From positions 1,216,001-1,280,000 of the forward strand of contig CBDANS010000006.1 in the NCBI GenBank assembly GCA_965197745.1: a stretch of DNA of 64,000 nucleotides, given 5' to 3'. Of the stretch, positions 1 to 64,000 are shown piece after piece. A program made the position numbers and the translations under genes. The notes beneath the pieces are model-generated. The model was not told where the DNA came from, searched no databases, and saw only the letters and a program-made list of their open reading frames with translations. How positions within the stretch are numbered: the stretch's first letter is position 1; every line of letters starts with the position of its first letter. The DNA comes from Opitutales bacterium. Its GTDB lineage: Bacteria; Verrucomicrobiota; Verrucomicrobiia; Opitutales; PNEW01.

Positions 1-1066
1 TGGCGCGATCATATTGACGATTACCCAGAAGTATCCATCCCACCGAGGTATTTGCCATGATGGAAAGAGGATCAGCTCTCAGTGCCAGTTCTCCTTCAAT
101 TATAGCTTCATCAAATCGCCCGCGCATACTTAGATAGAGCGCATACCAATAGCGAGCGGGTATATATTGAGGATTAATTTCAATAGCGCGTTTGAATTCA
201 TTGCCTGCAGCGATCCAATCTTTTTCGTAGAGCAGACGCACGACACCAAGAGACCCATGTGCTTCAACGATGCCGCTATTTATCTCCAGAGCCGTTAAAG
301 CTGCGCGCTTAGCCTTAGGAAAGGCTTCATCGGGGGGTAGATTGCCATAAAATCCGAATAGACTGTAGGTATCTGCAAGTCCGGCATGGGCGTGTGCGTA
401 GCGTGAATCTTTTTCAAGAGCTTGTTCGAAGAAAGAGACAGCCTTTTTCAATCCGGCTCCCCGTTGGTTCCAGAAAAAACGGCCTTTTAAGTACAACTCA
501 TAGGCTTCCATGTTTGGGGTGGCAATTTCAACGAGAGGGGCACTCGTTTCGCCCACTAATTTTACCTTCAAGGCATTAACAATAGCCCGAGAGATTTCGT
601 CCTGAATGGCGAACACACTCTTAAGCTCACGGTCATAGGTGTCGGACCAAAGGTGGAAACCATCCGCGACATTTATTAACTGGGCTGTTATCCTCACCGT
701 GTTTCCCTCTCTGCGAACGCTTCCTTCGAGAACGGTGTCGACCCCCAACCTTTCACCAATGGTGGGAATATCTCTATTTCTATCCTTGAAATTAAAGGAC
801 GAAGTTCGAGCCGCCACGCGCAGTCCTTCTACTCTGGCAAGGGCATTCAATATTTCTTCTGCGATTCCATCGCTAAAATATTCCTGGCTTTTATCCGGGC
901 TCATATTCACGAAGGGAAGAACAGCAATGGATGGTTTGACTGCCGGTTCCATCTCCTTTCGGTCTTTGGATGGGAGGACATCACGAAACCCGGAAAAAAT
1001 AAAGGCACCTATCAGAGATAAAAGAATCGTCCCCAATTTTAAGGATGCTGATCGTTTTCCATTCAT
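1..1066 (-). CDS. TolB-like N-terminal domain + TPR repeat protein with N-terminal membrane anchor (partial, runs off the left edge)
   Basis: Manual translation from ATG at 1066 (AAGAGGA upstream): MNGKRSASLKLGTILLSLIGAFIF...SIAVLPFVNMSPDKSQEYFSDGIAEEILNAL...VLEGSVRREGNTVRITAQLI...EAYELYLKGRFFWN...AHAGLADTY. Absent from the ORF track because it has no stop in the window. Confidence 0.85.
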   Translation of the reverse strand, partial: MNGKRSASLKLGTILLSLIGAFIFSGFRDVLPSKDRKEMEPAVKPSIAVLPFVNMSPDKSQEYFSDGIAEEILNALARVEGLRVAARTSSFNFKDRNRDIPTIGERLGVDTVLEGSVRREGNTVRITAQLINVADGFHLWSDTYDRELKSVFAIQDEISRAIVNALKVKLVGETSAPLVEIATPNMEAYELYLKGRFFWNQRGAGLKKAVSFFEQALEKDSRYAHAHAGLADTYSLFGFYGNLPPDEAFPKAKRAALTALEINSGIVEAHGSLGVVRLLYEKDWIAAGNEFKRAIEINPQYIPARYWYALYLSMRGRFDEAIIEGELALRADPLSIMANTSVGWILLGNRQYDRA

Positions 1067-1160
1067 TTAAATTCCTCTTCAACTCAAATGAATAATCGAG
1101 TTAAGCGAACGAGTCTAATGATAACCGTTTAAGAGCAATGACAGATAATTTATCAGAGGG

Positions 1161-2478
1161 TGATCGGGTTACGTAAACTGGTCCACCGAGAGAGTTAGTC
1201 TGGAGAGGTTAATGTTGAAGTTAAGTTGGTAGAGGAAGTCAAGGCTTGGGCGCAATGAGGGCGTAGCCCGAATGGAGCCCAAGCCTTCGGTATTAATGTC
1301 TTCAGCGAAGCACCGTGGGGTGATATTGCCGAGGCTGCGGTGGGGTCGGACATTATTGTAAAGCCAGCGCCAGTCCTCGATCACCACGCGGGCTTCGGTC
1401 AAAGTCCATAGCTGTTCACGGTTTAAACACTCCTCGCGAAAACGGGCATGCAACGATTCGATGTATCCGTTCTGCCAAGGGCTTCCTGGTTCGATATAGA
1501 GGGTTTTGATTTTCATCGCAGTTAGCCAGGCTCTCAATTCCTTTTCAATGAATGGCTTCGCATGTCGTCGCTTCGCTCCTCGGAACGGAACCGTTGTCAC
1601 TGCGAATATATTGTGGCGGCCCATGACGGGCAAGCAGTTTTTGCATGATACCGCGCACCGTTTCCGCATTGATATGGCGATCAACATGGATCACTCGACA
1701 CTCGCGGGTGTACTCATCGAGCACGGTCAACATTTTTAAACTGCCACCGCGGACCGTCTTATCGTGGATAAAATCCCAGGTCCAAACATGGCCGGGATGT
1801 TCGGCCTTGGTCGGCAGCCCGGTGGAAACACCCCTGCCCCGACGTCTTGGCTTGCGTTGGGGGATCGCCAAGCCCAGTTCGCGTCGTAGACCTTGCACGA
1901 GACGTTTACCCACCTCCCAGCCTTCGTCTTTCAACAGCTTCGTGATCTTCGGATAGCCCCACCTGGCATATTGCCGTGATAACCGCCTTACTGCCGCCTT
2001 CAGTTTCATTAACCAAGCATCCGGATGCTTCGCCTTATACGCATAGGTGGAACGGTGCAGCCGAAAGTACCGGCACCCCGCTCGCATCGAACACTGGCCC
2101 CGAGCCACAAGTCTCTCTGCCACTTGCCGCTTGTGCCCAGGGCTTACAGTTTTTTTTCGAGGGTCTCCTGCAGGATCTCTATCCCCAGCATCTTGTCCGC
2201 CAGCATCCGTTTTAACCGCGCGTTCTCCTTCAAAGAGTTCCTTCATCCGCTTGGCCTGGTCGACATCAATCATCCCAAACTCACGCTTCCAGCGGTGGAA
2301 AGTCTGTTCGCTAATGTTGTTCTCGCGGCATGCTTCCAGGATCGTTTTCCCTTTGTCCGCCTGCCGCAGCATCCGTATTTTCTCTTCAGTTGTGTATCTT
2401 TTGCCTTTCATTGTCTGAGTCCTTTCTAGGTTACCCAGACTAACTTTTCAAGTGTACCAGTTTTCGTGGTCACGACCA
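1161..2478 (-). mobile_element. IS3-family insertion sequence (IS407-like), 1318 bp
   Basis: Imperfect terminal inverted repeats (TGATCGGGTTACGTAAACTGGTCCAC vs reverse complement TGGTCGTGACCACGAAAACTGGTACAC), TG...CA ends, 4-bp direct repeat AGGG at 1157-1160 and 2479-2482, encloses an OrfA/OrfB transposase. Confidence 0.9.
1169..2411 (-). pseudogene. IS3 transposase OrfA/OrfB, disrupted
   Basis: HTH OrfA (MKGKRYTTEEKIRML...FHRWK) and integrase-core motifs WTWDF, DEYTRE, SDNG, PGSPWQNGYIESLH split over ORFs 1545..2411 and 1169..1687 by a ~31-32 nt insert at 1554-1585. Confidence 0.85.
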
Positions 2479-4922
2479 AGGGTAATATTAGTTTCGGGTA
2501 AGATTGAGAAGCTTAGTAATAAGTTTTTAAGTTAATAACCTTTTGTAAAAATAGTATCAGCTTTGGTTTTAATCCATTTAAGCTCATCTTGAGAAAGATT
2601 TTTCGCGGTAAGGACAATGACTGGAATATTAGAAAACCTTTCCTGGTCCCGAAATTCTTTTAAAAAACTCAACCCATCCATTACCGGCATGATAAGATCG
2701 AGGAAAATAACATCCGGGGTGAATGATTCCAGCGATTCTAAAGCTTCCCTTCCATTAGCGGCTGTGCGAATTTCGTTTTTATCCTCTTCCAGCCATAATT
2801 TTACCATTTCCTGATATTCGTGACTGTCTTCAACGACTAATACTTTTCTATCTTCAATCTGGTCTGAATTCAACGATCGTCTGATACAAGCGAGAAAATC
2901 GGTTTCCCCAACGGGTTTCGTCAAAGCGTCAACAGCTCCCAGGGAGATGGCCTTACTCTTATCTCTATCGGCTACCATACTGATGATAATAACCGGGATA
3001 TGGGATAAATTCGGATCTTTTTTAAAGCGCCCAGTAATTCCAATCCGTTAGCCTGGGGCATCATTATATCCAGGGTAATAAGGTCGGGTTTGTATTCGTT
3101 AACAACGTAAAAAAATTTTTCCGGCTCGCCGCACTCCTGGTACTCAGCGCCTATTTCTTTTATATACTGACCGATAAATTCCCGAGCGTCGGAATCATCA
3201 TCCACCACGAGTATGCGTTTACCCGGTGTGATGGGGAGAAATCTTTTCAAAGATGATTTTGAGTCGTCAATAAGGGACAAGGTCTCAACGACGTCAGCTG
3301 CTTCTCGCATTTTCTTTTCCTCGGTTTCCTCTTCATCCTTTGTGGATACTGGTTCTTCCTTTTCTATTTTTTCCTCTTCTTTGATAGTGACCCCGTTTAA
3401 TTCAATCGAAAAAGTACTTCCTTCTCCATATTCACTACTGAGGGTTAAATTACCGCCCAGCAGTTTGACCATGTCGCGGGATAAGGTAAGACCGAGTCCG
3501 GTACCTCCATATTCTCGTGAAGTGCTGCTGTCGGCCTGGGTAAAAGGTTCGAATATGGTATTGATCATTTCAGGCATGATACCGATTCCGGTATCGGCAA
3601 TGTCAATGAGAGCTTTTTGTTTATCCGCGTCGAGCAATTCACACCGCACAATTACCGATCCCTCATTTGTAAATTTAACCGCGTTTCCAACTAAATTTGT
3701 TAACACCTGTTTTAATTTGAATCCGTCAGTGTTTAAGAGGATCGAAGAATCAGAAATCTCGCTTTTTAAAATTATATTTTTACCAGTGGCTTCCTGTTGA
3801 AACATATCGACGACATCTCGGATTATGGGGATCAAGTCAGTACTTTCCGGCACTAAATCCATACGGAGCGCTTCAATTTTTGCCAGATCCAGAATGTCAT
3901 TGATTAATGATAAGAGATGTTTCCCGTTATTATTTACTTTTTCTATTCGGTTGATATCCGCGGAGGTGAGATTCCCATTACGGTTTTTCACGAGGATACC
4001 TGAAAATCCAATAATGGAATTAAGCGGGGTGCGTAATTCGTGACTCATATTAGCGACAAATTCACTTTTTTGCCGGTGCGAAGCCGCCAGTTCTTCATTA
4101 GCTTCTTCCAAGAGGATAGACTGTTTGTGAACCGCGCGATAAGTGATAGCATTTATAATTGAATTGGCGGGGACCTCGGTATGGTTAGACAGATGTTGGC
4201 GCGTCTGTTTATCCATTTTGCTATGACTGGCGAGAATCACCAACCCGAGAATTTTCTTTCGGAAAATTAAAGGGATTCCATAAATATTTCTGATTTTAGC
4301 ATCAGTGGATTCTAAATTTATATCGGGCAATGCCTCGAGGTCCATATCATCGAGAATAATCCACTCACGCCTGCGCAATATTTCACCGGGAAAACCGTCC
4401 ATGATATCGGTATCGGAAAAGTGTCGAAGGAATGAACGATCCTCGCTTTTGCGAACCAAAGGAACCAGCTCATCTTTTTGTTCCTCATAAAGATAAAATA
4501 TGCCTACCTGGCTGTTGGATATCCACATCAGGTAGTCGATTGAAGAAGAGGCAATCGTGTTAATTTCAATCGATGCTATTTTAGAAAGGAATTCTCCGAA
4601 CATTTCCTGTCTCGCTACGGAGAGGGAAAGTTCCTGATTCTGATCTTCCAGTTGCAATCTCGAAGAATCTATTTTATTGCGTGATGATTCCAGCTCAGAG
4701 ATTGAAGAGGAGATTTTCGCCGCCATCTGATTGACGGAGGCAGCCAGTCTTCCCAGGGAATCTGAACTTATGTCATCGGATCGGGCCTCGTAGTCTCCTT
4801 GACCGATATTATCGGCAATGATGGAAAGCTGACGTAAGCGAATTGAGGTGTACCTGAATTGATTTAATATTACGCGTTTATAACCTTAACACAAGACAAC
4901 AACCATTAATTATGAAACATAA

Positions 4923-5330
4923 GTGGTTAAAAGACTTAGAAACTGTTTCCTGTTTGGCTTTGGAGTCGGGATTGGTCTTATTATCGAGTTCTACATCCAC
5001 CAGGAGTCCACAATGATATTGTTTGGCTTTGCAAGTTTGATGCTTTTGTGTGTTCTTTTATGTGCTATTCCTGAATTAAAAACGTGGCTTTTTGTTTTCA
5101 AACAAAACTATGTGATATATGTTTTGAGAGTTGAGAATATTGATGGTCTCGATCACTTTTTTGCTCGAGATATGCAAGGCGAATTTTTATACGACATTCA
5201 ATGCTCTACAAAAGATTATAAACGCCCTCCATACGATGTTGGAACTGTAGTATATGTACGTGGTAAACGTGGCTGTAAGAGGAAAGGAGCTTATCAATTA
5301 CTCGTTGATTGCTTTGTTACCATACCATGA
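4923..5330 (+). CDS. Hypothetical membrane protein, IS passenger gene
   Basis: 135 aa ORF with two hydrophobic N-terminal segments, AT-rich, inside the IS1595 inverted repeats. Confidence 0.5.
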   Translation: MVKRLRNCFLFGFGVGIGLIIEFYIHQESTMILFGFASLMLLCVLLCAIPELKTWLFVFKQNYVIYVLRVENIDGLDHFFARDMQGEFLYDIQCSTKDYKRPPYDVGTVVYVRGKRGCKRKGAYQLLVDCFVTIP

Positions 5331-5410
5331 TCAGAAATAGAACGCTTAATGACTCAAAATGACAACTAAATCACAGGCGAGGTTTAATGCACTGATCAAA
5401 GCAGCGTGCT

Positions 5411-6265
5411 CTAAAGATTTGCGACCAAATCCCCAAAAATCGCGTTCGGCCAATCCCGACGATTGTAGCGATATTCAAACTCCTTCACATATTTCTGGAG
5501 ATGCTTCTTCGAAACGTGGACGTGCGTCCCGCGTATCGAAAGCTTCAAGCGCGCCCAGAACCCCTCAATCCCGTTAACATGAATATCTCCCCGACTATAT
5601 TCGCCATCCCCGTGATTAACAGTTCTATGCCTATAACCAATTTTATTAATCCCATTATAAGATCGGAGTTCATCAGTATGCATTATGCTTCCTTGTTTCA
5701 CGTTTTCTTTAACAATGGGTTGAAGGACGTGTTTGCGAACATTAGGAACAATTTTAGTCATTATTTCGCCGTTACGTTCAAGCATCCCAAAGACCACCGT
5801 TTTATTAGATGCACCACGTCCACGCTTGCCCCCAGAATGTCTCCCCCAAATATAGATTTCGTCGGCTTCTACAATACCTTTCAAAGTATTTTCACCGTCA
5901 ACGTCCGCCATATATTTGCGAATTTCGTGCGCCATACGCCATGCGGTTTTGTATGGCACGTCAAGTTGCCGACTCAGTTCCATTGCTGCAACACCATGCC
6001 GAGAAGTAGAAAACAAATACATGGCGTAGAACCACTTATGGAGAGGAAGGTGGGTATTCCCCATAAGTGTTCCAACACATGGGTAAAGATGATGACCACA
6101 GTGTTGGCATACATATCCACGATCTCTTGTCATGCGATAAAACTTACTAAAAGCGTCACATTTTGGGCAGTCAAGCTCTGTGCCACCATAGCGCTCAACC
6201 ATAATACGTTGCAAACATGCTTCATCGTTAGGGAATTGCTTTTGGAATTCATAGAAACTTTTCAT
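5411..6265 (-). CDS. IS1595-family DDE transposase with Zn ribbon
   Basis: CPKC...CQHC zinc ribbon, HTH (LSRQLDVPYKTAWRM), VEADE, HTDE, VNH, HVNGIEGFW, EFEYRYNRR. Confidence 0.92.
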   Translation of the reverse strand: MKSFYEFQKQFPNDEACLQRIMVERYGGTELDCPKCDAFSKFYRMTRDRGYVCQHCGHHLYPCVGTLMGNTHLPLHKWFYAMYLFSTSRHGVAAMELSRQLDVPYKTAWRMAHEIRKYMADVDGENTLKGIVEADEIYIWGRHSGGKRGRGASNKTVVFGMLERNGEIMTKIVPNVRKHVLQPIVKENVKQGSIMHTDELRSYNGINKIGYRHRTVNHGDGEYSRGDIHVNGIEGFWARLKLSIRGTHVHVSKKHLQKYVKEFEYRYNRRDWPNAIFGDLVANL

Positions 6266-6660
6266 ATTGTCCTTAATTTTGGTTTAATTGAGGGTAAATA
6301 TAACACACAATTAAACTTGTGTAAAGGTTATAAACGCGAAATATTAAGATCAATGCGAGGATAATGAAACCTATGGTTAAAACACGTGGATCAATTACCT
6401 GGGTATCTGCTTTTTCCGCTTCAAGTATAGTTGGGTAATAAACAATGGCTAAAACAGAGAAGAGAAGAATAACCAGTAAAAAGCCGCCAAAGACAGAAAA
6501 AGGGCGGGTTTTATTTAACTTTAATCCTGTTTTTTCTTTGATGCTCATGACAAAGCGTACACCTCCCAACGGGTCCTAAAGTAAAGAAAAGAGAACATCA
6601 TTTTATCAACTTGAAATCAAGGATATAAGGGTAAATGCCGTCCTCAATTCCCCTTTTCCC

Positions 6661-7614
6661 TTATTTTTGATTTAATATTATAATCCTGGTCCTGTCATCT
6701 GGCTGACCCGCAACCCATTGATTGTTCCACTCAGGGATAAAAGATTCATTTTTGAATTTCTGGTCATTGAGCCCAATCGTCGAAAGGATTAACTGATTTC
6801 GGTCTCTTTCCATTAAACGCATTTCAAATGGATACTCAATGAGTGCCCCCGTTTGACAATGAATGGCGCCACCCATACCGGTGATATCCGAGATGTGCCA
6901 GTGCCCGCAAAATACGGCAATGATATTTGTGTGTTGCGAGATCATCCTGCGCAGCGATTCCTCATGTACGCTGTAGGAGGCAAAGTGATGATAAGGTGTC
7001 GGGTAATCATTTATTGGTTTCCCCGTCTGTAAAGTTTCAACAGGATAAGTTGGCTTTGAATGTATCGGCGCATGGGTAACAATAATTGTCGGCTGGTCTT
7101 GATTTTCGGTGAGTTCATTTTTCAGCCAGTCAAGAACGTCCTGCGAAGGGCCAATGCCTGAATAATCTTCTTCCCGAACAATTGTCGTTTCTTGATAATC
7201 ATACGCTTTCCCGTCTTTTGTTATCCAGTTAGCGCTATCGAGGAAAATAAAACGTAGCCCGGCTAAATCACGAGAATAGTATAAGTTGCCGTTTTCATTT
7301 TCAATGAGAGTGGTGATGGATTTCCGAATCCCCTCGGTTTGTGCGTCGTGATTTCCAAGAATAATATAATAGGGGCAAGCCATGCGGTCCATGATATCCA
7401 CCCCAAATTGAAAACTTTCTACATCTCCAGGATGAGTGAAGTCACCACAATGGATAATATAATCGGGGGACAGATTCTTAACGGTTGAAATGAGCGCTTC
7501 ACCGATTTCAGCTGACCGCGAACCGAGCGTTCGATTCCACCAGCGACTGTCCTGACCTTTTCCCGGTGGAGAAAAATGGGTATCGGTCATAATTACAAAT
7601 CGGGCGTCTATCAT
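6661..7614 (-). CDS. Calcineurin-like metallophosphoesterase
   Basis: Motifs DTH, GD, GNHD, THAP, GHWH. Confidence 0.88.
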   Translation of the reverse strand: MIDARFVIMTDTHFSPPGKGQDSRWWNRTLGSRSAEIGEALISTVKNLSPDYIIHCGDFTHPGDVESFQFGVDIMDRMACPYYIILGNHDAQTEGIRKSITTLIENENGNLYYSRDLAGLRFIFLDSANWITKDGKAYDYQETTIVREEDYSGIGPSQDVLDWLKNELTENQDQPTIIVTHAPIHSKPTYPVETLQTGKPINDYPTPYHHFASYSVHEESLRRMISQHTNIIAVFCGHWHISDITGMGGAIHCQTGALIEYPFEMRLMERDRNQLILSTIGLNDQKFKNESFIPEWNNQWVAGQPDDRTRIIILNQK

Positions 7615-7711
7615 GATCGACTAAAAAGTAATATATTTAAACGCACTATGGGTCTGTATTAGATGGGACATTTTATCAACAGATTAATTAAAGTCCGGAA
7701 ATGGGCGGTTA

Positions 7712-9445
7712 CTATGAATCCTCGATCGGCGTCTCTCCCGTCGACCATAGGGTTAAGCCGAAATGTTTTTTCTTTTCCGGCTTGCGACAGAATAAGAGCA
7801 AACCAAAACCGACAAATAAAAAGATAAAGATTCCGGGAAATTGTACCCATTGAAAGCTAAGCACGCCCCCCTCGGTATAACGGCCGGAATAGTACCAGAA
7901 ACTGGTGCTGAATGAATAAGCCAGGGCAAATACCGCAAGTAACCCCGCGCTGAATACGTGAGATTTACGACTGATTTTTAATAGAGCCGCAACGAGAAAT
8001 AAAAATCCGGCCACGGCCAGTGGAATTAAAATAGTCTTAATGGGTATGGCCCCTTCGAGGCCGTTCTTTGATGAAACGTACCAGGTAATCATTCCCGTTA
8101 TTACTCCCCAACTAAAAGTTAATCCTACCCAGATGACGCGACTGTTAACTTTGCGGGAGCATACGGTGATAAGAAAGACAGGCCCCAGGACAATGCCATA
8201 GGAATTCCATATCGCACCGGCTTCAACTACGGTCTCTCTCAGTTTAGATGCAGTCCCCGCAATAGATAAGGCCACGGCAATCGCGATTACTCCAATCGCG
8301 ACCGTTAAAATACGTGCGATCGCATATTGCCTGCCTTCCGTCGCCGACGGATTGATGTATTTCAAATAGACATCTTTAAGCATCACCGCTGAAAGGCTGT
8401 TTATTCCCGAGTCAAGAGTCGACATCGCTGCTGCCAACATTGCGGCAAGAATCAATCCCGGCAGCGGGGCTGGCATTTTCGTGGCAATGAAGGTATAAAG
8501 CGCGGCATCACCTGTAGTCACACTGGGATCAGGATACAGTCCATAGTAAGTAAAAATAGAAAAACCGATTAACCAGAGCATAAGAACCATGGGAACGAGA
8601 AGCACAGAGTTGGTGTATGCGGCATACTTGGCTTTCTCATAAGTGCCTGCGCTCAGCAATCGCTGGATGGTGATCTGGTCTGCACAGGCAATATAGATAG
8701 GGTTTACCAATTCGTTGATTAAAATAAACCAGAAACATAATCGCAGATAGGGATCCAATCGGTAAAAATCGGGGTTGGCGTAATGTATCGGTCCACGGTC
8801 ATGCTCTAATGAATAGTTGAGAACTCCGATAAAGCCACCGTCGACATTTTTGCAGATCATTACAATGATTAGCAACATCCCGCCAAAAAGAACGAAGAAC
8901 TGGATAACATCGGTCCAGATGACTACGCGCATGCCCCCGAGAAAGGTATAAAAAATACCAATCATCGCGATTACAGGAATGGTAATCATTACCGGCCATC
9001 CTACCGCGCTCTCGAAGATTTTCGACGAGGCATAAAGAACCATCGAGAGGTAAGCGAGCCGGGTCCAGAAATATAGCATGCTGATTACAATCCGAACACT
9101 TGAATCATAGCGACGCTCGAGGTATTCGAAGGGAGTGAAAACCTTCAGCTTAAAATAGAACCGCACACAGAGAAAAAAACCAATCAGCGAGGTGATCGGC
9201 AGGAAGATTTGTGCTAAAAACAACGACAATCCATGATTATAGATCTCCCCTGGAATCATTACCAAAGAGATGGTGCTTATGATGGATATTTTATAGGAGA
9301 TACCTACCGCCCACCATGGCATCTTTCGTCCTCCCAGAAGGTACTCCTCGCTCGTTTTCTCCCGGCGCGAAAACCAAAAACCCATCGCCACCATCATACC
9401 CATGTAAATGACAATGGTCAGGTAATTGATAGCCCCAAAATTCAT
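7712..9445 (-). CDS. Sodium:solute symporter (SSS family)
   Basis: EYLLGGRKMPWW, FEYLERRY, GGMRVVIWTDVIQ, DQITIQRLL, AAAMSTLDSGINSLS; many TM helices. Confidence 0.92.
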   Translation of the reverse strand: MNFGAINYLTIVIYMGMMVAMGFWFSRREKTSEEYLLGGRKMPWWAVGISYKISIISTISLVMIPGEIYNHGLSLFLAQIFLPITSLIGFFLCVRFYFKLKVFTPFEYLERRYDSSVRIVISMLYFWTRLAYLSMVLYASSKIFESAVGWPVMITIPVIAMIGIFYTFLGGMRVVIWTDVIQFFVLFGGMLLIIVMICKNVDGGFIGVLNYSLEHDRGPIHYANPDFYRLDPYLRLCFWFILINELVNPIYIACADQITIQRLLSAGTYEKAKYAAYTNSVLLVPMVLMLWLIGFSIFTYYGLYPDPSVTTGDAALYTFIATKMPAPLPGLILAAMLAAAMSTLDSGINSLSAVMLKDVYLKYINPSATEGRQYAIARILTVAIGVIAIAVALSIAGTASKLRETVVEAGAIWNSYGIVLGPVFLITVCSRKVNSRVIWVGLTFSWGVITGMITWYVSSKNGLEGAIPIKTILIPLAVAGFLFLVAALLKISRKSHVFSAGLLAVFALAYSFSTSFWYYSGRYTEGGVLSFQWVQFPGIFIFLFVGFGLLLFCRKPEKKKHFGLTLWSTGETPIEDS

Positions 9446-9540
9446 TTCGATTTTCGTTTAACGCTCAGGAATTTAAAGAGGATTGAAAGAATGGATGTGT
9501 GAAATAATGTATTCATAACCGCTGAGACGCATTTCAATTG

Positions 9541-11268
9541 TCAGCCCTTCCCCATTGACCAAAGTGTCAGGCCTTCATGTTTTTCCTTTGCCGGCGCTTT
9601 GAAGAATAACATTGATGCATAACCGACGATCAGAAACGCGATCATGCCGGGAAAAGTAACCCACTGAAAACTCAATTCACCTCCCTCGGTGTAGCGACCA
9701 CAATAATACCATAAGCTCGTGCTTAGTGAATAGGCAGTGGCACATACTGTTACCACCGTGGCGCTGAATGCATATTTTCTCCCACTGACTTTAAGTGCGA
9801 CAGCAAGGACGAGAAATAGAGCAGCTACGCTTAGAGGTATCAAAATCCAGTTAAGGGATATGGCTCCAATCCATCCGCTCTGTGATTTTAAATACCAGGA
9901 AATCATTCCCGAGTTGATCCCGATACCGGTAAACAATCCAAGCCAGATGCCAAAGTTGGTAATCTTTCGTGAGGTCACGGTGATGAAAAAGGCGGGTGCC
10001 AGCAAAATACTGAATGAACCCCAAATCGCGAATGCTTCGGCCACCGTTTCACCCAGATTCGATGCGACTGCCGCAATCGATAAGGCAACGACAATGGCGA
10101 ATGTCCCAATCGCGATAGTCAAAATACGCGCTAACTTAACTTGCCCTTCTTCTGTCGCCGAAGGATTGAGGTATTTCAGGTAAAAGTCCTTGATCACTAC
10201 CGTTGACAGGCTGTTCATTCCCGAATCCAGGGTGGACATCGAAGCGGCCAGCATCGCGGCCAGCATCAATCCCGGTAAAGGGGTTGGCATTTTCGTGGCA
10301 ATAAAAGTGAAAAATGCTCCATCTCCCGAGATCACGCGGGGATCTGCGTTTTGCGCGTAATAGGTAAAGATAGATAAACCCACTAACCAAAGCATGAGGG
10401 TTAATGGAATTTCCAAAAGTGAGTTCATGTATGCGGCCTTCTTCGCTTCTTTATAGGAACCGGTACTTAGCAACCGTTGAATCGTGATCTGATCCACACA
10501 GGGGTAGAAAATTGAGTCTAAAAGAACACTGATTAACATAAACCAGAAACACAGTCGCACATAAGGATCAAAGCGATAAAAATCCGCTTCGGTAAAACGC
10601 TCCGGACCGCGACCATGCTCAAATGAATAGGTCAGCACTCCCATGAAGCCCCCATCCACACTCGCGATGCAGATGATAATGGCTAAGGAGAGTCCACCAA
10701 ACAGGGCAAAGAACTGGAGCACATCGGTCCAGATGACGGCGCGTATACCCCCAAGAACGGTGTAAACAATACCAACAATCGCGACTACCGGGATGGTAAC
10801 CCACACCGACCAACCCGCCGCGCTCTCGAAGACTTTTGCCGAGGCGTAAAGGACCATGGAGATATAAGCGATCCGTATCCAGAAATAAATTAAACTTACT
10901 ACGAGGCGGACTCGGGCATCGTAGCGTCGTTCAAGGTATTCGAAGGGAGTGAAAGATTTAAGCTTGAAGTAGAACCGCACACAGAGAAAAAACCCAAGTA
11001 AAACCGTGATGGGGAATAACAAACTCATCATCCATAAGGATAAACCATTGTTATAGATCTCGCCGGGAACCATTACCATCGAAATGGTACTCGTAATCGA
11101 CATGTAATAGGAGATACCGACCGCCCACCAGGGGATTCTCCGTCCCCCCAGGAGGTATTCTTCACTCGTATTTTCACGGCGTGAAAACCAGTAGCCCATC
11201 CCTACAACTGCACCCATGTAAATTATGATCGTCAGGTAATTGAAAGGTCCCAGGCTTATTTCACTCAT
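9541..11268 (-). CDS. Sodium:solute symporter (SSS family), tandem paralog
   Basis: Same SSS motifs (GGIRAVIWTDVLQ, AASMSTLDSGMNSLS); colinear with the neighbouring symporter. Confidence 0.92.
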   Translation of the reverse strand: MSEISLGPFNYLTIIIYMGAVVGMGYWFSRRENTSEEYLLGGRRIPWWAVGISYYMSITSTISMVMVPGEIYNNGLSLWMMSLLFPITVLLGFFLCVRFYFKLKSFTPFEYLERRYDARVRLVVSLIYFWIRIAYISMVLYASAKVFESAAGWSVWVTIPVVAIVGIVYTVLGGIRAVIWTDVLQFFALFGGLSLAIIICIASVDGGFMGVLTYSFEHGRGPERFTEADFYRFDPYVRLCFWFMLISVLLDSIFYPCVDQITIQRLLSTGSYKEAKKAAYMNSLLEIPLTLMLWLVGLSIFTYYAQNADPRVISGDGAFFTFIATKMPTPLPGLMLAAMLAASMSTLDSGMNSLSTVVIKDFYLKYLNPSATEEGQVKLARILTIAIGTFAIVVALSIAAVASNLGETVAEAFAIWGSFSILLAPAFFITVTSRKITNFGIWLGLFTGIGINSGMISWYLKSQSGWIGAISLNWILIPLSVAALFLVLAVALKVSGRKYAFSATVVTVCATAYSLSTSLWYYCGRYTEGGELSFQWVTFPGMIAFLIVGYASMLFFKAPAKEKHEGLTLWSMGKG

Positions 11269-11399
11269 GGTTAGAATTCAGATATAATTACTTAGTACAT
11301 AAATTCACTGCAAAGATATGTGTTGGACAATAGGTTGCGATCATTCCAGATGAAAGGTTTTTTATTGGAAAACATGCTTTCATTGAAGGTGCAATAGGC

Positions 11400-11424
11400 G
11401 GAGGGCCACGCTCCGTCGTGGCCG
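11400..11424 (+). repeat. REP-like hairpin with GGAG foot
   Basis: GGAGGGCCACGCTCCGTCGTGGCCG; related copies at 14990-15014, 53611-53637 (reverse) and 53654-53678. Confidence 0.65.
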
Positions 11425-11516
11425 TTTTATTAATATTGAAAATTATAACGAAATAGAGAGTCGATTCCCCATAGGAAAGACTTGATTGGTAGCCGGCATC
11501 TTAAAGCACGATGTCG

Positions 11517-11590
11517 ATTCGCCTGGAATGGAAGATGTCGTTGCGCTCGGTAGCTTCGTCTCCCGCGGATGCGGATCCTCGCAATGACAA
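11517..11590 (-). repeat. Intergenic palindromic repeat (GTCATTGCGAG family) carrying a 33-nt insert
   Basis: Near-identical to 15031-15103 (opposite strand) and 21183-21250; shared CGCCTGGAATGGAAGATGTCGYTGCGCTCGGTA and CCTCGCAATGA. Confidence 0.8.
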
Positions 11591-11599
11591 AGGTGGGAG

Positions 11600-12595
11600 T
11601 TATCGCGGTCTTAAGGGTGAGCTGAACGAGGCGGAGGGTTTGCGAACGACAGGGTTTCCTCTCTCTTTCAGGGCCCCATCAATGCGAGCGAATTGTTCGG
11701 GCGTCAGCTTCCATCCCATAGCACCGGCGTTCTCGCAATTTTGGGCGACCCGCTTGGCGCCACACAAGGCGACAGTGACACCTGGTTGATGAATAGTCCA
11801 GTTGAGGACTAACTGCACCACGGTCTTTCCCGCGTCTTCGGCAATGCCCTTGAGCTTGTCGACGAGATCCAGATTCTTTTGATACTCCTCTCCCTGGAAC
11901 ATGACATACTTCGCACGACCGTCTTCGGGAGGAAAGACATGGTCGCGTTTCAATTTCCCTGCTAACAGCCCTAAGAGCATCGGCCAGTAGACCATCACCG
12001 AGATGTTGCGTTCACGACACCAGGGAAGGGTGTCGTTTTCAATCTCTCGCATGAGCATGTTATAAGGGGGTTGGTAAGCGGAGATCGGACAGACGGCATG
12101 AAACGCTTCGAGTTGGGCCACGTTCATATTCGATGCGCCGACACTTCGCGTTTTTCCTTCTTCCATGAGTTCTTTTAATGCGCCGGCAGATTCGGCGGGT
12201 GGCACATTGGGATCGGGTGAGTGGAGATAAAGCAACTCGACACAATCGGTTTTTAACCGCTGCAGACTTATCTCACACTGACGCTTCAATGTCTCCGGAC
12301 GTCCATCGCGTTCCTGACGTCCATTATCGTTCCAATGAAGCCCCCCTTTGGTGGCGATAACCATCTCATCGCGTCGGTGACCGAGGGCCTGCGCTATCAG
12401 CTGCTCACTTTCACCATTGGGGCCGTAAAGATAAGCGGTATCAATAAAGTTTATGCCATTGTCAAAACAGGATTCAACCGTTGCCAGGCTGTCGGTGTCA
12501 TTGACATCCAGGGTGGTTAAACCCGTGATCGGCCAGCCTCCAAAGGCAATGGGGGAGACTTCTATTCCGGTGCTTCCTATCTGGCGACGTTCCAT
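11600..12595 (-). CDS. Aldo/keto reductase
   Basis: GINFIDTAYLYG, VIATKGG, SLQRLKTDCVELLYLHSPD, QPPYNML. Confidence 0.92.
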   Translation of the reverse strand: MERRQIGSTGIEVSPIAFGGWPITGLTTLDVNDTDSLATVESCFDNGINFIDTAYLYGPNGESEQLIAQALGHRRDEMVIATKGGLHWNDNGRQERDGRPETLKRQCEISLQRLKTDCVELLYLHSPDPNVPPAESAGALKELMEEGKTRSVGASNMNVAQLEAFHAVCPISAYQPPYNMLMREIENDTLPWCRERNISVMVYWPMLLGLLAGKLKRDHVFPPEDGRAKYVMFQGEEYQKNLDLVDKLKGIAEDAGKTVVQLVLNWTIHQPGVTVALCGAKRVAQNCENAGAMGWKLTPEQFARIDGALKERGNPVVRKPSASFSSPLRPR

Positions 12596-12682
12596 GGACA
12601 ATTATGGTTTTAAACATTCAAGTCGTATTTATAAACGTCAAGAGAAGAAGCTTTCCACCTCAACTCTGGAGCGAATAAAAAA

Positions 12683-12938
12683 ACCGCTGAGGCACAAAGA
12701 GCGCTGAGATTTTAATTTAGGGTTTTCTGAAATCAGTTATCAATACTTTAACTCAGCAGGGAAAAAAAATTAACCACAGATAACACGGATAGATACGGAT
12801 GCAGAGGCATAGAATGAAAATTCGACACAAAAGAGCATAGGTAATGAACCTTGTTTCGGCTTTTGAAATACTTATCCGCTTAATCCGTGTAATCTGCGGT
12901 ATTATTTACTTCTGCGCTCTCTGCGCCTCAGCGGTTAC
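12683..12938. repeat. Nested inverted-repeat intergenic element
   Basis: Outer AACCGCTGAGGCACAAAGAGCGC pairs with GCGCTCTCTGCGCCTCAGCGGTT; inner ACCACAGATAACACGGAT pairs with ATCCGTGTAATCTGCGGT. Confidence 0.7.
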
Positions 12939-12942
12939 TAAC

Positions 12943-13926
12943 TCAATCTTTCTCGTCTATCGCCTGCATCAATGCATGCAGATAACCATAGCAGTAGGCG
13001 AATCCGACACGACCCGCTTCATCACCATCAATCCCTGGCACATGGTCCGGCATTACCATGTAGGGATATCCGACTTCTTTATAGACGCGTAGAGCTTTTA
13101 ACATGTCAACCTCACCCTCGTCCGGAAACACTTCAACGAAATCGAGAAACCCACCCTTTATATTGCGGAAGTGAAGATTAAAAATCTTATTCCGTTCACC
13201 GAAATATCTTATGATCTTAAAGATTTCTTCACCCGGATTAGTCAGCATTTCCGAGATCGTGCCCTGGCAAAAATTCAAACCGTGCCAGGGGTTCTCGTGC
13301 ATGGACACATATTTTTTAAGCCCATCGACGGTCCCCATCACCCTGGCTACGCCCCGGTAAGTATCGTCGCCGATGCCGGGGTCCTGCGGATGACAGGCCA
13401 ATTGAACCTTATATTCTTCGGCTACCGGGACTACCCGTTCCAGCCAGTAATCGATGCGCTCCCACATCGTGTCGGCATCCGCGGCTCCCCCTTCGAATTC
13501 ACCCAGTGATTGATCTAATTTTTGGTAATCGAATGATGAGAGCTCAGCGCCCCCCCGGCCGTGACGGGATTCCGTTCTCAGGTGCCCGAGAATGGTAATA
13601 TTATAATTAACTCCGCGCAGACCGGCAGCGGAGGCCATTTGAATGATTTCGCAAGCACCATCGATCTCTCGCTCGCGCTCGTCGCTCGGGCCGAGAAAAA
13701 TATGAGACATTTCTCTTTCAAAAGCCGATCGTGAGCTGAGGGGAAGATGAATCATTTCCACGGTGATTCCGTGTTTGGCGTAATTCTCCCGTATGGAAGT
13801 TAAAGAATCGACTGACCATTCTCTCCAGGGTTCCTGCGGTGTGACATCGACATGCTCGACTCCCAACTGAGATAATTGTAGGATGTCCGTTTCATGTCGG
13901 TCGGTATATTGTGTGCCTAAGTACAT
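12943..13926 (-). CDS. uxuA: Mannonate dehydratase (UxuA family)
   Basis: VPVAEEYKVQLACHPQDP, GLNFCQG, HFRNIKG, EVFPDEGEVDM, MPDHVP; family-level call, substrate unproven. Confidence 0.8.
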   Translation of the reverse strand: MYLGTQYTDRHETDILQLSQLGVEHVDVTPQEPWREWSVDSLTSIRENYAKHGITVEMIHLPLSSRSAFEREMSHIFLGPSDEREREIDGACEIIQMASAAGLRGVNYNITILGHLRTESRHGRGGAELSSFDYQKLDQSLGEFEGGAADADTMWERIDYWLERVVPVAEEYKVQLACHPQDPGIGDDTYRGVARVMGTVDGLKKYVSMHENPWHGLNFCQGTISEMLTNPGEEIFKIIRYFGERNKIFNLHFRNIKGGFLDFVEVFPDEGEVDMLKALRVYKEVGYPYMVMPDHVPGIDGDEAGRVGFAYCYGYLHALMQAIDEKD

Positions 13927-13980
13927 GCGAAGTCTCTTAAAACAATGTCACGAATCATGCAATTGAGGAATTTGGGTTGA

Positions 13981-14080
13981 TTCACCGCAGAGTCGCGGAG
14001 AACGCAGAGATAAAATTTTAAAATCAAGAAAAACAAACCCTAAATTAAATTCTCAGCGCCCTCTGCGCCTCTGCGGTGAA
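13981..14080. repeat. Inverted-repeat intergenic element (same family as 12683-12938)
   Basis: TTCACCGCAGAGTCGCGGAGAACGCAGAGA pairs with TCTCAGCGCCCTCTGCGCCTCTGCGGTGAA. Confidence 0.7.
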
Positions 14081-14088
14081 TCAAGAAG

Positions 14089-14874
14089 TTACTTCACAAA
14101 ACGCTTGAGGTGATCCCGCAGGACTTGCTCGCCACCGAGTTTTACTAATTCACCGTCTTCCGCGGTGAGCAGCAGCTGTATCCCTTCGGCGTTTTTCTCA
14201 ATCCACTCGGCGGCCTGGTTGAGCTCGCCAAATGAATCCACCGCGATGCCGGCTGCTTTATTATTGTCTTTCGCCGCCTTCACGATACGCGATATCGCGG
14301 ACTTAAAATCGGGATGATCCCACTGCTGAAAACAACCCATGCCGAGGGAGAGATCGGAAGGGCCAATGAAAACAGAGTCCAATCCCTCCAATTGCGCGAC
14401 TTCTTCAATCACATCGAGGAGGCTGGTCAATTCTACCTGGACCATGACGATGACATTGTCATTCCAGTTTTCAAAATAGCTGTCGTCCGCTCCATAGTTC
14501 GAAGCCGCCTTCGGTCCGAATCCGCGAATCCCCTCGGGAGGGTATTTGCAGCTGGCAATAGCCCGCTTCGCATCTTCTACCGTCCCGACTAGAGGAACGA
14601 GAACGCCCTGAGCGCCATGGTCTAAAACCTGTTTAATAACGTCGGGTCGGTTATCCTCAACGCGAACGAGGGGCACGGTTTCGGAATCTCTGAACATCCA
14701 TAATATCTCGCGCAAAGACTCGGTGTTGCGCGGGGCATGTTCATTATCGATGATCACATAATCAAAACCAACCCTCGCCAGGTTGACTGCAATGAGCGCA
14801 TCCGACGACGTCGACCAGCCGCCTACACTGATTTTACCCTCACGCCATTTGTTCTTTAATTCCCGTCCCGTCAT
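14089..14874 (-). CDS. HpcH/HpaI class II aldolase family protein
   Basis: GFDYVIIDNEH, VLDHGAQGVLVP, YPPEGIRGFG, VFIGPSDLS; probable start ATG at 14874. Confidence 0.9.
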   Translation of the reverse strand: MTGRELKNKWREGKISVGGWSTSSDALIAVNLARVGFDYVIIDNEHAPRNTESLREILWMFRDSETVPLVRVEDNRPDVIKQVLDHGAQGVLVPLVGTVEDAKRAIASCKYPPEGIRGFGPKAASNYGADDSYFENWNDNVIVMVQVELTSLLDVIEEVAQLEGLDSVFIGPSDLSLGMGCFQQWDHPDFKSAISRIVKAAKDNNKAAGIAVDSFGELNQAAEWIEKNAEGIQLLLTAEDGELVKLGGEQVLRDHLKRFVK

Positions 14875-15030
14875 CGCTGTGAATGGATAGTTATATTTCT
14901 TTGTCTCCGAAATCAAGCTGTATCTATGGATAAGGAAAATGAGTATAAGCGAACAAGCGTGAATGCGGATTCGATGCAGGAACCAAATTGGCGGGCCACG
15001 CATCGTCGTGGTCGCGCAATACCTAAATTC

Positions 15031-15103
15031 TCATTGCGAGGATCCCGCAGTTGCGGGTGACGCGGCTACCGAGCGCAACGACATCTTCCATTCCAGGCGA
15101 ATA
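15031..15103 (+). repeat. Intergenic palindromic repeat (GTCATTGCGAG family) carrying a 33-nt insert
   Basis: TCATTGCGAGGATCCCGCAGTTGCGGGTGACGCGGC + TACCGAGCGCAACGACATCTTCCATTCCAGGCG + AATA. Confidence 0.8.
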
Positions 15104-15211
15104 TACGTTATGTATACACTATCAACGGATTCCAGATAACAACTGGCACCGCAGTCTAAACTAGTTTAAGAATAACAATTGGCTTTTATAGCATGAACCT
15201 TGCGCTATCCA

Positions 15212-16402
15212 CTATTCAGGCTTTCCAAGGAAGTTAAACGTCGACGTCGTTATTTTTAAAATATCACCGTCATCATTAATGCCATCAGCCCAAGTCCCCT
15301 GCTGCACTAATACAAGGAATAGAGTATATTCACCGATTGGTTCTACTCCAGACCAAACATATTGGAAAACACTGAAGTTATCGACAATGAATGGATTAAT
15401 CAGATCTACCCCGGCTACGAAGGGAGTAAGGGTTGAGAAATCAGATAAGTTTCCCTGTGTAATTGTGGATCCACTGTTACTAATGCAGAATATTATTCCA
15501 AAGGGGCAACCCATTCCCACATAAATGTCAACGAATACATCTACGCCATGATTGTTTACATTCATGGTTATATTCATGGGATCGCCAATATTATATTCAT
15601 CCTGATCTGCATTGATGTTACTTTCAAACAATATATCTATATCATCTGGAATGGATATGGCAATTGGGCCCTGAACAACGGCATAGCCTAGGTTAGGACG
15701 GTCATCTTTTCTGATATCTTGTTTGCCCGTTTTGGTTGCTGAAAGAACACATCCAGTATCAATGCTTAACCCTGACACCAGTGCTGATTGATCGAATGTG
15801 ACCGAGACAATGCGGCAGATGGTGCCTCCATCTCCATTATCGTCGTCGTCACCGTCATCATCATCACCTTCGTCACCGTCATCGTCATCACCTTCGTCAC
15901 CGTCATCGTCACCGTCATCGTCGTCGTCGCTGTCATCAAATTCAAACTTAATTCCCTTTATCTGGGTTGTTGGATCATTGCTTGCTATTTCGCAATCGCC
16001 TTCTCCATCAAATCCACATTCTACGACGAAGTCATTTAAGGTATTACCCTCGGCTAAAAATGGTTTAATTTGGTCAAGTGCAAGTACCCAATGGCCAAGA
16101 TCTTTTACCTGTGGACTCTGTTTGCATATATCATAAATAAATGTAACGAAATTTTCTTCAACCTCTACTGTCAACAGCTCAACACTGAACTTGCCGTTAT
16201 CAGTAATCGCCGGGTTGTCGTCACAGTTTGAAACTTCAGGGAGTTCTACTTCAGTATCGGGTGGTTTACCCTTCGAATGATCATCTTTATGTTCGGCGTA
16301 TGATACTACGCCAGTCAACATAACCAGGCTAATTACGACTGGAAAATAAATTAAAAACTTTCGAATAATAGAAATGGGCACTCTGCTTATATAGCTGAAC
16401 AA
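15212..16402 (-). CDS. Secreted acidic hypothetical protein with Asp/Gly-rich tract
   Basis: Signal-peptide-like N terminus (..VVSYA-EH), DDSDDDDDGDDDGDEGDDDDGDEGDDDDGDDDD tract, beta-rich C-terminal region. Confidence 0.7.
   Translation of the reverse strand: MFSYISRVPISIIRKFLIYFPVVISLVMLTGVVSYAEHKDDHSKGKPPDTEVELPEVSNCDDNPAITDNGKFSVELLTVEVEENFVTFIYDICKQSPQVKDLGHWVLALDQIKPFLAEGNTLNDFVVECGFDGEGDCEIASNDPTTQIKGIKFEFDDSDDDDDGDDDGDEGDDDDGDEGDDDDGDDDDNGDGGTICRIVSVTFDQSALVSGLSIDTGCVLSATKTGKQDIRKDDRPNLGYAVVQGPIAISIPDDIDILFESNINADQDEYNIGDPMNITMNVNNHGVDVFVDIYVGMGCPFGIIFCISNSGSTITQGNLSDFSTLTPFVAGVDLINPFIVDNFSVFQYVWSGVEPIGEYTLFLVLVQQGTWADGINDDGDILKITTSTFNFLGKPE
15838..15938. repeat. Coding low-complexity tandem repeat (GDEGDDDD units)
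   Basis: TCACCGTCATCRTCATCACCTTCG-type 24-nt unit repeated, embedded in TCG/TCA triplets. Confidence 0.75.
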
Positions 16403-16612
16403 TGATAATTATCCTTTCTTAAACTTGTGATAATTGCTTATCGTGTAAAGCGACATATGGTGAAAAAACATCATTTTTGTTGTTATTAGGTATAACGTAT
16501 AAATCCCTATGTAGTATAAGCTCAGCTTAGATTATTGTATAATAAAACGGAGCCGGGACGCTGAAGTAAATCGGGAAACAGTCGTATCATAAAACGGAAA
16601 ATAGCAATGGCA

Positions 16613-18851
16613 TCACTCAATCGTGATCTCATCGGTTGTCACTGAAATCTCATCCCCGTCCTCGTTGGCGAAAGTGGCATCGATACTCTGGGTCGGTTGA
16701 GGGGTGTTATCGGACTTGAAGTTGTTTTGAGTGATCAAAGTCTCAAACCCGGGTATCGTCGATCCACTCTCCGCGACGACGATTGAAGCTCCGTTCGTCT
16801 GCGAAAGGTCGCCACCTGTGATCCGCAAACCGGGGTTGCCCGCCGGCACTGTGAAAGAACCCCCTCCAAACAGAAGGTGGGGTACCGCGTCGCCACTGGC
16901 ATCGATGTCGCCCACGGTAATGCGTACTGCGATCGGCACCCCGCGCGCATCCACGCCGGTCTTGCCGGTGCTTCCCGAAAAAACAGTGTTCGACAGCTGC
17001 ATCCCTCCCATTCCAGTGGAATTTATTACTTCCACCAGGGTCACATCCGCCTGTGCATCATAAACTTGCCCCTCGGGGAAGAGGGCCTGGTTCACGGCAT
17101 TGATGGATCCTACGGTGAAGATACTGAAGAAGGTACTGGAGTCCGCACCGTCGATGACCACGCTCGGTTTGCCCGTAACGTATTCTACTGCCTGGTTGTA
17201 GCGTGGGGGAATAGCAGGGGGCAGGAAGGTAGCCGGGGCGAGGGTTACGGTAAAGGATCCTGCACCCGAGAACTCTACCTGCACAATGTCCTCGGTTTCA
17301 TCCATAAAGGAGACCCGGGTAATTTGACCCGGCCTGGCTTGGAGCTGGATCGTTTCACCGGTAAGTAGAATCTGGTCGAAGATGTTTCCATTCGGATGCT
17401 GGATGTTCTCTCCCGCGATATCGCCTGTACCGTCAAGTACCAGAGGGACGGAGGGTGCCGCTACAGTGATGACTGCCGTTTCACTGTTTGCGTTGCCGCC
17501 GGCATTGGTAATTTGCACCCAGAAATTCGTGCTAACGGTGAGAGAACCCGTGGTCAAGGTGCCGCTCGTGGCCCCGGTGACAGGATTCGCGGAGTCACTG
17601 CTGTTGCCGGAAAACCATTGGTAGGTAAGATCATCGCCGCTTGCCGCTACTGATAAAACAACAGCCGTTCCGGTTTGCACTTTCTGGCTCGCAGGTTGGG
17701 TAGTGATGGAGGGGGCACTCGGTCCTCCTCCGTCGCTCGGTGCGCCGATCGGGGTGAAGCCTATATCATCGATGGCAATATTTAAAAATGAGCCGGATGC
17801 CGTCACCGTTTGAGGGTTTATGTAGCGAATTTCACCAATGCCCCCCCGGAGCACCCAGTTCCTCTGCAACGAATGAGAACACCTCGAAAGGTGCCTCATT
17901 GACATCAAACATGTTCAGAGGGATGTCCGTAGTCGAGAGGAGTAAATTTCCCTCTGCGTCATAAACTTCTAATTCGCCATCCCCTTGCTCTATAACCGCG
18001 GCGTAAAATTCAACTTTGGCAGCTGGAGTTTCAAAAGTAATTATCCCGGTCCCTTCGTCCGGAACTTGCCAGGATCCTCCACCTACATCACCGGTAGGTT
18101 CACCGCCTTCAGAGGATAAAGGTAGGGTGTGGTTAAATCTATAAAATGTCGAAGCAATAATGGTTGAGACGATACCACCGGTAAAGGTGGCCGTAACCGG
18201 AGGTGTTCCCAGCGTGAAATTTACACGGTTTACAAAAGTGCTGAAGATAGGATGATTATCCAGACCTGAAAAATCTTCGAATACGGTATTGTTAGGCGGT
18301 CCATCGACATAAGAAAATCCCAGGTCATCAAGGGCGACGGCTCCACCTGGATTAACTATTTTAATTTCTTTTATTCCGTTCGTAAAATTGAGGTCGGTAG
18401 TGATGTTGGTATCTCTAATGAAGGCGACAAAACTTTGTAGAGGGGGATTAGCACCCGGGCTGATATTGGCGGGTAGGCCTTCAACTACACCTGGATCCGC
18501 CAGAATAATAAAGTTTTTATCTCTTAACTCGATTCGACTCCCGCTCTGGGTATCCACCGCAAAGAACTGAAGTAAGTTAACCCCTCTTTCGAAGACGATT
18601 TTTCCCTCTGAGGCACCTGGAGCCAGGACTAATGCCTGGGTACCTGAATGAGCGAGCGCAGGGTCAGTTACGGTTTCCAAGGAAAAATTAAAAACCTGGA
18701 TACTGTTCGGGGATTCACCAAAAACAAATGTAGTACCCTCTGCTGATACCCCTTCAAAATCGAAGAAATTATCCAGGTTCTGTTGGGCTGCAAGGTATGA
18801 CGGCCAAAGAAGGATGAGTATTAAACAGAGTTGAATATATTTAGTGAACAT
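16613..18851 (-). pseudogene. Large secreted protein (two beta-rich repeats + Ig-like domain + conserved C-terminal domain), frameshifted at a G7 run
   Basis: ORFs 17832..18905 and 16613..17908 join colinearly with paralog 22272..24245 if one C is removed from C7 at 17841-17847 (ELGAPGGIGEI vs ELGAPGGIGKI); Ig motif PSITTQPASQ...LTYQWF. Confidence 0.8.
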
Positions 18852-19063
18852 AAGCTGCTTCCTGTCAGATTTTATCAGATCTCCCAATTTTACAAAAGAG
18901 CGCACTTACTAGCCACCAGACTGTTGAAAGTCAAGGGAGGTTCCCTGCCAATGACGATTGCGTCGAATGATAATTTTAAATTGAAAACCGTCAGTTACAA
19001 TCCGCAATCGTACCGAGGACGAAGGCCGACATCTTACAAATCAGCAATCCGCAATCGAATGTC

Positions 19064-19756
19064 TCAGGTATTTAAAATACCTTTGCGTCTATAGACTATG
19101 GCAACAACAAGCGCGTATATTACGTGATTTATCCAGCTGATCACGCTGGTCTTGACGATGCCATTCCCACCATCTTGAGCAGCCATTTCAGGTTCGACAA
19201 GGTCTTCACTAGGGAGAGGTGCTTCCGCGACAGCTTCTGTGGGGCTATTGGATTCGCTCGAATCAACATTTTCGCCGACTTCCTCAGCTGCGTCCACACT
19301 GGCCATTTCCTCTTCCGTGAGGGGGATATCGATGCTAACTTCTGCTTGCGGAAGGTCGGCATTGCTAAAGGCCAGATTAGTGAGAACGGGTAAACCGAGT
19401 ACCGCGATAACACTTAATACGGTTCCGTAAAGAACACCTTTTAGAATTTGAGAAGCGCCGAGCGGAGAAATAAGCCCGGCATAGATCACGCCGTAAAAAA
19501 TACCAATCACTAAATGAAAGGCGCCACCTACAAGGTAGTGGCTTAACTGTCCTGCCCCCGTTCCCATGAACTTGGTTCCAAGCATGATGATATCGCCCAG
19601 ATCCTTCATGATATTCAGACCGAAAAGGGCCATGGTCCCGGTCATTACCGCGGTAGCAATTATACTGGCAATAATTGCGCGACCCCATCTCAAGCCCTGT
19701 CTTATATCAAATGCCGTCTGGCTGGACGCTCTGTGAGGAGGGGGATTTTCTTCCAT
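19064..19756 (-). CDS. Hypothetical membrane protein (about 4 TM) with acidic loop
   Basis: IIATAVMT, FHLVIGIFYGVIYA, WINHVIYALVVAIVY hydrophobic segments; Glu/Ala-rich insert. Confidence 0.7.
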   Translation of the reverse strand: MEENPPPHRASSQTAFDIRQGLRWGRAIIASIIATAVMTGTMALFGLNIMKDLGDIIMLGTKFMGTGAGQLSHYLVGGAFHLVIGIFYGVIYAGLISPLGASQILKGVLYGTVLSVIAVLGLPVLTNLAFSNADLPQAEVSIDIPLTEEEMASVDAAEEVGENVDSSESNSPTEAVAEAPLPSEDLVEPEMAAQDGGNGIVKTSVISWINHVIYALVVAIVYRRKGILNT

Positions 19757-19961
19757 AATGGATAACCGGATTTTGGATATTATTGATTGAAGTAAAACGA
19801 CAGGCTAATGTTTAAATGAATATTTATTCTCAACCAAGATTTTTTTTATATTTTTAAGCGTTTATTAATATGACCTCACAATTTACCGACTGCGGCTTCG
19901 TTAGGTTATGGAGCCAGGTGGATAACTCCTTTGAATAAAACGATTAATGTCGGTTGATGAA

Positions 19962-20858
19962 TTACCGGGTTTCTGTTAAAACATGTTCGATAAGCGATTC
20001 CGCATAGTCGGATTCAGCTTTGCTCAGCGTGTAGGTAGAGGAGCGCACGACAGGCTGATCGATTAATCCCTGACGGGCAAGCAAGCGCTTTTCTAAATGG
20101 AGAAGAATTTCCAAATTTTGCAGGGAATAATTGATGAAGGGCAATAGACGCCCCATTTCGGTAATAGCATTTGTCATCTCATCATCCCTGGCCAGGCGGT
20201 AAATACGGTTAAGGGGTTCGAGCAATGCCATACCCGGCATCACGCCGCATAATCCATGGGGAATTAATTCTAACATATAGTAACCACCCCAACCCTCGAG
20301 GACACCCACGCGATCATTCACGCGATCACGAATCGCCAGTAATTTATTAACAAATAAAGGTTCCTCCAGTTTAACATAGGTAAAATTAGGATGATTCTTG
20401 TTCAGGGTGTGTATTAATTCAGGACCAATTGTCGGTCCCCCGGGATTGAAATCCTGGACTAATAAGGGAAGGGAAATTGCGTCAGCAATTCTGCTTAAGT
20501 GGTTCAAGACATCACTTTCACTTATAGCGAACAGGCGTGGAACCGCAGTGGAGATCATGTCCACGCCCATTTCCTGGTAATGTCGGGCTATCTCGCAAGC
20601 AACACGGCTGGATACATGATTGGCCTGTCCAATAACCGGTATTTTTTTTGCGGCCGCTTCTACGGCAGTACCGATAACCGCTTCGCGTTCTTTATCTGTC
20701 AGCTTATAAAACTCACTGGCATAAGCAGGGAGACAGATTGCTTCCGCGCTTGATTGGGAGCAGAATTCAACCAGGCGTTTTAAATCCGCATGGTTAATGG
20801 ATTCGTCTTCATTGAACGGAACCGGAACAATAGGGACAATACCATCAATATTTATCAT
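19962..20858 (-). CDS. Dihydrodipicolinate synthase-like (DHDPS/NAL family) aldolase/dehydratase
   Basis: GIVPIVPVPFNEDESI, SEFYKLTDKER, IPVIG, YVKLE Schiff-base Lys; lacks the GTTGE motif of true DapA. Confidence 0.85.
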   Translation of the reverse strand: MINIDGIVPIVPVPFNEDESINHADLKRLVEFCSQSSAEAICLPAYASEFYKLTDKEREAVIGTAVEAAAKKIPVIGQANHVSSRVACEIARHYQEMGVDMISTAVPRLFAISESDVLNHLSRIADAISLPLLVQDFNPGGPTIGPELIHTLNKNHPNFTYVKLEEPLFVNKLLAIRDRVNDRVGVLEGWGGYYMLELIPHGLCGVMPGMALLEPLNRIYRLARDDEMTNAITEMGRLLPFINYSLQNLEILLHLEKRLLARQGLIDQPVVRSSTYTLSKAESDYAESLIEHVLTETR

Positions 20859-20986
20859 GGGGGTGATCTTTTATTTATATAGGGATAAATGGCAAAGGAG
20901 AATTAAAATTTACCGCGGAGGTGTTAAGATCGCTATGTCAATGGAATGATCAGGCGGTGTGTTCTAAATGTCATTTTACAAAAATA

Positions 20987-21255
20987 CTCCTATTGTCATT
21001 GCGAGGGAGGCTATCAGCCGACTGCGGCAATCCAGAAATATTGAATTGACCGATATTACATTTGAACCGAACTAAAAGTATGTGCGCAATATCTATTACG
21101 AATTACAACCTTGCTAATAAGCATGACAGAGGACTCATTGGGTATTTATGAGCGAAGAATGATATTTGCAGGCACAGTGACTATTCGCCTGGAATGGAAG
21201 ATGTCGCTGCGCTCGGTAGCCACGTCGCGCTGCTCCTCGCAATGACAAAAGGGAG
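20987..21255. repeat. MITE/REPIN-like element bounded by inverted GTCATTGCGAG repeats
   Basis: CTCCTATTGTCATTGCGAGG (20987-) pairs with CCTCGCAATGACAAAAGGGAG (-21255); the right arm has the 33-nt insert, the left arm lacks it. Confidence 0.7.
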
Positions 21256-21374
21256 ATTAATGAAAACTGTTAAGAACAACCTTAAATCCGCAACTTGTCA
21301 CGCCATTGCCTCGTCATCTCGAGGAGCGATGGCTGATTCGCAATAGGATCGAGGGCGAAGCCCGCCATTTCCCA

Positions 21375-22130
21375 TCAACCTCGAAAATCTTCAGCAGAAT
21401 CCTGGGGCACATATCCCAAGACTTCCCGTGGATGTTCTATATCTCTAATTCCCCACTTGTTGTTCGAAGAGGCGAAGAATATATCATACTTTAAATCATC
21501 AGGCGCTTCGATACAACGATGAAGAAAATCTGCGGTATCCCGGTGGCTGAGGAAAGCTGCGTATTCAAGGATATCAACGGGTCGATTCTCGGTGCGCACC
21601 CGTCCTAATCGAACACAGAGAACGGAGATGCCGTAAGCATCCGCATAATGACGGCCCAACGCCTCTCCCCAGACTTTCGACGCGCCGTATAACCCTCTTG
21701 CACGAACCATATCGTGGGTGAGCATGGGCCATTTTTCAGGAACTTCATCGTAACGTCCGGCAAATATAGCTTCATAGGGGGCTTCTGTGACCCACCCCGC
21801 GCAGGTGGCTACTGAACTGGCGTAAACGATGCGCTTGACACCGGCCAGTCTCGCAGCCTCGAAAACATTATAAGTCCCCATAACATTAATGCGCAGCATC
21901 GAGTCTCGGTCATCTTCAGAAATTTGTGCCGCGAGATGGACAACGACATCCTGTCCAACAAAAGCCGGTTTAATAGCCTCCAGATCACCGAGGTCGGCCT
22001 GAGTAGTCGGGACCCCTTCGACCATTCTCCTATTTAATGCGCTGAGCTCATACCCACCCACCGTTTCCAGGTGCTTGCGTAAAACCCCGCCAATCAGCCC
22101 GCTCATCCCGGTTATCAGTATTTTCTTCAT
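21375..22130 (-). CDS. NAD-dependent epimerase/dehydratase (uronate dehydrogenase-like)
   Basis: ITGMSGLIG, VVHLAA, VYASS, YGASK. Confidence 0.88.
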   Translation of the reverse strand: MKKILITGMSGLIGGVLRKHLETVGGYELSALNRRMVEGVPTTQADLGDLEAIKPAFVGQDVVVHLAAQISEDDRDSMLRINVMGTYNVFEAARLAGVKRIVYASSVATCAGWVTEAPYEAIFAGRYDEVPEKWPMLTHDMVRARGLYGASKVWGEALGRHYADAYGISVLCVRLGRVRTENRPVDILEYAAFLSHRDTADFLHRCIEAPDDLKYDIFFASSNNKWGIRDIEHPREVLGYVPQDSAEDFRG

Positions 22131-22271
22131 CCCTTTTTTATGTCACCGTAAATGATTCTTGAGAATTACGATGAATCCTAAAAATGAGGGCAAGAATTTC
22201 TGCAAATGTAATCAAGCTTATTCGTAAATCATCGGCATTAAATGTGCTTCAGGACTTGCAGGTTGGTTTAC

Positions 22272-24245
22272 TTACACCGAAGTCTCTACGACGATTATAA
22301 ATATCGTGGTACCCTCGCCGTTTATAAATCTGACATCGATGTTTCGCGATGGCTGATCTGTATTATCGGATTTAATATTATTTTGTGAAATCAAGGTAGA
22401 GAAGCCTGCTTTCGTCGAATCACCTGGCGCTATAATGATTGGAGAACCGTTACTCTGCAATAGGTCTCCACCCGTAATTCTTAGCCCCGGGTTAGGGGCA
22501 CGGACCGTGAATGACCCACTGCCAAATTGAAGGTAGGGAACAGCATCTTCACTAGCGTCAATATCACCAATTAGAATACGTACCGCTACCGGTACTCCGC
22601 GCGCGTCAATCCCTATTTTTCCAGTCTTACCCGAAAACCTGGTATTCGCACACTGAACACCCCCTATCCCGGTAGAATTTATAATTTCAAGTAGCGCTAC
22701 GTCCGCCATGGCATCGTATGCCACCCCGTTGAGAAGCAGGTTTGAGTTTACAGCATTGGTCGACCCCACGGTAAAAATGCTGATATAGGTATTATCGTCT
22801 GCTTCTTCGATTGTCACCCGGGCCCGGCCTTTGGCATAATTTACAGCCGGTTGGTTATATTTGAGAGGTGGAGCTGGCGGCTCATATGTCACTGGATCCA
22901 GGGTAAGGGTCATTAACCCATTTCCGGAGAATTCTACCTGCACGATGTCATAATTTTCATCAATATAGGAAACGCGGGTGACATGTCCCTCTCTGCTTCG
23001 AACTTTAACGCTCTCACCGGTAAGCAGCACCTGGTCATAGATGATACCGCTTGGGTGTAAGATATTTTCTCCTGCGATTTCCCCTGATCCCTCGATCACG
23101 ATTGGATCGGAAAGCGATCCGACGGTAAGTTGGGAATCGGCAGCCGCGATAGGAGTGAATCCAAAGTCGTCGAGAGTAACGGCATGAAATTTCGTATTGA
23201 TAGAGAGAAGAGGACTATTGCTATAGGTGATTTTACCAATACCACCGGGCGCCCCTAATTCCTCAGCGTTGAAGTCGAAATAGGTAAATGGAATATTGGA
23301 TATGATTGCGATACTGCGAGCGAGATCCTTTCTCGAAGTGAGGAGATTGTCGTTTGTGTCAAAAACTTTAATTTCTCCGTCACCCAATAAATAAAGTGCG
23401 GCATAGAACTGGACTTGTGCCGCGGGTGTCTCAAAGGTAATCGTTCCTGTGCTGTTATTATGTATTAACCAGGCAGCCTGGGCTAAATTTTCATTACTTA
23501 TGGGATGAGAGTGATTATAAGAGGTTAATCGCAACGAGGTTCTTCCGATAATGCCATCAGCGAGGCCACCGGTAAAAGTAGCGGTAACGGGTGATTGGCC
23601 GATAGTAAAATTTTCCTGGTCCGCAAATACTGGATTATTTACTATCTTTTCAAAATCTTCGAAGACAGTATTATTCGGTGGCCCCTCGGTCAGTGTATAC
23701 CCTAAATCGTCAAGAGCAAAGAGACCCCTGACATCCTTAATTTTAATTTCTCTAATACCACTTGTGTAATTGAGATCTTCAAGGTCTTCAAACTCGCCAC
23801 TGAAAGCGACAAAGCTTTGTCGAGAGGGGACTGCTTGTGAATTAATTGAGGTCGGCAGACCTTCGACGAAGCCATTCGACTGGATGAAGAAATCATTTCT
23901 ATCCCTGAGTTCGATACGCCCTGCCCCCAAAGTTTCAGCGGCATGGAATTGCAGATGATTTACGCCTCGATTGAATAAAATTTTTCCTTCTTCACCGGCC
24001 TCTAGAACCAAAGCTCTGAATCCTGAATGAGCGAGGTTAGGATTATCTACCGACTCTACTTTGAACCCAATAAAGCGAATCCTGTTTGTCGGTTCACCGA
24101 GGGAAAAATCCTCCATTCCGAAGACATCTTCAAAATCGATAAATACTTCGAGGTCACGGGGCTCGGCAACGAGCCTGGAGGTAAATCCTAAAAATATTAA
24201 AAGTAAAACTTGAAAGCATATGATTTTTAAACGAGCAAATGTCAT
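22272..24245 (-). CDS. Large secreted protein, paralog of 16613..18851 without the Ig domain
   Basis: Signal-like N terminus, two DFE...DD(L/F)G repeats, C-terminal domain GEIAGENILHPSGIIYDQVLLTG...DIVQVEFSG; start could be 24317 or 24245. Confidence 0.8.
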   Translation of the reverse strand: MTFARLKIICFQVLLLIFLGFTSRLVAEPRDLEVFIDFEDVFGMEDFSLGEPTNRIRFIGFKVESVDNPNLAHSGFRALVLEAGEEGKILFNRGVNHLQFHAAETLGAGRIELRDRNDFFIQSNGFVEGLPTSINSQAVPSRQSFVAFSGEFEDLEDLNYTSGIREIKIKDVRGLFALDDLGYTLTEGPPNNTVFEDFEKIVNNPVFADQENFTIGQSPVTATFTGGLADGIIGRTSLRLTSYNHSHPISNENLAQAAWLIHNNSTGTITFETPAAQVQFYAALYLLGDGEIKVFDTNDNLLTSRKDLARSIAIISNIPFTYFDFNAEELGAPGGIGKITYSNSPLLSINTKFHAVTLDDFGFTPIAAADSQLTVGSLSDPIVIEGSGEIAGENILHPSGIIYDQVLLTGESVKVRSREGHVTRVSYIDENYDIVQVEFSGNGLMTLTLDPVTYEPPAPPLKYNQPAVNYAKGRARVTIEEADDNTYISIFTVGSTNAVNSNLLLNGVAYDAMADVALLEIINSTGIGGVQCANTRFSGKTGKIGIDARGVPVAVRILIGDIDASEDAVPYLQFGSGSFTVRAPNPGLRITGGDLLQSNGSPIIIAPGDSTKAGFSTLISQNNIKSDNTDQPSRNIDVRFINGEGTTIFIIVVETSV

Positions 24246-24515
24246 ATACACATAGGCAGCTCCACCCATATTAACGGAAAAAATCCGGTCGATGCACACA
24301 AGTTGTGCTGCTCTCATGTATCAAGGATAGTTACATTTTATCCCATATAAAGAAAAAGGGGGAGAAACAGTATGGATTATTTCCCCAAATATATTTCAAG
24401 AGAGGGTCTGAAATGGGGGATATTTCCCAAATACCCATTAGATTTTCATCTCTGAAAACACGATCAGATTTATAATTAACTTAAATTTAACAACCTACGC
24501 ACCAAAGATAAAAGT

Positions 24516-24530
24516 TGGCACAGGGTATGC
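24516..24530 (+). promoter_or_regulatory. Putative sigma54 (-24/-12) promoter
   Basis: TGGCACAGGGTATGC: GG and GC exactly 10 nt apart, 36 nt before the cyclase ATG. Confidence 0.55.
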
Positions 24531-24566
24531 GTAATAATGATTGTTAATCTAACAAGCTAACCCTAT

Positions 24567-25487
24567 ATGAGCTGTCTTCAATTTGGAAAATATTTATTAT
24601 CTGTATTTCCGTCATTAAGGCGTGAAACAAATCCCCCGTTATCCGGAGTAAAGGAAAATACGGACGTCGGTAAGGAAAGGAAGAGGGGGTGTATTAAAAA
24701 GGATTATATTTATGCCGATGAACTGAAGCAAATAATAGCCAGTGTCTGGAAGCTCAATGATCTGGCGATAAAGAATCGGGAACTGTCGGATCAACTGTCA
24801 GAAAACAGAAACGCCCAGGATAATGTTCTGAAATTACTCAAACGTTATGTTCCGGAACAGGTATTAACCGATGTATTAGACACCAGAAACATTGATATCA
24901 CGCCGCCCGGGAAATCCAGATTTGTCTCGATCTTGTTTTCCGACATTCGAAGTTTTACGAGGATATCCGGCAGGATGAAACCCCACCAGGTGGTGGCGTT
25001 CTTGAACGATTACTGGAAAATAATGCTGAGAAGTGTTATAAAGAACAACGGTTCAGTGAACAAATTTATGGGTGACGGGTTACTGGCAATCTTTGGCACC
25101 CCATTGCCTTATGCTGATAATCATGAAAATGCGGTCTACGCCGCTTTAGATATGGTTAAAGAACTGGAGAAAATAAATGAACAATATTCTGCTATACTAG
25201 GATCTGAGATTCAGATTGGAGTTGGCATCAATACAGGTGAAGTTGTCGTCGGGAATATTGGAACCGATGACTATATGGAATATACGGTAATTGGAGATAC
25301 CGTTAATGTAGCCTCACGACTTGAATCCTTAAGCAAACCCAATCCCAATTCCATAATTATCAGTGAGCGGACTTATGACTATGTGAAAAACGTTTTTCAA
25401 ACTACCGAAATGAAAGAATCCATGGTTGCAGGTAAAGATGAACCGATAGTCTTTTGTGAAGTATTGGGAAAAAAGAGACTAAATTAG
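24567..25487 (+). CDS. Class III adenylate/guanylate cyclase
   Basis: ILFSDIRSFT, KFMGDG, GVGINTGEVVVGNIG, YTVIGDTVNVASRLE; coiled-coil-like N terminus. Confidence 0.92.
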   Translation: MSCLQFGKYLLSVFPSLRRETNPPLSGVKENTDVGKERKRGCIKKDYIYADELKQIIASVWKLNDLAIKNRELSDQLSENRNAQDNVLKLLKRYVPEQVLTDVLDTRNIDITPPGKSRFVSILFSDIRSFTRISGRMKPHQVVAFLNDYWKIMLRSVIKNNGSVNKFMGDGLLAIFGTPLPYADNHENAVYAALDMVKELEKINEQYSAILGSEIQIGVGINTGEVVVGNIGTDDYMEYTVIGDTVNVASRLESLSKPNPNSIIISERTYDYVKNVFQTTEMKESMVAGKDEPIVFCEVLGKKRLN

Positions 25488-25658
25488 TCGCGACTCTGCG
25501 GTAATTTTGGATATTTACGGTTGATAGACGGTGACGTATTCCGGTCTATGGCTCGGCATTTAATTTCTGATCGCAATTTTCAGTGCTCTGCTTTGTTATA
25601 GACCTGGTCCATTTGAATATCTCAGAAAAGTTTATTGAATAAGCACGGAGTCTGAAGG

Positions 25659-27569
25659 TTGAGTAGAGAATATTTCTGCGTTCCGAAAAAGTTAACCTTG
25701 TTTTATGACAAGGATGAAGAATCCCGGTGTTACCAATATGCAGTCTCGGAAACGGGACGTCTTTTCGGGCGTATCGGAGTGGCGACGGATAAGGTTCACG
25801 GGGGATCAGGTGGGGCCCCATTCTATCTTCAACTGGTGACACCCGATCAAAAGTCTCGCGAAGTTGAAATCCCTTCTCTGGGATCAATCGATGATGGCTA
25901 TCGAATTTCAATAACTGATACCGGTGTCACCCTCTACTCAGCATCGACGAAAGGAATACTCAACGGAGTTTATGATGCAGCAGAACGCGTTGGCTACTTT
26001 TTCCTTTACCCCGGCCTTGACGGCGAATGGCAACCCTCGGCAGAAGATACTATCACGCTGTCCCTGGTCGATGAGATCGTGGAGCCGAGATTTCCTCATC
26101 GGGGCGTGTTTTGGGAGGGTAAAAATGCTAACGATTATACGGATGAAGAGTGGCTGCGTTTTTACGCCAAGCTGCGCTTCAACGCGTTGAGACACGAGAT
26201 CGACGATCTTAACTTAACGGATGAACTTGGATTACGTTTAGAAGTGGGGGGTCATGAGTTGAAAGAGCTATTACCGCGTGAACACTATGATAAGCACCCG
26301 GAATGGTATCGTTTGGTCCAACCAAAAGACTTCAGCGGTCAGCGTTCAAATGATTTGAATTACTCGGTAACTAATGAGGAGGCGCGATTGGAAGTTAAAA
26401 GTAATTTTCGAGAAAAACTTAAAACTGTCGCCGGAGTCCATGCCCTACATGCCTGGCCGGATGATTTACCCGGAGGGGGATGGTGTTACTCTTCGACAAG
26501 CCGGGCGTTTTCTCCCGCTGATCAGGCAATGCTGGCGATGCGCACTTTGGCCGAAGTAGTGGAAGAGGAAAAATTGCCATTGCGCATTCCGGTCTTAGCT
26601 TATCATGACACCCTGTTTCCGGGTACGCAGGTTGATGTGTCTAAAGAATGCTTTCTCCTCTTTGCTCCGCGTGAACGATGTTATGGTCATGCCTTGAATG
26701 ACCCTGCCTGTAAACGGAACCAGGTCTACTGCCAGGCCTTAAAAGAATGGATGGTTAAATTTGAAAACATCGACGATGCGCACACATTCGAATATTATTT
26801 TGACCAGATCCTCTTTCGTGGAATCTATCCCTTTCTTCCCGGTGTTATCATTGCCGATATGAGTGTTTATCAGGATCAGCGTATTGAATGCCATATGTCC
26901 CTTCAGGTAGGCGGCCCGGCGATCGCGCCTGAGCACAATATGCTTCTCTTCGCGCGCGCGCAGTGGGACGAGGATCTGACAACGGAATCCTATATCGATT
27001 ATTTTGCAAAACACCTTTGCCCTGAACATTGTGAACCATGGGTGGCGTTCCTCACCCGTCGCGGCCAGATATTTGCCGACGCATTGCGAATGTGCGACCA
27101 TGATTTAAATAATTATTTCGATTATCGCTGGCTCCCTGAAACGACTACACCCTTTGGAAAAGCAGTCGCTCAAGCTTATGAAAATGCTGCCGTTGCGATG
27201 GGTCACGCCACCGACAATCTGGAAAGTTCTGTTGAGACTTATTGGCCGACACGCTTAAGTGAGTTGGCGAAGAATGAAATCAGCCGCGCGCGATTCGAGA
27301 CCCAAGAGTTTCACGTCATGCACCTCCAGCAATTAGCCATGTATAATTTCGGCTTTTTCCTCAATACGCGCGAAGTTAAATACGCGGAAAAGGGAGTAAA
27401 ACTCCTGGAACAGACTATCATCGCGCAAGATGAAGCGATAAAGAAAGCAAAGAAGGCAAAGCTTCCCGCCGACAGTTATTACTTTAAATTGGTGAAAGAT
27501 TGGCTTCGTCCTGAATTTGAGGAAAAAATCAAAATTTACCGATCGGCTATCGGAAAAATTAATAAATAA
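25659..27569 (+). CDS. DUF4838-like / glycoside-hydrolase-like protein
   Basis: GILNGVYD...GYFFLYPG, EPRFPHRG, HPEWY, LAYHDT, FEYY pattern typical of DUF4838-type proteins. Confidence 0.6.
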   Translation: MSREYFCVPKKLTLFYDKDEESRCYQYAVSETGRLFGRIGVATDKVHGGSGGAPFYLQLVTPDQKSREVEIPSLGSIDDGYRISITDTGVTLYSASTKGILNGVYDAAERVGYFFLYPGLDGEWQPSAEDTITLSLVDEIVEPRFPHRGVFWEGKNANDYTDEEWLRFYAKLRFNALRHEIDDLNLTDELGLRLEVGGHELKELLPREHYDKHPEWYRLVQPKDFSGQRSNDLNYSVTNEEARLEVKSNFREKLKTVAGVHALHAWPDDLPGGGWCYSSTSRAFSPADQAMLAMRTLAEVVEEEKLPLRIPVLAYHDTLFPGTQVDVSKECFLLFAPRERCYGHALNDPACKRNQVYCQALKEWMVKFENIDDAHTFEYYFDQILFRGIYPFLPGVIIADMSVYQDQRIECHMSLQVGGPAIAPEHNMLLFARAQWDEDLTTESYIDYFAKHLCPEHCEPWVAFLTRRGQIFADALRMCDHDLNNYFDYRWLPETTTPFGKAVAQAYENAAVAMGHATDNLESSVETYWPTRLSELAKNEISRARFETQEFHVMHLQQLAMYNFGFFLNTREVKYAEKGVKLLEQTIIAQDEAIKKAKKAKLPADSYYFKLVKDWLRPEFEEKIKIYRSAIGKINK

Positions 27570-27696
27570 GATTGGCTCGCCTCGAGGTGAATTAAATTAC
27601 GCCCTATCGGTTTGAGCACAAATTCCTTGCTTTAAAGGCAGCGGCTAACAATCTTTTATTGTTCAATTAAACGGTAACCAGGAAAAAACATTACAC

Positions 27697-28161
27697 ATGA
27701 GCGCAGATGCACGTATATCAGAACTGAACCTTGAACTGCCACCAGCCACTAAACCCGCAGGTGTCTATAAACCAATAGTCATAGCGGGTAACATGGCATA
27801 TATATCCGGGCACGGGCCTTACAAGTCCGATGAGACCATGATTCAAGGCCGCGTCGGGGAGGAACTCGATCTTGATGCCGGAAAAGCGGCGGCTAGACAG
27901 GTGGGTCTAGCGATTTTAGCGACCCTTCGCGAGAACCTGGGAAGCCTCGATCGTGTTAAAAGGGTGGTGAAGCTGTTGGGCATGGTAAACAGCACCCCCG
28001 ATTTTTTAGATCATCCTATAGTTATCAATGGATGCAGTGAATTATTTAGCGAAGTATTCGGCGAGGAAAATGGAATTGGAGCCCGCAGTGCTGTCGGTAT
28101 GGTTGTCTTACCGGGAAATATCACGGTTGAAATTGAAGCGATTTTTGAAATTGCGATGTGA
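27697..28161 (+). CDS. RidA/YjgF family protein
   Basis: YISGHGP, GSLDRVKRVVKLLGMVN, VINGCSEL, ARSAVG, LPGNITVEIE. Confidence 0.92.
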   Translation: MSADARISELNLELPPATKPAGVYKPIVIAGNMAYISGHGPYKSDETMIQGRVGEELDLDAGKAAARQVGLAILATLRENLGSLDRVKRVVKLLGMVNSTPDFLDHPIVINGCSELFSEVFGEENGIGARSAVGMVVLPGNITVEIEAIFEIAM

Positions 28162-28206
28162 ATCGAAGGGTGCCCGGTTTAAGCATTGATTCATCATCTT
28201 CGTCGC

Positions 28207-29121
28207 TTAATTACTTTCCAATTTTAAGGATCGTTTCCCGAAGTATTTTTCCCAGCGGCTGAGATTTACAGATTCTTTTTCGATGGTGCGTATGTGTTCT
28301 TCTATTTTTTGGACGTAAGGATTTACACCGTTTGGCCAGGGTTGAGCGAGAAATCTGAATAGACCGTGGCATTCTTTATCCAGTTTTGGAATTACCAGTT
28401 TTTCCCAGAATATTGGGGTGCCACGAAATAGTTCTTCCGTGTTTTTGAACATGCGATTATCCTTGGGGATATTGCGGTAGTTATCTGATTCTTCAAATTC
28501 AAGAAACAGGTTCGGTAACTTATGCAAATAGTCAGGGTCGCTCATCTGGCCGAGGTAATCTGCGCTGCACACGGATTCTCCGATAATTTTTTCAAGAGGG
28601 TTATGAAAGGGGATTGCATCGATAATGCTGCGAGGACCGGTACAGCTGATGAGATGCTGAACGGTGGTTATGTCTTTTTTTTGCCACTCTTTTTGTGAGA
28701 GGTAATAATCAGCCAGTTCACAGCTTCTCTTCTCATGGACAAATGTGTATTTTGCCCCAGTGCCTTCATCGTCACCTTTCGCTTTAAGAAATCCAACATA
28801 ATGAAGCATTACCGCAAACAGGCCTATTTCAAAATCTCTGGACGTCATAATGGGTTTGGCTTTGAGCAAGGTTCTATTGGCAATCATCCGCGTCCAACAT
28901 AGGGTCACCTGCAAAGTGTGTTCCAGGTCATGGTAGAGCGTATCCATTGCCTGATAATCCCAGAAATTGCCGGCAAAGATCTCACTTACATCCTCAAAGA
29001 GCTGGGATATTGCTGCGGTGTCAGCTTCAGGAAATACTTCATTCTGTATTTTCAAAACCGCTTTAGTCACTTCACGAAAGTCGTGTGTATTTAATTCCTC
29101 GAGCGTGTATTTTAAAGTCAT
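28207..29121 (-). CDS. HD-superfamily metal-dependent phosphohydrolase-like protein
   Basis: YHDLEHT, LHYVG (HD position), HEKRS, SADYLGQM, LFLEFEE. Confidence 0.7.
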   Translation of the reverse strand: MTLKYTLEELNTHDFREVTKAVLKIQNEVFPEADTAAISQLFEDVSEIFAGNFWDYQAMDTLYHDLEHTLQVTLCWTRMIANRTLLKAKPIMTSRDFEIGLFAVMLHYVGFLKAKGDDEGTGAKYTFVHEKRSCELADYYLSQKEWQKKDITTVQHLISCTGPRSIIDAIPFHNPLEKIIGESVCSADYLGQMSDPDYLHKLPNLFLEFEESDNYRNIPKDNRMFKNTEELFRGTPIFWEKLVIPKLDKECHGLFRFLAQPWPNGVNPYVQKIEEHIRTIEKESVNLSRWEKYFGKRSLKLESN

Positions 29122-29323
29122 GTTTAGCAGTCAGAAAAACCCAATAGTTACTAATAATAAAGTAAAATAATCTTAAGATCGGATATCTGCTTAGTCAAGT
29201 TGAGGACATATTAAAGGAAAAATGACTGGATATAAGTTGCATGTCCCCTGTCTCGAGAAGTATCATTAAAGTATGCGAAAACTATTGATAATCAGCTTTT
29301 AAGCTGTAAGAAAAAAACCGCGC

Positions 29324-30583
29324 ATGCCTGCCAAAACCGATAAATCTACTGCAGATTCCGTTTTTTCGGTAAATAGACGCACTTACAAACTAACGAATGT
29401 TCCTGTAGTTGTTCTCTGCCTTGATGGCTGCTCTGACGAATATCTTGACGCCAGTTTGGAACAGGAGAGAATGCCTATCCTTGCCAGGATGCTGCAGCAG
29501 GGATATCGAGGGAAGGCGCGTGGCGCATTGCCCTCGTTTACAAACGTAAATAACGCTTCAATTGTCACGGGGCTGCCACCTTCTGGCCACGGCATTAGTG
29601 GCAATTTTTTTCTCGATCCCGAATCGGGGGAGGAGGTAATGATGAATTCCGCTCATTATTTGCGCGCACCGACAATCCTAGCCGCGGCAGAGCGAGCGGG
29701 CAGATCGGTTGCGATGGTGACCGCTAAAGAAAAACTGCTTGATATTCTTTCAAACGGTTTAGCGGGAATCAGGTTTTCCGCGGAAAAGGCAAACCAGGCG
29801 CAAATGGAGACCCATGAGATCGATAAAGTCGAGCAGCTCGTTGGGTATCCCACCCCTGACATCTATAGTGCTGAAGCGACACTGTTTGTCCTTCGCGCGG
29901 GTGCGGCACTCTTGGAACACAACCTCGCTGATTTCCTTTATCTTTCAACTACGGATTATATGCAACATACTTACCCGCCCGAGGCTCCTGAGGCACTCGA
30001 TTTTTACGGCGAAATGGACCATGCGATTGGCCGATTATTAAATACCGGCGCAATTATTGGTGCTACTGCGGATCATGGAATGAATGCTAAACATAATGCG
30101 GATGGTTCGCCGAATGTAGTCTTTCTGGAGCAGCTGCTTCGAGAAGAATTCGGTGAAGGGGTGCGTGTCATCTGTCCGATTACAGATCCCTATGTTAAAC
30201 ATCACGGAGCACTGGGTTCACTGGTCATGGTTCACTTGGCTGATCGTAATATTAGCGGGCGGGTTGAGAAGCGGCTCTTGCAGATCGAAGCGGTAACTGA
30301 AGTCTACGATCGAGAGCAGGGGGCGCATCTACTTGAGCTTCCGGAAGATCGCATCGGTGATTTAGTGGTACTGTCCCGTCGCGACTTTGTCCTCGGCCGG
30401 TCTCCCCGGTATCATGATCTCTCAGCACTCGATGGCCGACTCCGCTCGCATGGGGGGCGATTCGAAGAAATTGTCCCGATCCTTATTTCAGAAGCGCTGA
30501 CGCCTGAGTATGCGGTTAAAGCAGAGAATGATCTGCGCAACTTTGATATTTTTGACTTCACTATCAACGGAACACAACGATAG
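29324..30583 (+). CDS. phnA: Phosphonoacetate hydrolase
   Basis: VVLCLDG, LPSFTNVNNASIVTG (Thr nucleophile), YLSTTDYMQH, TADHGM, PITDPYVKHHGALGS, LRSHGG. Confidence 0.92.
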   Translation: MPAKTDKSTADSVFSVNRRTYKLTNVPVVVLCLDGCSDEYLDASLEQERMPILARMLQQGYRGKARGALPSFTNVNNASIVTGLPPSGHGISGNFFLDPESGEEVMMNSAHYLRAPTILAAAERAGRSVAMVTAKEKLLDILSNGLAGIRFSAEKANQAQMETHEIDKVEQLVGYPTPDIYSAEATLFVLRAGAALLEHNLADFLYLSTTDYMQHTYPPEAPEALDFYGEMDHAIGRLLNTGAIIGATADHGMNAKHNADGSPNVVFLEQLLREEFGEGVRVICPITDPYVKHHGALGSLVMVHLADRNISGRVEKRLLQIEAVTEVYDREQGAHLLELPEDRIGDLVVLSRRDFVLGRSPRYHDLSALDGRLRSHGGRFEEIVPILISEALTPEYAVKAENDLRNFDIFDFTINGTQR

Positions 30584-30834
30584 ACAATGCTTTTCAGCAT
30601 GCGATACAAAGCCGTGCCTTTCGCGTCGCGATAGTTCCGCATGGATTAAAAGGTTAAAATAGGGAGATAAAAACTTAAGGTGTGATGAAACCACACCTTT
30701 CTTCATTCACAATGCCTATCAATTGCCGGACCGAGGCAATAATAGTGGGTAAAAGGGTGTGTCAAACTGGGCGCTATATTCAACTCAGGTAGATTTATCT
30801 TCTCTCAACGCAAATTTTGAATATTTATGGAACG

Positions 30835-31683
30835 ATGAATGCGGAAACAGAATACCCACCACCAAGCCTGGAGATAGCGGCAATCGATGTTCACGCCCAT
30901 TACGGCAATTATATAAATAAGGTTAAGGGACTTGAATCTCAGTTTCCATCCGGAGATGCAGCTACGGTTGCCTCACGGGCAAAAAAGTGCAATATCGAAC
31001 ACACTATTGTCTCGCCGTTACTGGGTCTTTTCCCCCGCGGCAAGGCAGATGCGGCGGTGGGAAATGAAGAAGCGGTGAAAGTAGTACCGCAGACCACCGG
31101 ATTACTGCAGTGGGTGATTATCAACCCTCTTCAACCAAAGACCTACGACCAGGCGCAGGAGATGCTTTCCTTACCGCACTGCGTGGGCATTAAAATCCAT
31201 CCCGTAGAACATCAATACCCCATATCCGAACACGGCGAAGCGATTTTTAAATTTGCTGCGGAACGGAAGGCTGTAATCTTAACTCATAGCGGTGATATAT
31301 ACAGTTGGCCGAATGAATTTATTCCATTTGCCAATGCCTTTCCTGAAGTTCCCCTTATTCTCGCTCATTTAGGCAATGGCGGCCTGGCCAAAGGGCGTGT
31401 CGACTTGCAGGTTGAAGCGATAAAATCGATAAAACATGAGAATGTCTATGTCGACACTTCAAGCGCAAGAAGTGTATTGCCCAAACTTGTTGAATGGGCG
31501 GTCGGTGAGGTAGGAGCAGAGCGCATTCTTTTCGGTACCGATACCCCCCTTTACTTTACCGCCTTTCAACGCGCTAGGATTGATTACGCCGATATCACCC
31601 TTGAGGAAAAACAGCGAATATTGCGCGACAACGCGATTAATCTATTAAAACTTGAGCATGTAGTATCTACCCCTCTGCTATAA
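30835..31683 (+). CDS. Amidohydrolase family (amidohydro_2) protein
   Basis: IDVHAH, GIKIHP, THSG, LAHLG, VDTS, FGTDTP. Confidence 0.88.
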   Translation: MNAETEYPPPSLEIAAIDVHAHYGNYINKVKGLESQFPSGDAATVASRAKKCNIEHTIVSPLLGLFPRGKADAAVGNEEAVKVVPQTTGLLQWVIINPLQPKTYDQAQEMLSLPHCVGIKIHPVEHQYPISEHGEAIFKFAAERKAVILTHSGDIYSWPNEFIPFANAFPEVPLILAHLGNGGLAKGRVDLQVEAIKSIKHENVYVDTSSARSVLPKLVEWAVGEVGAERILFGTDTPLYFTAFQRARIDYADITLEEKQRILRDNAINLLKLEHVVSTPLL

Positions 31684-31757
31684 TAAACGCGAAATTGGAT
31701 TACATTTAATTTTCATAAATGGACTATTTTTTTCTCTTAGATTAAGGGTGATATAAA

Positions 31758-32609
31758 ATGGGTAAAAGATTATCGGATAAAGTCGCATTAGTAACGGGTT
31801 CGACATCAGGCATCGGGCGAGCGACAGCAAAGCTGTTGGCTGCTGAGGGCGCGCAAGTAGTGCTTGCTGGTCGTCGAAATGAAATGGGGGAGGAAGCAGT
31901 AGCTGAAATTTCGAAAGAGGGGGGTGAAGCTTCTTTTTTCCAGGCAGATTTTGAAGTGAGCCAGGCGGTACGTGATACCGTTCATTTTACACTTCAGCAG
32001 TACAAGCGTATCGATGTCCTGGTCAATAATGCCATGAGTCGCCTCGTTTCCTGGGGTGAAGGTAAAACAGCGGTCGAAACATCGGAAGAAGAATGGGACA
32101 AAATACTGGCTGTTGGTTTGAAAGCCCCCTTCATTGCCTGTCAGGAAGCGATTCCTGAAATGATTAAACAGGGCGGGGGATCGATAATTAACATTGGATC
32201 CGTCCGGTCATTACGACCTTCTCCTAAGGGGATCACTTATGATGTCGTAAAGTCAGGGCTGATCAATCTCAGCGCCCAATTAAATTTAGATTATGGCAGT
32301 CAGGGCATACGTTCTAACCTGATCTGTCCCGGATGGATTTTTGTCACCCCCGGCTACGCAGACGAGGTGGAAAAGGACCCTGTTTTACGCGGCCAGGTGC
32401 AGCTTTCGCAGACCATCAAGCGACCTGGACTTCCCAGTGATATAGCCAAGGCCGCGCTTTTTCTAGCTTCTGAAGATTCCAGTTTTATGGCCGGATCGGT
32501 TTTGGTTGTTGACGGTGGTAACTTAATTTTAAGTGGTCGCCAGTTTGACCCGAAACTTGAACAACAGGTGAACGCACTTTTTGCCGCCCATGCGGAACTT
32601 AATACTTAA
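31758..32609 (+). CDS. Short-chain dehydrogenase/reductase
   Basis: TGSTSGIG, LVNNA, INIGS, YDVVK, NLICPG, VDGG. Confidence 0.92.
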   Translation: MGKRLSDKVALVTGSTSGIGRATAKLLAAEGAQVVLAGRRNEMGEEAVAEISKEGGEASFFQADFEVSQAVRDTVHFTLQQYKRIDVLVNNAMSRLVSWGEGKTAVETSEEEWDKILAVGLKAPFIACQEAIPEMIKQGGGSIINIGSVRSLRPSPKGITYDVVKSGLINLSAQLNLDYGSQGIRSNLICPGWIFVTPGYADEVEKDPVLRGQVQLSQTIKRPGLPSDIAKAALFLASEDSSFMAGSVLVVDGGNLILSGRQFDPKLEQQVNALFAAHAELNT

Positions 32610-32658
32610 TGCCTTGGGCTGATGTAACAATAATCTATTGGGTAAGGTAAATATTTAT

Positions 32659-33201
32659 ATGAAACACCTGTCGCACGATGAGATAGAAGAATGCATAGTC
32701 AAAGTATTCGCATCCCCAAAAGATGAGGGTGCTGTCGAGGCTATTTTCATTCGTCCGAAAATGAATGAAAGAAAATCACTGCAAGAGGCACAACTCTCTC
32801 CGGAGAAGGGTGTAGAAGGTGACCGGTGGGTAAATTTATGCTGGGTGAAGCTGAAGGATGGCAGCTCTGATCCCCGGGCTCAGGTATCCCTTTTCAACTC
32901 CCGCCTCATGCGCTTGATCGCGCCCGATAAAAAGTTCTGGGCCTTGTCTGGAGATAATTTTATAGTAGACTTTGATTTAAGCGCTTTCCATCCGGGACAA
33001 AAAATAAATCTTGGGGAGGCCGTGATTGAAGTATCGGATCTGCCTCACACCGGATGCAAAAAATTTGCCGCGCGTTATGGAGCAGCAGTTAAAAATTACC
33101 TGGATTCACCTAAGGGGCAAAATCTGAATCTTCGAGGCGTTTACGCCAGGATATTAAAAGCAGGGAAAGTAAGTGTAGGGGATACACTGAATCGGATTTG
33201 A
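32659..33201 (+). CDS. MOSC domain protein
   Basis: GVEGDRW, GDNF, PHTGCKKF, RGVYARILKAGKVSVGD. Confidence 0.88.
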   Translation: MKHLSHDEIEECIVKVFASPKDEGAVEAIFIRPKMNERKSLQEAQLSPEKGVEGDRWVNLCWVKLKDGSSDPRAQVSLFNSRLMRLIAPDKKFWALSGDNFIVDFDLSAFHPGQKINLGEAVIEVSDLPHTGCKKFAARYGAAVKNYLDSPKGQNLNLRGVYARILKAGKVSVGDTLNRI

Positions 33202-33319
33202 TTAAGGGTTTAAACTGTTTAATGGATTAAGAATCATGAAACATTCAGAGTCGTGTGGGGTCTTCATCATACGGCACGATGCCCGTTACATGGTTTTACT
33301 CTATTACCTGACTTTCCGC

Positions 33320-34091
33320 ATGCATTTTCTATTTCGCGCGCTATTTATTTCGGGTATTGTTTTGATGCCATTAATCCTCGTCGCTAAAAACCGTAATGCG
33401 GTATTTACAAGCCCTGAGAGACAAGTGCGCCTGATTGAACTTTACACTTCTGAAGGGTGCAGTAGTTGTCCCCCGGCAGATCGCTGGCTCAGTGGACTGC
33501 TTACGGAATCTCATTTATGGAGTTCGGTTGTCCCCATCGCATTTCATGTCAGTTACTGGGATTATCTCGGGTGGCGTGATCCATTCGCTTCTGAGGAATA
33601 CGCAAAGAGACAGCGTATCTATGCTTCTTACGGAGGAACGAATGTTTATACCCCGGGATTTTTTGTTAACGGTAGGGAGTGGCGGGGGTTTTTTGAAAAT
33701 CGTGTTCTCCCCTCACCGCCAAACTTGAGACCCGGTATATTTAAGATTAAAGGCCATGCAGATCGATGATGATATTTACGAGGTGACATTTCATGAAATT
33801 GAAACAGATGAGAAAGAATATCGTGTTCACGCGGCTTTACTCGGTTTCGGGTTGAGCTCCCAGGTGAAAAGAGGAGAGAACCGAGGCTTACAATTGCAGC
33901 ACGACTTTGTTGTCGTCTCTTACCAAAACGCGATCCTTAAAAAAGAGAATAACGATTTTAAAGGAGAACTGAAAATTGTGTTTCCCGATAAATCAGGAAA
34001 TTCACGCAAAGCCATCGCATTCTGGGTGACGACAATAAAAAGCCCTATACCCATACAATCAACCGGTGGTTTTATTCGGGACCCTGTGTAG
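33320..34091 (+). pseudogene. DUF1223 thioredoxin-like secreted protein, frameshifted
   Basis: ELYTSEGCSSCPPAD, FHVSYWDYLGWRDPF, YTP, and V(K)RGENRG..L.HDFVV in the next frame; removing one T at 33740-33742 fuses 33236..33769 to 33756..34091. Confidence 0.8.
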
Positions 34092-34358
34092 GACGCGTGC
34101 CCAATGCAGTAATAGAGCGGTGCTCTTTCTTCCATTCTATAGCTCAATAGAAAATCAGAGACTCCCCTTAGATGCCGTCAACAGCGTTAATAACTGTGGA
34201 AAAAAAGAAGACTTCTCTCACTCTAATAATATGGGTTATATAATACTTATATTAAGTGGTAGAAATTAATTCAGGATTGCTTTCTTAAAAGGATTAAACT
34301 ACTCCAGCACTTTAATCTTAATTGTTTTGATAAAATAAAATCCCCACCGCTAAAAAAC

Positions 34359-34871
34359 ATGATAAAGAAAAGAATGTTAAATATTTTACCCGCGAACGCT
34401 ATGGGGAATATATTTTTAACAACCAGTCTGATTACTGTATTTTTGGGAGCAGCAACGGTAGCAAAGGCGATGAGTCATGAAGGCTCTGAACCACGAATAA
34501 TCTCAATGAACGGTAACGATCAGATGAAATTCGACATTACCGAGATCGACGTCACGGCAGGAGAAAAAATAAAGATAGTACTTAAAAACATCGGGAAAAT
34601 ACCTAAAATAGGCATGGCGCATAATTTCGTTCTTCTTAAAAGCGGTGTTGATGCCCAGCAATTTTCGATGGCTGCGATAATGGCAAGAGACAACGAATAT
34701 ATTCCGAAAGATCGCGAAAATGAGATTATCGTCTATTCCGGATTAGCAGGACCGGATGAAACAGTGACTGTAGAATTTACCGCTCCTGAGACACCCGGAA
34801 AATATGATTATGTTTGCACTTTTCCCGGTCACTACCTGGCCGGTATGAAAGGGGTCCTGATCGTTAAATAA
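34359..34871 (+). CDS. Azurin/auracyanin-like blue copper protein
   Basis: Signal peptide, NDQMKFD, MAHNFV, CTFPGHYLAGM (type-1 Cu ligands His, Cys, His, Met). Confidence 0.9.
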   Translation: MIKKRMLNILPANAMGNIFLTTSLITVFLGAATVAKAMSHEGSEPRIISMNGNDQMKFDITEIDVTAGEKIKIVLKNIGKIPKIGMAHNFVLLKSGVDAQQFSMAAIMARDNEYIPKDRENEIIVYSGLAGPDETVTVEFTAPETPGKYDYVCTFPGHYLAGMKGVLIVK

Positions 34872-34986
34872 TTTTTAATCGTAGACGAGGTATCGCGCTG
34901 CCAAATATATTGAGCTACACTATGGATTTAGACCGAAGATTCGGGGATCTTTTTTCTTTCCCACCTTGTCATGTCCATTCAGAAGA

Positions 34987-35484
34987 ATGGAATTAACGTT
35001 TAAAAGCATATTACCCTATCTTTTCTTAATTTGCTATTCCGCCTCTATCTGCATCGCGGATGAAAAGGAAATCGATCCGGAAAAAGTATTTAAAGGGAAA
35101 GTGCTCTATGAAAGAAATTGCCAGATTTGTCATCAACCTTCGGGACAGGGTATTCGTCTTGCTTTTCCATCCCTCGTGGGAACCCCCTGGGTCACTGGGA
35201 GTAAAGATCGCTTAATTAAAATTTTACTCTACGGGGTGTCCGGCCCCATGATCGTGAAGGGAGAGGAATTTGCTACTGAAATGGCAAAACCAGGCTTTCC
35301 TCCGGGATCTTTAAAGGATGCTGAAATTGCTTATTTGCTTACTTATATCCGTAATGCGTGGGGTAATAAAGCTTCAGAGATAAAAGTAGCACACGTTATC
35401 GATATAAGAGAACAAGTGGGTGATCGTAGAAACCCTTTGGATTCTGATAAACTTCTGAGTCAACATCCCTTAGAGGTAGACTGA
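34987..35484 (+). CDS. Monoheme cytochrome c
   Basis: CQICH, FPSL, LTYIRNAWGN; signal-like N terminus. Confidence 0.9.
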   Translation: MELTFKSILPYLFLICYSASICIADEKEIDPEKVFKGKVLYERNCQICHQPSGQGIRLAFPSLVGTPWVTGSKDRLIKILLYGVSGPMIVKGEEFATEMAKPGFPPGSLKDAEIAYLLTYIRNAWGNKASEIKVAHVIDIREQVGDRRNPLDSDKLLSQHPLEVD

Positions 35485-35937
35485 TTTAAATACGACAATT
35501 ATTTAAGTTCAGGTTTATCGCTGCCGGCAGTTATGAGCATTGATGAGGTGCTGACTCAAAAGGCTTTCCGGTTAAACCTATCAATATCAATTATACTTAT
35601 CACAGCCAATACGAAATCTACTGAGATTTCACATAAGCCAATAAGCTTTTAATGTGAGAAGTATGTCGGGATCTTAAGATTAATAATCCCCGCCAGTACA
35701 ATTTTCTGAGGAGGATTGAGCATTTTTTGAAAGGTATCGTAAAGGGTGCATAAACTCAAATTTCCTTAAATTTTTGCATAAATAATTGACAGAGCTCTTT
35801 AGGCACGATTAAAGGAAGCCAGTACTCATTTCTCCCAAGCTATTCTTAATTTAACGGTCAGATTTATTATTTAAAAATTGAATTTCGGTTTCGGGAAGTG
35901 TGCTAATTGAAACGAGAAGATAAAAGTAAGACTGATT

Positions 35938-36744
35938 ATGAAATATTTTAAATTGAAACAAACAATTGCAACGTTCCTTGGAGTTATAATTTTAGTTGCA
36001 GTTTATGGATGTGGCGGCGAAAAGGCCCCAGCGGATGAAGCCGAAGCTAAAAGTGCTCCAGCGGCCTCCGCAGGTGGCGTCTCCATTCCGAAAGAGGGAG
36101 CGAAAATAACGGGCAGTGTGGTATTTTCGGGAGACGCGCCGCAATTACGCGATATTGATATGTCTGATGAACCGGTCTGTGTGCATAAATGGGAGGAACA
36201 AGGGACAACTTCAAAGAGTGAGACCTTAGTTTTGGGAGAAGGCCAAAGTATGGCCAATATCCTGGTAAGCATTAAAAGTGGATTAACGGCTCAGACTTAT
36301 AACCCTCCCGCGGAACCGGTAGTTGTCGATCAAAATGGATGTGCTTATTCCCCCCATGTTTTTGCCGTAATGAAAGGTCAGAATATAATCTTTAAAAATT
36401 CTGACGGGGTGTTGCATAATGTTCATGCCCTGCCCGAGAAAAACCGGGAATTCAATTTAGCGATGCCGGGAAGCATGACCGCATCCCCACCGCGCTCTTT
36501 CAAAAAAACTGAGCCCATGTTCCGCATCAAGTGCGATAAGCACCCCTGGATGCTCTCTTATGCCGCGGTCATGGATCATCCCTATTTTTCGGTTACTGGT
36601 GTGGACGGGATGTTTGAAATTATCGGATTGCCCGCCGGGACTTACGAAGTGGAAGCCTGGCACGAGAAATTAGGGACTCAGATTTCCACCGTGACAGTGG
36701 CGGCAAACGCAACCGAGACTGTCGATTTCACATTTTCCAGATAG
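35938..36744 (+). CDS. Lipoprotein with cupredoxin-like and carboxypeptidase-regulatory-like domains
   Basis: Lipobox VYGC, DQNGCAYSPHV, HNVH, CDKHPWM, GTYEVEAWHE. Confidence 0.8.
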   Translation: MKYFKLKQTIATFLGVIILVAVYGCGGEKAPADEAEAKSAPAASAGGVSIPKEGAKITGSVVFSGDAPQLRDIDMSDEPVCVHKWEEQGTTSKSETLVLGEGQSMANILVSIKSGLTAQTYNPPAEPVVVDQNGCAYSPHVFAVMKGQNIIFKNSDGVLHNVHALPEKNREFNLAMPGSMTASPPRSFKKTEPMFRIKCDKHPWMLSYAAVMDHPYFSVTGVDGMFEIIGLPAGTYEVEAWHEKLGTQISTVTVAANATETVDFTFSR

Positions 36745-36800
36745 AGACGAATTATTGGTAAGATTATCAAGTAACTTACACCCATTAAATAAAATTAGCT

Positions 36801-38603
36801 ATGGCAGACACGACCGCTACTGAAGTAAAAGACCCTGAAGTAAGCCACGGCGAACATCACGAAGAGCTTCCCTTCTGGCGAAAATACATTTTTGCCACGG
36901 ACCATAAGGTGATAGGCTTACAATATGGTATCACCGCTGGATTCTTTCTCTTTTTTGGATTCGGATTGATGATGTTTATGCGCTGGAGTATGGCCTATCC
37001 GGAGCAGCCGGTACCGATATTTGGTTTCCTTTTTGGCGAGACGGGCATCATGTCACCGGACCAATACAATACCTTTGGTGCTATGCATGGAACGATAATG
37101 GTCTTTTTAGGAGTCGTTCCACTCGCAGTGGGAGCTTTCGGTAATTTTGTCCTCCCCCTGCAAATAGGGGCGGTCGATATGGCCTTCCCAAAAATTAATG
37201 CGGCCAGCTACTGGTGCCTTTTTCTCGGTGGCGTGGTTATGCTCGCTAGTTTTTTTCTACCCGAAGGAGCCGCCAAGTCAGGGTGGACTTCCTATACCCC
37301 GCTGGCCGATATCGATGTTGGGCTCGGTCAGACCTTTTGGCTGATCGGCATGATCTTTTTGATTACGTCTTCGCTTCTTGGTGCTATCAACTTTGTCACC
37401 ACCACGATTCAATTACGCGCCCCTGGCATGAGCTATATGCGATTGCCCTTTTTTGTATGGGCGCAGCTGGTTACCGCTTTTCTCCTTATTCTTGCTTTCC
37501 CACCGCTTGAAGCCGCTGGCATCCTGCAGTTAATGGATCGCGTGGCCGGAACCAGTTTCTTCCTCCCAACGGGTTTAGTCGTCAGTGGAGAGGTCGCAGA
37601 CATCAGCGGGGGAGGTAACGCCGTCTTGTGGCAGCACTTGTTCTGGTTTTTAGCTCACCCCGAGGTCTATGTGCTTATACTACCGGCTTTGGGCATTGTC
37701 ACAGAAATTATAGCTAATAACTCCCGCAAACCCATTTTTGGTTATAATCTCATGGTCTATTCTTTGATTTTCCTCGGGTTTATGTCATTTTCCGTGTGGG
37801 CGCACCATATGTTCATGACTGGAATGGGGACCACCTTGAATGCTTTCTTCCAGACGACAACGATGATCATATCGATCCCCTCGGTGGTTATCCTTTCCTG
37901 CCTCTTTATTTCCCTTTGGGGAGGATCTATTCGTTTCAATACGCCCATGCTCTTCGCCCTCGGATTTTTACCCATGTTTGGTATCGGTGGATTGACGGGC
38001 CTGCCCCTCGGCTTAAGTGCATCGGATATTCATCTCCATGACACCTATTATGTAATCGGGCATTTTCACTATGTAGTAGCGCCCGGGACACTTTTCGCTC
38101 TCTTTGCGGGCATCTACTTCTGGTTTCCCAAGATTACAGGACGCATCATGAACGAAGCCCTTGGTAAACTGCATTTCTTTGGATCCCTTATTTTCATAAA
38201 TATCATTTTCTTCCCTATGCTTATACAGGGACTGGCGGGCGTAAATCGTCGATTATATGACGGCGGGCAGGCCTATGCGGACCCCACGGCAATTATGGAA
38301 CCGGGTTTTTATTCCCATGTGGCCAATGTGCTTTATTTGAATAAATGGATGTCCATGGCTGCCTGGGCGTTGGGTTTGGTTCAACTTATATTCATTTTCA
38401 ATCTCATTTGGAGTATTAAGAAAGGCAAAAAAGTTGATCGCAATCCCTGGGGGGGAACAACCCTCGAATGGGCCGCTCCATCACCTCCCGGTCACGGTAA
38501 TTTTGAAACCCCGGTTGAAGTCTATAGTGGTCCTTATGAGTACAGTGTGCCTGGCGCATCAAAAGATTTTAGCCCGCAATTTGAAAAAGGTTCTAGCACC
38601 TGA
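36801..38603 (+). CDS. ctaD: Cytochrome c oxidase subunit I (A1 type)
   Basis: TDHKVIG, MHGTIM, FWFLAHPEVY, VWAHHM, LHDTYYVIGHFHY, RR pair. Confidence 0.97.
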   Translation: MADTTATEVKDPEVSHGEHHEELPFWRKYIFATDHKVIGLQYGITAGFFLFFGFGLMMFMRWSMAYPEQPVPIFGFLFGETGIMSPDQYNTFGAMHGTIMVFLGVVPLAVGAFGNFVLPLQIGAVDMAFPKINAASYWCLFLGGVVMLASFFLPEGAAKSGWTSYTPLADIDVGLGQTFWLIGMIFLITSSLLGAINFVTTTIQLRAPGMSYMRLPFFVWAQLVTAFLLILAFPPLEAAGILQLMDRVAGTSFFLPTGLVVSGEVADISGGGNAVLWQHLFWFLAHPEVYVLILPALGIVTEIIANNSRKPIFGYNLMVYSLIFLGFMSFSVWAHHMFMTGMGTTLNAFFQTTTMIISIPSVVILSCLFISLWGGSIRFNTPMLFALGFLPMFGIGGLTGLPLGLSASDIHLHDTYYVIGHFHYVVAPGTLFALFAGIYFWFPKITGRIMNEALGKLHFFGSLIFINIIFFPMLIQGLAGVNRRLYDGGQAYADPTAIMEPGFYSHVANVLYLNKWMSMAAWALGLVQLIFIFNLIWSIKKGKKVDRNPWGGTTLEWAAPSPPGHGNFETPVEVYSGPYEYSVPGASKDFSPQFEKGSST

Positions 38604-38621
38604 AATACAGGAGATAATCGG

Positions 38622-39221
38622 ATGTCTACAGTTGAAATTCCTTATATTAGTACCCCCAGACCGGACACCGGATTGGTTAACGCCAAGCTGGGGATCTGGT
38701 TGTTTCTGGCTTCTGAGGTAATGCTTTTCGGGGGACTGTTTTCTACCTATGTCATCCTGCGTGTCGGCGCAGAGACCTGGCCGGAAGGGGCCTCTATTCT
38801 CAATGTACCCCTCGCGACCCTGAATACAATAGTGCTTATCACTTCCAGTATTACAATGGTCATGGCTTGGGCTTCATTAGTGAGAAAAAATTTTAATAAG
38901 TTCCGGCTCTATAATTATGCGACATTGGCCTGCGGCCTGATCTTTCTCATCGTAAAATATTTTGAATACAGTGCAAAAATTCATCATGGCCTTTTCCCTT
39001 CGGAAAGCACCTTTCTTGCCATCTATTTTACCCTTACCGGGTTACATGGATTGCACGTTATTGGAGGTATGCTGACCCTGGCATACCTGCACTGGCCGGG
39101 ATCGAAGATGTGGAAAACAGATCCAGTGCGCTTTACCGGCAGGGTAGAATGCGCCGGACTTTTCTGGCACCTGGTGGACCTCGTCTGGATCTTCCTGTTC
39201 CCCACCCTTTATCTCATGTAA
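38622..39221 (+). CDS. ctaE: Cytochrome c oxidase subunit III
   Basis: WLFLASEVMLFGGLF, LTGLHGLHV, FWHLVDLVWIFLFP. Confidence 0.95.
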   Translation: MSTVEIPYISTPRPDTGLVNAKLGIWLFLASEVMLFGGLFSTYVILRVGAETWPEGASILNVPLATLNTIVLITSSITMVMAWASLVRKNFNKFRLYNYATLACGLIFLIVKYFEYSAKIHHGLFPSESTFLAIYFTLTGLHGLHVIGGMLTLAYLHWPGSKMWKTDPVRFTGRVECAGLFWHLVDLVWIFLFPTLYLM

Positions 39222-39233
39222 GAGGAAATAACT

Positions 39234-39551
39234 ATGGCAGAAAACTTAGAAGAACTTGATCAACATGTGCGGGCCTGCTTCGCCATTTTTGTGGCCCTGT
39301 TATGCCTGACCGTAATGACCGTAGCAGTATCATATTTAAACTTACCGGTACCCGCTACGATCAGCCTGGCCTTGTGCATTGCTTTAATCAAAGGATCTAT
39401 GGTCGTCTCCTATTTCATGCACTTAATCTCTGAAAAAAAAGTTATATTCTGGTCCCTCACGCTGACTGCTATTTTCTTTATATTTCTCATGATCCTTCCC
39501 GTGATAACGGACCTGGATATCATCTCTTATACGGTTACCGTCAGCCATTAA
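39234..39551 (+). CDS. ctaF: Cytochrome c oxidase subunit IV family
   Basis: IALIKGSMVVSYFMHL motif, 3 TM, operon position. Confidence 0.88.
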   Translation: MAENLEELDQHVRACFAIFVALLCLTVMTVAVSYLNLPVPATISLALCIALIKGSMVVSYFMHLISEKKVIFWSLTLTAIFFIFLMILPVITDLDIISYTVTVSH

Positions 39552-39734
39552 ATGTCCTTAAAAATATTTCATATTTTTTTTATTTCCATTTCATTAATTC
39601 TTTGTCTTGGTTTCGGCTGGTGGTCGTTCCAGCAATCCGGAGCCTATATTTTTGCGGGCATTGGGTCTTTTGCAGCAGGTATCGCTTTATTTTTCTACGG
39701 CAATTATTTTCTGAATAAAATGCAGAATCTATAA
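39552..39734 (+). CDS. Small 2-TM membrane protein in the cox operon
   Basis: MSLKIFHIFFI...; abuts both neighbours. Confidence 0.7.
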   Translation: MSLKIFHIFFISISLILCLGFGWWSFQQSGAYIFAGIGSFAAGIALFFYGNYFLNKMQNL

Positions 39735-39736
39735 CC

Positions 39737-39976
39737 ATGGGCAGTATCATTAGAGATTATTATTTTCGGTTAATAATAGCTGCTTTAGTATTCGTTACGG
39801 CACAGCCACTCATGGCTTGCAGCAGTTGCTTCAGTAAGGTAACCGGGAGCATGGCAGACAGCATTAATATGGGTATCATTTCATTGTATATGACTGTCCT
39901 GGTCCTCCTTGGCGGATTTGCCTGTTTTTTTATTAACCTTTGGAAGCGCGCTAAAAAATTCTCGAGAGATAATTAA
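39737..39976 (+). CDS. Small membrane protein with ACxxC motif in the cox operon
   Basis: Signal-like helix, ACSSCF, C-terminal TM; operon-coupled. Confidence 0.7.
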   Translation: MGSIIRDYYFRLIIAALVFVTAQPLMACSSCFSKVTGSMADSINMGIISLYMTVLVLLGGFACFFINLWKRAKKFSRDN

Positions 39977-40013
39977 TTTTTTTTAAAACCCCACTATTTA
40001 TGAAAGGTCGATA

Positions 40014-40805
40014 ATGGAACAACCGATGAAAGAATTCTTTGGGATGCCATGGCTACCCATTGATGTTTCAGAGCATGGAGCTGCGCTCGATGATCTAAAC
40101 TGGTGGTTACACCTCTTAGCGATTATCCTTTTTGTGGGATGGACAGGCTATTTTATTTATGTCCTCTTCCGGTTTAAAAAGTCACGTAATCCTCAAGCAG
40201 ATTACGAGGGGACAAAATCTCATTTGGGAACGTATATTGAAGTCGCTGTAATCGTTGCGGAAATTGTTCTTCTAATCGGTTTTTCTATCCCCCTTTGGGC
40301 ACAATGGGCCGATGATTTCCCCGAGGAATCAGAATCAGTGGTCCTTCGCATAGTGGCTGAGCAGTTTGCCTGGAATTTTCACTATCCGGGATCAGACGGG
40401 GTCTTCGGCAATACTGCACCTCAACTGATCGATGTGCAGACTAATCCCGTGGGACTTGATATGGAAGATCCCAATGCGGCCGATGATGTAATAGCCAAAC
40501 GGCTCTATCTTCCCGTAGACAAGCCGATTATTACGCATCTAACCTCCAAGGACGTCATACACAGCTTTGGGATTCCCGCTATGCGGGTAAAACAGGATAT
40601 CATTCCAGGCATAACCATTCCCGTGACTTTCAAAGTCCTGGAGACGGGAAAATATCTTATTGCCTGCAGCCAGTTATGTGGTAACGGTCACTACAGCATG
40701 CGCGGCTTTATCGAAGTCCTGAGCCAGGATAATTATACTGACTGGCTGAATAGGGAGGTAGAGAAAGCTAAAAAACAGGCGGAGGCTGGTGATGATTTAT
40801 GGTAA
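40014..40805 (+). CDS. ctaC: Cytochrome c oxidase subunit II
   Basis: 2 TM, QFAWNFHYPG, DVIHSF, KQDIIPG, CuA motif CSQLCGNGHYSM. Confidence 0.95.
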   Translation: MEQPMKEFFGMPWLPIDVSEHGAALDDLNWWLHLLAIILFVGWTGYFIYVLFRFKKSRNPQADYEGTKSHLGTYIEVAVIVAEIVLLIGFSIPLWAQWADDFPEESESVVLRIVAEQFAWNFHYPGSDGVFGNTAPQLIDVQTNPVGLDMEDPNAADDVIAKRLYLPVDKPIITHLTSKDVIHSFGIPAMRVKQDIIPGITIPVTFKVLETGKYLIACSQLCGNGHYSMRGFIEVLSQDNYTDWLNREVEKAKKQAEAGDDLW

Positions 40806-40861
40806 TTCATTTCCTCTAATTTTTGATACTTTGAAATTTTCCTAATTAAAGGAACCGGATC

Positions 40862-42586
40862 CTGAGCGGCTATTGTAAAAGTTGTATAATTAAATTTGTC
40901 ATTGCCTCTTGGGCGTTTTTAGCGGGAGCGACAGCACTCCTGGCGCAAACACCGGAAGGAGGTTCGGACGTAGCTTACCGGGATTTTCCCCTGGTCGGTA
41001 GTCGCATCGCCATTTGGGCCATAGGGGAGCTGCATCTTATGTATGCGGCCTTCGTTTTGGCCGTTCCGATGTTCGCTCTCCTCATCGAGTTTATCGGTTA
41101 TAAAACCGGGGATAAGCGATACGATAAGCTGGCCCATGAATTTACCAGTTTATTGAGCGTTTCCTTTTCCTTTACCGCTACTCTCGGAGCGATCCTCACT
41201 TTCATGCTGATGATTCTCTACCCGAGATTCACGAGTTACCTGGTTTCCATTTTTGATAAGACATTCTGGCCTTATGGATTGCTCTTTTTTGCCGAAGCCG
41301 GATTTTTATACAGCTATTACTATGGGTGGGGCAAATTCTCGCCTCGGGTCCACCTTCTTTTGGGTGTAGGATTAAATATCGTTGGTACCGCGATTATGTT
41401 CATCGCTAATGCCTGGCTCGCTTTCATGACTTCTCCAAGTGGAATTGATGAAGCCGGCAATCTTGTCAGCACCTGGGACGCCGTGAACAATTATATTTGG
41501 ATGCCCATAAATATTCACCGCATGATTGCCAATGTCTGCTTCGGCGGAGCCATTGCCGCAGCCTATGCGGGTTTCAAATTTTTAGGCGCGAAAACAAAAG
41601 AGGAAAAAGCGCACTATGATTGGATGGGCTATGTCGGAAACTTTATCGCCATTTCCGCGTTGCTCCCCTTACCCTTCGCCGGTTACTGGCTGGGAAGTGA
41701 GATCTATGCTTTCCGCGCGCAAATGGGAATGGTTTTAATGGGAGGAGCCTTTTCCTGGTTATTTATCATTCAAGCGGTACTTATCGGGATGCTTTTTCTC
41801 GGGGCTAATTATTATCTGTGGCTGGGAATGGAGCGAATAGAGGGTGCCGAAAAGTATAACAAGTTTATAAAATACCTTCTCGCTACGATCACCGGCTGCT
41901 TCATTGTTTGGGCCACGCCGCATTCACTTGTCGCGACGGTTGAAGAAGCGCGTAAAATGGGGGGAGCCCATCACCCGATTCTTGGTATTTTAGGGGTGAT
42001 GTCGGCAAAAAATACCGCGGTTAATATCATGATTCTCACCACCTATATCAGCTTCCTTCTCTATCGCCGGGGAAACAAGGTGGCCACGGTTTCATGGGCG
42101 CCCCTTGGCCATACGGCCCAATTCCTCATTTTTGCGGTTACCATAATTTTTGTTATTATCATTGGGGTGGTGGGTTATTTTATCGAAGCCTCAGTGCGGA
42201 TTGGGCTTTCCGTTCCCCAGGTTCTGTCTGTTTTGTCCGCGATGATCTCAGTTACGATTATTGATATATTCCTCTTCCGAAATGCGCGCATCGTCGGTCA
42301 GATAAAATGGGGAGAGATCTCGGCAAGAGCGCAGTATATGCTGTTTTTCCTCGCCGTAACCTTTACCTGGCTGATGGGGCTGATGGGCTATGTTCGTTCA
42401 GGTCTCCGCCTGCACTGGCATGTTTACGAGGTGATGAAGGATACTTCCGTTGACGCCTTTACCCCGACACTGGGTTTCGCCAGCACCGTGGTTTCATGTA
42501 TCGTTATCATTTTCTTCACCTTTATCATGTTTAATTTCTGGCTAACCGGGCTTCTCCACAAGAAAGATTGGGAGCCTCGCACTTGA
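40862..42586 (+). CDS. Cytochrome bd-like oxidase subunit I (CydA-like); start uncertain
   Basis: ELHLMYAAF, FFAE..FLYSYYYGW, ANAW..FMTSP, IHRMIAN, MGYVRSGLR; frame open from 40850 but first ATG only at 41039. Confidence 0.8.
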   Translation: MSGYCKSCIIKFVIASWAFLAGATALLAQTPEGGSDVAYRDFPLVGSRIAIWAIGELHLMYAAFVLAVPMFALLIEFIGYKTGDKRYDKLAHEFTSLLSVSFSFTATLGAILTFMLMILYPRFTSYLVSIFDKTFWPYGLLFFAEAGFLYSYYYGWGKFSPRVHLLLGVGLNIVGTAIMFIANAWLAFMTSPSGIDEAGNLVSTWDAVNNYIWMPINIHRMIANVCFGGAIAAAYAGFKFLGAKTKEEKAHYDWMGYVGNFIAISALLPLPFAGYWLGSEIYAFRAQMGMVLMGGAFSWLFIIQAVLIGMLFLGANYYLWLGMERIEGAEKYNKFIKYLLATITGCFIVWATPHSLVATVEEARKMGGAHHPILGILGVMSAKNTAVNIMILTTYISFLLYRRGNKVATVSWAPLGHTAQFLIFAVTIIFVIIIGVVGYFIEASVRIGLSVPQVLSVLSAMISVTIIDIFLFRNARIVGQIKWGEISARAQYMLFFLAVTFTWLMGLMGYVRSGLRLHWHVYEVMKDTSVDAFTPTLGFASTVVSCIVIIFFTFIMFNFWLTGLLHKKDWEPRT

Positions 42587-42594
42587 TCAACAGG

Positions 42595-43413
42595 ATGAAG
42601 AATATTATCAATATATTTGTCTTAACTATCTTAACCACCCTTTTTTACTGGTATGTGGGGCAGATGGTTCCGCAAAAGGAGACGCATCCACCCGAAAGCA
42701 CGGAAATTCGAGATGACATGAGCACTGAGGAGATGATTGTTGCCGGGGAAAAGATAGCTACGGGCAAGGGAACCTGTTTTCTATGTCATACGATGGGCGC
42801 TGAAGGAACGCGCGCCCCGGACCTGGCCGGTATAGGACAGCGAGCGGCTTCGCGTATAGAGGGTTATAGCGATGTTGATTATCTGGCTGAATCTCTTTTT
42901 GAACCGGCCTTATATGTCGTGGAGGGATTTAATCCTATCATGACGCCATCGAATAAAGCACCTATTAGCTTAACACCGCAGGAAACATTAGCGGTTATTG
43001 CTTATCTTCAAAGTTTAGGGGGCACTCCCTCGGTGACGATGAAGACGAAATTAAAGTACTCTGAAGATGCGACGGTGACTCCGGCACCAGCAACCGTATC
43101 AAGCAGCGATGCCAGTGCGGTTTCTTATGACAATCTCAGCGGGGAAGAGCTATTTAATAAGTATGCGTGTATGGCCTGCCACAGTTTGACGGATCCGATC
43201 CAACTGATTGGCCCAAGCCTCTATGATGTGGGAAATAGATTAAGCAGGGCGGAAATCTATGAATCCATTATCGATCCCGATGCCGTGGTCAACGAGGGTT
43301 ATGTTAAAGGAGTAATGGGAATTACCCTCGAAGGTGCCGGATTTGATAGTAATGTTACACCCCAGCAACTGAGAACGATGGTGGAATTTCTATCGGAGAA
43401 AAAGGGCAGTTAG
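42595..43413 (+). CDS. Membrane-anchored diheme cytochrome c
   Basis: N-terminal TM, CFLCH and CMACH, repeated YLAESLFEP/IYESIIDP motifs. Confidence 0.9.
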   Translation: MKNIINIFVLTILTTLFYWYVGQMVPQKETHPPESTEIRDDMSTEEMIVAGEKIATGKGTCFLCHTMGAEGTRAPDLAGIGQRAASRIEGYSDVDYLAESLFEPALYVVEGFNPIMTPSNKAPISLTPQETLAVIAYLQSLGGTPSVTMKTKLKYSEDATVTPAPATVSSSDASAVSYDNLSGEELFNKYACMACHSLTDPIQLIGPSLYDVGNRLSRAEIYESIIDPDAVVNEGYVKGVMGITLEGAGFDSNVTPQQLRTMVEFLSEKKGS

Positions 43414-44247
43414 ATGAAATTTCTTATTATACCCCTGGTCTTATTTATTTTATTTGTCATTTATTTATTCAGCAGATCAAAAAAACTCGCCTTGTTTAAC
43501 GCCCTCTTTTGGGTAATTGCCTGGTGGATTGCTTTTTATGTGATTTTTAAAAACGCGATTTCACCTCCGCTTCCATCCTCCATCGTCCAGATGTTTATGG
43601 CGATTATTACGATTGCGCTTTTCTTTTATATCACCGCGGATACTCAGCGATTAAAGGAAACTATCCACCCGATTATTCAATTTCTCGTAAATCGAAAATT
43701 TACCCTGCCCCTGGGATTAGTAATTATCATCATTCCCCTGCTCGTGGCCGGAAAAGTTTATTTAGGTTCTCAGGTAGAAATTGTGGCCCCGGTATTTGGG
43801 AGGAGTATCCATCCCGCGCCGCCTACGGAAATTAATTTTCAGGGCAGACCATTATTACTCAATGAACTTGAAAATCCTTATCGTCATCTGGAGACAGAAA
43901 ATCCTGCTGCTTTCCAGGAACACGTTGAAACTGGCCGTAAAGTGTATTACAATAATTGTGTCTATTGCCATGGGGACACGCTCGACGGGAAAGGAAATTT
44001 CGCCCATGGATTCAATCCCATTCCTGCCAATTTTGCTGACGTCGGTACCATTGCACAATTGCAGGAATCCTATGTTTTCTGGCGTGTAGCTAAGGGAGCC
44101 CCCGATCTCCCCGACGAATCAGGACCCTGGAGTTCTGCCATGCCTGCGTGGGAAAAATTTCTTACTGAAGATGAAATTTGGGATGTCATCCTTTTTATTT
44201 ACGACTTTACCGGGCACAGGCCAAGGGCGCGAGTGGAGCATCATTAA
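43414..44247 (+). CDS. Multi-TM monoheme cytochrome c
   Basis: About four TM helices, CVYCHG, SAMPAW. Confidence 0.9.
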   Translation: MKFLIIPLVLFILFVIYLFSRSKKLALFNALFWVIAWWIAFYVIFKNAISPPLPSSIVQMFMAIITIALFFYITADTQRLKETIHPIIQFLVNRKFTLPLGLVIIIIPLLVAGKVYLGSQVEIVAPVFGRSIHPAPPTEINFQGRPLLLNELENPYRHLETENPAAFQEHVETGRKVYYNNCVYCHGDTLDGKGNFAHGFNPIPANFADVGTIAQLQESYVFWRVAKGAPDLPDESGPWSSAMPAWEKFLTEDEIWDVILFIYDFTGHRPRARVEHH

Positions 44248-44253
44248 TCTTGA

Positions 44254-45873
44254 ATGGGTATAATGAAATCAGGCATGCAATTATCTAAGAATAGTAGACT
44301 CTTACAGCTGTCATTTGTCCTCACGGTTATAGGTTTTTTTACAGGTAGTATCCTCTACTCCGGCGAAGTAAACCTGGGGACGGAAACGGAGCGCGAAGAA
44401 GGTAAAAAATTGTATTTAAATTATTGCGCCCACTGCCATGGGGTTGATGGTGACGGTGAAGGGAGCGCGATGCGGTATTTTCATCCCAAACCGAGAGACT
44501 TTACCGGGGGGAAATTTAAACTGCGCAGCACCGAAAGCGGCGAACTCCCAACCGATAATGATATTATTCAGGTAATTCAAAAAGGGATGCCATACACCGG
44601 TATGCCTGCGTTCCCTGATTTTAATGAGGAAGAATACCAAAACCTCGCCTATTATCTTAAAACATTTAATGACGATTTCACCGACCCGGATTTTATCGTT
44701 GATCCGCTCAGCTTTCCTAAAGCGCCACCCTACAGTGAAGAATCGGCTTTGAAGGGAAAGGAGATTTATACTATCAATGAGTGCAATGGCTGCCATGGTG
44801 AGTCTGGGCGAGCCGATGGGATATCGGCCTCTACGCTGGAAGACGATTTCGGTGATATAAAATACCATATCCGCCCCGCTGATTTGACAAAAAAATGGAC
44901 ATTCCGACGAGGACCAACGCGCGAGGATATGTACCGTGCTTTTACTACCGGGTTGAATGGAACGCCCATGCCTTCTTATAAAGATTCTATAACCCCAGAA
45001 GACCGGTGGCATCTGGTGAATTATATTTACTCACTCTCCGATCGTGTTGAACCGAATTATTCTACAACCGTAATTGCCGAGTATACAGAAGAGAAGATAA
45101 ACCTTTCAAAAGGTAAATCACTATTTGAAAATAGCGAAGTAGCGTTTTTTCCTGTCGTCGGGCAAGTGATCGAACCCGGGCGTGAGTTTTTTCCGTCTGC
45201 CAATGCCATCGAAGTGAGGGTGATCTACAATCAGGATGATATTGCATTTATGCTTTCCTGGAATGACATGAAAGCTGAAGTTGAAGGGAGTAATGCTCCA
45301 GACATAGCGGTTGAGAAAAATCATCTCGATAAGCCGGAGACTCAGATGAAAACACGGGTCGTTGAGGACCGCGGAATAACGTATTCGGATGCGGTTGCAT
45401 TACAACTTCCCAGTGTCATGCCCGATGGGTTTAAAAAACCCTATTTTCTTTATGGCGACAACAAAAATACCGTAGATATTACCTTTCTTGATCTGGCCGA
45501 TGAAAATGAAGTAAAGCGTTACACCGGTTTTGGATATGATCGGCTTACCCTGGTAGAAAACAATGATGCATCTGCTGTCTCTAATTACGATAACGGTGAA
45601 TGGTCAGTTATTATCAAACGCAATCGGAATTTGGGTGCTGAAGAGGGTCTATCCTTTGTCGAAGAGACCTTTATACCGCTATCGTTTTATGTATGGGATG
45701 GCTTTAACAGTGAACGCGGCATTGATAGCAGCATTAGCTCGTGGTACAGCCTTTATTTAAAAGCCTCGGAAGAGGAATCTCCTATAATCCCCATGATTAG
45801 TTACGGTTTCCTTGCCCTCTTTATAGAATTAATCATAGTTTTTCTCATGAGGAGGAAATTTTCCACGGCTTGA
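44254..45873 (+). CDS. Diheme cytochrome c fused to an ethylbenzene-dehydrogenase-gamma-like (EB_dh) heme b domain, C-terminal TM
   Basis: CAHCHG..PKPRDFT, CNGCHG..PADLT, GTPMP, then LSWND, SDAVALQLP, GEWSVIIKR, VWDG..ERG. Confidence 0.85.
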   Translation: MGIMKSGMQLSKNSRLLQLSFVLTVIGFFTGSILYSGEVNLGTETEREEGKKLYLNYCAHCHGVDGDGEGSAMRYFHPKPRDFTGGKFKLRSTESGELPTDNDIIQVIQKGMPYTGMPAFPDFNEEEYQNLAYYLKTFNDDFTDPDFIVDPLSFPKAPPYSEESALKGKEIYTINECNGCHGESGRADGISASTLEDDFGDIKYHIRPADLTKKWTFRRGPTREDMYRAFTTGLNGTPMPSYKDSITPEDRWHLVNYIYSLSDRVEPNYSTTVIAEYTEEKINLSKGKSLFENSEVAFFPVVGQVIEPGREFFPSANAIEVRVIYNQDDIAFMLSWNDMKAEVEGSNAPDIAVEKNHLDKPETQMKTRVVEDRGITYSDAVALQLPSVMPDGFKKPYFLYGDNKNTVDITFLDLADENEVKRYTGFGYDRLTLVENNDASAVSNYDNGEWSVIIKRNRNLGAEEGLSFVEETFIPLSFYVWDGFNSERGIDSSISSWYSLYLKASEEESPIIPMISYGFLALFIELIIVFLMRRKFSTA

Positions 45874-45894
45874 ATCGGCGGAAAATATACTGAA

Positions 45895-46668
45895 TTAATC
45901 CTGGATTGCCTGTCGGGCTGCTTTCGAGGCCTGCTCCGAAGCGCTCGTGAGAAACATCGAATCAGCACCCGAGGCCAGCATATTAAATCCGATTGAATGA
46001 CAATATTTTATAAGCTCTGGGGAGTGGGCGGGCATAACCGAGAATTTACCGTGTTTATTACTTGCTTGAGCTACTGCCTCCATATCTTTTCCTAACGTTT
46101 CTTTTGTGCGTGGAATATCCATGGAGACACCACGCCGTAAGAGGATGTCATCGGGACCAAGAAACAGGGCATCGATGCCATCAATCGCGGCGATGGATTC
46201 CGCATTTTCCACCGCCCCCGGTGTTTCGATCTGGGCAATGACGAGGGTGTCTTCATTCGCCGTTTGAGAAAACGAACGGCTTTTCCTGTCAATTATACGG
46301 CGTCCACCGAAAGATCGCTCTCCGAGGGGGGGAAACTTCGCGGCACTAACAATAGCTTTTGCCTCTTCTACGGTATTAACAAGGGGGACAATAATGCCGT
46401 CTGCGCCAGCATCGAGGACCATTCCAATAAATCCCGCTTCATGTGAGGGAACGCGTGCGATTGCCGGTAATCCCATGAGTTCACAGACTCTAATCAGATT
46501 CAATATCTCCTGGTAGGCGAGTTGCCCGTGTTGTCCATCGATCCACACCCAATCCCAATCATTGCCGATTCGCTCAAGGATGCCGGGTGCTGGATAACCA
46601 ATGGCAAAATCGAACTGCGTTTCTCCCGCTTTTATTTTTTCTACAAATTCTTTCATCATAGTTTCCAT
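45895..46668 (-). CDS. HpcH/HpaI aldolase family protein
   Basis: WIDGQHG, LDAGADGIIVP, FPPLGERSFG, QIET, LFLGPDD. Confidence 0.9.
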   Translation of the reverse strand: METMMKEFVEKIKAGETQFDFAIGYPAPGILERIGNDWDWVWIDGQHGQLAYQEILNLIRVCELMGLPAIARVPSHEAGFIGMVLDAGADGIIVPLVNTVEEAKAIVSAAKFPPLGERSFGGRRIIDRKSRSFSQTANEDTLVIAQIETPGAVENAESIAAIDGIDALFLGPDDILLRRGVSMDIPRTKETLGKDMEAVAQASNKHGKFSVMPAHSPELIKYCHSIGFNMLASGADSMFLTSASEQASKAARQAIQD

Positions 46669-46724
46669 CTATGTATAGCCATAATACTAAACGCAATCCC
46701 AATCATGATTCGGGCCCCATTAAT

Positions 46725-47618
46725 TCAGTTATCTGTTTTTGTGACCACGCAGTATTCAGTATAACTTTGGATTTTTTTTAATCCGAGTTTTTCGAGAAAG
46801 TAAAAATCAACTTCATGAGTGGAGAGTTTAGGAATATCTATCAATGGACTTATTGAGGTGGATACATATTTTATGAGGAGACCCAGTAACATCGGGCCCT
46901 TTTCTTTGCTTTTACACCCGAGTCCCAAAATAGTTACCGGTGATTGCTGACTGACATTAGCGGACTCGTCTTCAATGTAGAATAGATAGGCGGCAATTCC
47001 ATCCATGTCCGGTATGCCTAACCCTTTGATTTCTTTTTTTCGATTAATGAGCGTCTGCGTTCTTCGTTCCCATGCCAGCAGGGTTTCATCACTCTGATTA
47101 TTTTCCCCTGTTTGTGTCAGGTAACGATCTCCAGGATCTTCAACTTCAACCGGGATGATCAATTCAGGCGATACTGGCGGGCTCAATGAAGTAGAGGCGG
47201 TAAAGTCACAATAATTCCGGTGCGCTTTAAAATCCAGTTTCCCGAAAAATTTACCTAAGTCTTCTCGATTATCCGGGATAGCGACGGTCAACGCTGGTGG
47301 CCCCAGCACTGCCATTTTATCTTTGAGGGAAGTTACGAGTTGGGGCCCGTAATTATGACCCTGGTAATCTGGTTGGAGGCCCAATCTTAATATTAACGAA
47401 GAGACATTCCTTTTCGCCGTTATCAGGACGCCAACTGGAACATTATTTTCCAGGGCGAGCATGCATGAACTGGCCCAAAGATTGAGATGCTTCACTTCCC
47501 TTTTAAATCCCTCTAAAGTGAGGGGAGGGACATGGGGAAAATGAATGTCGTAACACCGGTTTACGGCTTCGACAAGTAATGGAATATCATCAGGACGACA
47601 AAACCTGAATGAGGGCAT
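46725..47618 (-). CDS. GNAT-family acetyltransferase-like protein
   Basis: PVGVLITAKR...ILRLGLQPDYQGHNYG (motif A-like), FFGKLDF. Confidence 0.65.
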   Translation of the reverse strand: MPSFRFCRPDDIPLLVEAVNRCYDIHFPHVPPLTLEGFKREVKHLNLWASSCMLALENNVPVGVLITAKRNVSSLILRLGLQPDYQGHNYGPQLVTSLKDKMAVLGPPALTVAIPDNREDLGKFFGKLDFKAHRNYCDFTASTSLSPPVSPELIIPVEVEDPGDRYLTQTGENNQSDETLLAWERRTQTLINRKKEIKGLGIPDMDGIAAYLFYIEDESANVSQQSPVTILGLGCKSKEKGPMLLGLLIKYVSTSISPLIDIPKLSTHEVDFYFLEKLGLKKIQSYTEYCVVTKTDN

Positions 47619-47624
47619 GCCTGA

Positions 47625-49673
47625 TCAAAGGTCGGAACGTTTACTTTCAAGTTCCGACATGACACTGACTTCATTAAGGTTTTCCTTGGGCGGTTGATCG
47701 TGAGGATAATCATTCACCTCTTCACTTCCATATTCCGGAGCGCCGCTCATTCTTGAATTACCGTTGCCGTTAGTCTGAGCGGTAATCATCTCTTCCATCA
47801 TTTTACGCCCAATTTCGATTCCCTTTTCGACAAGTCCAATATCTATGGAAAAAGTTTTCTCTTCTAATGCGATGCTTTCAATTCGCTCCTGTACTTTGTC
47901 ACGCATAAAGCCAGCGGGAACGCGCAATATGCGCTCCGAGGCTTCCGCGGTCCAATCATAAACCGATTTTAAAGGGGTCCCTTTTTTGTCCCTCGCGATT
48001 AACTTGATCCCATCGTTGAAATCATTCTCAACTGAAGACGCGGAGTTGCTGGATGATGCCGTAAGGTTATGTTCTTCCAGGCTGTCTTCATGTCCCAGCT
48101 CTTTAATTATTTCCTCTGCGAATTCTACGGTTACTGCGTTCAAACGTCGCATCCTGGCCGCTTTTTCAATATAAGCTTTGGCCCGTCTTTTCTGGTAGTT
48201 GTCCTTGATCGCTGGTAACAGCTTGCGCGCTTCTTTGGTCCAGGAGAGTTTTCTCCCGTCGTACGAGGTTTCTTCGTTCGATCCTCCCTCTGATTTTATA
48301 ATATCATCAATAATTTTCGGAGTAATCACCTCAAAGTTTGTTGATCCGCACACCGCACACTTAATCGGGTTTTCCTCTTTAGCCGTCATCCCACAACTTT
48401 TACAGATGGCGGTGTTCCCTTTGCGTGCCATATTAAAGGCCAGGGTTTCTGCGAGTTTATCAGTCGCTTTCGCTGCCTGTTTCGGCATGAAGCGATCCAT
48501 CGCTTCATCGATCAAAGAGTTGGTCACGACACTGTGACCCTTTTCCACGGCGAGCCGTAGGATCCCGGTGCGCGCGATACCTTTTACGAGAGGGGGAACT
48601 CGGGTCATACGTTCTTCGGCTTCCTGGGTCCATTGAATACTCTCTTCCGCTTTGCGGTCGAGTTCCGGGTAGACCAATCGTGAATTGAGGAGCACATCAC
48701 AGGGAGCTATGCGCAATAAGTTATCTGTGTTACTCCCCAAACCCGTGTCTTCGAGATCGCTATGGACCCCAATCCTACCGACGATCAGCAGCCAGGGAGG
48801 ATTTTTACGCGTGTAGTCCAATATTTTCTGAAAAGCTTTTCCGTCGAGAAGCACTTTTTCTGCTTCGAGGCCTTTTTCTTTCAACATCTTTTCCGCAACT
48901 TCAAGATGGGACTGATAGATTTGAGCCAGGCCCGTATCAATAATTTCTTCATGTAATTGGTTTTGTTCTTCAAACCGGAAAACTTTAGCCGCTTTATCAG
49001 TGAGGACATCAACGATCCCATTAAAGACCATATAATGGAGATAAGGGTCATATACACCGATGAGCGTAATTTTTTTATTAAATTCTTTCGCCAGTTCAAC
49101 CGCGGTCATGAGTCCACCAAATGACTGCGGACTGCCGTCCACCCCCACAAGAATCGTATCGCGCTCCGGCTCATCATCTACGGGGAGATGTTTTACCACC
49201 CAGATATCGCCTTTCCCGTGCCGGGTCACGCTCTGGCAAACTGCGCCAATCTGACTGTCTTTCGTTTTTCCAATACCCTTAATCCCCAGGACGGTAAGGT
49301 CGTATTCGGAAGCTTCCATATCTTTCAAAATCTGCTCATGGTGCTTCCCGTCCATCATCTTCTTCTCTAATTCCAGGCCCGCTTCTTCGCAGTGTTTGTC
49401 CATTTCAGTGAGATAACAATCGGAAATCAGCTTTAATCCCATGGTGATTAAGCTGTCGTGAATTTTCCGCTGCCTTTCCAATTCGGTCTCCTGGAGGTAT
49501 TCATCGGGCAGGGTGAACTCCATTTGCTTGAATCGATAATCATGCATTTTTGCGGCATAGACATGATTGCCCGTTAATCTGGAGTTATATTTTTTACCAA
49601 CCTCGACCGCGACACTAATTGCCTGGTTAGAATAGTCTGAGTTATCTACAGGGACGAAAATCGATTTAAACAT
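47625..49673 (-). CDS. Tandem universal stress protein domains + three PCP_red-like domains + CxxC-CxxC ribbon
   Basis: IFVPVDNSDYS / ILVGVDGSPQS, LGSNTDNLLR; WTQEAEERMTRVP, WTKEARKLL, WTAEASERILRVP; CKSC...CAVC. Confidence 0.85.
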   Translation of the reverse strand: MFKSIFVPVDNSDYSNQAISVAVEVGKKYNSRLTGNHVYAAKMHDYRFKQMEFTLPDEYLQETELERQRKIHDSLITMGLKLISDCYLTEMDKHCEEAGLELEKKMMDGKHHEQILKDMEASEYDLTVLGIKGIGKTKDSQIGAVCQSVTRHGKGDIWVVKHLPVDDEPERDTILVGVDGSPQSFGGLMTAVELAKEFNKKITLIGVYDPYLHYMVFNGIVDVLTDKAAKVFRFEEQNQLHEEIIDTGLAQIYQSHLEVAEKMLKEKGLEAEKVLLDGKAFQKILDYTRKNPPWLLIVGRIGVHSDLEDTGLGSNTDNLLRIAPCDVLLNSRLVYPELDRKAEESIQWTQEAEERMTRVPPLVKGIARTGILRLAVEKGHSVVTNSLIDEAMDRFMPKQAAKATDKLAETLAFNMARKGNTAICKSCGMTAKEENPIKCAVCGSTNFEVITPKIIDDIIKSEGGSNEETSYDGRKLSWTKEARKLLPAIKDNYQKRRAKAYIEKAARMRRLNAVTVEFAEEIIKELGHEDSLEEHNLTASSSNSASSVENDFNDGIKLIARDKKGTPLKSVYDWTAEASERILRVPAGFMRDKVQERIESIALEEKTFSIDIGLVEKGIEIGRKMMEEMITAQTNGNGNSRMSGAPEYGSEEVNDYPHDQPPKENLNEVSVMSELESKRSDL

Positions 49674-49803
49674 GTATTTTACCTGACGCTGCTATTGATT
49701 TTTAAGGTTTAGGAAACGAACTTTTCAGTCAATTTCACCATCTGAATTATTTACTTAGATGTCAATGAAATGAGAAACTAATCCATGATTTCTCAAACCA
49801 CTT

Positions 49804-51144
49804 TTAGCGTTTCCCAAAAACTTTTGGAGTCGGCATCTTACTGCGTATTTCAGTGAGCACTTCACCCGTCACTCTGTTTATATTATTTTTCAAGCAATAG
49901 CTTTCGACGGACTTTTTTACCATTCCGCGGACAAATGCGGGGATTTCTTTCATGCGTTCTTTTGCCTCGAATTCCCATTCAATTGATCCGGAATTATCCA
50001 GGTCGTGGGGGAGGCCATATTCCATTCCGGGACGGTTATTGATTGCCTCCTTTGAATACTTTCCCGGGGTGTAATCACAGAGCGGATCTTCGGCCATATA
50101 ATCTCCGGTGACCCCATAAGCGCGGGCGCGGCACCCGCCACAAACACCGTTAAATTCGCAGGTCCCACAACGGTCGCCAAGATTGTTTCTTTGACGGATT
50201 TTTAAAAATAAATCCGATTGGTTCCAGATCTCCTCCATCGTTTGATCCTCTAAATTGCCACCGAAATCGGGGAGATAAGGACAAGGGGTCATGTCTCCAT
50301 TGGGACGTATGCCCATGTACTGGGTTCCGGCCGGACAGCCACCCGCACCCCCGGTGAATGATTTTAAAAACCTGGAGTCAGGATCTTCCTCATAAAGGTG
50401 TTTTGCGTAATGAGGCGCGCACTTGGCATTGGTAATCATTTTCCCCTCATATTTTTTCTGGACTAGAGAAAGGGTCGTTAAGACCGCATTGTATTGATCG
50501 GGGCTGATATCAGAAACAAACTGTCCGCGCCCTGTAGGCACTAAAAAATAGAGGTTAAAAACTTTGGCCCCCATTTCTTCATAAGCGAAATCGGCTATAA
50601 CTTCAATCTTACCAAGATTATGTTTTCCCACCGTCGTTTGGACTATAAAAGAGAGACCTGTTTTATGTAATACCTTTGCCCCATTAACCGTGTTTTCCCA
50701 GGCGCCTTTTACCCCGCGAAACCGGTCGTGGAGTTCGGGGTCGAGAGCGTCAAGCGAGAGTGACAGTCCACGCAAACCGCTTTCTTTTAATATCCCGGCC
50801 AGGTTTTCTGTAATGAGAACACCATTGGTTCCACAAACTACCCAAAGTTCCTTTTCACTGCCATATTTAATGATTTCGAGGATATCTCTCCGCAGCAACG
50901 GCTCGCCTCCGGTGAGAATAGTTAATGCTTCAGGGGCAAAGTCAGCGATCTGATCAATGATCGTCTTACATTGTGCGGTGTTAAGTTCGCTGCGATCAGA
51001 AAATCCATCGGTGCTTAACCGGCGAACATCCTTTCCCCCCGCGTCGAGATAACAATGCTCACATTTTAAATTACACCGGTTTGTCAAATTCCACGATATA
51101 ACATATGGCCGCTGGAATTTATTGTTAGATGCTTCGTTTAACAT
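49804..51144 (-). CDS. Radical SAM/SPASM protein (AhbD/NirJ-like) with C-terminal PCP_red-like domain
   Basis: WNLTNRCNLKCEHC, TGGEPLLR, LVPTGRG, KCAPHY, CPAG...PCPY...CGTC...CGGCRARA...DPLC; WEFEAKERMKEIPAFVRGMV. Confidence 0.88.
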   Translation of the reverse strand: MLNEASNNKFQRPYVISWNLTNRCNLKCEHCYLDAGGKDVRRLSTDGFSDRSELNTAQCKTIIDQIADFAPEALTILTGGEPLLRRDILEIIKYGSEKELWVVCGTNGVLITENLAGILKESGLRGLSLSLDALDPELHDRFRGVKGAWENTVNGAKVLHKTGLSFIVQTTVGKHNLGKIEVIADFAYEEMGAKVFNLYFLVPTGRGQFVSDISPDQYNAVLTTLSLVQKKYEGKMITNAKCAPHYAKHLYEEDPDSRFLKSFTGGAGGCPAGTQYMGIRPNGDMTPCPYLPDFGGNLEDQTMEEIWNQSDLFLKIRQRNNLGDRCGTCEFNGVCGGCRARAYGVTGDYMAEDPLCDYTPGKYSKEAINNRPGMEYGLPHDLDNSGSIEWEFEAKERMKEIPAFVRGMVKKSVESYCLKNNINRVTGEVLTEIRSKMPTPKVFGKR

Positions 51145-51165
51145 TGTTTAACAATTAATCGATGT

Positions 51166-51193
51166 GATGCAGGATACTGGATACATGATGCAA
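51166..51193 (+). repeat. Heptamer tandem array GAT(G/A)C(A/T)N x4
   Basis: GATGCAG GATACTG GATACAT GATGCAA; inverted counterpart at 51617-51643. Confidence 0.75.
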
Positions 51194-51203
51194 GTATTAT
51201 GAA

Positions 51204-51590
51204 TCAGGTTTTATGCTTTTCTATAACAGATTCTCTAAACCTATATATCTTGGCTCCCAATACATCGTAATCACACTTTATAGCTTCAAAATTCTCAATC
51301 TTGAGTGAACCTGTTTCAAAAAGTAAGTCTAAATGCGTTCTTGTCTCGTCACATGATGCTATCGCATAAATTAAGAATTTTAGAAAATCATTTTTATACA
51401 ATCTTCTGCCATACCCTTCTACAATATTTGTAACTATGGATTTCGATGATCGCCGTATTTGACTTCCTTCTTCATACATTTCGAAATTAGGAAGTTCATT
51501 GATTGTAATCTTATGTATTTTAACTGCTAGTTGCTTTGACAAATTAAAAATCTCAAGATCCTTATAAGATTGTTTGTTCGTATTTATCAC
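51204..51590 (-). CDS. Four-helix bundle protein (23S rRNA IVP family)
   Basis: SYKDLEIF, SQIRRSSKSIVTNIVEGYGR, FLIYAIASCDET; AT-rich relative to neighbours. Confidence 0.9.
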   Translation of the reverse strand: MINTNKQSYKDLEIFNLSKQLAVKIHKITINELPNFEMYEEGSQIRRSSKSIVTNIVEGYGRRLYKNDFLKFLIYAIASCDETRTHLDLLFETGSLKIENFEAIKCDYDVLGAKIYRFRESVIEKHKT

Positions 51591-51616
51591 TGATTATTTT
51601 CATTCAATATTGAACA

Positions 51617-51643
51617 TGCATCCCGCATCCTGCATCCTGCATC
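51617..51643 (-). repeat. Heptamer tandem array (TGCATCC) x~4
   Basis: TGCATCC CGCATCC TGCATCC TGCATC, inverted relative to 51166-51193. Confidence 0.75.
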
Positions 51644-52142
51644 ACATTTCAAATTCTTCTTTCGCGCGATCGAGGCATTCTTCGTTGACTTGAGTGAAAC
51701 CATTTTCACGGGCGAATTTTTCTATGCCCTTTTTTGCCATGGGGCGGGCAAATTCAGGAATTTTCTGTAATCGGACCATCGCTTGTGCCGTCCAATTAAT
51801 TTCACTATTATCGTCATCATTACTTTCCACCGTGTCCATCATTGCGTCGCGTGCCATCTGGGAGAATGGACATTTAGAAGCGGGTTCAGATTTGACCTCG
51901 TTGATGTCGCCGCTTTCATCCAGCGTGATCCCCTGAGATTTGGACACCGTTTCTCCGCCGATTTCTACTCCCATCGAGGTGACCATCTGGGTTTCGAAAG
52001 CATTAGTGAGCATCGCGATTTCAATCAGGCACTCCGGACATTCGTAGCGAATAGAGAGGGAGCCATGATCATCCGGTTTTAAGGGTGCTTCGCTTTTTAC
52101 CAGTTTCATCTGGGTATTACAGGATGTGCATAAGAATTTCAT
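51642..52142 (-). CDS. Zn-ribbon-like (CxxC...CxxC) protein with C-terminal PCP_red-like domain
   Basis: MKFLCTSC...ECPEC, SKCPF, INWTAQAMVRLQKIPEFARPMAKKGIEKFARENG. Confidence 0.82.
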   Translation of the reverse strand: MKFLCTSCNTQMKLVKSEAPLKPDDHGSLSIRYECPECLIEIAMLTNAFETQMVTSMGVEIGGETVSKSQGITLDESGDINEVKSEPASKCPFSQMARDAMMDTVESNDDDNSEINWTAQAMVRLQKIPEFARPMAKKGIEKFARENGFTQVNEECLDRAKEEFEM

Positions 52143-52144
52143 GG

Positions 52145-53026
52145 TCAGGCCTCCAAGGTATTAATTATTTTTTTTGCGATATTTTGGAGAGAAATGTTAG
52201 TGGGGGAATCACCGGTGCATTCGGTAATCGTTCCACGATCACAATGTTCTGCCACCGCTGGATCAAAGGGGACAGTGCCCAGTAAGGGAACATCCCATTT
52301 CGGATTACCCGAGGGGAACAACGGTTTGATTTCATCAGAGTCCGCGCAGTAATAGCCACTCATGTTTTCTATATACCCGATTATGGGAGATGCCGTTTTA
52401 CTAATGGCCACGACTGAGCGAGTGACAACACCTTGAGAAACTTCAGAGGGAATGGTGATGATAATGAAGTTAGTTTTATCACCAAAGAATTCTGCAAACT
52501 GAAAGCATCTTTCAGCGCCGGGTGGAAGGTCAATAATAAGAAAATCCAATTTCCCCCAGTCAGTATCAGCGAGGAAATCGGAGAGGGTAGCAAATTCTTT
52601 TGTCGCCCGCCAGACATGGGAATCGCCGCTAGCCACACTTTTAAAGTCTACAGCTTCCGTTTCCGGCACGAGGGTTCCGAATGATATAACACCAATGCCT
52701 GACCTGGTTTTTGGAACAACGAGACCATTTTCTCCCGGGATGAGTGGAGCCTCGGTGAGGCCCGCGAGGCGAGCCAGGGCCGGACCGTTGATGTCGGCAT
52801 CAAGGAGGGAGACACTATTTCCTAATCCGTTCAGAGTGGACGCGAGATACATCGTAATTGTGCTTTTACCTACGCCACCCTTACCGGAACCGACGGCGAT
52901 GATGTGTTTAATGCCAGCGAGATTTTTTTCGATTTTGGCTTTGTGGGATACGACCTGACCCATAATGTCAGAACCCCCGTCTCCTCTGAGATCGGAGTAA
53001 GATTTTATATCACTCGAGTCACCCAT
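52145..53026 (-). CDS. Mrp/ApbC/NBP35-family P-loop ATPase
   Basis: GSGKGGVGKST, DADINGP, WGKLDFLIIDLPPG, IENMS; the usual CxxC after ENMS reads YCADSD (one Cys). Confidence 0.9.
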   Translation of the reverse strand: MGDSSDIKSYSDLRGDGGSDIMGQVVSHKAKIEKNLAGIKHIIAVGSGKGGVGKSTITMYLASTLNGLGNSVSLLDADINGPALARLAGLTEAPLIPGENGLVVPKTRSGIGVISFGTLVPETEAVDFKSVASGDSHVWRATKEFATLSDFLADTDWGKLDFLIIDLPPGAERCFQFAEFFGDKTNFIIITIPSEVSQGVVTRSVVAISKTASPIIGYIENMSGYYCADSDEIKPLFPSGNPKWDVPLLGTVPFDPAVAEHCDRGTITECTGDSPTNISLQNIAKKIINTLEA

Positions 53027-53189
53027 TTAATTAATCAGGTTGTGTGTTGATTCTATATAATTGTGTTTCTAATCGCAGATTTTACCGAAATAAACATTGG
53101 CATCGAATTCTATCGACACAACTTAAATATATTAATTGTTTTTTGATATGCGGTTACAACTTTATCTTAAGTAAATTTAAGTTAATAAC

Positions 53190-53531
53190 ATGCTTAGCTA
53201 TAGTCTGTTAAAAACATTTCATCTTACAGGAATCTTTCTTTTTTTGACGGCCCTATCGATACTGTTTTTCTCCGATAAATATAGCCGTCTTTTTAAAGTA
53301 ATTTCTCATGTGTCATTGCTCGTTATTTTGATTACCGGATTGGGATCGGTTGTCCATTTAAGTATTGGAGTACCGCCATGGGTGATAGGAAAATTTATAC
53401 TTTGGCTTGTATTATCCTTTGCCGGGATTTTTGCAGCCACGAAGTTGAGAAAGTATCGCTTAACGGCTTATATCATACTAATATTTCTCGCTTCCACTGC
53501 CGCCTTCCTCGCGGTCCATAAACCATTTTGA
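53190..53531 (+). CDS. Small 4-TM membrane protein
   Basis: YSLLKTFHL, PWVIGK, HKPF; four hydrophobic segments. Confidence 0.7.
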   Translation: MLSYSLLKTFHLTGIFLFLTALSILFFSDKYSRLFKVISHVSLLVILITGLGSVVHLSIGVPPWVIGKFILWLVLSFAGIFAATKLRKYRLTAYIILIFLASTAAFLAVHKPF

Positions 53532-53769
53532 ATTTGGAACTCAGGAACTGGGTGTTTGCATTTAAAATACAGGGTATAAAAAGAAGGTGCGCCTTTTTTA
53601 TAATAATCCAGGTGGACGCGACAACACGCGTCCCTCCGGAATAAAGTATAGTGGGAGGGCCACGCGTCGTCGTGGCCGTATAAAAATAATGGACTGTCTG
53701 TACACACCGTTTTTCCCGGTCATGCTGCATCCCCGACAACTCAACTTCAACTACCCTGAGTTCCAAATT
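53531..53769. repeat. MITE-like element: 15-bp perfect inverted ends enclosing a REP doublet
   Basis: AATTTGGAACTCAGG (53531-53545) / CCTGAGTTCCAAATT (53755-53769); inverted GGAG hairpins at 53611-53637 and 53654-53678. Confidence 0.7.
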
Positions 53770-53813
53770 TAAATTACGTCGTTAATCGTTAATTCTTAAA
53801 TACACTCAATAAA

Positions 53814-54689
53814 TCAATTTTGGTGTGATAAATGCGTAAGTTCCTGTAAGATGTCATCGGGTGTCCATTCATTTCCCTTGTAGATCTTAATCAGTATACC
53901 CGAGGCGTCGATAATAACGGTTCTCAAGTTGTGCGTAATGTCCACTGCCTCACCACCGTCCTGAATGATCGTGAATCCAAATTGTTCAGCGAAATTTATG
54001 ATACTTTCACGATCACCGGTAAGAAAATTCCAAAACGCATAGTCCGCCTGCAATGCGTCACCGTGTTTTTTCAGCACTTCAGGGGTATCGAAGACGGGAT
54101 CTAAACTGATCGATAATAATTTTGTTTTATGACTTAAGTCTCCAGCTTTCTTGAATTCTTCCTGCAATGTATTGAAGTGAAGATCCATGAGAGGACAAAA
54201 ATTGGGTAAGGGGCAACGGGTATAAGTAAAAGTTAGAATAAGATTATTACCTCGAAAGTCCCCTAATTTACGTGAGTGATTATCCTGGTCAATAAAGGTT
54301 GCGTTGGGAATGACATCGCCTTTCTTGAGTAGCGGGACGCCGCTTGTAGGATGCTTCAAGGGTTCAATGCTGATGGGCTCATCGAAACCGGTTTTTACGA
54401 GATCCGTGAGGTAGGCTTCTTTTTGTGTCACTACAAGTTTGGCCTCAATAATGTCCCCGGGCATTCTTCCCTCAAGTAAGGTGACATCTTTAACTTTAAA
54501 AGGCATGGTCATGGCGGGCATGAAGCCTGGTATTTCTTCATGTCTAATCGTGATTTCATTATTCAAAGAATAAATGGAAATTACCTGACCGCGCAGATCG
54601 TAGATGACTTCTCTAGGGGCGGGACGGCAGGATATACAGAGGGCGAAGAGGATAATTATCGAAATAAATAAGCGATGCGTAGATAGCAT
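53814..54689 (-). CDS. SCO1/SenC copper chaperone with N-terminal CusF-like domain (probable lipoprotein)
   Basis: CISC lipobox-like, HEEIPGFMPAMTMPF, YTRCPLPNFCP, SLDPVFDTPEVL, THNLRT. Confidence 0.88.
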   Translation of the reverse strand: MLSTHRLFISIIILFALCISCRPAPREVIYDLRGQVISIYSLNNEITIRHEEIPGFMPAMTMPFKVKDVTLLEGRMPGDIIEAKLVVTQKEAYLTDLVKTGFDEPISIEPLKHPTSGVPLLKKGDVIPNATFIDQDNHSRKLGDFRGNNLILTFTYTRCPLPNFCPLMDLHFNTLQEEFKKAGDLSHKTKLLSISLDPVFDTPEVLKKHGDALQADYAFWNFLTGDRESIINFAEQFGFTIIQDGGEAVDITHNLRTVIIDASGILIKIYKGNEWTPDDILQELTHLSHQN

Positions 54690-54794
54690 TATAATAAATC
54701 GACTAACCCGGGAGGAAGCGCTGTTCCCCGCGCGATTAGCAATAAAAATTCTATTCAGTGGGTGCTGAGGGACCAGCCGTTATTATGCAAATTA

Positions 54795-55661
54795 TCAAAT
54801 ATCACTGGACTCGCTTAACGGCGTAAATAACAGTTTTACATCGGGATCGGGGTGGGGGATTGCTGAAAGCAGCATGCGGGTGTAAGCGTGCTGCGGATTT
54901 TCAAAAATAGTTTCTGTATCTTCTATTTCTACAAGTTTTCCCCGATGCATAACGGCAACGCGGTTGCTTATATGTCGCACTACGCTGAGGTCGTGAGCGA
55001 CAAAAATATAGGTTAAATTTAATTCTTCCTGAAGGTCTTCAAGCAAATTAATTACCTGGGCTTGCACCGAAACATCTAGCGCTGATACTGCTTCATCGGC
55101 GACCACTAATGAAGGGCGCATGATGAGAGCGCGAGCAATGCCGATCCGTTGTCGTTGACCACCACTGAATGCATGGGGATAACGTTGCCGGTGTTCCGGT
55201 TTCATTCCCACTTTGACGAGCATATCATCAACGCGATCGATCAATTCCTTGCCCTTGGCCAATTTATGGATAAGCAATGGTTCACCCACTATATCTCCTA
55301 CTGTCATCCGTGGGTTGAGGGAGGAAAAAGGATCTTGAAAGATCATTTGCATTTGGGTGCGCAAAGGTTTGAGTTCACTTTCCGTTAATTTAACTAAATT
55401 GATCGTTTTTCCGTTGGTTCTGAAAAGAGCTTCCCCGCTTGTCGGTATGAGTGCGCGCAGAAGGGTTCGCGCACAGGTGGTTTTACCTGACCCACTCTCG
55501 CCAACCAACCCGAGTGTTTCCCCGGGATTGAGCTTGAAACTGACATCGTCGACAGCCTTAACAACATCTATCTGTTTTCTTCCAAAACCCTGGCTGTAAA
55601 CCGGAAAATGTTTACTGAAATGGGTTACTTCGAGTAAAGGTTCTATAGTCCTGTCATTCAT
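54795..55661 (-). CDS. Peptide/nickel-type ABC transporter ATPase (OppF-like)
   Basis: [36 protein letters not shown]. Confidence 0.93.
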
Positions 55662-56689
55662 ACGCTGGTTGACTCCTTATAATTTCTCACACCGCAGCAG
55701 GCTACCTGACGACCATTGGGCAAGGTCTCCATGACCGGGTTATCTCCTACGTCACAGATGCCGGGAATCGAGTCCGGACAACGCGGGTGAAAGGGGCACC
55801 CCGTAGGTAGATGGGTCAGTGATGGCACGTTGCCCATAATCGAGGATAGCCGAGCCTGTTTCGTTTCATTTCTTGGCAACGACTTTAAAAGCCCAGCGGT
55901 ATAGGGGTGGAGGGGGTCTTTTAAGACTTCACGTACCGAAGCCTGTTCGACCAGTCTCCCCAAGTACATAACCGCGACGTCATCAGCAATCTGTGCTACA
56001 ACGCCCAGGTCGTGGGTGATAAATATTACGGAGGTCCCCCGGTCTCGCTGTAAATTTTTGATCAATTCAAGAATCTGAGCCTGGATCGTGACATCGAGTG
56101 CGGTTGTCGGCTCATCGGCGATAAGCACTTCAGGTTGGCAGACTAAAGCCATGGCGATGACTACGCGTTGGCGCATACCACCACTGAATTCGTGTGGATA
56201 TTGTCGAAATCGGCGTTCTGGTTCAGGGATGCCAACTTCACCAATCATATCGATGGCTCGTTTTTCGGCCTCCTTTACCGTGACATTCTGGTGGAGGAGA
56301 ATTGCCTCACATATCTGGTTGCCGATGGAGTGGACCGGACTGAGAGCCGTCATGGGCTCCTGGAATATCATACTGATGAGGCCACCTCGCACATCGTAGA
56401 GGGTGTCCGACTTTGTGTTTAATGCAGTTATCTCTATGGACTTACTGTTTTTCGGATAGAGAGTAATTTTACCGCCAGCAATCTGCCCCGGTTTCTGAAT
56501 CAAGCGGAGTATGGAAAAAGCAGTTACACTTTTTCCACACGCGCTCTCCCCTACGATGGCGAGAACTTTACCTCGCTCCAACGAAAAGGTCACGCCATCC
56601 ACTGCGGAGAGGACGCCCTCTTCTGTCGTGAATGTAACTTTGAGGTCTTCGACACTCAAAACAATTTCTTTTTCTTCGTTTTGTATCAT
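55658..56689 (-). CDS. Peptide/nickel-type ABC transporter ATPase (OppD-like)
   Basis: [41 protein letters not shown]; probable start ATG at 56689. Confidence 0.93.
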
Positions 56690-56693
56690 CTTA

Positions 56694-57869
56694 TCAGTTG
56701 GTATGAGAAGAGTAGGGATCGGCGGCGTCGCGGAGGCCGTCACCCATAAAGTTAAATGCGAGGACTGTTAGGATTATGGATATTACAGGCATAAGAAGCC
56801 ACGGGTAATTGGCTACAACTTGCAGATTCATGCACTCCTGGAGCATGACCCCCCAACTCACAATGGGCGGACGCAGCCCCAAACCTAAAAAACTCAAAGC
56901 CGTCTCCCCGAGGATCATGCCGGGGACACTCAAGGTCAGGGTCACAATTATATGGCTGGTAAACCCGGGCAGCAGATGACGGAATATTATACGCGCGTGG
57001 CTGGCCCCTAAGAGATAGGCTGCGACGGCATAATCTTCTTCACGCAGTGATAGGATTTTTCCGCGAACTACACGGGCGAGTCCTGTCCAGGACAGAAGGC
57101 TGAGGACAATAGTAATAGCAAAATAGACTCTTAATGCCGGCCAGTCGCTAGGCATAATGGCCGCGAGGGCGAGCCATAACGGTAATTGGGGAAAGGCGTT
57201 TACGATTTCAATGGTGCGCTGGATTAAGTTATCGACATGGCCGCTGATATATCCGGATATGCCACCGATTGTAACTCCCAGGATAAATGTGATGACAATG
57301 GCTACGATCCCGATGGAAAGACTGATGCGGGAGCCGTAGACAATACGGCTGAAGATATCGTGGCCAAATTTATCAGCGCCGAGAAAATAGAAAGTTGGCA
57401 GTGATGTTTCCTCTTCACTAACGGGAGCCTGGTAAGCTTCGTGATCTACCCCCAGGAATCGGCGTTCCATCGGGATCATGCCCCATAATTTGTAGGGTTC
57501 GCCTTTCACAAAAAATTTCAAGGGAATGAAATCATTTTTTTGTTCGATGTAATATTTTTTAAAAGTAATTGGATCGATATTGCGATGCATGGCCTTGACG
57601 TTGACGCCATGGGTAAAATTAAACTGGGGCAATTGTGGGGGACAATAAGCATGATCGAGATCGCGCCAATCCCTTCCATAGGGCGCGAAAAATTCCGCAA
57701 AGATAGCCATGAGGTAGAGCACAATTAAAACGTAGAGTGAAGCCACCGCCAATCGATGCTTGGAAAAACGCAAACGGATAAGTTGCCACTGGGAGAGAGT
57801 TGCGGTGCTCTGTTCTATCAGCTCATCATCACCGTTCAGAGGGAGGGGTGGTGTTTCAATATCTGCCAC
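56694..57869 (-). CDS. Peptide-type ABC transporter permease (OppC-like)
   Basis: LGADKFGHDIFSRIVYGSRISL, EEDYAVAA, ETALSFLGLG, GDGLRDAADP. Confidence 0.93.
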   Translation of the reverse strand: MADIETPPLPLNGDDELIEQSTATLSQWQLIRLRFSKHRLAVASLYVLIVLYLMAIFAEFFAPYGRDWRDLDHAYCPPQLPQFNFTHGVNVKAMHRNIDPITFKKYYIEQKNDFIPLKFFVKGEPYKLWGMIPMERRFLGVDHEAYQAPVSEEETSLPTFYFLGADKFGHDIFSRIVYGSRISLSIGIVAIVITFILGVTIGGISGYISGHVDNLIQRTIEIVNAFPQLPLWLALAAIMPSDWPALRVYFAITIVLSLLSWTGLARVVRGKILSLREEDYAVAAYLLGASHARIIFRHLLPGFTSHIIVTLTLSVPGMILGETALSFLGLGLRPPIVSWGVMLQECMNLQVVANYPWLLMPVISIILTVLAFNFMGDGLRDAADPYSSHTN

Positions 57870-57871
57870 AA

Positions 57872-60800
57872 TTAACGACTACCTCCTTCCATGCGTATTC
57901 GGGGATCGAGCCACATGAGCAAGAGGTCACTGCACAGGGTGCCTAAGACCCCGAGCAAGCTGAGAACCATAAGCATCGAGCCGGCCAAATACATATCTTC
58001 CTTCATCAGGGCATCGAGCATTAACGGCCCCACCGTGGGAAGACTGAGGACCATGGCGACAATCGCGCCCCCGGAGACTAATGAAGGGAAAATTCCCCCG
58101 ATTCCCGAGATAAATGGATTTAACGCTAAACGCACCGGATATTTCATTAAAAGCTTAAACGGTCGCACTCCCTTGGCCATAGCTGTTATGACATAGGGTT
58201 TTCTCAACTCGTCAAGCAAGTTGGCTCGCATAACGCGTATCATACTCGCGGTTCCCGTGACACCCAAAACCACAACAGGCACCCAGATGTGCTGTAAAAG
58301 GTCAATTATTTTACCTCTGGTCCATTCTGGTTGGACTGCATATTCAGGTGAAAACAGGCCTGAGATATTAATGCCCAAGTATTTACCGCTCCAGTACATA
58401 ATAATTAAGGCGAGGAGAAAACTCGGGACGCTCATCCCGATAAAGCCAATCAAGGTGATTAAATAGTCGCCAAGGGTATACTGGCGAATTGCCGAAAAGA
58501 TACCAATAGGCAATGCGACCACCCAGGTAAAGAGGATCGTCCCAAGGGAAATGAGAAAAGTGAGAAGCATGCGATCGCCTACCACTGCATTGATCGTATT
58601 CTGGTTCTCCATCGACAATCCCATATGTCCCTGCAGCAAACCCTGATCTTTTTTTTCGAAAGAGGTAAACCAGTTAAGACCGAGCCAGCGGATATACCGT
58701 TCAGTAATGGGTTTATCAAGATGAAAAATCTCGCTCAGCTCTTTAATCTCAGCAATGGAATTTTCTCCGCCTTTCAGCTGCATCACCAGGATTTTGGTTT
58801 CGATGAAATTGCCCGGAGGTAGCTGGATAATAACAAAAGAAATCACCGAGATGATGAGAAGGGTAGGAATCAAAATGAGCAGCCGCCTTCCGATGTAGGG
58901 ATGCCGAACTCCCAGCAGTATAATTCCACAAACGATGATACCGACAAACAAGTGTCTGATCAATCTTACCAGGCGATTTGTGCTATTCGATTCGAGCGTG
59001 CCGGAAACCAGACCGTAAGGAGCAGGTGTGATTTCGATCAGTTCTTTTTTGATTTGTGAAATGGCTCCAGGCGAATGATATGGCTCTTCAAAGTAATAGG
59101 TTTCTATTCCAGCTTGTGACGGTGGATGATAACGATTGCCATAGAATGCGTTGCGCGGAACATTTTTAAACCCATTTTTAACTACCACCGGGTGCGGTGG
59201 CGCGGTGGCAATATTAATCGACCAGACATTTTCCGCGGCGATATAGAACACTTTATTGAAAATCTTACGTTGGGCTTCACGCGTGGATTCACCGTAAGCT
59301 GCGTCAATGAGTTTCATCGATAGCCGTAAGGGATGATCATTCGGTGGTTCGATGCCTCCGAGTTGAGTGGCTCCAGGATTGCCTGAAAGTCCATCTCTAT
59401 TATACCAGGTAAAATAGCCGAAAGCTTGGAGTGAGGTTAACGCGGCAAAACGTTCTGGTCCCATGATCGGATTGTATTCGCTCTCCGTGGCCCAAATAGA
59501 AAATTCAAGTTTGCCTGATTGTTGTTCTACTTGAAAAAGAGAAAGCGCTGGCTGGTGTCGGATGGCGCGAATGCCCACGCGGCTCCAATCCCCGATGATG
59601 AGCTCCGTCGGCCCTTCGTCTTCCCCTTGCGGCACGGAATAATGCCAGGCCATGCGCGTGCCATCCTTAAATGTACGGTAGCCTTCGGTATCGCGCCGGG
59701 TGAGGCCTATCGCATCGAGCAATTGATTAGCTCGATCGGGCGCATACTCGGTGAAACTTTTATGAAGTTTTTCATGGTGGAAAAACGATTCCCTGCCGGG
59801 CGATAGCTGTGCCGGTTCTCCTACTCCATTGTAAACAATTTCGATGATTTGCCGGCGATTAATGGCGAGGGAGAGCGCCTGGCGGAAGCGTTTGTCATTG
59901 AGAAGATCATGTTTCATTTGGGTAACCGGATTATCAGGGTCTACCAAAAGGTTAAGATTCGGGTAAATAAGGTAGCGTGAGCGTGTTGCCGGAAACCAGT
60001 GATAGACTTCGTAATCACTTGTTTCGCGTTGTGACATGAGCAGGGTGTAGTAGAAATCCATAACAAAAATTTGAAAAGTGATTGCTCCGTTAGATGCCGC
60101 TATGGGTATCAATCTGTAGTTTTTAAGATCGTAGTGTAACCGGTCCACATAAGGGAGCTGATTGCCTTTGGTATCGACTGCCCAGTAGTAGGGATTACGC
60201 ACAAATGTATGGGGCGGGTTAGCTTTATAAGTGCGGTAGATCCAGGGCCAAAGCCGTGGATGTTCCGGGTTGTTCCATTGTTTCAATGATGCGTATAGGG
60301 CATTGCGCGAAGGCAACCTGCTTTCTTCGAGGGTAGCCTCAATTAACGCTTCATCGCCGAGTAGAGGATGGTATTTTTCCAGGTAATGGCGAGGTAAGTT
60401 GAAAATAAGGGCTCGAGCCAGGCGTTCAAGAAACGCTCCGTAGGGTTGAGGAAAAACAAATTTTACCGTGTAATCATTGATTTTAACAATCTCCCCTGCC
60501 ATCCCCCCTACTTTCATCCAATCCGGAGTCACACCACCAAATATTTCATCATTAGTTGTATCCTCCCACCAGAATAGAATATCGTCGGCGGTAAAAGGGT
60601 GACCATCGGACCACTTCATCCCTTTGCGCAGGTAAAAGGTCCATTCCTTCAAGTCGGGACTGGATTCCCAACCTTTAGCTATGTGAGGCACGATCGGGTA
60701 ACCGAGCGGAGACCAGCGAACGAGCGTGGACCCGGAATAGAAGCTTTGGATGATACTCATATCGTTGTAGGATCCTACTACTTTGAACCAGGTGCCGCCG

Positions 60801-61156
60801 TATTTACCAATACCTTCCACCCCTTTGAGAACCAAAGGTTCAGATCCTACGCGTTCAACGACCCGAGGTAGTTTGCCTTCATTCGCCAGTTCATTAAGGA
60901 TAAGTGACTCACCTCTTGGGTACCACGGAGCAGATTCTCCCACGCCGTAGTCGACATTCTGCTGTATTGTAAAAAGGTCATCCTCGGTAAAACTGACGTC
61001 CCGTAATTTTTTCGTATAGTCAATCACCTCTGCACTATAGCGAAGAGGCTCTTCTTCCAGATCCGGTTTTAATACATCTCCCCAAAAATAAATAAACAGG
61101 AATAAGAGACAGCCGGTGAGAACCGTGTACCCCAGAAAGGTGAAACTTTTTTTCAT
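57872..61156 (-). CDS. Fused family-5 substrate-binding protein + OppB-like permease
   Basis: N-terminal TM; LRKGMKWSDGHPFTADD, RNPYYW, FRQALSLAINR; then LPPGNF, YVITAMAKG, LLLMWLDPRIR in one 1094-aa frame. Confidence 0.9.
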   Translation of the reverse strand: MKKSFTFLGYTVLTGCLLFLFIYFWGDVLKPDLEEEPLRYSAEVIDYTKKLRDVSFTEDDLFTIQQNVDYGVGESAPWYPRGESLILNELANEGKLPRVVERVGSEPLVLKGVEGIGKYGGTWFKVVGSYNDMSIIQSFYSGSTLVRWSPLGYPIVPHIAKGWESSPDLKEWTFYLRKGMKWSDGHPFTADDILFWWEDTTNDEIFGGVTPDWMKVGGMAGEIVKINDYTVKFVFPQPYGAFLERLARALIFNLPRHYLEKYHPLLGDEALIEATLEESRLPSRNALYASLKQWNNPEHPRLWPWIYRTYKANPPHTFVRNPYYWAVDTKGNQLPYVDRLHYDLKNYRLIPIAASNGAITFQIFVMDFYYTLLMSQRETSDYEVYHWFPATRSRYLIYPNLNLLVDPDNPVTQMKHDLLNDKRFRQALSLAINRRQIIEIVYNGVGEPAQLSPGRESFFHHEKLHKSFTEYAPDRANQLLDAIGLTRRDTEGYRTFKDGTRMAWHYSVPQGEDEGPTELIIGDWSRVGIRAIRHQPALSLFQVEQQSGKLEFSIWATESEYNPIMGPERFAALTSLQAFGYFTWYNRDGLSGNPGATQLGGIEPPNDHPLRLSMKLIDAAYGESTREAQRKIFNKVFYIAAENVWSINIATAPPHPVVVKNGFKNVPRNAFYGNRYHPPSQAGIETYYFEEPYHSPGAISQIKKELIEITPAPYGLVSGTLESNSTNRLVRLIRHLFVGIIVCGIILLGVRHPYIGRRLLILIPTLLIISVISFVIIQLPPGNFIETKILVMQLKGGENSIAEIKELSEIFHLDKPITERYIRWLGLNWFTSFEKKDQGLLQGHMGLSMENQNTINAVVGDRMLLTFLISLGTILFTWVVALPIGIFSAIRQYTLGDYLITLIGFIGMSVPSFLLALIIMYWSGKYLGINISGLFSPEYAVQPEWTRGKIIDLLQHIWVPVVVLGVTGTASMIRVMRANLLDELRKPYVITAMAKGVRPFKLLMKYPVRLALNPFISGIGGIFPSLVSGGAIVAMVLSLPTVGPLMLDALMKEDMYLAGSMLMVLSLLGVLGTLCSDLLLMWLDPRIRMEGGSR

Positions 61157-61241
61157 GCAAATTATTTATTAACAACGAATGAAGATAAATGACACGAATT
61201 ATGTTAACGGCTGATTAATCGACAACGGGAAGTAATAATCC

Positions 61242-63509
61242 TCATCTGCTCCCGCTCTCCATTCGAATTCTTGGATCAAGCATAAGAAGCAGAAGATCAC
61301 TGACAAGCGTGCCAAAGACGTCGAGCAGGCTTAGAACCATAAGCATGGATCCGGCTAAATACATATCTTCCTTCATCAGCGCATCAAGCATCAACGGTCC
61401 CACCGTGGGCAGGCTTAGAACCATGGCGACGATCGCGCCTCCAGACACTAATTGGGGAAAGATCACCCCGATCCCGGAGATAAAAGGATTAAGCGCGATA
61501 CGCACCGGGTACTTCATAAGTAATTTGAATGGCCGCACCCCTTTAGCCATAGCGGTTGTTACATAAGGTTTATTCAGTTCGTCAAGAAGGTTGCCACGCA
61601 TCACCCGTATCATGCTTGCTGTTCCCGAAATGCCCAAAACTACCACAGGCACCCAGATATGCTGTAAGAGGTCAATTATTTTACCCCGCGTCCATTCTGG
61701 TTGCACTGCATACTCAGGTAAAAATAGACCGGAAATGTTAATACCCAGATATTTACCGCTCCAATATAAGAGGAGCAAGGCGAGGAGAAAACCGGGGACG
61801 CTCATCCCGATAAAGCCGATGAAGGTAAATAAATAATCACTTGTCGTATACTGTCGAACCGCCGAATAGATTCCGATAGGGAAAGCTATTGCCCAGGTAA
61901 AAAGAATAGTGCCCAACGAGATGAGGAAAGTAAGGAGAATGCGATCACCGACCACTTCATTGACCGTGCTCTGGTTCTCCATTGACAATCCCATATGCCC
62001 TTGCAGTAAGCCCTGGTCTTTTTTTTCAAATGAGGTAAACCAGTTCAGGCCAAGCCAGCGGGCATAGCGTTCAGCGATGGGTTTATCGAGATGAAAAATC
62101 TCGCGCAGCTCTTTAGCTTCGTCAATAGAACTTGTGCCGCCTTTTAGCTGAAGTTCTAATATTTTGGTCTCGATATAATTTCCCGGCGGAAGCTGGATGA
62201 TAATAAAAGATATCACCGAGATGATGAGTAGGGTTGGAATCATAATAAGCAGCCGCCTGCCAATATAGGGATGCCGCAACCCGATCATAATCATCCCACA
62301 TATAAAAACGCCGATAAGCATGTGCTTAATAAGCCTTGCCAGTCGGATCTCCCTATTCAATTCACGATTGAATGAAGCCACGCTATGAGGAGCAGGGGTG
62401 ACTTCAACCATTTCCTTTTTAAGCTGAGCAATGGCGCCAGGAGAATCATATGTTTCTTCAAAATAATAAGTTTCCATTCCCGCATGGGCAGGCGGACTGT
62501 AGAGCGCGCCATAAAAGGCGTTGCGCGGAACATTCTTCAATCCGTTTTTGACTACGACCAGATGCGGTGCCGGGGTTGCAATATTGATTGTCCAGAGATT
62601 CTCCGCAGCAATATCGAATACTTCATTGAAAATTATTCGTTGATCACCACGTGCGGTTTTGCTGTAAGCTTCATCAATGAGTTTCATCGATAACCGCAAT
62701 GGATGATCTTTCGGGGGCGCGATGCCGCCGAATTGTGTGGCTTCAGGATTATCGTAATGCCCCCCTCTTATATACCAGTTATAATAGCCGTATGCCTGTT
62801 GTTGAGATAAGGCCATGAAATTTTCAGGGCGCACAATAGGATTGAATTCGCACTGCGCCGAATAAACGGTAAATTCCAGTTGGCGTGATCTAATTTCAAC
62901 GGTATAAAGCGAGATCGTTGGCCGACGACGGATAGCGAGAATACCCACGCGGCTCCAGTCTTCAATGATGAGCTCAGTCGGCCCCTCGTCTTCCATCTCC
63001 GGCAGGGTATAATGCCATGCCATGCGCGTTCCGTCTTTGAAGGTGCGGTAGCCTTCGCCATCACGCCGCGTAAGTCCTATCTCGTCGAGTAATCTATTCG
63101 CTCGCTCGGGGTCATACTCGGTAAAACTTTTGTGTAGTTTTTCATGGTGAAAGAAAGATTCTCTGCCGGGTGATAACTGCGCCGGTTCTCCCATCCTGTT
63201 GTATACCGTATCGATGATTTGCCGGCGATTGATGGCGAAGGAAAGAGCCTGGCGGAAGCGTTTATCATTAAGAAGATCATGCTTCATTCGGGATACCGGA
63301 TCATCGGGATCGATCAAAAGGTTGAGATTAGGATAAATGAGATAGCGCGAACGGGTTGCTGGAAACCAATGATATACTTCGTAATCTCCTTTAGCACGTT
63401 CTGACATCAGCAAGGTGTAATGAAGGTCCATGACAAATGTTTGAAAGGTAATAGCTCCATTAGCTGCTGCTATTGGCATAAGCTGCTGATTTTTTATTTC
63501 AAAATGCAA
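61242..63509 (-). pseudogene. 5'-truncated paralog of the SBP-permease fusion
   Basis: Colinear with 57872..61156 from LHFEIKN (= LHYDLKN) onward; similarity stops abruptly at about 63510, about 340 N-terminal aa absent. Confidence 0.8.
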
Positions 63510-63549
63510 GGTAATTAATAGATTTGGGCTTGATGTTTAATACGCGCTT

Positions 63550-63868
63550 CAATCTAGACCCAACTCATTTTTAAGCTCATCAATTCTCTGCTTCGTCGAA
63601 TCAATCTCTTCTATTAGCTGGCAAAGTTCTTCTTCGGAAGCCCAAGAAATTTCCTTACGCGCCCCACCTGTTCCTGGCACGAAATACAATAATTTCCCTC
63701 TTCCCACGGCGTAATTAAAGGGACGCTCGTCAAGCAGATTGCTAACCCCATCTATATAGTTTGCTTCATTGATCTTGCCTTTGATCTAAGGCATTTCAAG
63801 TGATTTTTTTGTTCTCCATGTTCGCGATACATTTTACCAATCTCACGATCTTTCTCTTCTTCTGTCAT
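63550..63868 (-). pseudogene. Small coiled-coil hypothetical ORF, frameshifted
   Basis: ATG at 63868 with AAAGGA upstream: MTEEEKDREIGKMYRE...KQTI*; removing one TA from the TATATA run continues DGVSNLLDE...RIDELKNELGLD. Confidence 0.4.
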
Positions 63869-64000
63869 TGTATTAATTCCTTTCAATTCATCGCCATATT
63901 AAGGAATGCACTGAATCCGTCATTGCGTTCCCGTTGATTATACTTCCAGCATGCCTCAGCGATGTATAAAGGCATGTAAAGCTTTTTATAATGGTGGTGC

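Follow-up and report, generated by a model that had tools for sequence, protein, structure and literature searches.

Here, we describe a family of very short, non-coding DNA modules in the genome of an Opitutales bacterium, each with fixed ends and a variable hairpin in the middle. Our preferred reading is that these are non-autonomous single-strand hairpin modules, transmitted among repeats mainly by templated copying and perhaps set off by a hairpin-specific nuclease. We put the probability of this reading at roughly 0.4. The features of the window, by which we mean the whole stretch of 64,000 nucleotides that was analyzed, are collected in Table 1.

Abundance and anatomy of the modules

The pattern T[AT]CCGAG-N4-14-CGACAT has 169 matches in the 4.45-Mb genome (five of them in the window), where base composition predicts about 2.5 and a reversed-pattern control gives a single match. 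The motif thus occurs far above chance, as an earlier note on this window had supposed, and the five copies cited there are all in place by core pattern and by sequence. Modules are 23–43 nt long. They run from a 5′ box, T(A/T)CCGAG, through the variable hairpin to a 3′ box, CGACA(T/C), and on to a tail of 5 nt that ends in C or CC; the closing pair of the hairpin is formed by the final G of the 5′ box with the initial C of the 3′ box. Two-hairpin variants (type II) have an extra GCGAAGC mini-hairpin ahead of the tail. A perfect stem of at least 3 bp is present in 34 of 86 distinct centers, as compared to 5.9% of shuffles, and the stem sequences are many and different. The centers vary, yet pairing is kept through compensatory changes. 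Nearest-neighbor folding of the window copies was no better than that of shuffles (z from -0.17 to +1.25).

Modules are preceded by G or C and followed by A, and always have the same orientation relative to the host repeat. Among type I modules, 98 copies fall into 45 flank clusters, with G/C at position -1 in 36 and A at position +1 in 38. The preferred target, S^AAT(C)(C), matches the tRNA T loop (TTCG^AATCC), the arm of a GIY-YIG cassette (GGC^AATCC) and the unit of a heptamer array. Apart from the S^AAT junction, we saw no guide-like similarity of modules to their targets. At least six target types are represented by both filled and empty paralogous sites, whose comparison reveals no target duplication; one target nucleotide is lost in heptamer units, at IS3 codons and in tRNA T loops. 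Conservation of the end boxes extends over at least three Opitutales families, in which the centers and hosts differ. The earlier note's description of conserved ends around a swappable center, entering after C or G and before A without duplicating the target, therefore holds. The modules fall outside the definition of a MITE: TACCGAG and CGACAT, at the two ends, are not inverted repeats of each other, the target is not duplicated, and no longer, gene-bearing version with module ends was found in this genome. Their hosts are almost all repeated DNA, namely IS3 genes, GIY-YIG cassette arms, heptamer arrays, tRNA-linked pseudo-tRNAs and a few other small repeats.

Table 1. Modules and their hosts in the window
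Feature	Position	Strand	Remarks
Core pattern match	1562-1585	-	Part of type II module in IS3 orfB
Type II module TTCCGAGGAGC-GAA-GCGACGACAT-GCGAAGC-C	1554..1585	-	In Glu codon of SDNGS-E-F, IS3 orfB
Host IS3-family transposase coding region	1169..2411	-	orfB split in two frames by module; orfA has an additional 1-nt frame change at CTCTTTGAAGG
Type I module TACCGAG-CGCAA-CGACAT-CTTCC, 23 nt	11530..11552	-	Core pattern 11535-11552
Solo hairpin arm of GIY-YIG cassette type (TGTCATTGCGAGG...GACGAAGC^)	11530..11589	-	Host of 11530..11552 module
Type I module TACCGAG-CGCAA-CGACAT-CTTCC, 23 nt	15067..15089	+	Core pattern 15067-15084; solo arm ~15031-15100
Type I module TACCGAG-GACGAAGGC-CGACAT-CTTAC, 27 nt	19011..19037	+	Core pattern 19011-19032; in heptamer array (AATCCGC/AATCG..., ~18998-19057)
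Empty left arm of gene-deleted GIY-YIG cassette (TGTCATTGCGAGG...GCGGC, then AATCCAG)	20994..21035	+	Empty site of the earlier note
Small GIY-YIG gene remnant: leader, ~24 codons, 3′ end	21036..21195	+	By comparison with intact cassette on another contig; internal deletion of ~205 nt
Type I module TACCGAG-CGCAG-CGACAT-CTTCC, 23 nt	21196..21218	-	Core pattern 21201-21218; in right arm (21196-21247) of gene-deleted cassette
Degenerate type I copy (TCGAGGGCGAAGCCCGCCAT, then TTCCCA)	21349..21368	+	By manual comparison with consensus

Modules in IS3-family genes

A relaxed pattern has 240 matches in the genome, 124 of which lie inside IS3 genes, at only five sites: SDNGS^E, D^EY, PW^Q, RLRD^E and the A8 frameshift site. 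About half of the matches lie outside IS genes. Filled and empty pairs occur at each of the five sites, all of which are either the frameshift window or conserved catalytic-domain motifs. At SDNGS-E-F, the GAA/GAG codon has lost one nucleotide and received 32 nt in its place, so that the gene gains 31 nt and its reading frame is broken. The interruption of the SDNGSEF motif that the earlier note reported is thus confirmed, and the empty sites it proposed to look for in other IS3 copies exist. Most IS3 copies are disabled by modules at catalytic codons; at least two apparently intact copies persist.

One IS3 lineage, with four empty and five filled copies, is particularly informative. These copies are identical over ~1.3 kb save for the insert, an adjacent TTT-to-TTC change, a base at column 1294 in two filled copies, and an indel in orfA; this indel and the insert segregate independently, all four combinations being present. 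Templated copying, in which a short flank was co-converted, is suggested by these copies. In the window's own lineage, all 21 copies in this genome are filled and all have broken transposase genes. An empty allele of this lineage is present in a contig from run X15, an RNA library, with one mismatch in 126 nt, and an empty allele of the other lineage is present in run X5.

The X15 contig, coming from RNA and lacking the insert, could be taken to mean that the module is a tiny intron in transposase mRNA, or alternatively a small RNA copied back by reverse transcriptase. However, this contig reads GAG at the site, and no single excision from the filled sequence gives GAG; moreover, the library may also contain DNA, and the evidence consists of contigs only. 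A reverse transcriptase was among the partners suggested in the earlier note, and no RVT_1 match was found in this genome, which is 92% complete. Ssn nucleases are inactive on RNA (PMC11893778). We consider such an RNA-level process scarcely credible.

It is also conceivable that modules serve the host, being kept because, at conserved codons, they silence IS3 transposases (as well as decoy tRNAs), a form of IS defense. All 120 modules found among the 24 listed repeat families lie in the IS3 family (97 segments), and none in the other 23, which include another IS3-like family (13 segments), transposase-like families and one that looks IS110-like when read by eye. This specificity, the nature of the five sites, and the loss of every transposase gene in the window's lineage would all fit such a role. 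But the many copies outside IS genes, the persistence of intact IS3 copies and the lack of guide-like matches speak against it, and placement at conserved codons is equally explained by the similarity needed for conversion between lineages. On balance, IS defense seems highly improbable.

GIY-YIG cassette arms and tRNA-linked repeats

The palindromic repeats that host modules are pairs of arms flanking small single-domain GIY-YIG genes. The encoded protein, of ~97 aa, has Pfam GIY-YIG matches, and its nearest solved structure is the UPF0213 protein 1zg2 (E = 1.5e-5). Of four type A cassettes in this genome that carry the gene, three have a module in an arm. Arms open with (T/C)GTCAT and close with AATCCAG; gene-less copies are dispersed, and 139 arm 5′ tags are present in the genome. 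For three such repeats in the window, the earlier note counted an insert of 33 nt. This is too long, because ATTCCAGGCG belongs to the host arm and reads AATCCAGG in empty arms; the real module is ~23 nt. The empty GCGGCAATCC noted at 21024-21033 is indeed present, as is the degenerate copy, in which the central 15-mer CGAGGGCGAAGCCCG is identical to that of canonical copies and 23 of 28 bases match the consensus (ungapped count by hand).

In filled arms, the sequence after the tail is ATTCCAG in 40 cases, ACTCCAG in 7, AATCCAG in 5 and ATCCAG in 2. The 3′ junction varies, with most filled arms replacing AA by the module plus AT, and five showing a clean insertion. Filled arms constitute a subfamily marked by a linked A-to-T change. 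They may represent one clonal subfamily, in which case independent events would be fewer than copies, and because this change is shared, the three arm copies in the window need not be three independent insertions. A further link between modules and cassettes is the 14-nt type II core, CGAGGAGC-loop-GCGACG, which is also present in the cassette hairpin arms: CGAGGAGC-N3-8-GCGACG was found in 23 arms and 103 modules. One caveat is that the association of modules with arms may exist merely because arms contain the target sequence.

The type II variant also occurs in the T loop of pseudo-tRNAs next to another GIY-YIG gene. In genome G002, a tRNA-Asn gene is followed by two units, each comprising a GIY-YIG gene and a pseudo-tRNA, and in both pseudo-tRNAs the T loop is occupied by a type II module, at GGTTCG^...^ATCC. 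Gene-less versions of the pseudo-tRNA lie behind tRNA-Gln and tRNA-Asn in the genome of the window. In an Rfam search of four tRNA-linked loci (E <= 1), only the true tRNAs matched, and RtT (RF00391) was not found.

Modules in other genomes and candidate partner genes

High copy numbers of the module are seen only in some Opitutales. Centers in other genomes differ (e.g., GTT-GAA-AAC, CGAACG), and tandem arrays of 24–25-nt units occur. Genome G040 contains 145 type I-like and 57 type II-like copies, most of them within one longer repeat. At E <= 0.001, this module-rich genome has no small GIY-YIG gene; its two GIY-YIG hits are a frame of 497 aa, UvrC-sized and judged by size only, and a 297-aa protein between a large ORF that by eye looks aminotransferase-like and one that looks LexA-like. 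Conversely, small GIY-YIG genes are also present in many module-poor relatives. Of the partners suggested in the earlier note, a GIY-YIG enzyme is thus borne out in its physical linkage to modules and not in its presence throughout module-rich genomes.

An HUH tyrosine transposase, either IS200/IS605 TnpA or RAYT, was also suggested, and would imply that modules are minimal REP-like substrates mobilized by "peel and paste". A hairpin with conserved flanks, a single orientation relative to the target and the absence of target duplication are in line with this idea, and Y1_Tnp has matches in all five module-rich genomes compared (G000, 1 match; G001, 6; G002, 4; G015, 17; G040, 46). On the other hand, Y1_Tnp is also present in 17 module-poor relatives, among them G035 with 26 matches. 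A frame change interrupts the sole copy in the genome of the window, which is bounded by inverted ends of its own (16 nt) rather than by modules. Ten Y1 loci from G001, G002, G015 and G040 give little sign of linkage, nine having no module within ~2 kb and the tenth having a module inside the Y1 element. Modules show no replication-strand bias (49 versus 39, p = 0.34; rearrangements could blur such a bias), consist of a single hairpin rather than two ends, and replace one target nucleotide. An HUH enzyme is therefore a doubtful candidate, one that we rate as distinctly unlikely.

Proposed mechanism and significance

Could the distribution of modules simply reflect history? A small number of old chance insertions, arising by hairpin-mediated replication slips or illegitimate recombination and needing no dedicated or triggering enzyme, might have multiplied with their hosts (IS3 copies, cassette arms, heptamer arrays) and been shuffled by unbiased gene conversion. 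The concentration of IS3 modules at five sites, the linked A-to-T change in filled arms and the single longer repeat that holds most G040 copies are all as one would expect, and gene conversion between IS copies is directly indicated. Yet type I alone comprises 45 distinct flank clusters with a consistent S^A junction, the end boxes are retained where centers and hosts differ, modules have crossed between such unrelated hosts as the tRNA T loop, IS3 genes and cassette arms, and 24–25-nt units form tandem arrays. In addition, all copies of the window's IS3 lineage are filled despite the broken transposase gene. A purely passive history strikes us as rather unlikely.

The earlier note envisaged either a minimal non-autonomous element or templated insertion, and both halves survive in the reading we prefer, with filled and empty sites coexisting and gene-bearing versions absent. 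According to this reading, the gene-less module would depend on functions of the host or of other elements, and colonization of new contexts would be rare. Within a repeat family, the module would spread by templated copying (short-tract gene conversion) between paralogous copies, such that modules sit in repeats. IS3 modules would be confined to codons of conserved motifs because there the DNA is similar enough across diverged IS lineages. The trigger, we guess, may be a break in single-stranded DNA made by a single-domain GIY-YIG nuclease that resembles Ssn and is specific for hairpins, because both module types adjoin such genes and the type II core is common to the cassette arms. GIY-YIG enzymes hydrolyze DNA and are not known to join it by themselves, which counts against this proposal.

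A bolder version, which we view as quite unlikely, treats modules as "homing" units without genes. A hairpin-specific nuclease acting on single strands (Ssn-like GIY-YIG, or another enzyme in genomes without such a gene) would nick S^AAT sites resembling the tRNA T loop; the module would then be copied in from any filled relative during repair. If true, the drive would have run through whole IS3 families, switching them off at conserved codons. This would represent a new mode of mobility for DNA of ~25 nt, amounting in effect to IS silencing, and would explain the cyanobacterial SDR elements as well as similar heptamer-repeat inserts in other phyla.

Should mobility of the modules be borne out, few known mobile DNAs would be as small. 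As far as we are aware, how such tiny elements move has been an open question since the cyanobacterial examples were described in 2008. Their disabling of IS3 at catalytic codons bears on how insertion sequences are tamed by genomes or by competing selfish elements. For annotation, modules account for many "frameshifted" transposase genes and spurious small ORFs. The genome studied here is an unusually favorable test bed, with more than 200 copies, clean filled/empty pairs, the T-loop sequence S^AAT as a defined target and a candidate partner enzyme family whose biochemistry was published in 2025 (PMC11893778).

Comparison with known systems

The closest counterparts are SDR1-8 of Nostoc punctiforme and relatives. 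These are reportedly dispersed repeats of 21–27 nt, some of which are said by Elhai and colleagues (2008, Genome Res 18:1484) to share a hairpin with compensatory changes, to be mobile as judged from filled and empty sites, and often to lie within tandem heptamer repeats or mini-transposons, sometimes nested. The modules agree with this description in being 23–43-nt insertions with filled and empty sites and in being embedded in heptamers and mobile DNA. Size and nesting are alike, and the enzyme is not known for either. SDR5 inserts precisely inside the HIP1 octamer (PMC4390886), and no SDR-like repeats are reported outside the Nostocaceae (PMC5861425). The host in our case belongs to another phylum (Verrucomicrobiota, order Opitutales), and the likeness lies in size and context. 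Fixed IS3 sites, tRNA T-loop targets and the link to GIY-YIG cassettes are not known from the SDR description.

REP/REPIN-RAYT and IS200/IS605 systems resemble the modules in their short hairpin repeats, asymmetric conserved flanks, lack of target duplication and single-strand logic. Modules differ in being singlets of 23–43 nt inside other repeats and genes, in lacking linkage to Y1 genes at nine of ten loci, and, relative to IS200/IS605, in lacking a replication-strand bias.

In homing by GIY-YIG endonucleases such as the T4 Seg proteins and I-TevI, flanking markers are co-converted. Modules are similar in that they appear to pass from one homologous copy to another together with a short converted flank, as in the IS3 lineage, and in their linkage to GIY-YIG genes; they differ in that they carry no gene and that a cut at empty sites is putative. 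Ssn nucleases recognize a hairpin motif solely in single-stranded DNA and cleave a few nt upstream, beside their own hairpin, rather than cutting double-stranded empty alleles as in homing (PMC11893778, Chenal et al. 2025). The likeness to this system lies in the host arms, not in the module: a hairpin-gene-hairpin arrangement surrounds a small GIY-YIG gene, copies are dispersed, and the arms ((T/C)GTCAT...AATCCAG) resemble the Ssn NTS, CGTCATTCCC...GGGAATCYRG, as given there. The modules themselves have in common with the Ssn-like arms of this genome the inner 14 nt of type II. The degenerate SRM pattern HGTCWYN(0-2)YYVSBRHN(0-5)WNVSBRGN(0-2)RNCYNB has 16 hits in the genome versus 19 in the reversed genome, and the arms (139 tags) do not match it. 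A small insert inside the hairpin is not described in the accessible part of the Ssn paper (PMC11893778). Finally, tRNA-linked repeats of E. coli, including RtT (RF00391), are likewise partial copies of a tRNA 3′ part behind a tRNA gene; here, by contrast, the repeats hold a nuclease gene and a T-loop module.

Tiny insertion modules of an abundant family

The tiny insertions that the earlier note described in the window are genuine, and the module family to which they belong is abundant. All five copies named in that note are present at their places when the sequence is reread; the site described as empty (21024-21033) and the copy described as degenerate (21349-21368) are there too. Across both strands of the window's own genome (G000; 4.45 Mb, 7 contigs), the pattern T[AT]CCGAG-N4-14-CGACAT occurs 169 times, against about 2.5 chance matches of the core pattern expected from base composition and a single match of the reversed pattern. 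Relaxing the pattern (centre 3-30 nt, CGACA[TC]) brings the count to 240.

Type I modules, with one hairpin, consist of TACCGAG, a variable centre, CGACAT and a 5-nt tail (most commonly CTTCC), and are followed by A. The hairpin's closing pair joins the G that ends the 5′ box to the C that opens the 3′ box. Perfect stems of at least 3 bp are seen in 34 of 86 distinct G...C centres, versus 5.9% of shuffled centres. These stems are diverse (GGGC/GCCC, GGAC/GTCC, GAGC/GCTC, GTCCCGC/GCGGGAC and others), with loops that are usually GAA, AAA, GTA or GCA. Nearest-neighbour folding gives the window copies a stability not above that of shuffles; because the folding energy is unexceptional, the case for a hairpin rests on the palindromy statistics. 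In related genomes the boxes are unchanged and the centres differ (GTT-GAA-AAC in G015, CGAACG or CGAATG in G040), in line with the idea of conserved ends around a swappable centre. Type II modules, with two hairpins, are 32-43 nt long and run from TTCCGAG or TACCGAG through GA and a mini-hairpin to GACGACA(T/C), which is followed by the second mini-hairpin, GCGAAGC, and by the tail. Their inner 14 nt (CGAGGAGC-loop-GCGACG) are common to 103 modules and 23 arms, the hairpin repeats that flank small GIY-YIG genes.

G000 was searched for a larger form that holds a gene between such ends, allowing left and right ends up to 4 kb apart; only coincidental pairs of separate modules came up. The window has no Rfam match at the gathering score, and four tRNA-linked or cassette loci gave tRNAs only.

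Insertion sites and junctions

Using both halves of the window's IS3 orfB as queries, local tblastn resolved two classes of copies. In one, SDNGS and F are separated by 34 nt, which breaks the frame; in the other, represented by nine copies, a single codon (GAG, GAA or TAG) takes their place. Clean empty sites are found among the IS3 paralogues, and a systematic search yielded paralogous empty-site candidates for 109 of 218 modules.

Filled and empty sites compared, and a cassette remnant
Feature	Host or position	Difference	Remark
SDNGS^E	IS3	32 nt replaces one nucleotide	clean filled/empty pair
LID^EY	IS3	43 nt replaces one A	clean filled/empty pair
PW^Q	IS3	43 nt replaces one A; in frame, stop-free	clean filled/empty pair
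RLRD^E	IS3	37 nt replaces AG	clean filled/empty pair
A8 frameshift window	IS3	25 nt replaces AG	clean filled/empty pair
arm site	cassette arm	GGC^AATCCAGG	clean filled/empty pair
cassette remnant	window 20994-21247	~205 nt internal gene deletion	left arm empty, right arm filled

The clearest case is the tRNA T loop, where GGTTCGAATCC of the intact tRNA has its counterpart in the pseudo-tRNA as GGTTCG, 39-40 nt, then ATCC. Empty target sequences are GGCAATCCAGG in the arm, GGTTCGAATCC in the T arm and GGTTCCGAGTTC in IS3. The absence of target duplication reported earlier is borne out at all filled/empty pairs. So is the preference for entry after C or G and before A: when 98 type I copies are collapsed into 45 flank clusters, position -1 is G or C in 36 and position +1 is A in 38. 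The 33-nt length assigned to inserts in the palindromic repeats, on the other hand, is some 10 nt too great, judging from filled versus empty arms.

At the 3′ end of the module, junctions in cassette arms are more irregular than those at other targets. Filled arms continue after the tail with ATTCCAG (n=40), ACTCCAG (n=7), AATCCAG (n=5) or ATCCAG (n=2), and empty arms read GCAATCCAG (n=70) or GCGATCCAG (n=41). Possibly the filled arms make up a single clonal subfamily. Empty arms of the form GGCATTCCAG, which would have shown arm insertions to be clean, are absent, all 12 matches being unrelated sequence.

In the related genome G040, two or three modules of 24-25 nt form head-to-tail tandem arrays (loci L037, L031 and L043), each new unit starting behind the CC of the preceding one. 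These arrays fit insertion at a CC^A junction, which every module recreates.

Host repeats

IS3 genes hold 124 of the 240 matches in G000, and cassette arms hold 37. The other 79 lie mainly in heptamer arrays, tRNA-linked repeats and the ATAGCCAC^AAAGGCAC repeat, with a handful of chance matches in genes. Within IS3, the matches fall at SDNGS^E (68), D^EY (29), RLRD^E (13), PW^Q (8) and the A8 site (6). Of the G000 repeat families listed, the IS3 group alone carries modules, 120 of them across 97 segments. The 23 remaining families are module-free; they include one that looks IS110-like by eye and a further IS3-like one, repeat family 2 (13 segments, e.g. C6:671209-672501), which has TVDNGPEF...NGYIESFNGRLRDE and the same conserved motifs.

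A second lesion of IS3 lies in orfA (window about 2150-2200, minus strand; alignment columns 247-249), where CTCGAGAAGG versus CTCTTTGAAGG is 1 nt longer and the frame is broken. It is common to the window's IS3 lineage and part of a sister lineage. Only the copies at C7:1353101 and C7:407578 are without either lesion and apparently intact.

The palindromic repeats of the earlier note are pairs of arms around small GIY-YIG genes of ~97 aa. In these cassettes, a left arm, TATTGTCATTGCGAGG...GACGCGGC^AATCCAG, is followed by the gene and a right arm, CTGGATTGC...CCTCGCAATGACAA; gene-less copies are dispersed across G000. In the related genome G002, two units in tandem lie behind a tRNA-Asn gene, each composed of a different small GIY-YIG gene and a pseudo-tRNA with a type II module in its T loop. 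Gene-less tRNA-linked versions occur in G000 behind tRNA-Gln and tRNA-Asn. Since the heptamer unit AATCCGC equals GCAATCC of the arm, arm, heptamers and T loop would all offer S^AATCC, where S is G or C.

Several neighbouring structures were also recorded. In tRNA-Asn pseudo-tRNA copies of G002 (C1:398700-400500, L064), the anticodon-stem region is also replaced by a hairpin, TCCCGACATATATATGTCGGGA, which together with the T-loop module leaves the decoy tRNA with two remodelled arms. Repeats linked to tRNA genes also come in a second, module-free form, CCA-GCCTTCGCCC-hairpin-CTGGCAGGCCAGC...CTATTGCCTGGGCGAAGGCTG. This form flanks a different small GIY-YIG gene, 82 aa long, directly behind tRNA-Val; in G000 it is seen at C5:56000-57300 (L049) and C7:1845800-1846800 (L050), with further occurrences behind genes for tRNA-Arg and tRNA-Gly. 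Another dispersed hairpin, GGAGGGCCACGC-TCCG-TCGTGGCC, is found at window 11400-11425 and 14995-15020, ~100 nt away from two module-bearing arms, and at C7:1541700 and elsewhere.

Spread among IS3 copies

Nine copies of one IS3 lineage (4 empty, 5 filled) are identical over ~1.3 kb bar four differences: the insert, an adjacent TTT-to-TTC change, a single base in two filled copies (column 1294) and the 1-nt orfA indel. The TTT-to-TTC change beside the insert is the state of the window's IS3 lineage. The orfA indel, ~650 nt from the insert, occurs in empty and filled copies alike, and all four combinations are seen. These independent combinations, together with the adjacent base change, point to probable short-tract gene conversion or templated copying between IS copies. 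Conserved motifs would let inserts pass between diverged IS lineages in this way, and there may be just five fixed IS3 sites because only such motifs are similar enough between those lineages for conversion. The DNA encoding G-S-E-F (GGTTCCGAGTTC) is similar to the T arm (GGTTCGAATCC), a possible reason for entry of a T-loop module into IS3 at that point.

In G000, every one of the 21 copies that share the flank of the window's lineage carries the insert. An empty allele of this lineage is present in a contig from the RNA-library run X15 (1 mismatch in 126 nt), and one of the other IS3 lineage in a contig from run X5. Splicing of the insert from RNA was considered for such insert-less contigs and rejected: the X15 contig reads GAG, which no single excision from the filled sequence yields, and so represents an allele. 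The X15 library may contain DNA, and transcription is not readable from contigs. Run contigs break at the repeats that hold the window's other module sites, hence are uninformative there, with no clean presence/absence joints.

Distribution and candidate enzymes

A cyanobacterial origin of G000 was considered and rejected, as its protein relatives indicate Opitutales. Counts are high in four of 40 relatives from the order (G001 110, G002 121, G015 41, G040 142) and 0-2 in each of the remaining 36. A sample of 300 genomes from the phylum has only a handful with prominent counts, all of them Opitutales (G290 16, G246 9, G281 5); genomes outside the order have 0-3 each, the same as the reversed control. 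Type II is present in G001, G002 and G040, and was not found in G015 or G290.

The earlier note suggested three possible partners. The first, an HUH/RAYT transposase, is not linked with the modules. Y1_Tnp is found in all five module-rich genomes and also in 17 of 36 module-poor relatives; the sole G000 copy has a shifted frame and inverted ends of its own; and nine of ten Y1 loci from relatives have no module within ~2 kb, while in the tenth a module rides within the Y1 element as a passenger. On these grounds the link was rejected. The modules show no replication-strand bias (49 vs 39). The G000 copy, a frame-split, IS200-like Y1 gene of ~330 aa with 16-nt inverted ends (GGGTCAGACTGCGAAT), lies outside the window at C6:162300-164700. 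Its deletion derivatives at C6:517400 and C7:1100740 are short and fuse the first codons to the last. IS200-like Y1 elements reach ~25 copies in relatives (G040), with different inverted ends. The second suggested partner, a reverse transcriptase, has no match in G000.

The third is a GIY-YIG nuclease. Small GIY-YIG genes number 7 in G000, 7 in G001, 6 in G002 and 5 in G015, and several adjoin modules. Such genes also occur in module-poor genomes, and G040 (145 type I-like and 57 type II-like copies) has none at E <= 0.001. A 297-aa GIY-YIG protein of G040 was rejected as a cassette, as it sits between housekeeping-looking genes. Involvement of a hairpin nuclease is our best guess, and a guess rather than a finding because of the module-poor genomes and G040.

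Comparison with known systems

Literature searches on the module sequences, on SDR terms and on GIY-YIG with palindromic repeats, hairpins or mobility found no description of this module family. By description, its closest counterpart is the SDR family of Nostocaceae, reportedly presented by Elhai et al. in 2008. A citing paper states that no SDR-like repeats were found outside Nostocaceae (PMC5861425). As for the cassettes, their arms do not follow the published degenerate SRM pattern, which has 16 matches in G000 versus 19 in the reversed genome. The sections available of the 2025 Ssn/SRM description mention no insert inside hairpins, unlike the module-bearing arms (PMC11893778). The arm-gene-arm cassettes of G000 have the layout published for Ssn single-strand nucleases with NTS/SRM hairpins, and the G000 arms have the GTCAT start and AATCCAG end of the NTS (PMC11893778).

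Follow-up and report, generated by a model that had tools for sequence, protein, structure and literature searches.

A conserved and apparently unstudied gene set around a haem-synthase-like radical SAM enzyme in an Opitutales bacterium

The window analysed here is a stretch of 64,000 nucleotides from an Opitutales bacterium, whose assembly comprises 4.45 Mb and is 92% complete. All six open reading frames of the original prediction were recovered on the minus strand at positions 46725..53026, and genes for a bd-like oxidase subunit and c-type cytochromes run towards them on the plus strand (Table 1). The intergenic gaps measure 2 nt between the Mrp and Zn-ribbon (ZnR) genes, 6 nt between the Usp and GNAT genes and 130 nt between the radical SAM and Usp genes. 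The operon had been predicted to hold an inserted four-helix gene, and this holds true: since the gene matches the 23S rRNA intervening-protein (IVP) family above cut-off, is flanked by an inverted repeat and occurs in none of 80 related loci (the best 80 Usp loci across genomes), it is an insertion and a passenger in the operon. A literature search found no description of the module, and this gene set around a haem-synthase-like enzyme is conserved and apparently unstudied.

Table 1. Genes, domains and repeats at the locus (window positions).
Feature	Position	Strand	Evidence or remark
bd-like CydA-like membrane subunit, probable client	40862..42586	+	PF01654, 65 bits
Dihaem cytochrome c, monohaem cytochrome c, dihaem cytochrome c with EB_dh; probable client partners	42568..45873	+	PF00034, PF09459
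GNAT-fold protein, 297 aa	46725..47618	-	PF00583, 22.2 bits
Tandem Usp protein, 682 aa	47625..49673	-	PF00582, two domains
PCP_red copy 3, Usp	47826..47954	-	30.9 bits, E 1.5e-6
PCP_red copy 2, Usp, divergent	48111..48242	-	18.4 bits, E 0.012; three helices in model
PCP_red copy 1, Usp	48501..48632	-	41.7 bits
Radical SAM/SPASM enzyme, AhbD/NirJ2-like, 446 aa	49804..51144	-	TIGR04545, TIGR04055; C-terminal PCP_red
PCP_red, radical SAM	49846..49977	-	50.9 bits, E 8.9e-13
Four-helix insertion including repeat arms	51162..51647	-	34-nt inverted repeat, arms 51162-51195 and 51614-51647
Four-helix-bundle gene, 23S rRNA IVP family	51204..51590	-	TIGR02436, 88.5 bits (cut-off 24)
Zn-ribbon (ZnR) small protein, 166 aa	51642..52142	-	N-terminal CxxC..CxxC ribbon, C-terminal PCP_red
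PCP_red, ZnR	51660..51794	-	56.2 bits, E 1.9e-14
Mrp/NBP35-family P-loop ATPase, 293 aa	52145..53026	-	PF10609, 188 bits (cut-off 27.1)

Three of the proteins share a small helical domain. A six-frame search of the 4.45-Mb genome with PF08369 (PCP_red; gathering cut-off 32.5 bits) gave six matches at E<=1, five of which are the copies in the operon, and the sixth is a 17-position fragment on another contig (E 0.11). Singly, the copies of ZnR, radical SAM and Usp copy 1 exceed the cut-off (3/5) and Usp copies 3 and 2 lie below it, and the whole-protein scores of the three carriers (71.5, 46.3 and 53.9) are all above it. The C-terminus of the ZnR model superposes on 2kru, a PCP_red domain solved by NMR (Z 9.7, rmsd 1.2, 55 aligned), and the remaining copies in the Usp model consist of a strand and three helices, so that the assignment of the helical motifs to PCP_red was borne out. 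Of the motif as originally worded, all five copies were found, but the middle copy of Usp fits it poorly; this copy occupies the same position in 10/10 other genomes checked (E<=0.1). Likewise, the radical SAM enzyme carries the domain C-terminally as claimed but does not end with it, because a tail of ~13 residues follows.

PCP_red is known from the C-terminus of the DPOR subunit BchB/ChlB (2kru, 2xdq_B, 2ynm_D) and from the stand-alone protein Asr4154 (2l09), the sequence match to 2xdq_B having an E of 2.7e-7, whereas here it sits on three non-nitrogenase proteins with up to six domains per chain. The match to the DPOR/COR (BchNB) model was confined to the last ~60 positions of TIGR01278, so these are not nitrogenase-like NB subunits, and since the search found no further full PF08369 match in the genome, the host has no BchB. 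The C-terminal domain of BchB is presumably a docking module, and DPOR, in which it acts, also has a P-loop ATPase of the broad class to which Mrp belongs. On balance, a docking function is also somewhat favoured for the PCP_red domains of the operon. Among 200 genomes of the own phylum the other PCP_red proteins were two, both ChuW/HutW (424.8 and 410.7 bits; cut-off 400). According to Table S6 of PMC9040806, a gene with two PCP_red domains has an Mrp gene as its neighbour in Ca. Manganitrophus Mn1.

The radical SAM enzyme scores 303.4 bits with TIGR04545 (AhbD) and 296 with TIGR04055 (NirJ2), both below the cut-off of 500; two distant homologues reach 305.2 and 304.7 with TIGR04545, and all top NCBIfam matches are haem enzymes. 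It contains a CX3CX2C motif and eight SPASM cysteines (242, 270, 288, 326, 329, 335, 338 and 356) that conform to the full AhbD SPASM motif, CX20-33CX17CX36-37CX2CX5CX2CX17-35C, as given in the accessible text of PMC10452713. This strict motif is present in 55/55 Nitrospirota-type, 18/28 near and 5/5 distant radical SAM homologues. By its sequence the enzyme is of the AhbD/NirJ2 type and haem-related, with a predicted activity, which agrees with the haem-modifying enzyme originally proposed. It resembles AhbD and NirJ2 in the full-length model match, the CX3CX2C motif and the eight-cysteine SPASM spacing but differs in its lower score (~300 bits against 500), in the added PCP_red and in its hosts, which lack AhbA/B of the sirohaem route (PF17805; 0/5 carrier genomes, these being incomplete) and have HemF or ChdC-family enzymes.

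The host already has HemF, HemY, HemH, CtaA and CtaB; HemN over cut-off, ChdC and a second close TIGR04545 match were not found in the 92% complete genome. Since ChdC and AhbA/B are missing, no coprohaem source is evident in the host; this and the sub-threshold AhbD score count against the haem reading set out below. HemF was found in 9/17 carriers and a ChdC-family protein in 7/17 (4 full-length), with no genome having both. Two loci, L040 and L090, have a haem O synthase gene next to the cassette, which scores over cut-off in L040 and 206 against a cut-off of 210 in L090; in the latter HemY immediately precedes Mrp. Taken together, the module is likely haem-related; given this, the product would by a small preference be plain haem b, and a modified haem is the less likely outcome.

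The Mrp protein falls below the equivalog cut-offs of MrpORP (179.5 against 450) and ApbC (122 against 348); it shares with them PF10609 and an invariant Walker A signature but forms a distinct subfamily with own N-terminal and central motifs. The CxxC motif, which we take to be the site of the bridging Fe-S cluster in Mrp/ApbC carriers, lacks its second cysteine here and in L007-L009, loci of the same lineage, but is complete in 45/52 homologues; the role of an Fe-S carrier ascribed to the operon thus finds no support in the Mrp of this genome. In ZnR, C5, C8, C35, C38, C91, P92 and F93 are invariant in 44 sequences. The Cys-Pro-Phe lies in a flexible linker (residues ~63-88 of the model are of low confidence; overall pLDDT 73.9), and its Cys-Pro, presumably a haem-binding motif, is present in 48/50 open reading frames. 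For the Mrp dimer with ATP and Mg, the predicted complex with ZnR scored 0.58 (runs 0.58, 0.67 and 0.51; best of three controls 0.00), with contacts agreeing to at least 67% and a partner pLDDT of at least 65. The mark applied is reached by 116/157 solved complexes and 2/215 mismatches, and at 0.60 or under by 18/157 solved complexes and both mismatches, so that 0.58 is weak support. The pairwise prediction therefore weakly suggests that the Mrp dimer binds ZnR, with a score that does not tell PCP_red from the ribbon as the contact.

The Usp protein consists of two ATP-type Usp domains followed by PCP_red 1, a CxxC..CxxC ribbon (aa 424-442; 120/120 close homologues), PCP_red 2 and PCP_red 3. 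The best fold match of its model (pLDDT 88.6, pTM 0.63) is the ATP-bound tandem Usp protein TTHA0350 (E 1.1e-16). The ATP-type motif of Usp domains is G-2x-G-9x-G-S/T; it is present in both domains, the second with a 10-residue spacer, and G130, G133, G143, G302 and G313 are invariant in 150 sequences. As in TTHA0350 and Rv2623 there are two ATP-type Usp domains, but the module protein has in addition long paired-His insertions and the PCP_red/ribbon tail. Each domain has a His/Met-rich helical insertion with conserved histidines; H37, H213, H241 and H304 are invariant, and H44 and H72 occur in 148/150 sequences. These conserved insertions point to ligand binding, and no evidence was found for the stress sensing originally assumed. 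For the GNAT-fold protein only weak PDB fold matches were obtained.

The bd-like gene has an ATG-started frame from 41039, but the frame is open back to 40850 and encodes a signal-like stretch and a conserved histidine, and a CTG at 40862 is the inferred start. The subunit would be of the OR-N type; 14 transmembrane helices and the lack of a quinol site characterise OR-N2, and a rough hydropathy profile of the subunit has 10 peaks. The gene context and the cytochrome set match the OR-N2/NIDE0901-type cluster (TO_1) of Nitrospira, Nitrospina, anammox bacteria and Ca. Manganitrophus, with its bd-like protein, mono-/dihaem cytochromes c and EB_dh cytochrome, as described in PMC3578206 and PMC6606698; the accessible literature passages on it name no maturation genes. 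The host itself appears heterotroph-like, to judge from the nearest loci (L007-L009). Within 10 kb of the best 80 genome loci of Usp, many of which end at contig edges, were found the EB_dh cytochrome (78), GNAT (72), monohaem cytochrome c (70), bd-like gene (69), dihaem cytochrome c (66), Mrp (49), ZnR (42) and radical SAM (36). The convergent layout expected of the two gene sets exists here but is peculiar to this lineage, as Usp elsewhere is usually co-directional and directly follows the EB_dh cytochrome.

In two of three phylum samples, the genomes with the Usp marker are exactly those with the bd-like gene (15/201 and 2/78), and in the third the only genome with multi-copy PCP_red (1/201) is the only one with the bd-like gene. 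Altogether, 18/18 sampled genomes with the bd-like gene carry the module marker and the 462 without it lack the marker, counts that include seed genomes, kin and mostly physically linked genes. All three PCP_red proteins are present in 9/10 carrier genomes, even with cassettes on separate contigs, and in G006 Usp and bd-like genes lie on different contigs. Usp and radical SAM are paired in 63/80 Nitrospirota-type loci, but in these loci bd-like, Mrp and GNAT genes were each found within 10 kb in 0/80; the locus tags of the bd-like genes of Mn1 and N. moscoviensis are far from those of the module. The radical SAM loci lie near the bd-like gene in 33/36 cases and near an A-type haem-copper oxidase operon in 24/36, and divergence correlations of 0.84-0.93 (12 loci) do not separate these two client candidates. 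The proposed tie to the bd-like/cytochrome c set is hence upheld by linkage and same-genome counts, though not by neighbourhood in Nitrospirota-type loci, and we regard it as very probable.

Our preferred reading, of modest confidence, is that the gene set forms a cytoplasmic module that supplies and hands over haem, chiefly to the neighbouring OR-N-type bd-like oxidase. Its core would be the tandem Usp-PCP_red protein and the AhbD-like radical SAM-PCP_red enzyme, with Mrp, ZnR and GNAT as accessory parts. The enzyme may modify the propionates of an iron porphyrin, converting coprohaem to haem b or yielding a variant product. The Cys-Pro-Phe linker of ZnR, together with the His pairs in the Usp insertions, would hold haem in transit, its hand-over would be gated as Mrp and Usp bind ATP, and the PCP_red domains would be position-specific docking modules, with the Mrp dimer as one partner of ZnR. 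Dedicated biogenesis sets exist for other oxidases, such as CtaA/CtaB/Sco for aa3, CcoGHIS for cbb3 and CydDC for bd, as do the Nir genes for haem d1 and the haem chaperone HemW. The module resembles these in that cofactor-making or -delivering genes travel with one oxidase type; it differs in its parts list, a sequence relation existing only via the NirJ-like radical SAM. HemW and NirJ are treated in PMC10114771.

It is unlikely that the module is a general O2-independent haem b back-up in which an AhbD-type decarboxylase and its helpers serve all respiratory cytochromes at low O2. Its place next to oxidases would then only reflect that these consume most of the haem. The AhbD-type motif, the O2-dependent HemF or ChdC-family enzymes of the carriers, the missing HemN and the HemY and haem O synthase neighbours would suit it, and an AhbD-like enzyme has been proposed for the anaerobic step (accessible text of PMC10114771). 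However, it leaves unexplained why the marker is absent from the 462 genomes without the bd-like gene and present in 18/18 with it. Moreover, coprohaem is, from pathway knowledge, not a normal intermediate in HemF-type hosts. Rather improbable, too, is an interchangeable PCP_red tag with one receptor that joins Mrp, radical SAM and Usp in a single complex, the strong form of the original prediction. The core pattern is common to the five copies, the Mrp-ZnR prediction is weakly positive, and stand-alone proteins with three to four PCP_red domains adjoin the pair in Manganitrophus-like loci. Yet the copies are position-specific, with 58-75% identity across genomes within one position against 18-39% between positions, which makes one tag doubtful; Usp relatives have 0 to 6 copies, and the Nitrospirota-type pair does without Mrp and GNAT nearby, which speaks against one complex of all parts.

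We assign a low probability to handling of copper or another metal, or to a SPASM-type cross-link of an oxidase protein. A CopD-like gene (below cut-off) lies beside the pair in 59/80 Nitrospirota-type loci, L087 has multicopper oxidase and cupredoxin-like genes, the Usp insertions are His/Met-rich, and one Nitrospira bd-like oxidase has been proposed to bind copper (accessible parts of PMC8115632 and PMC6606698); peptide-maturase models, however, reach at most 147 bits against 303 for AhbD, the first SPASM cysteine is present, to which, according to PMC10452713, nothing aligns in anSME, PqqE or MftC, and the ChuW/HutW fusions point to tetrapyrroles. That PCP_red is a tetrapyrrole-binding or substrate-gating lid and the Usp repeats a haem store is hardly probable: the characterised-family hosts of the domain seen here (BchB, ChuW/HutW, AhbD-like) all concern tetrapyrroles, but no His, Cys or Tyr ligand common to the five copies was found, and the next structural matches of the fold, after those to PCP_red itself, are to AAA+ lids and the N-terminal domains of DNA polymerase B-subunits (7e15_F at a middling Z of 6.1, rmsd 2.4, 52 aligned). 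A stress- or energy-sensing regulator of the oxidase formed by Usp and the acetyltransferase, with the other genes as passengers, is very improbable, for despite the ATP motif in both Usp domains, the GNAT gene after Usp in 72/80 loci and N. marina Usp proteins, perhaps not including the module Usp, that rise under low O2 (accessible text of PMC8115632), radical SAM and not GNAT is the most constant partner across phyla and the N. moscoviensis gene that corresponds in size and gene order has high, steady expression (rank 152).

If the haem supply and hand-over reading is true, these helper genes would make or deliver haem for a poorly understood respiratory oxidase.

The operon has the layout predicted for it, with six minus-strand genes that encode an Mrp ATPase (PF10609), a 166-aa Zn-ribbon protein (ZnR) matched in Pfam by PCP_red (PF08369), a four-helix protein of the 23S rRNA IVP family, a protein with radical SAM, SPASM and PCP_red domains, a protein with two Usp domains and PCP_red, and a GNAT protein whose match is weak. 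The five PCP_red copies predicted from the sequence were all recovered when the host genome (4.45 Mb, 92% complete) was searched throughout in six frames with PF08369 (E ≤ 1; cut-off 32.5 bits), three over the cut-off (56.2, 50.9 and 41.7 bits) and two under it (30.9 and 18.4 bits). Since the only other match is a 17-position fragment outside the operon, BchB is absent from the host; in DPOR/COR it is BchB that carries PCP_red, whereas here the domain sits on Zn-ribbon, radical SAM and Usp proteins. The four-helix gene was rightly seen as an insertion: it is flanked by a 34-nt inverted repeat, is carried by none of 80 related loci and is a passenger. The HpcH aldolase gene downstream and the SirB-like gene upstream, each at 2 of 80 loci, are passengers as well. 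The nearest related loci come from Opitutales (83% identity), Verrucomicrobia (82%) and Ca. Moanabacter (70%), which makes the host a probable member of Verrucomicrobiota.

Features of the window and of related loci (L-numbers)
Sequence	Coordinates	Strand	Feature
Window	1169–2411, 5411–6265		Two transposase-like ORFs, IS3-like (split, two frames) and IS1595-like; recognised by eye
Window	34359–40805		A-type haem-copper oxidase operon that includes azurin-like, cupredoxin-like and cytochrome c genes; CoxA/B score slightly below their equivalog cut-offs; same oxidase type near the module in 24/36 radical SAM loci
Window	40850–41039		bd-like gene frame open for 63 codons 5' of the first ATG (signal-like stretch, conserved His); CTG at 40862 after a purine-rich site suggests a non-canonical start
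Window	40862–45873	plus	bd-like gene (putative OR-N type), dihaem c, monohaem c and EB_dh cytochromes; probable client
Window	46725–53026	minus	Six-gene operon (module)
Window	57872–63509		Two tandem genes, each a peptide ABC substrate-binding domain fused to a permease, the second with an apparent start mid-domain
L087	43–15263		Divergent cluster: large cytochrome c, two cupredoxin-like proteins, bd-like gene, several cytochromes, Usp with one PCP_red, radical SAM, multicopper oxidase
L100	14309–15322		Separate 337-aa protein carrying four PCP_red repeats, following the radical SAM in Manganitrophus-like loci
L155	2–2455		UbiE-like methyltransferase and Slr0320-like B12 radical SAM (NF045585 447 bits, under cut-off) upstream of Usp, as at most Nitrospirota-type loci
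L182, L183	6017–7024, 6166–7164		Degenerate tandem Usp-PCP_red paralogues without His-bearing insertions, adjoining a radical SAM ORF of B12-type appearance
L188, L189	7013–8563, 6506–8071		ChuW/HutW (TIGR04107 over cut-off) with N-terminal PCP_red; flavodoxin-like genes adjoin; HutX-like protein also in L188

The gene set is conserved and, as had been proposed, tied to the bd-like/cytochrome c cluster. Usp relatives at E ≤ 1e-30 number 4,734 among 7,999 scored candidates, with at least 578 genome stretches confirmed, and occur also in SAR324 and Mariprofundaceae. Over the best 80 of these at least 578 loci (up to 10 kb on each side, many ending at contig edges; BLASTP E ≤ 1e-6 on our own ORF calls), the neighbours of Usp are the EB_dh cytochrome (78), GNAT (72), monohaem c (70), the bd-like gene (69), dihaem c (66), Mrp (49), ZnR (42), radical SAM (36) and cox genes (24–29). 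The common order begins with ACIII-like genes (53 of 90 clustered loci, by clustering and Pfam), followed by bd-like, two cytochromes, EB_dh cytochrome, Usp, GNAT, Mrp, ZnR and radical SAM. The convergent layout noted at the outset is particular to the host lineage, in which the module is inverted; elsewhere these five genes, from Usp onwards, usually come after the EB_dh cytochrome. All three PCP_red proteins occur in 9 of 10 carrier genomes, even where the genes are unlinked. In phylum samples that include the seed genomes and non-independent kin, with the genes mostly linked, so that no statistic is given, Usp and the bd-like gene fall in the same 15 of 201 genomes around an Acidobacteriota genome (G001) and the same 2 of 78 around a Bdellovibrionales genome (G003), while in the host's phylum the only one of 201 genomes with multi-copy PCP_red, and likewise the only one with the bd-like gene, is the host itself. 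PF08369 matched the same 15 genomes of the G001 sample and three more, with a BchB, a radical SAM tail fragment and a degenerate Usp, respectively. Samples centred on carriers G002 and G006 consist largely of G001-sample genomes (8 of 151 with both queries) and were not counted as independent.

A different arrangement is seen at 80 metagenome loci of Ca. Manganitrophus protein P0285 (Nitrospirota-type loci). Usp is present at all 80, radical SAM-PCP_red at 63, a CopD-like membrane protein at 59, an Slr0320-like B12 radical SAM at 50 and a UbiE-like gene at 35, and none has a bd-like, Mrp or GNAT gene nearby. These loci speak against tight linkage, and published tables are in line with them. 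In the available part of PMC9040806 (Table S6), Mn1 genes 104290–104292 encode Usp-5xPCP_red, radical SAM-SPASM-PCP_red and 3xPCP_red proteins, every one of them present in 8 of 8 genomes; 102612–102613 encode Mrp and a 2xPCP_red protein, with the bd-like genes located elsewhere. N. moscoviensis NITMOv2_0499–0496, whose Usp has expression rank 152 (PMC6606698 Table 1, seen in part), appears from matching order and sizes to be the same gene set. Usp and radical SAM thus form the constant core. Co-occurrence at genome level is plausible in Nitrospirales, because most of them carry the OR-N2 gene (PMC12342949, in part). Because Nitrospira makes methyl-plastoquinones, the UbiE-like and Slr0320-like genes are, speculatively, candidates for their methylation; the accessible part of the methyl-plastoquinone paper names no methyltransferase. 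Among the 50 of 150 representative Usp relatives that were scanned, the number of PCP_red copies runs from 0 to 6. Four relatives (P0136, P0180, P0199 and P0216) are fused to a domain of about 250 aa that is PNPOx-like (split-barrel) by weak matches only; it lies at the N-terminus in three of them and at the C-terminus in the fourth.

All the parts fall into known families; the radical SAM protein and Mrp both score below their equivalog cut-offs. The best models for the radical SAM protein, each under cut-off, are AhbD (303 bits), NirJ2 (296) and TIGR04053 (263), and its eight SPASM cysteines match the full AhbD motif in the available text of PMC10452713. The Usp model (pLDDT 88.6, pTM 0.63) matches ATP-bound tandem Usps. 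Each Usp domain bears a long helical insertion; the two insertions align, pairing H44/H72 with H213/H241. H37, H213, H241 and H304 are invariant in 150 sequences and H44 and H72 are kept in 148. A ribbon between the first and second PCP_red is found in 120 of 120 close homologues and about 13 of 46 distant ones. In ZnR, the CxxC..CxxC ribbon is invariant, as is a Cys-Pro-Phe within the low-confidence linker before PCP_red; Cys-Pro is a haem-regulatory motif. Foldseek returned no match at E ≤ 0.001 for the ZnR model, which leaves its ribbon without an assigned fold, and the structure search with GNAT gave no informative one. Mrp lacks the second Cys of its CxxC in the host and three related loci (L007–L009), while 45 of 52 homologues have the CxxC.

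Alongside the likeness to AhbD, some gene neighbours and other PCP_red proteins point to haem. A gene for haem O synthase sits next to the cassette in both L040 and L090, and HemY immediately precedes Mrp in L090. Two haem-degrading radical SAMs of the ChuW/HutW type, both scoring over cut-off, are the only other PCP_red proteins in 200 genomes of the host's phylum. HemF, HemY and ferrochelatase are present in the host over cut-off, together with CtaA, so the radical SAM protein is not needed for ordinary haem; in this 92% complete genome no ChdC, no HemN over cut-off and no AhbA/B were found. A role for it as housekeeping haem b synthase was rejected on these grounds, and the idea that it stands in for haem A synthesis on behalf of the neighbouring A-type oxidase was rejected because CtaA is present in 5 of 5 carriers; a CtaB-like ORF lies beside that oxidase in the host (motif match alone). 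HemF was found in 9 of 17 carriers and a ChdC-family match in 7, no genome having both, so the module would be an add-on to either route, acting as a back-up that needs no O2 or carrying out a specialised step. A general low-O2 back-up for haem b is unlikely in our judgement. We lean instead, with modest confidence, to a module that supplies haem and hands it over to an OR-N-type bd-like complex, with PCP_red copies as position-specific docking domains; divergence correlations did not separate the candidate clients.

The original prediction treated PCP_red as one shared tag holding the proteins together. The copies are old and each is specific to its position, with 58–75% identity within a position across genomes and 18–39% between positions, which makes an interchangeable tag improbable. 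The fold matches 2kru (Z 9.7) and 2l09 (Z 6.6), followed by AAA+ lids and polymerase B-subunit N-terminal domains at Z 5.5–6.1, middling for the tool; the latter are docking domains. The one combination modelled, an Mrp dimer with ATP and Mg together with ZnR, gave a weak positive: its score of 0.58 (best control 0.00) passes a mark that 116 of 157 solved complexes reach, as do 2 of 215 mismatches, but 18 of those 157 complexes and both mismatches score no higher than 0.60. At least 67% of contacts agree between runs, and partner pLDDT is at least 65. The prediction gave no interface, and its score may owe something to resemblance to the solved DPOR complex. The accessible parts of PMC12022308, PMC13474568 and PMC13297055 contain nothing on the BchB C-terminal domain. 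Copper handling or protein modification by the module is about as improbable as the interchangeable tag, tetrapyrrole binding by PCP_red is a poorer prospect still, as the five copies have no metal ligand in common, and a regulator is very unlikely. These readings overlap in part.

The module would belong among the oxidase cofactor-biogenesis clusters. No published description of the gene set was found in the open literature, to which the search was mostly confined; the Murali 2021 supplements may describe OR-N operon neighbours. Further sources, drawn on in part, were the Murali preprint (10.1101/2021.01.16.426971), PMC3578206, PMC8115632, PMC10114771 and PMC12324825. According to the available parts of PMC12342949 and PMC9040806, Nitrospirota that oxidise nitrite or manganese are proposed to use OR-N bd-like oxidases as their terminal oxidase, whose activity and affinity for oxygen have yet to be established. 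Because the gene set follows these oxidases across phyla, it indicates which genes to co-express for reconstitution of the enzyme and predicts the source of any unusual cofactor. The module also offers tractable, soluble, non-photosynthetic proteins for testing the role of PCP_red, and its Usp is a candidate haem-binding Usp. On a bolder and rather unlikely reading, the module would be the dedicated cofactor-biogenesis system of OR-N oxidases, the presumed terminal oxidase in Nitrospira and Ca. Manganitrophus. The AhbD-related radical SAM would make a so-far unknown modified haem, and the tandem Usp, as a haem-binding chaperone of a new class, would deliver it together with the Mrp ATPase through PCP_red docking domains. 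Were this true, PCP_red would be a general adaptor of tetrapyrrole enzymes, shared by DPOR, ChuW/HutW and the module.
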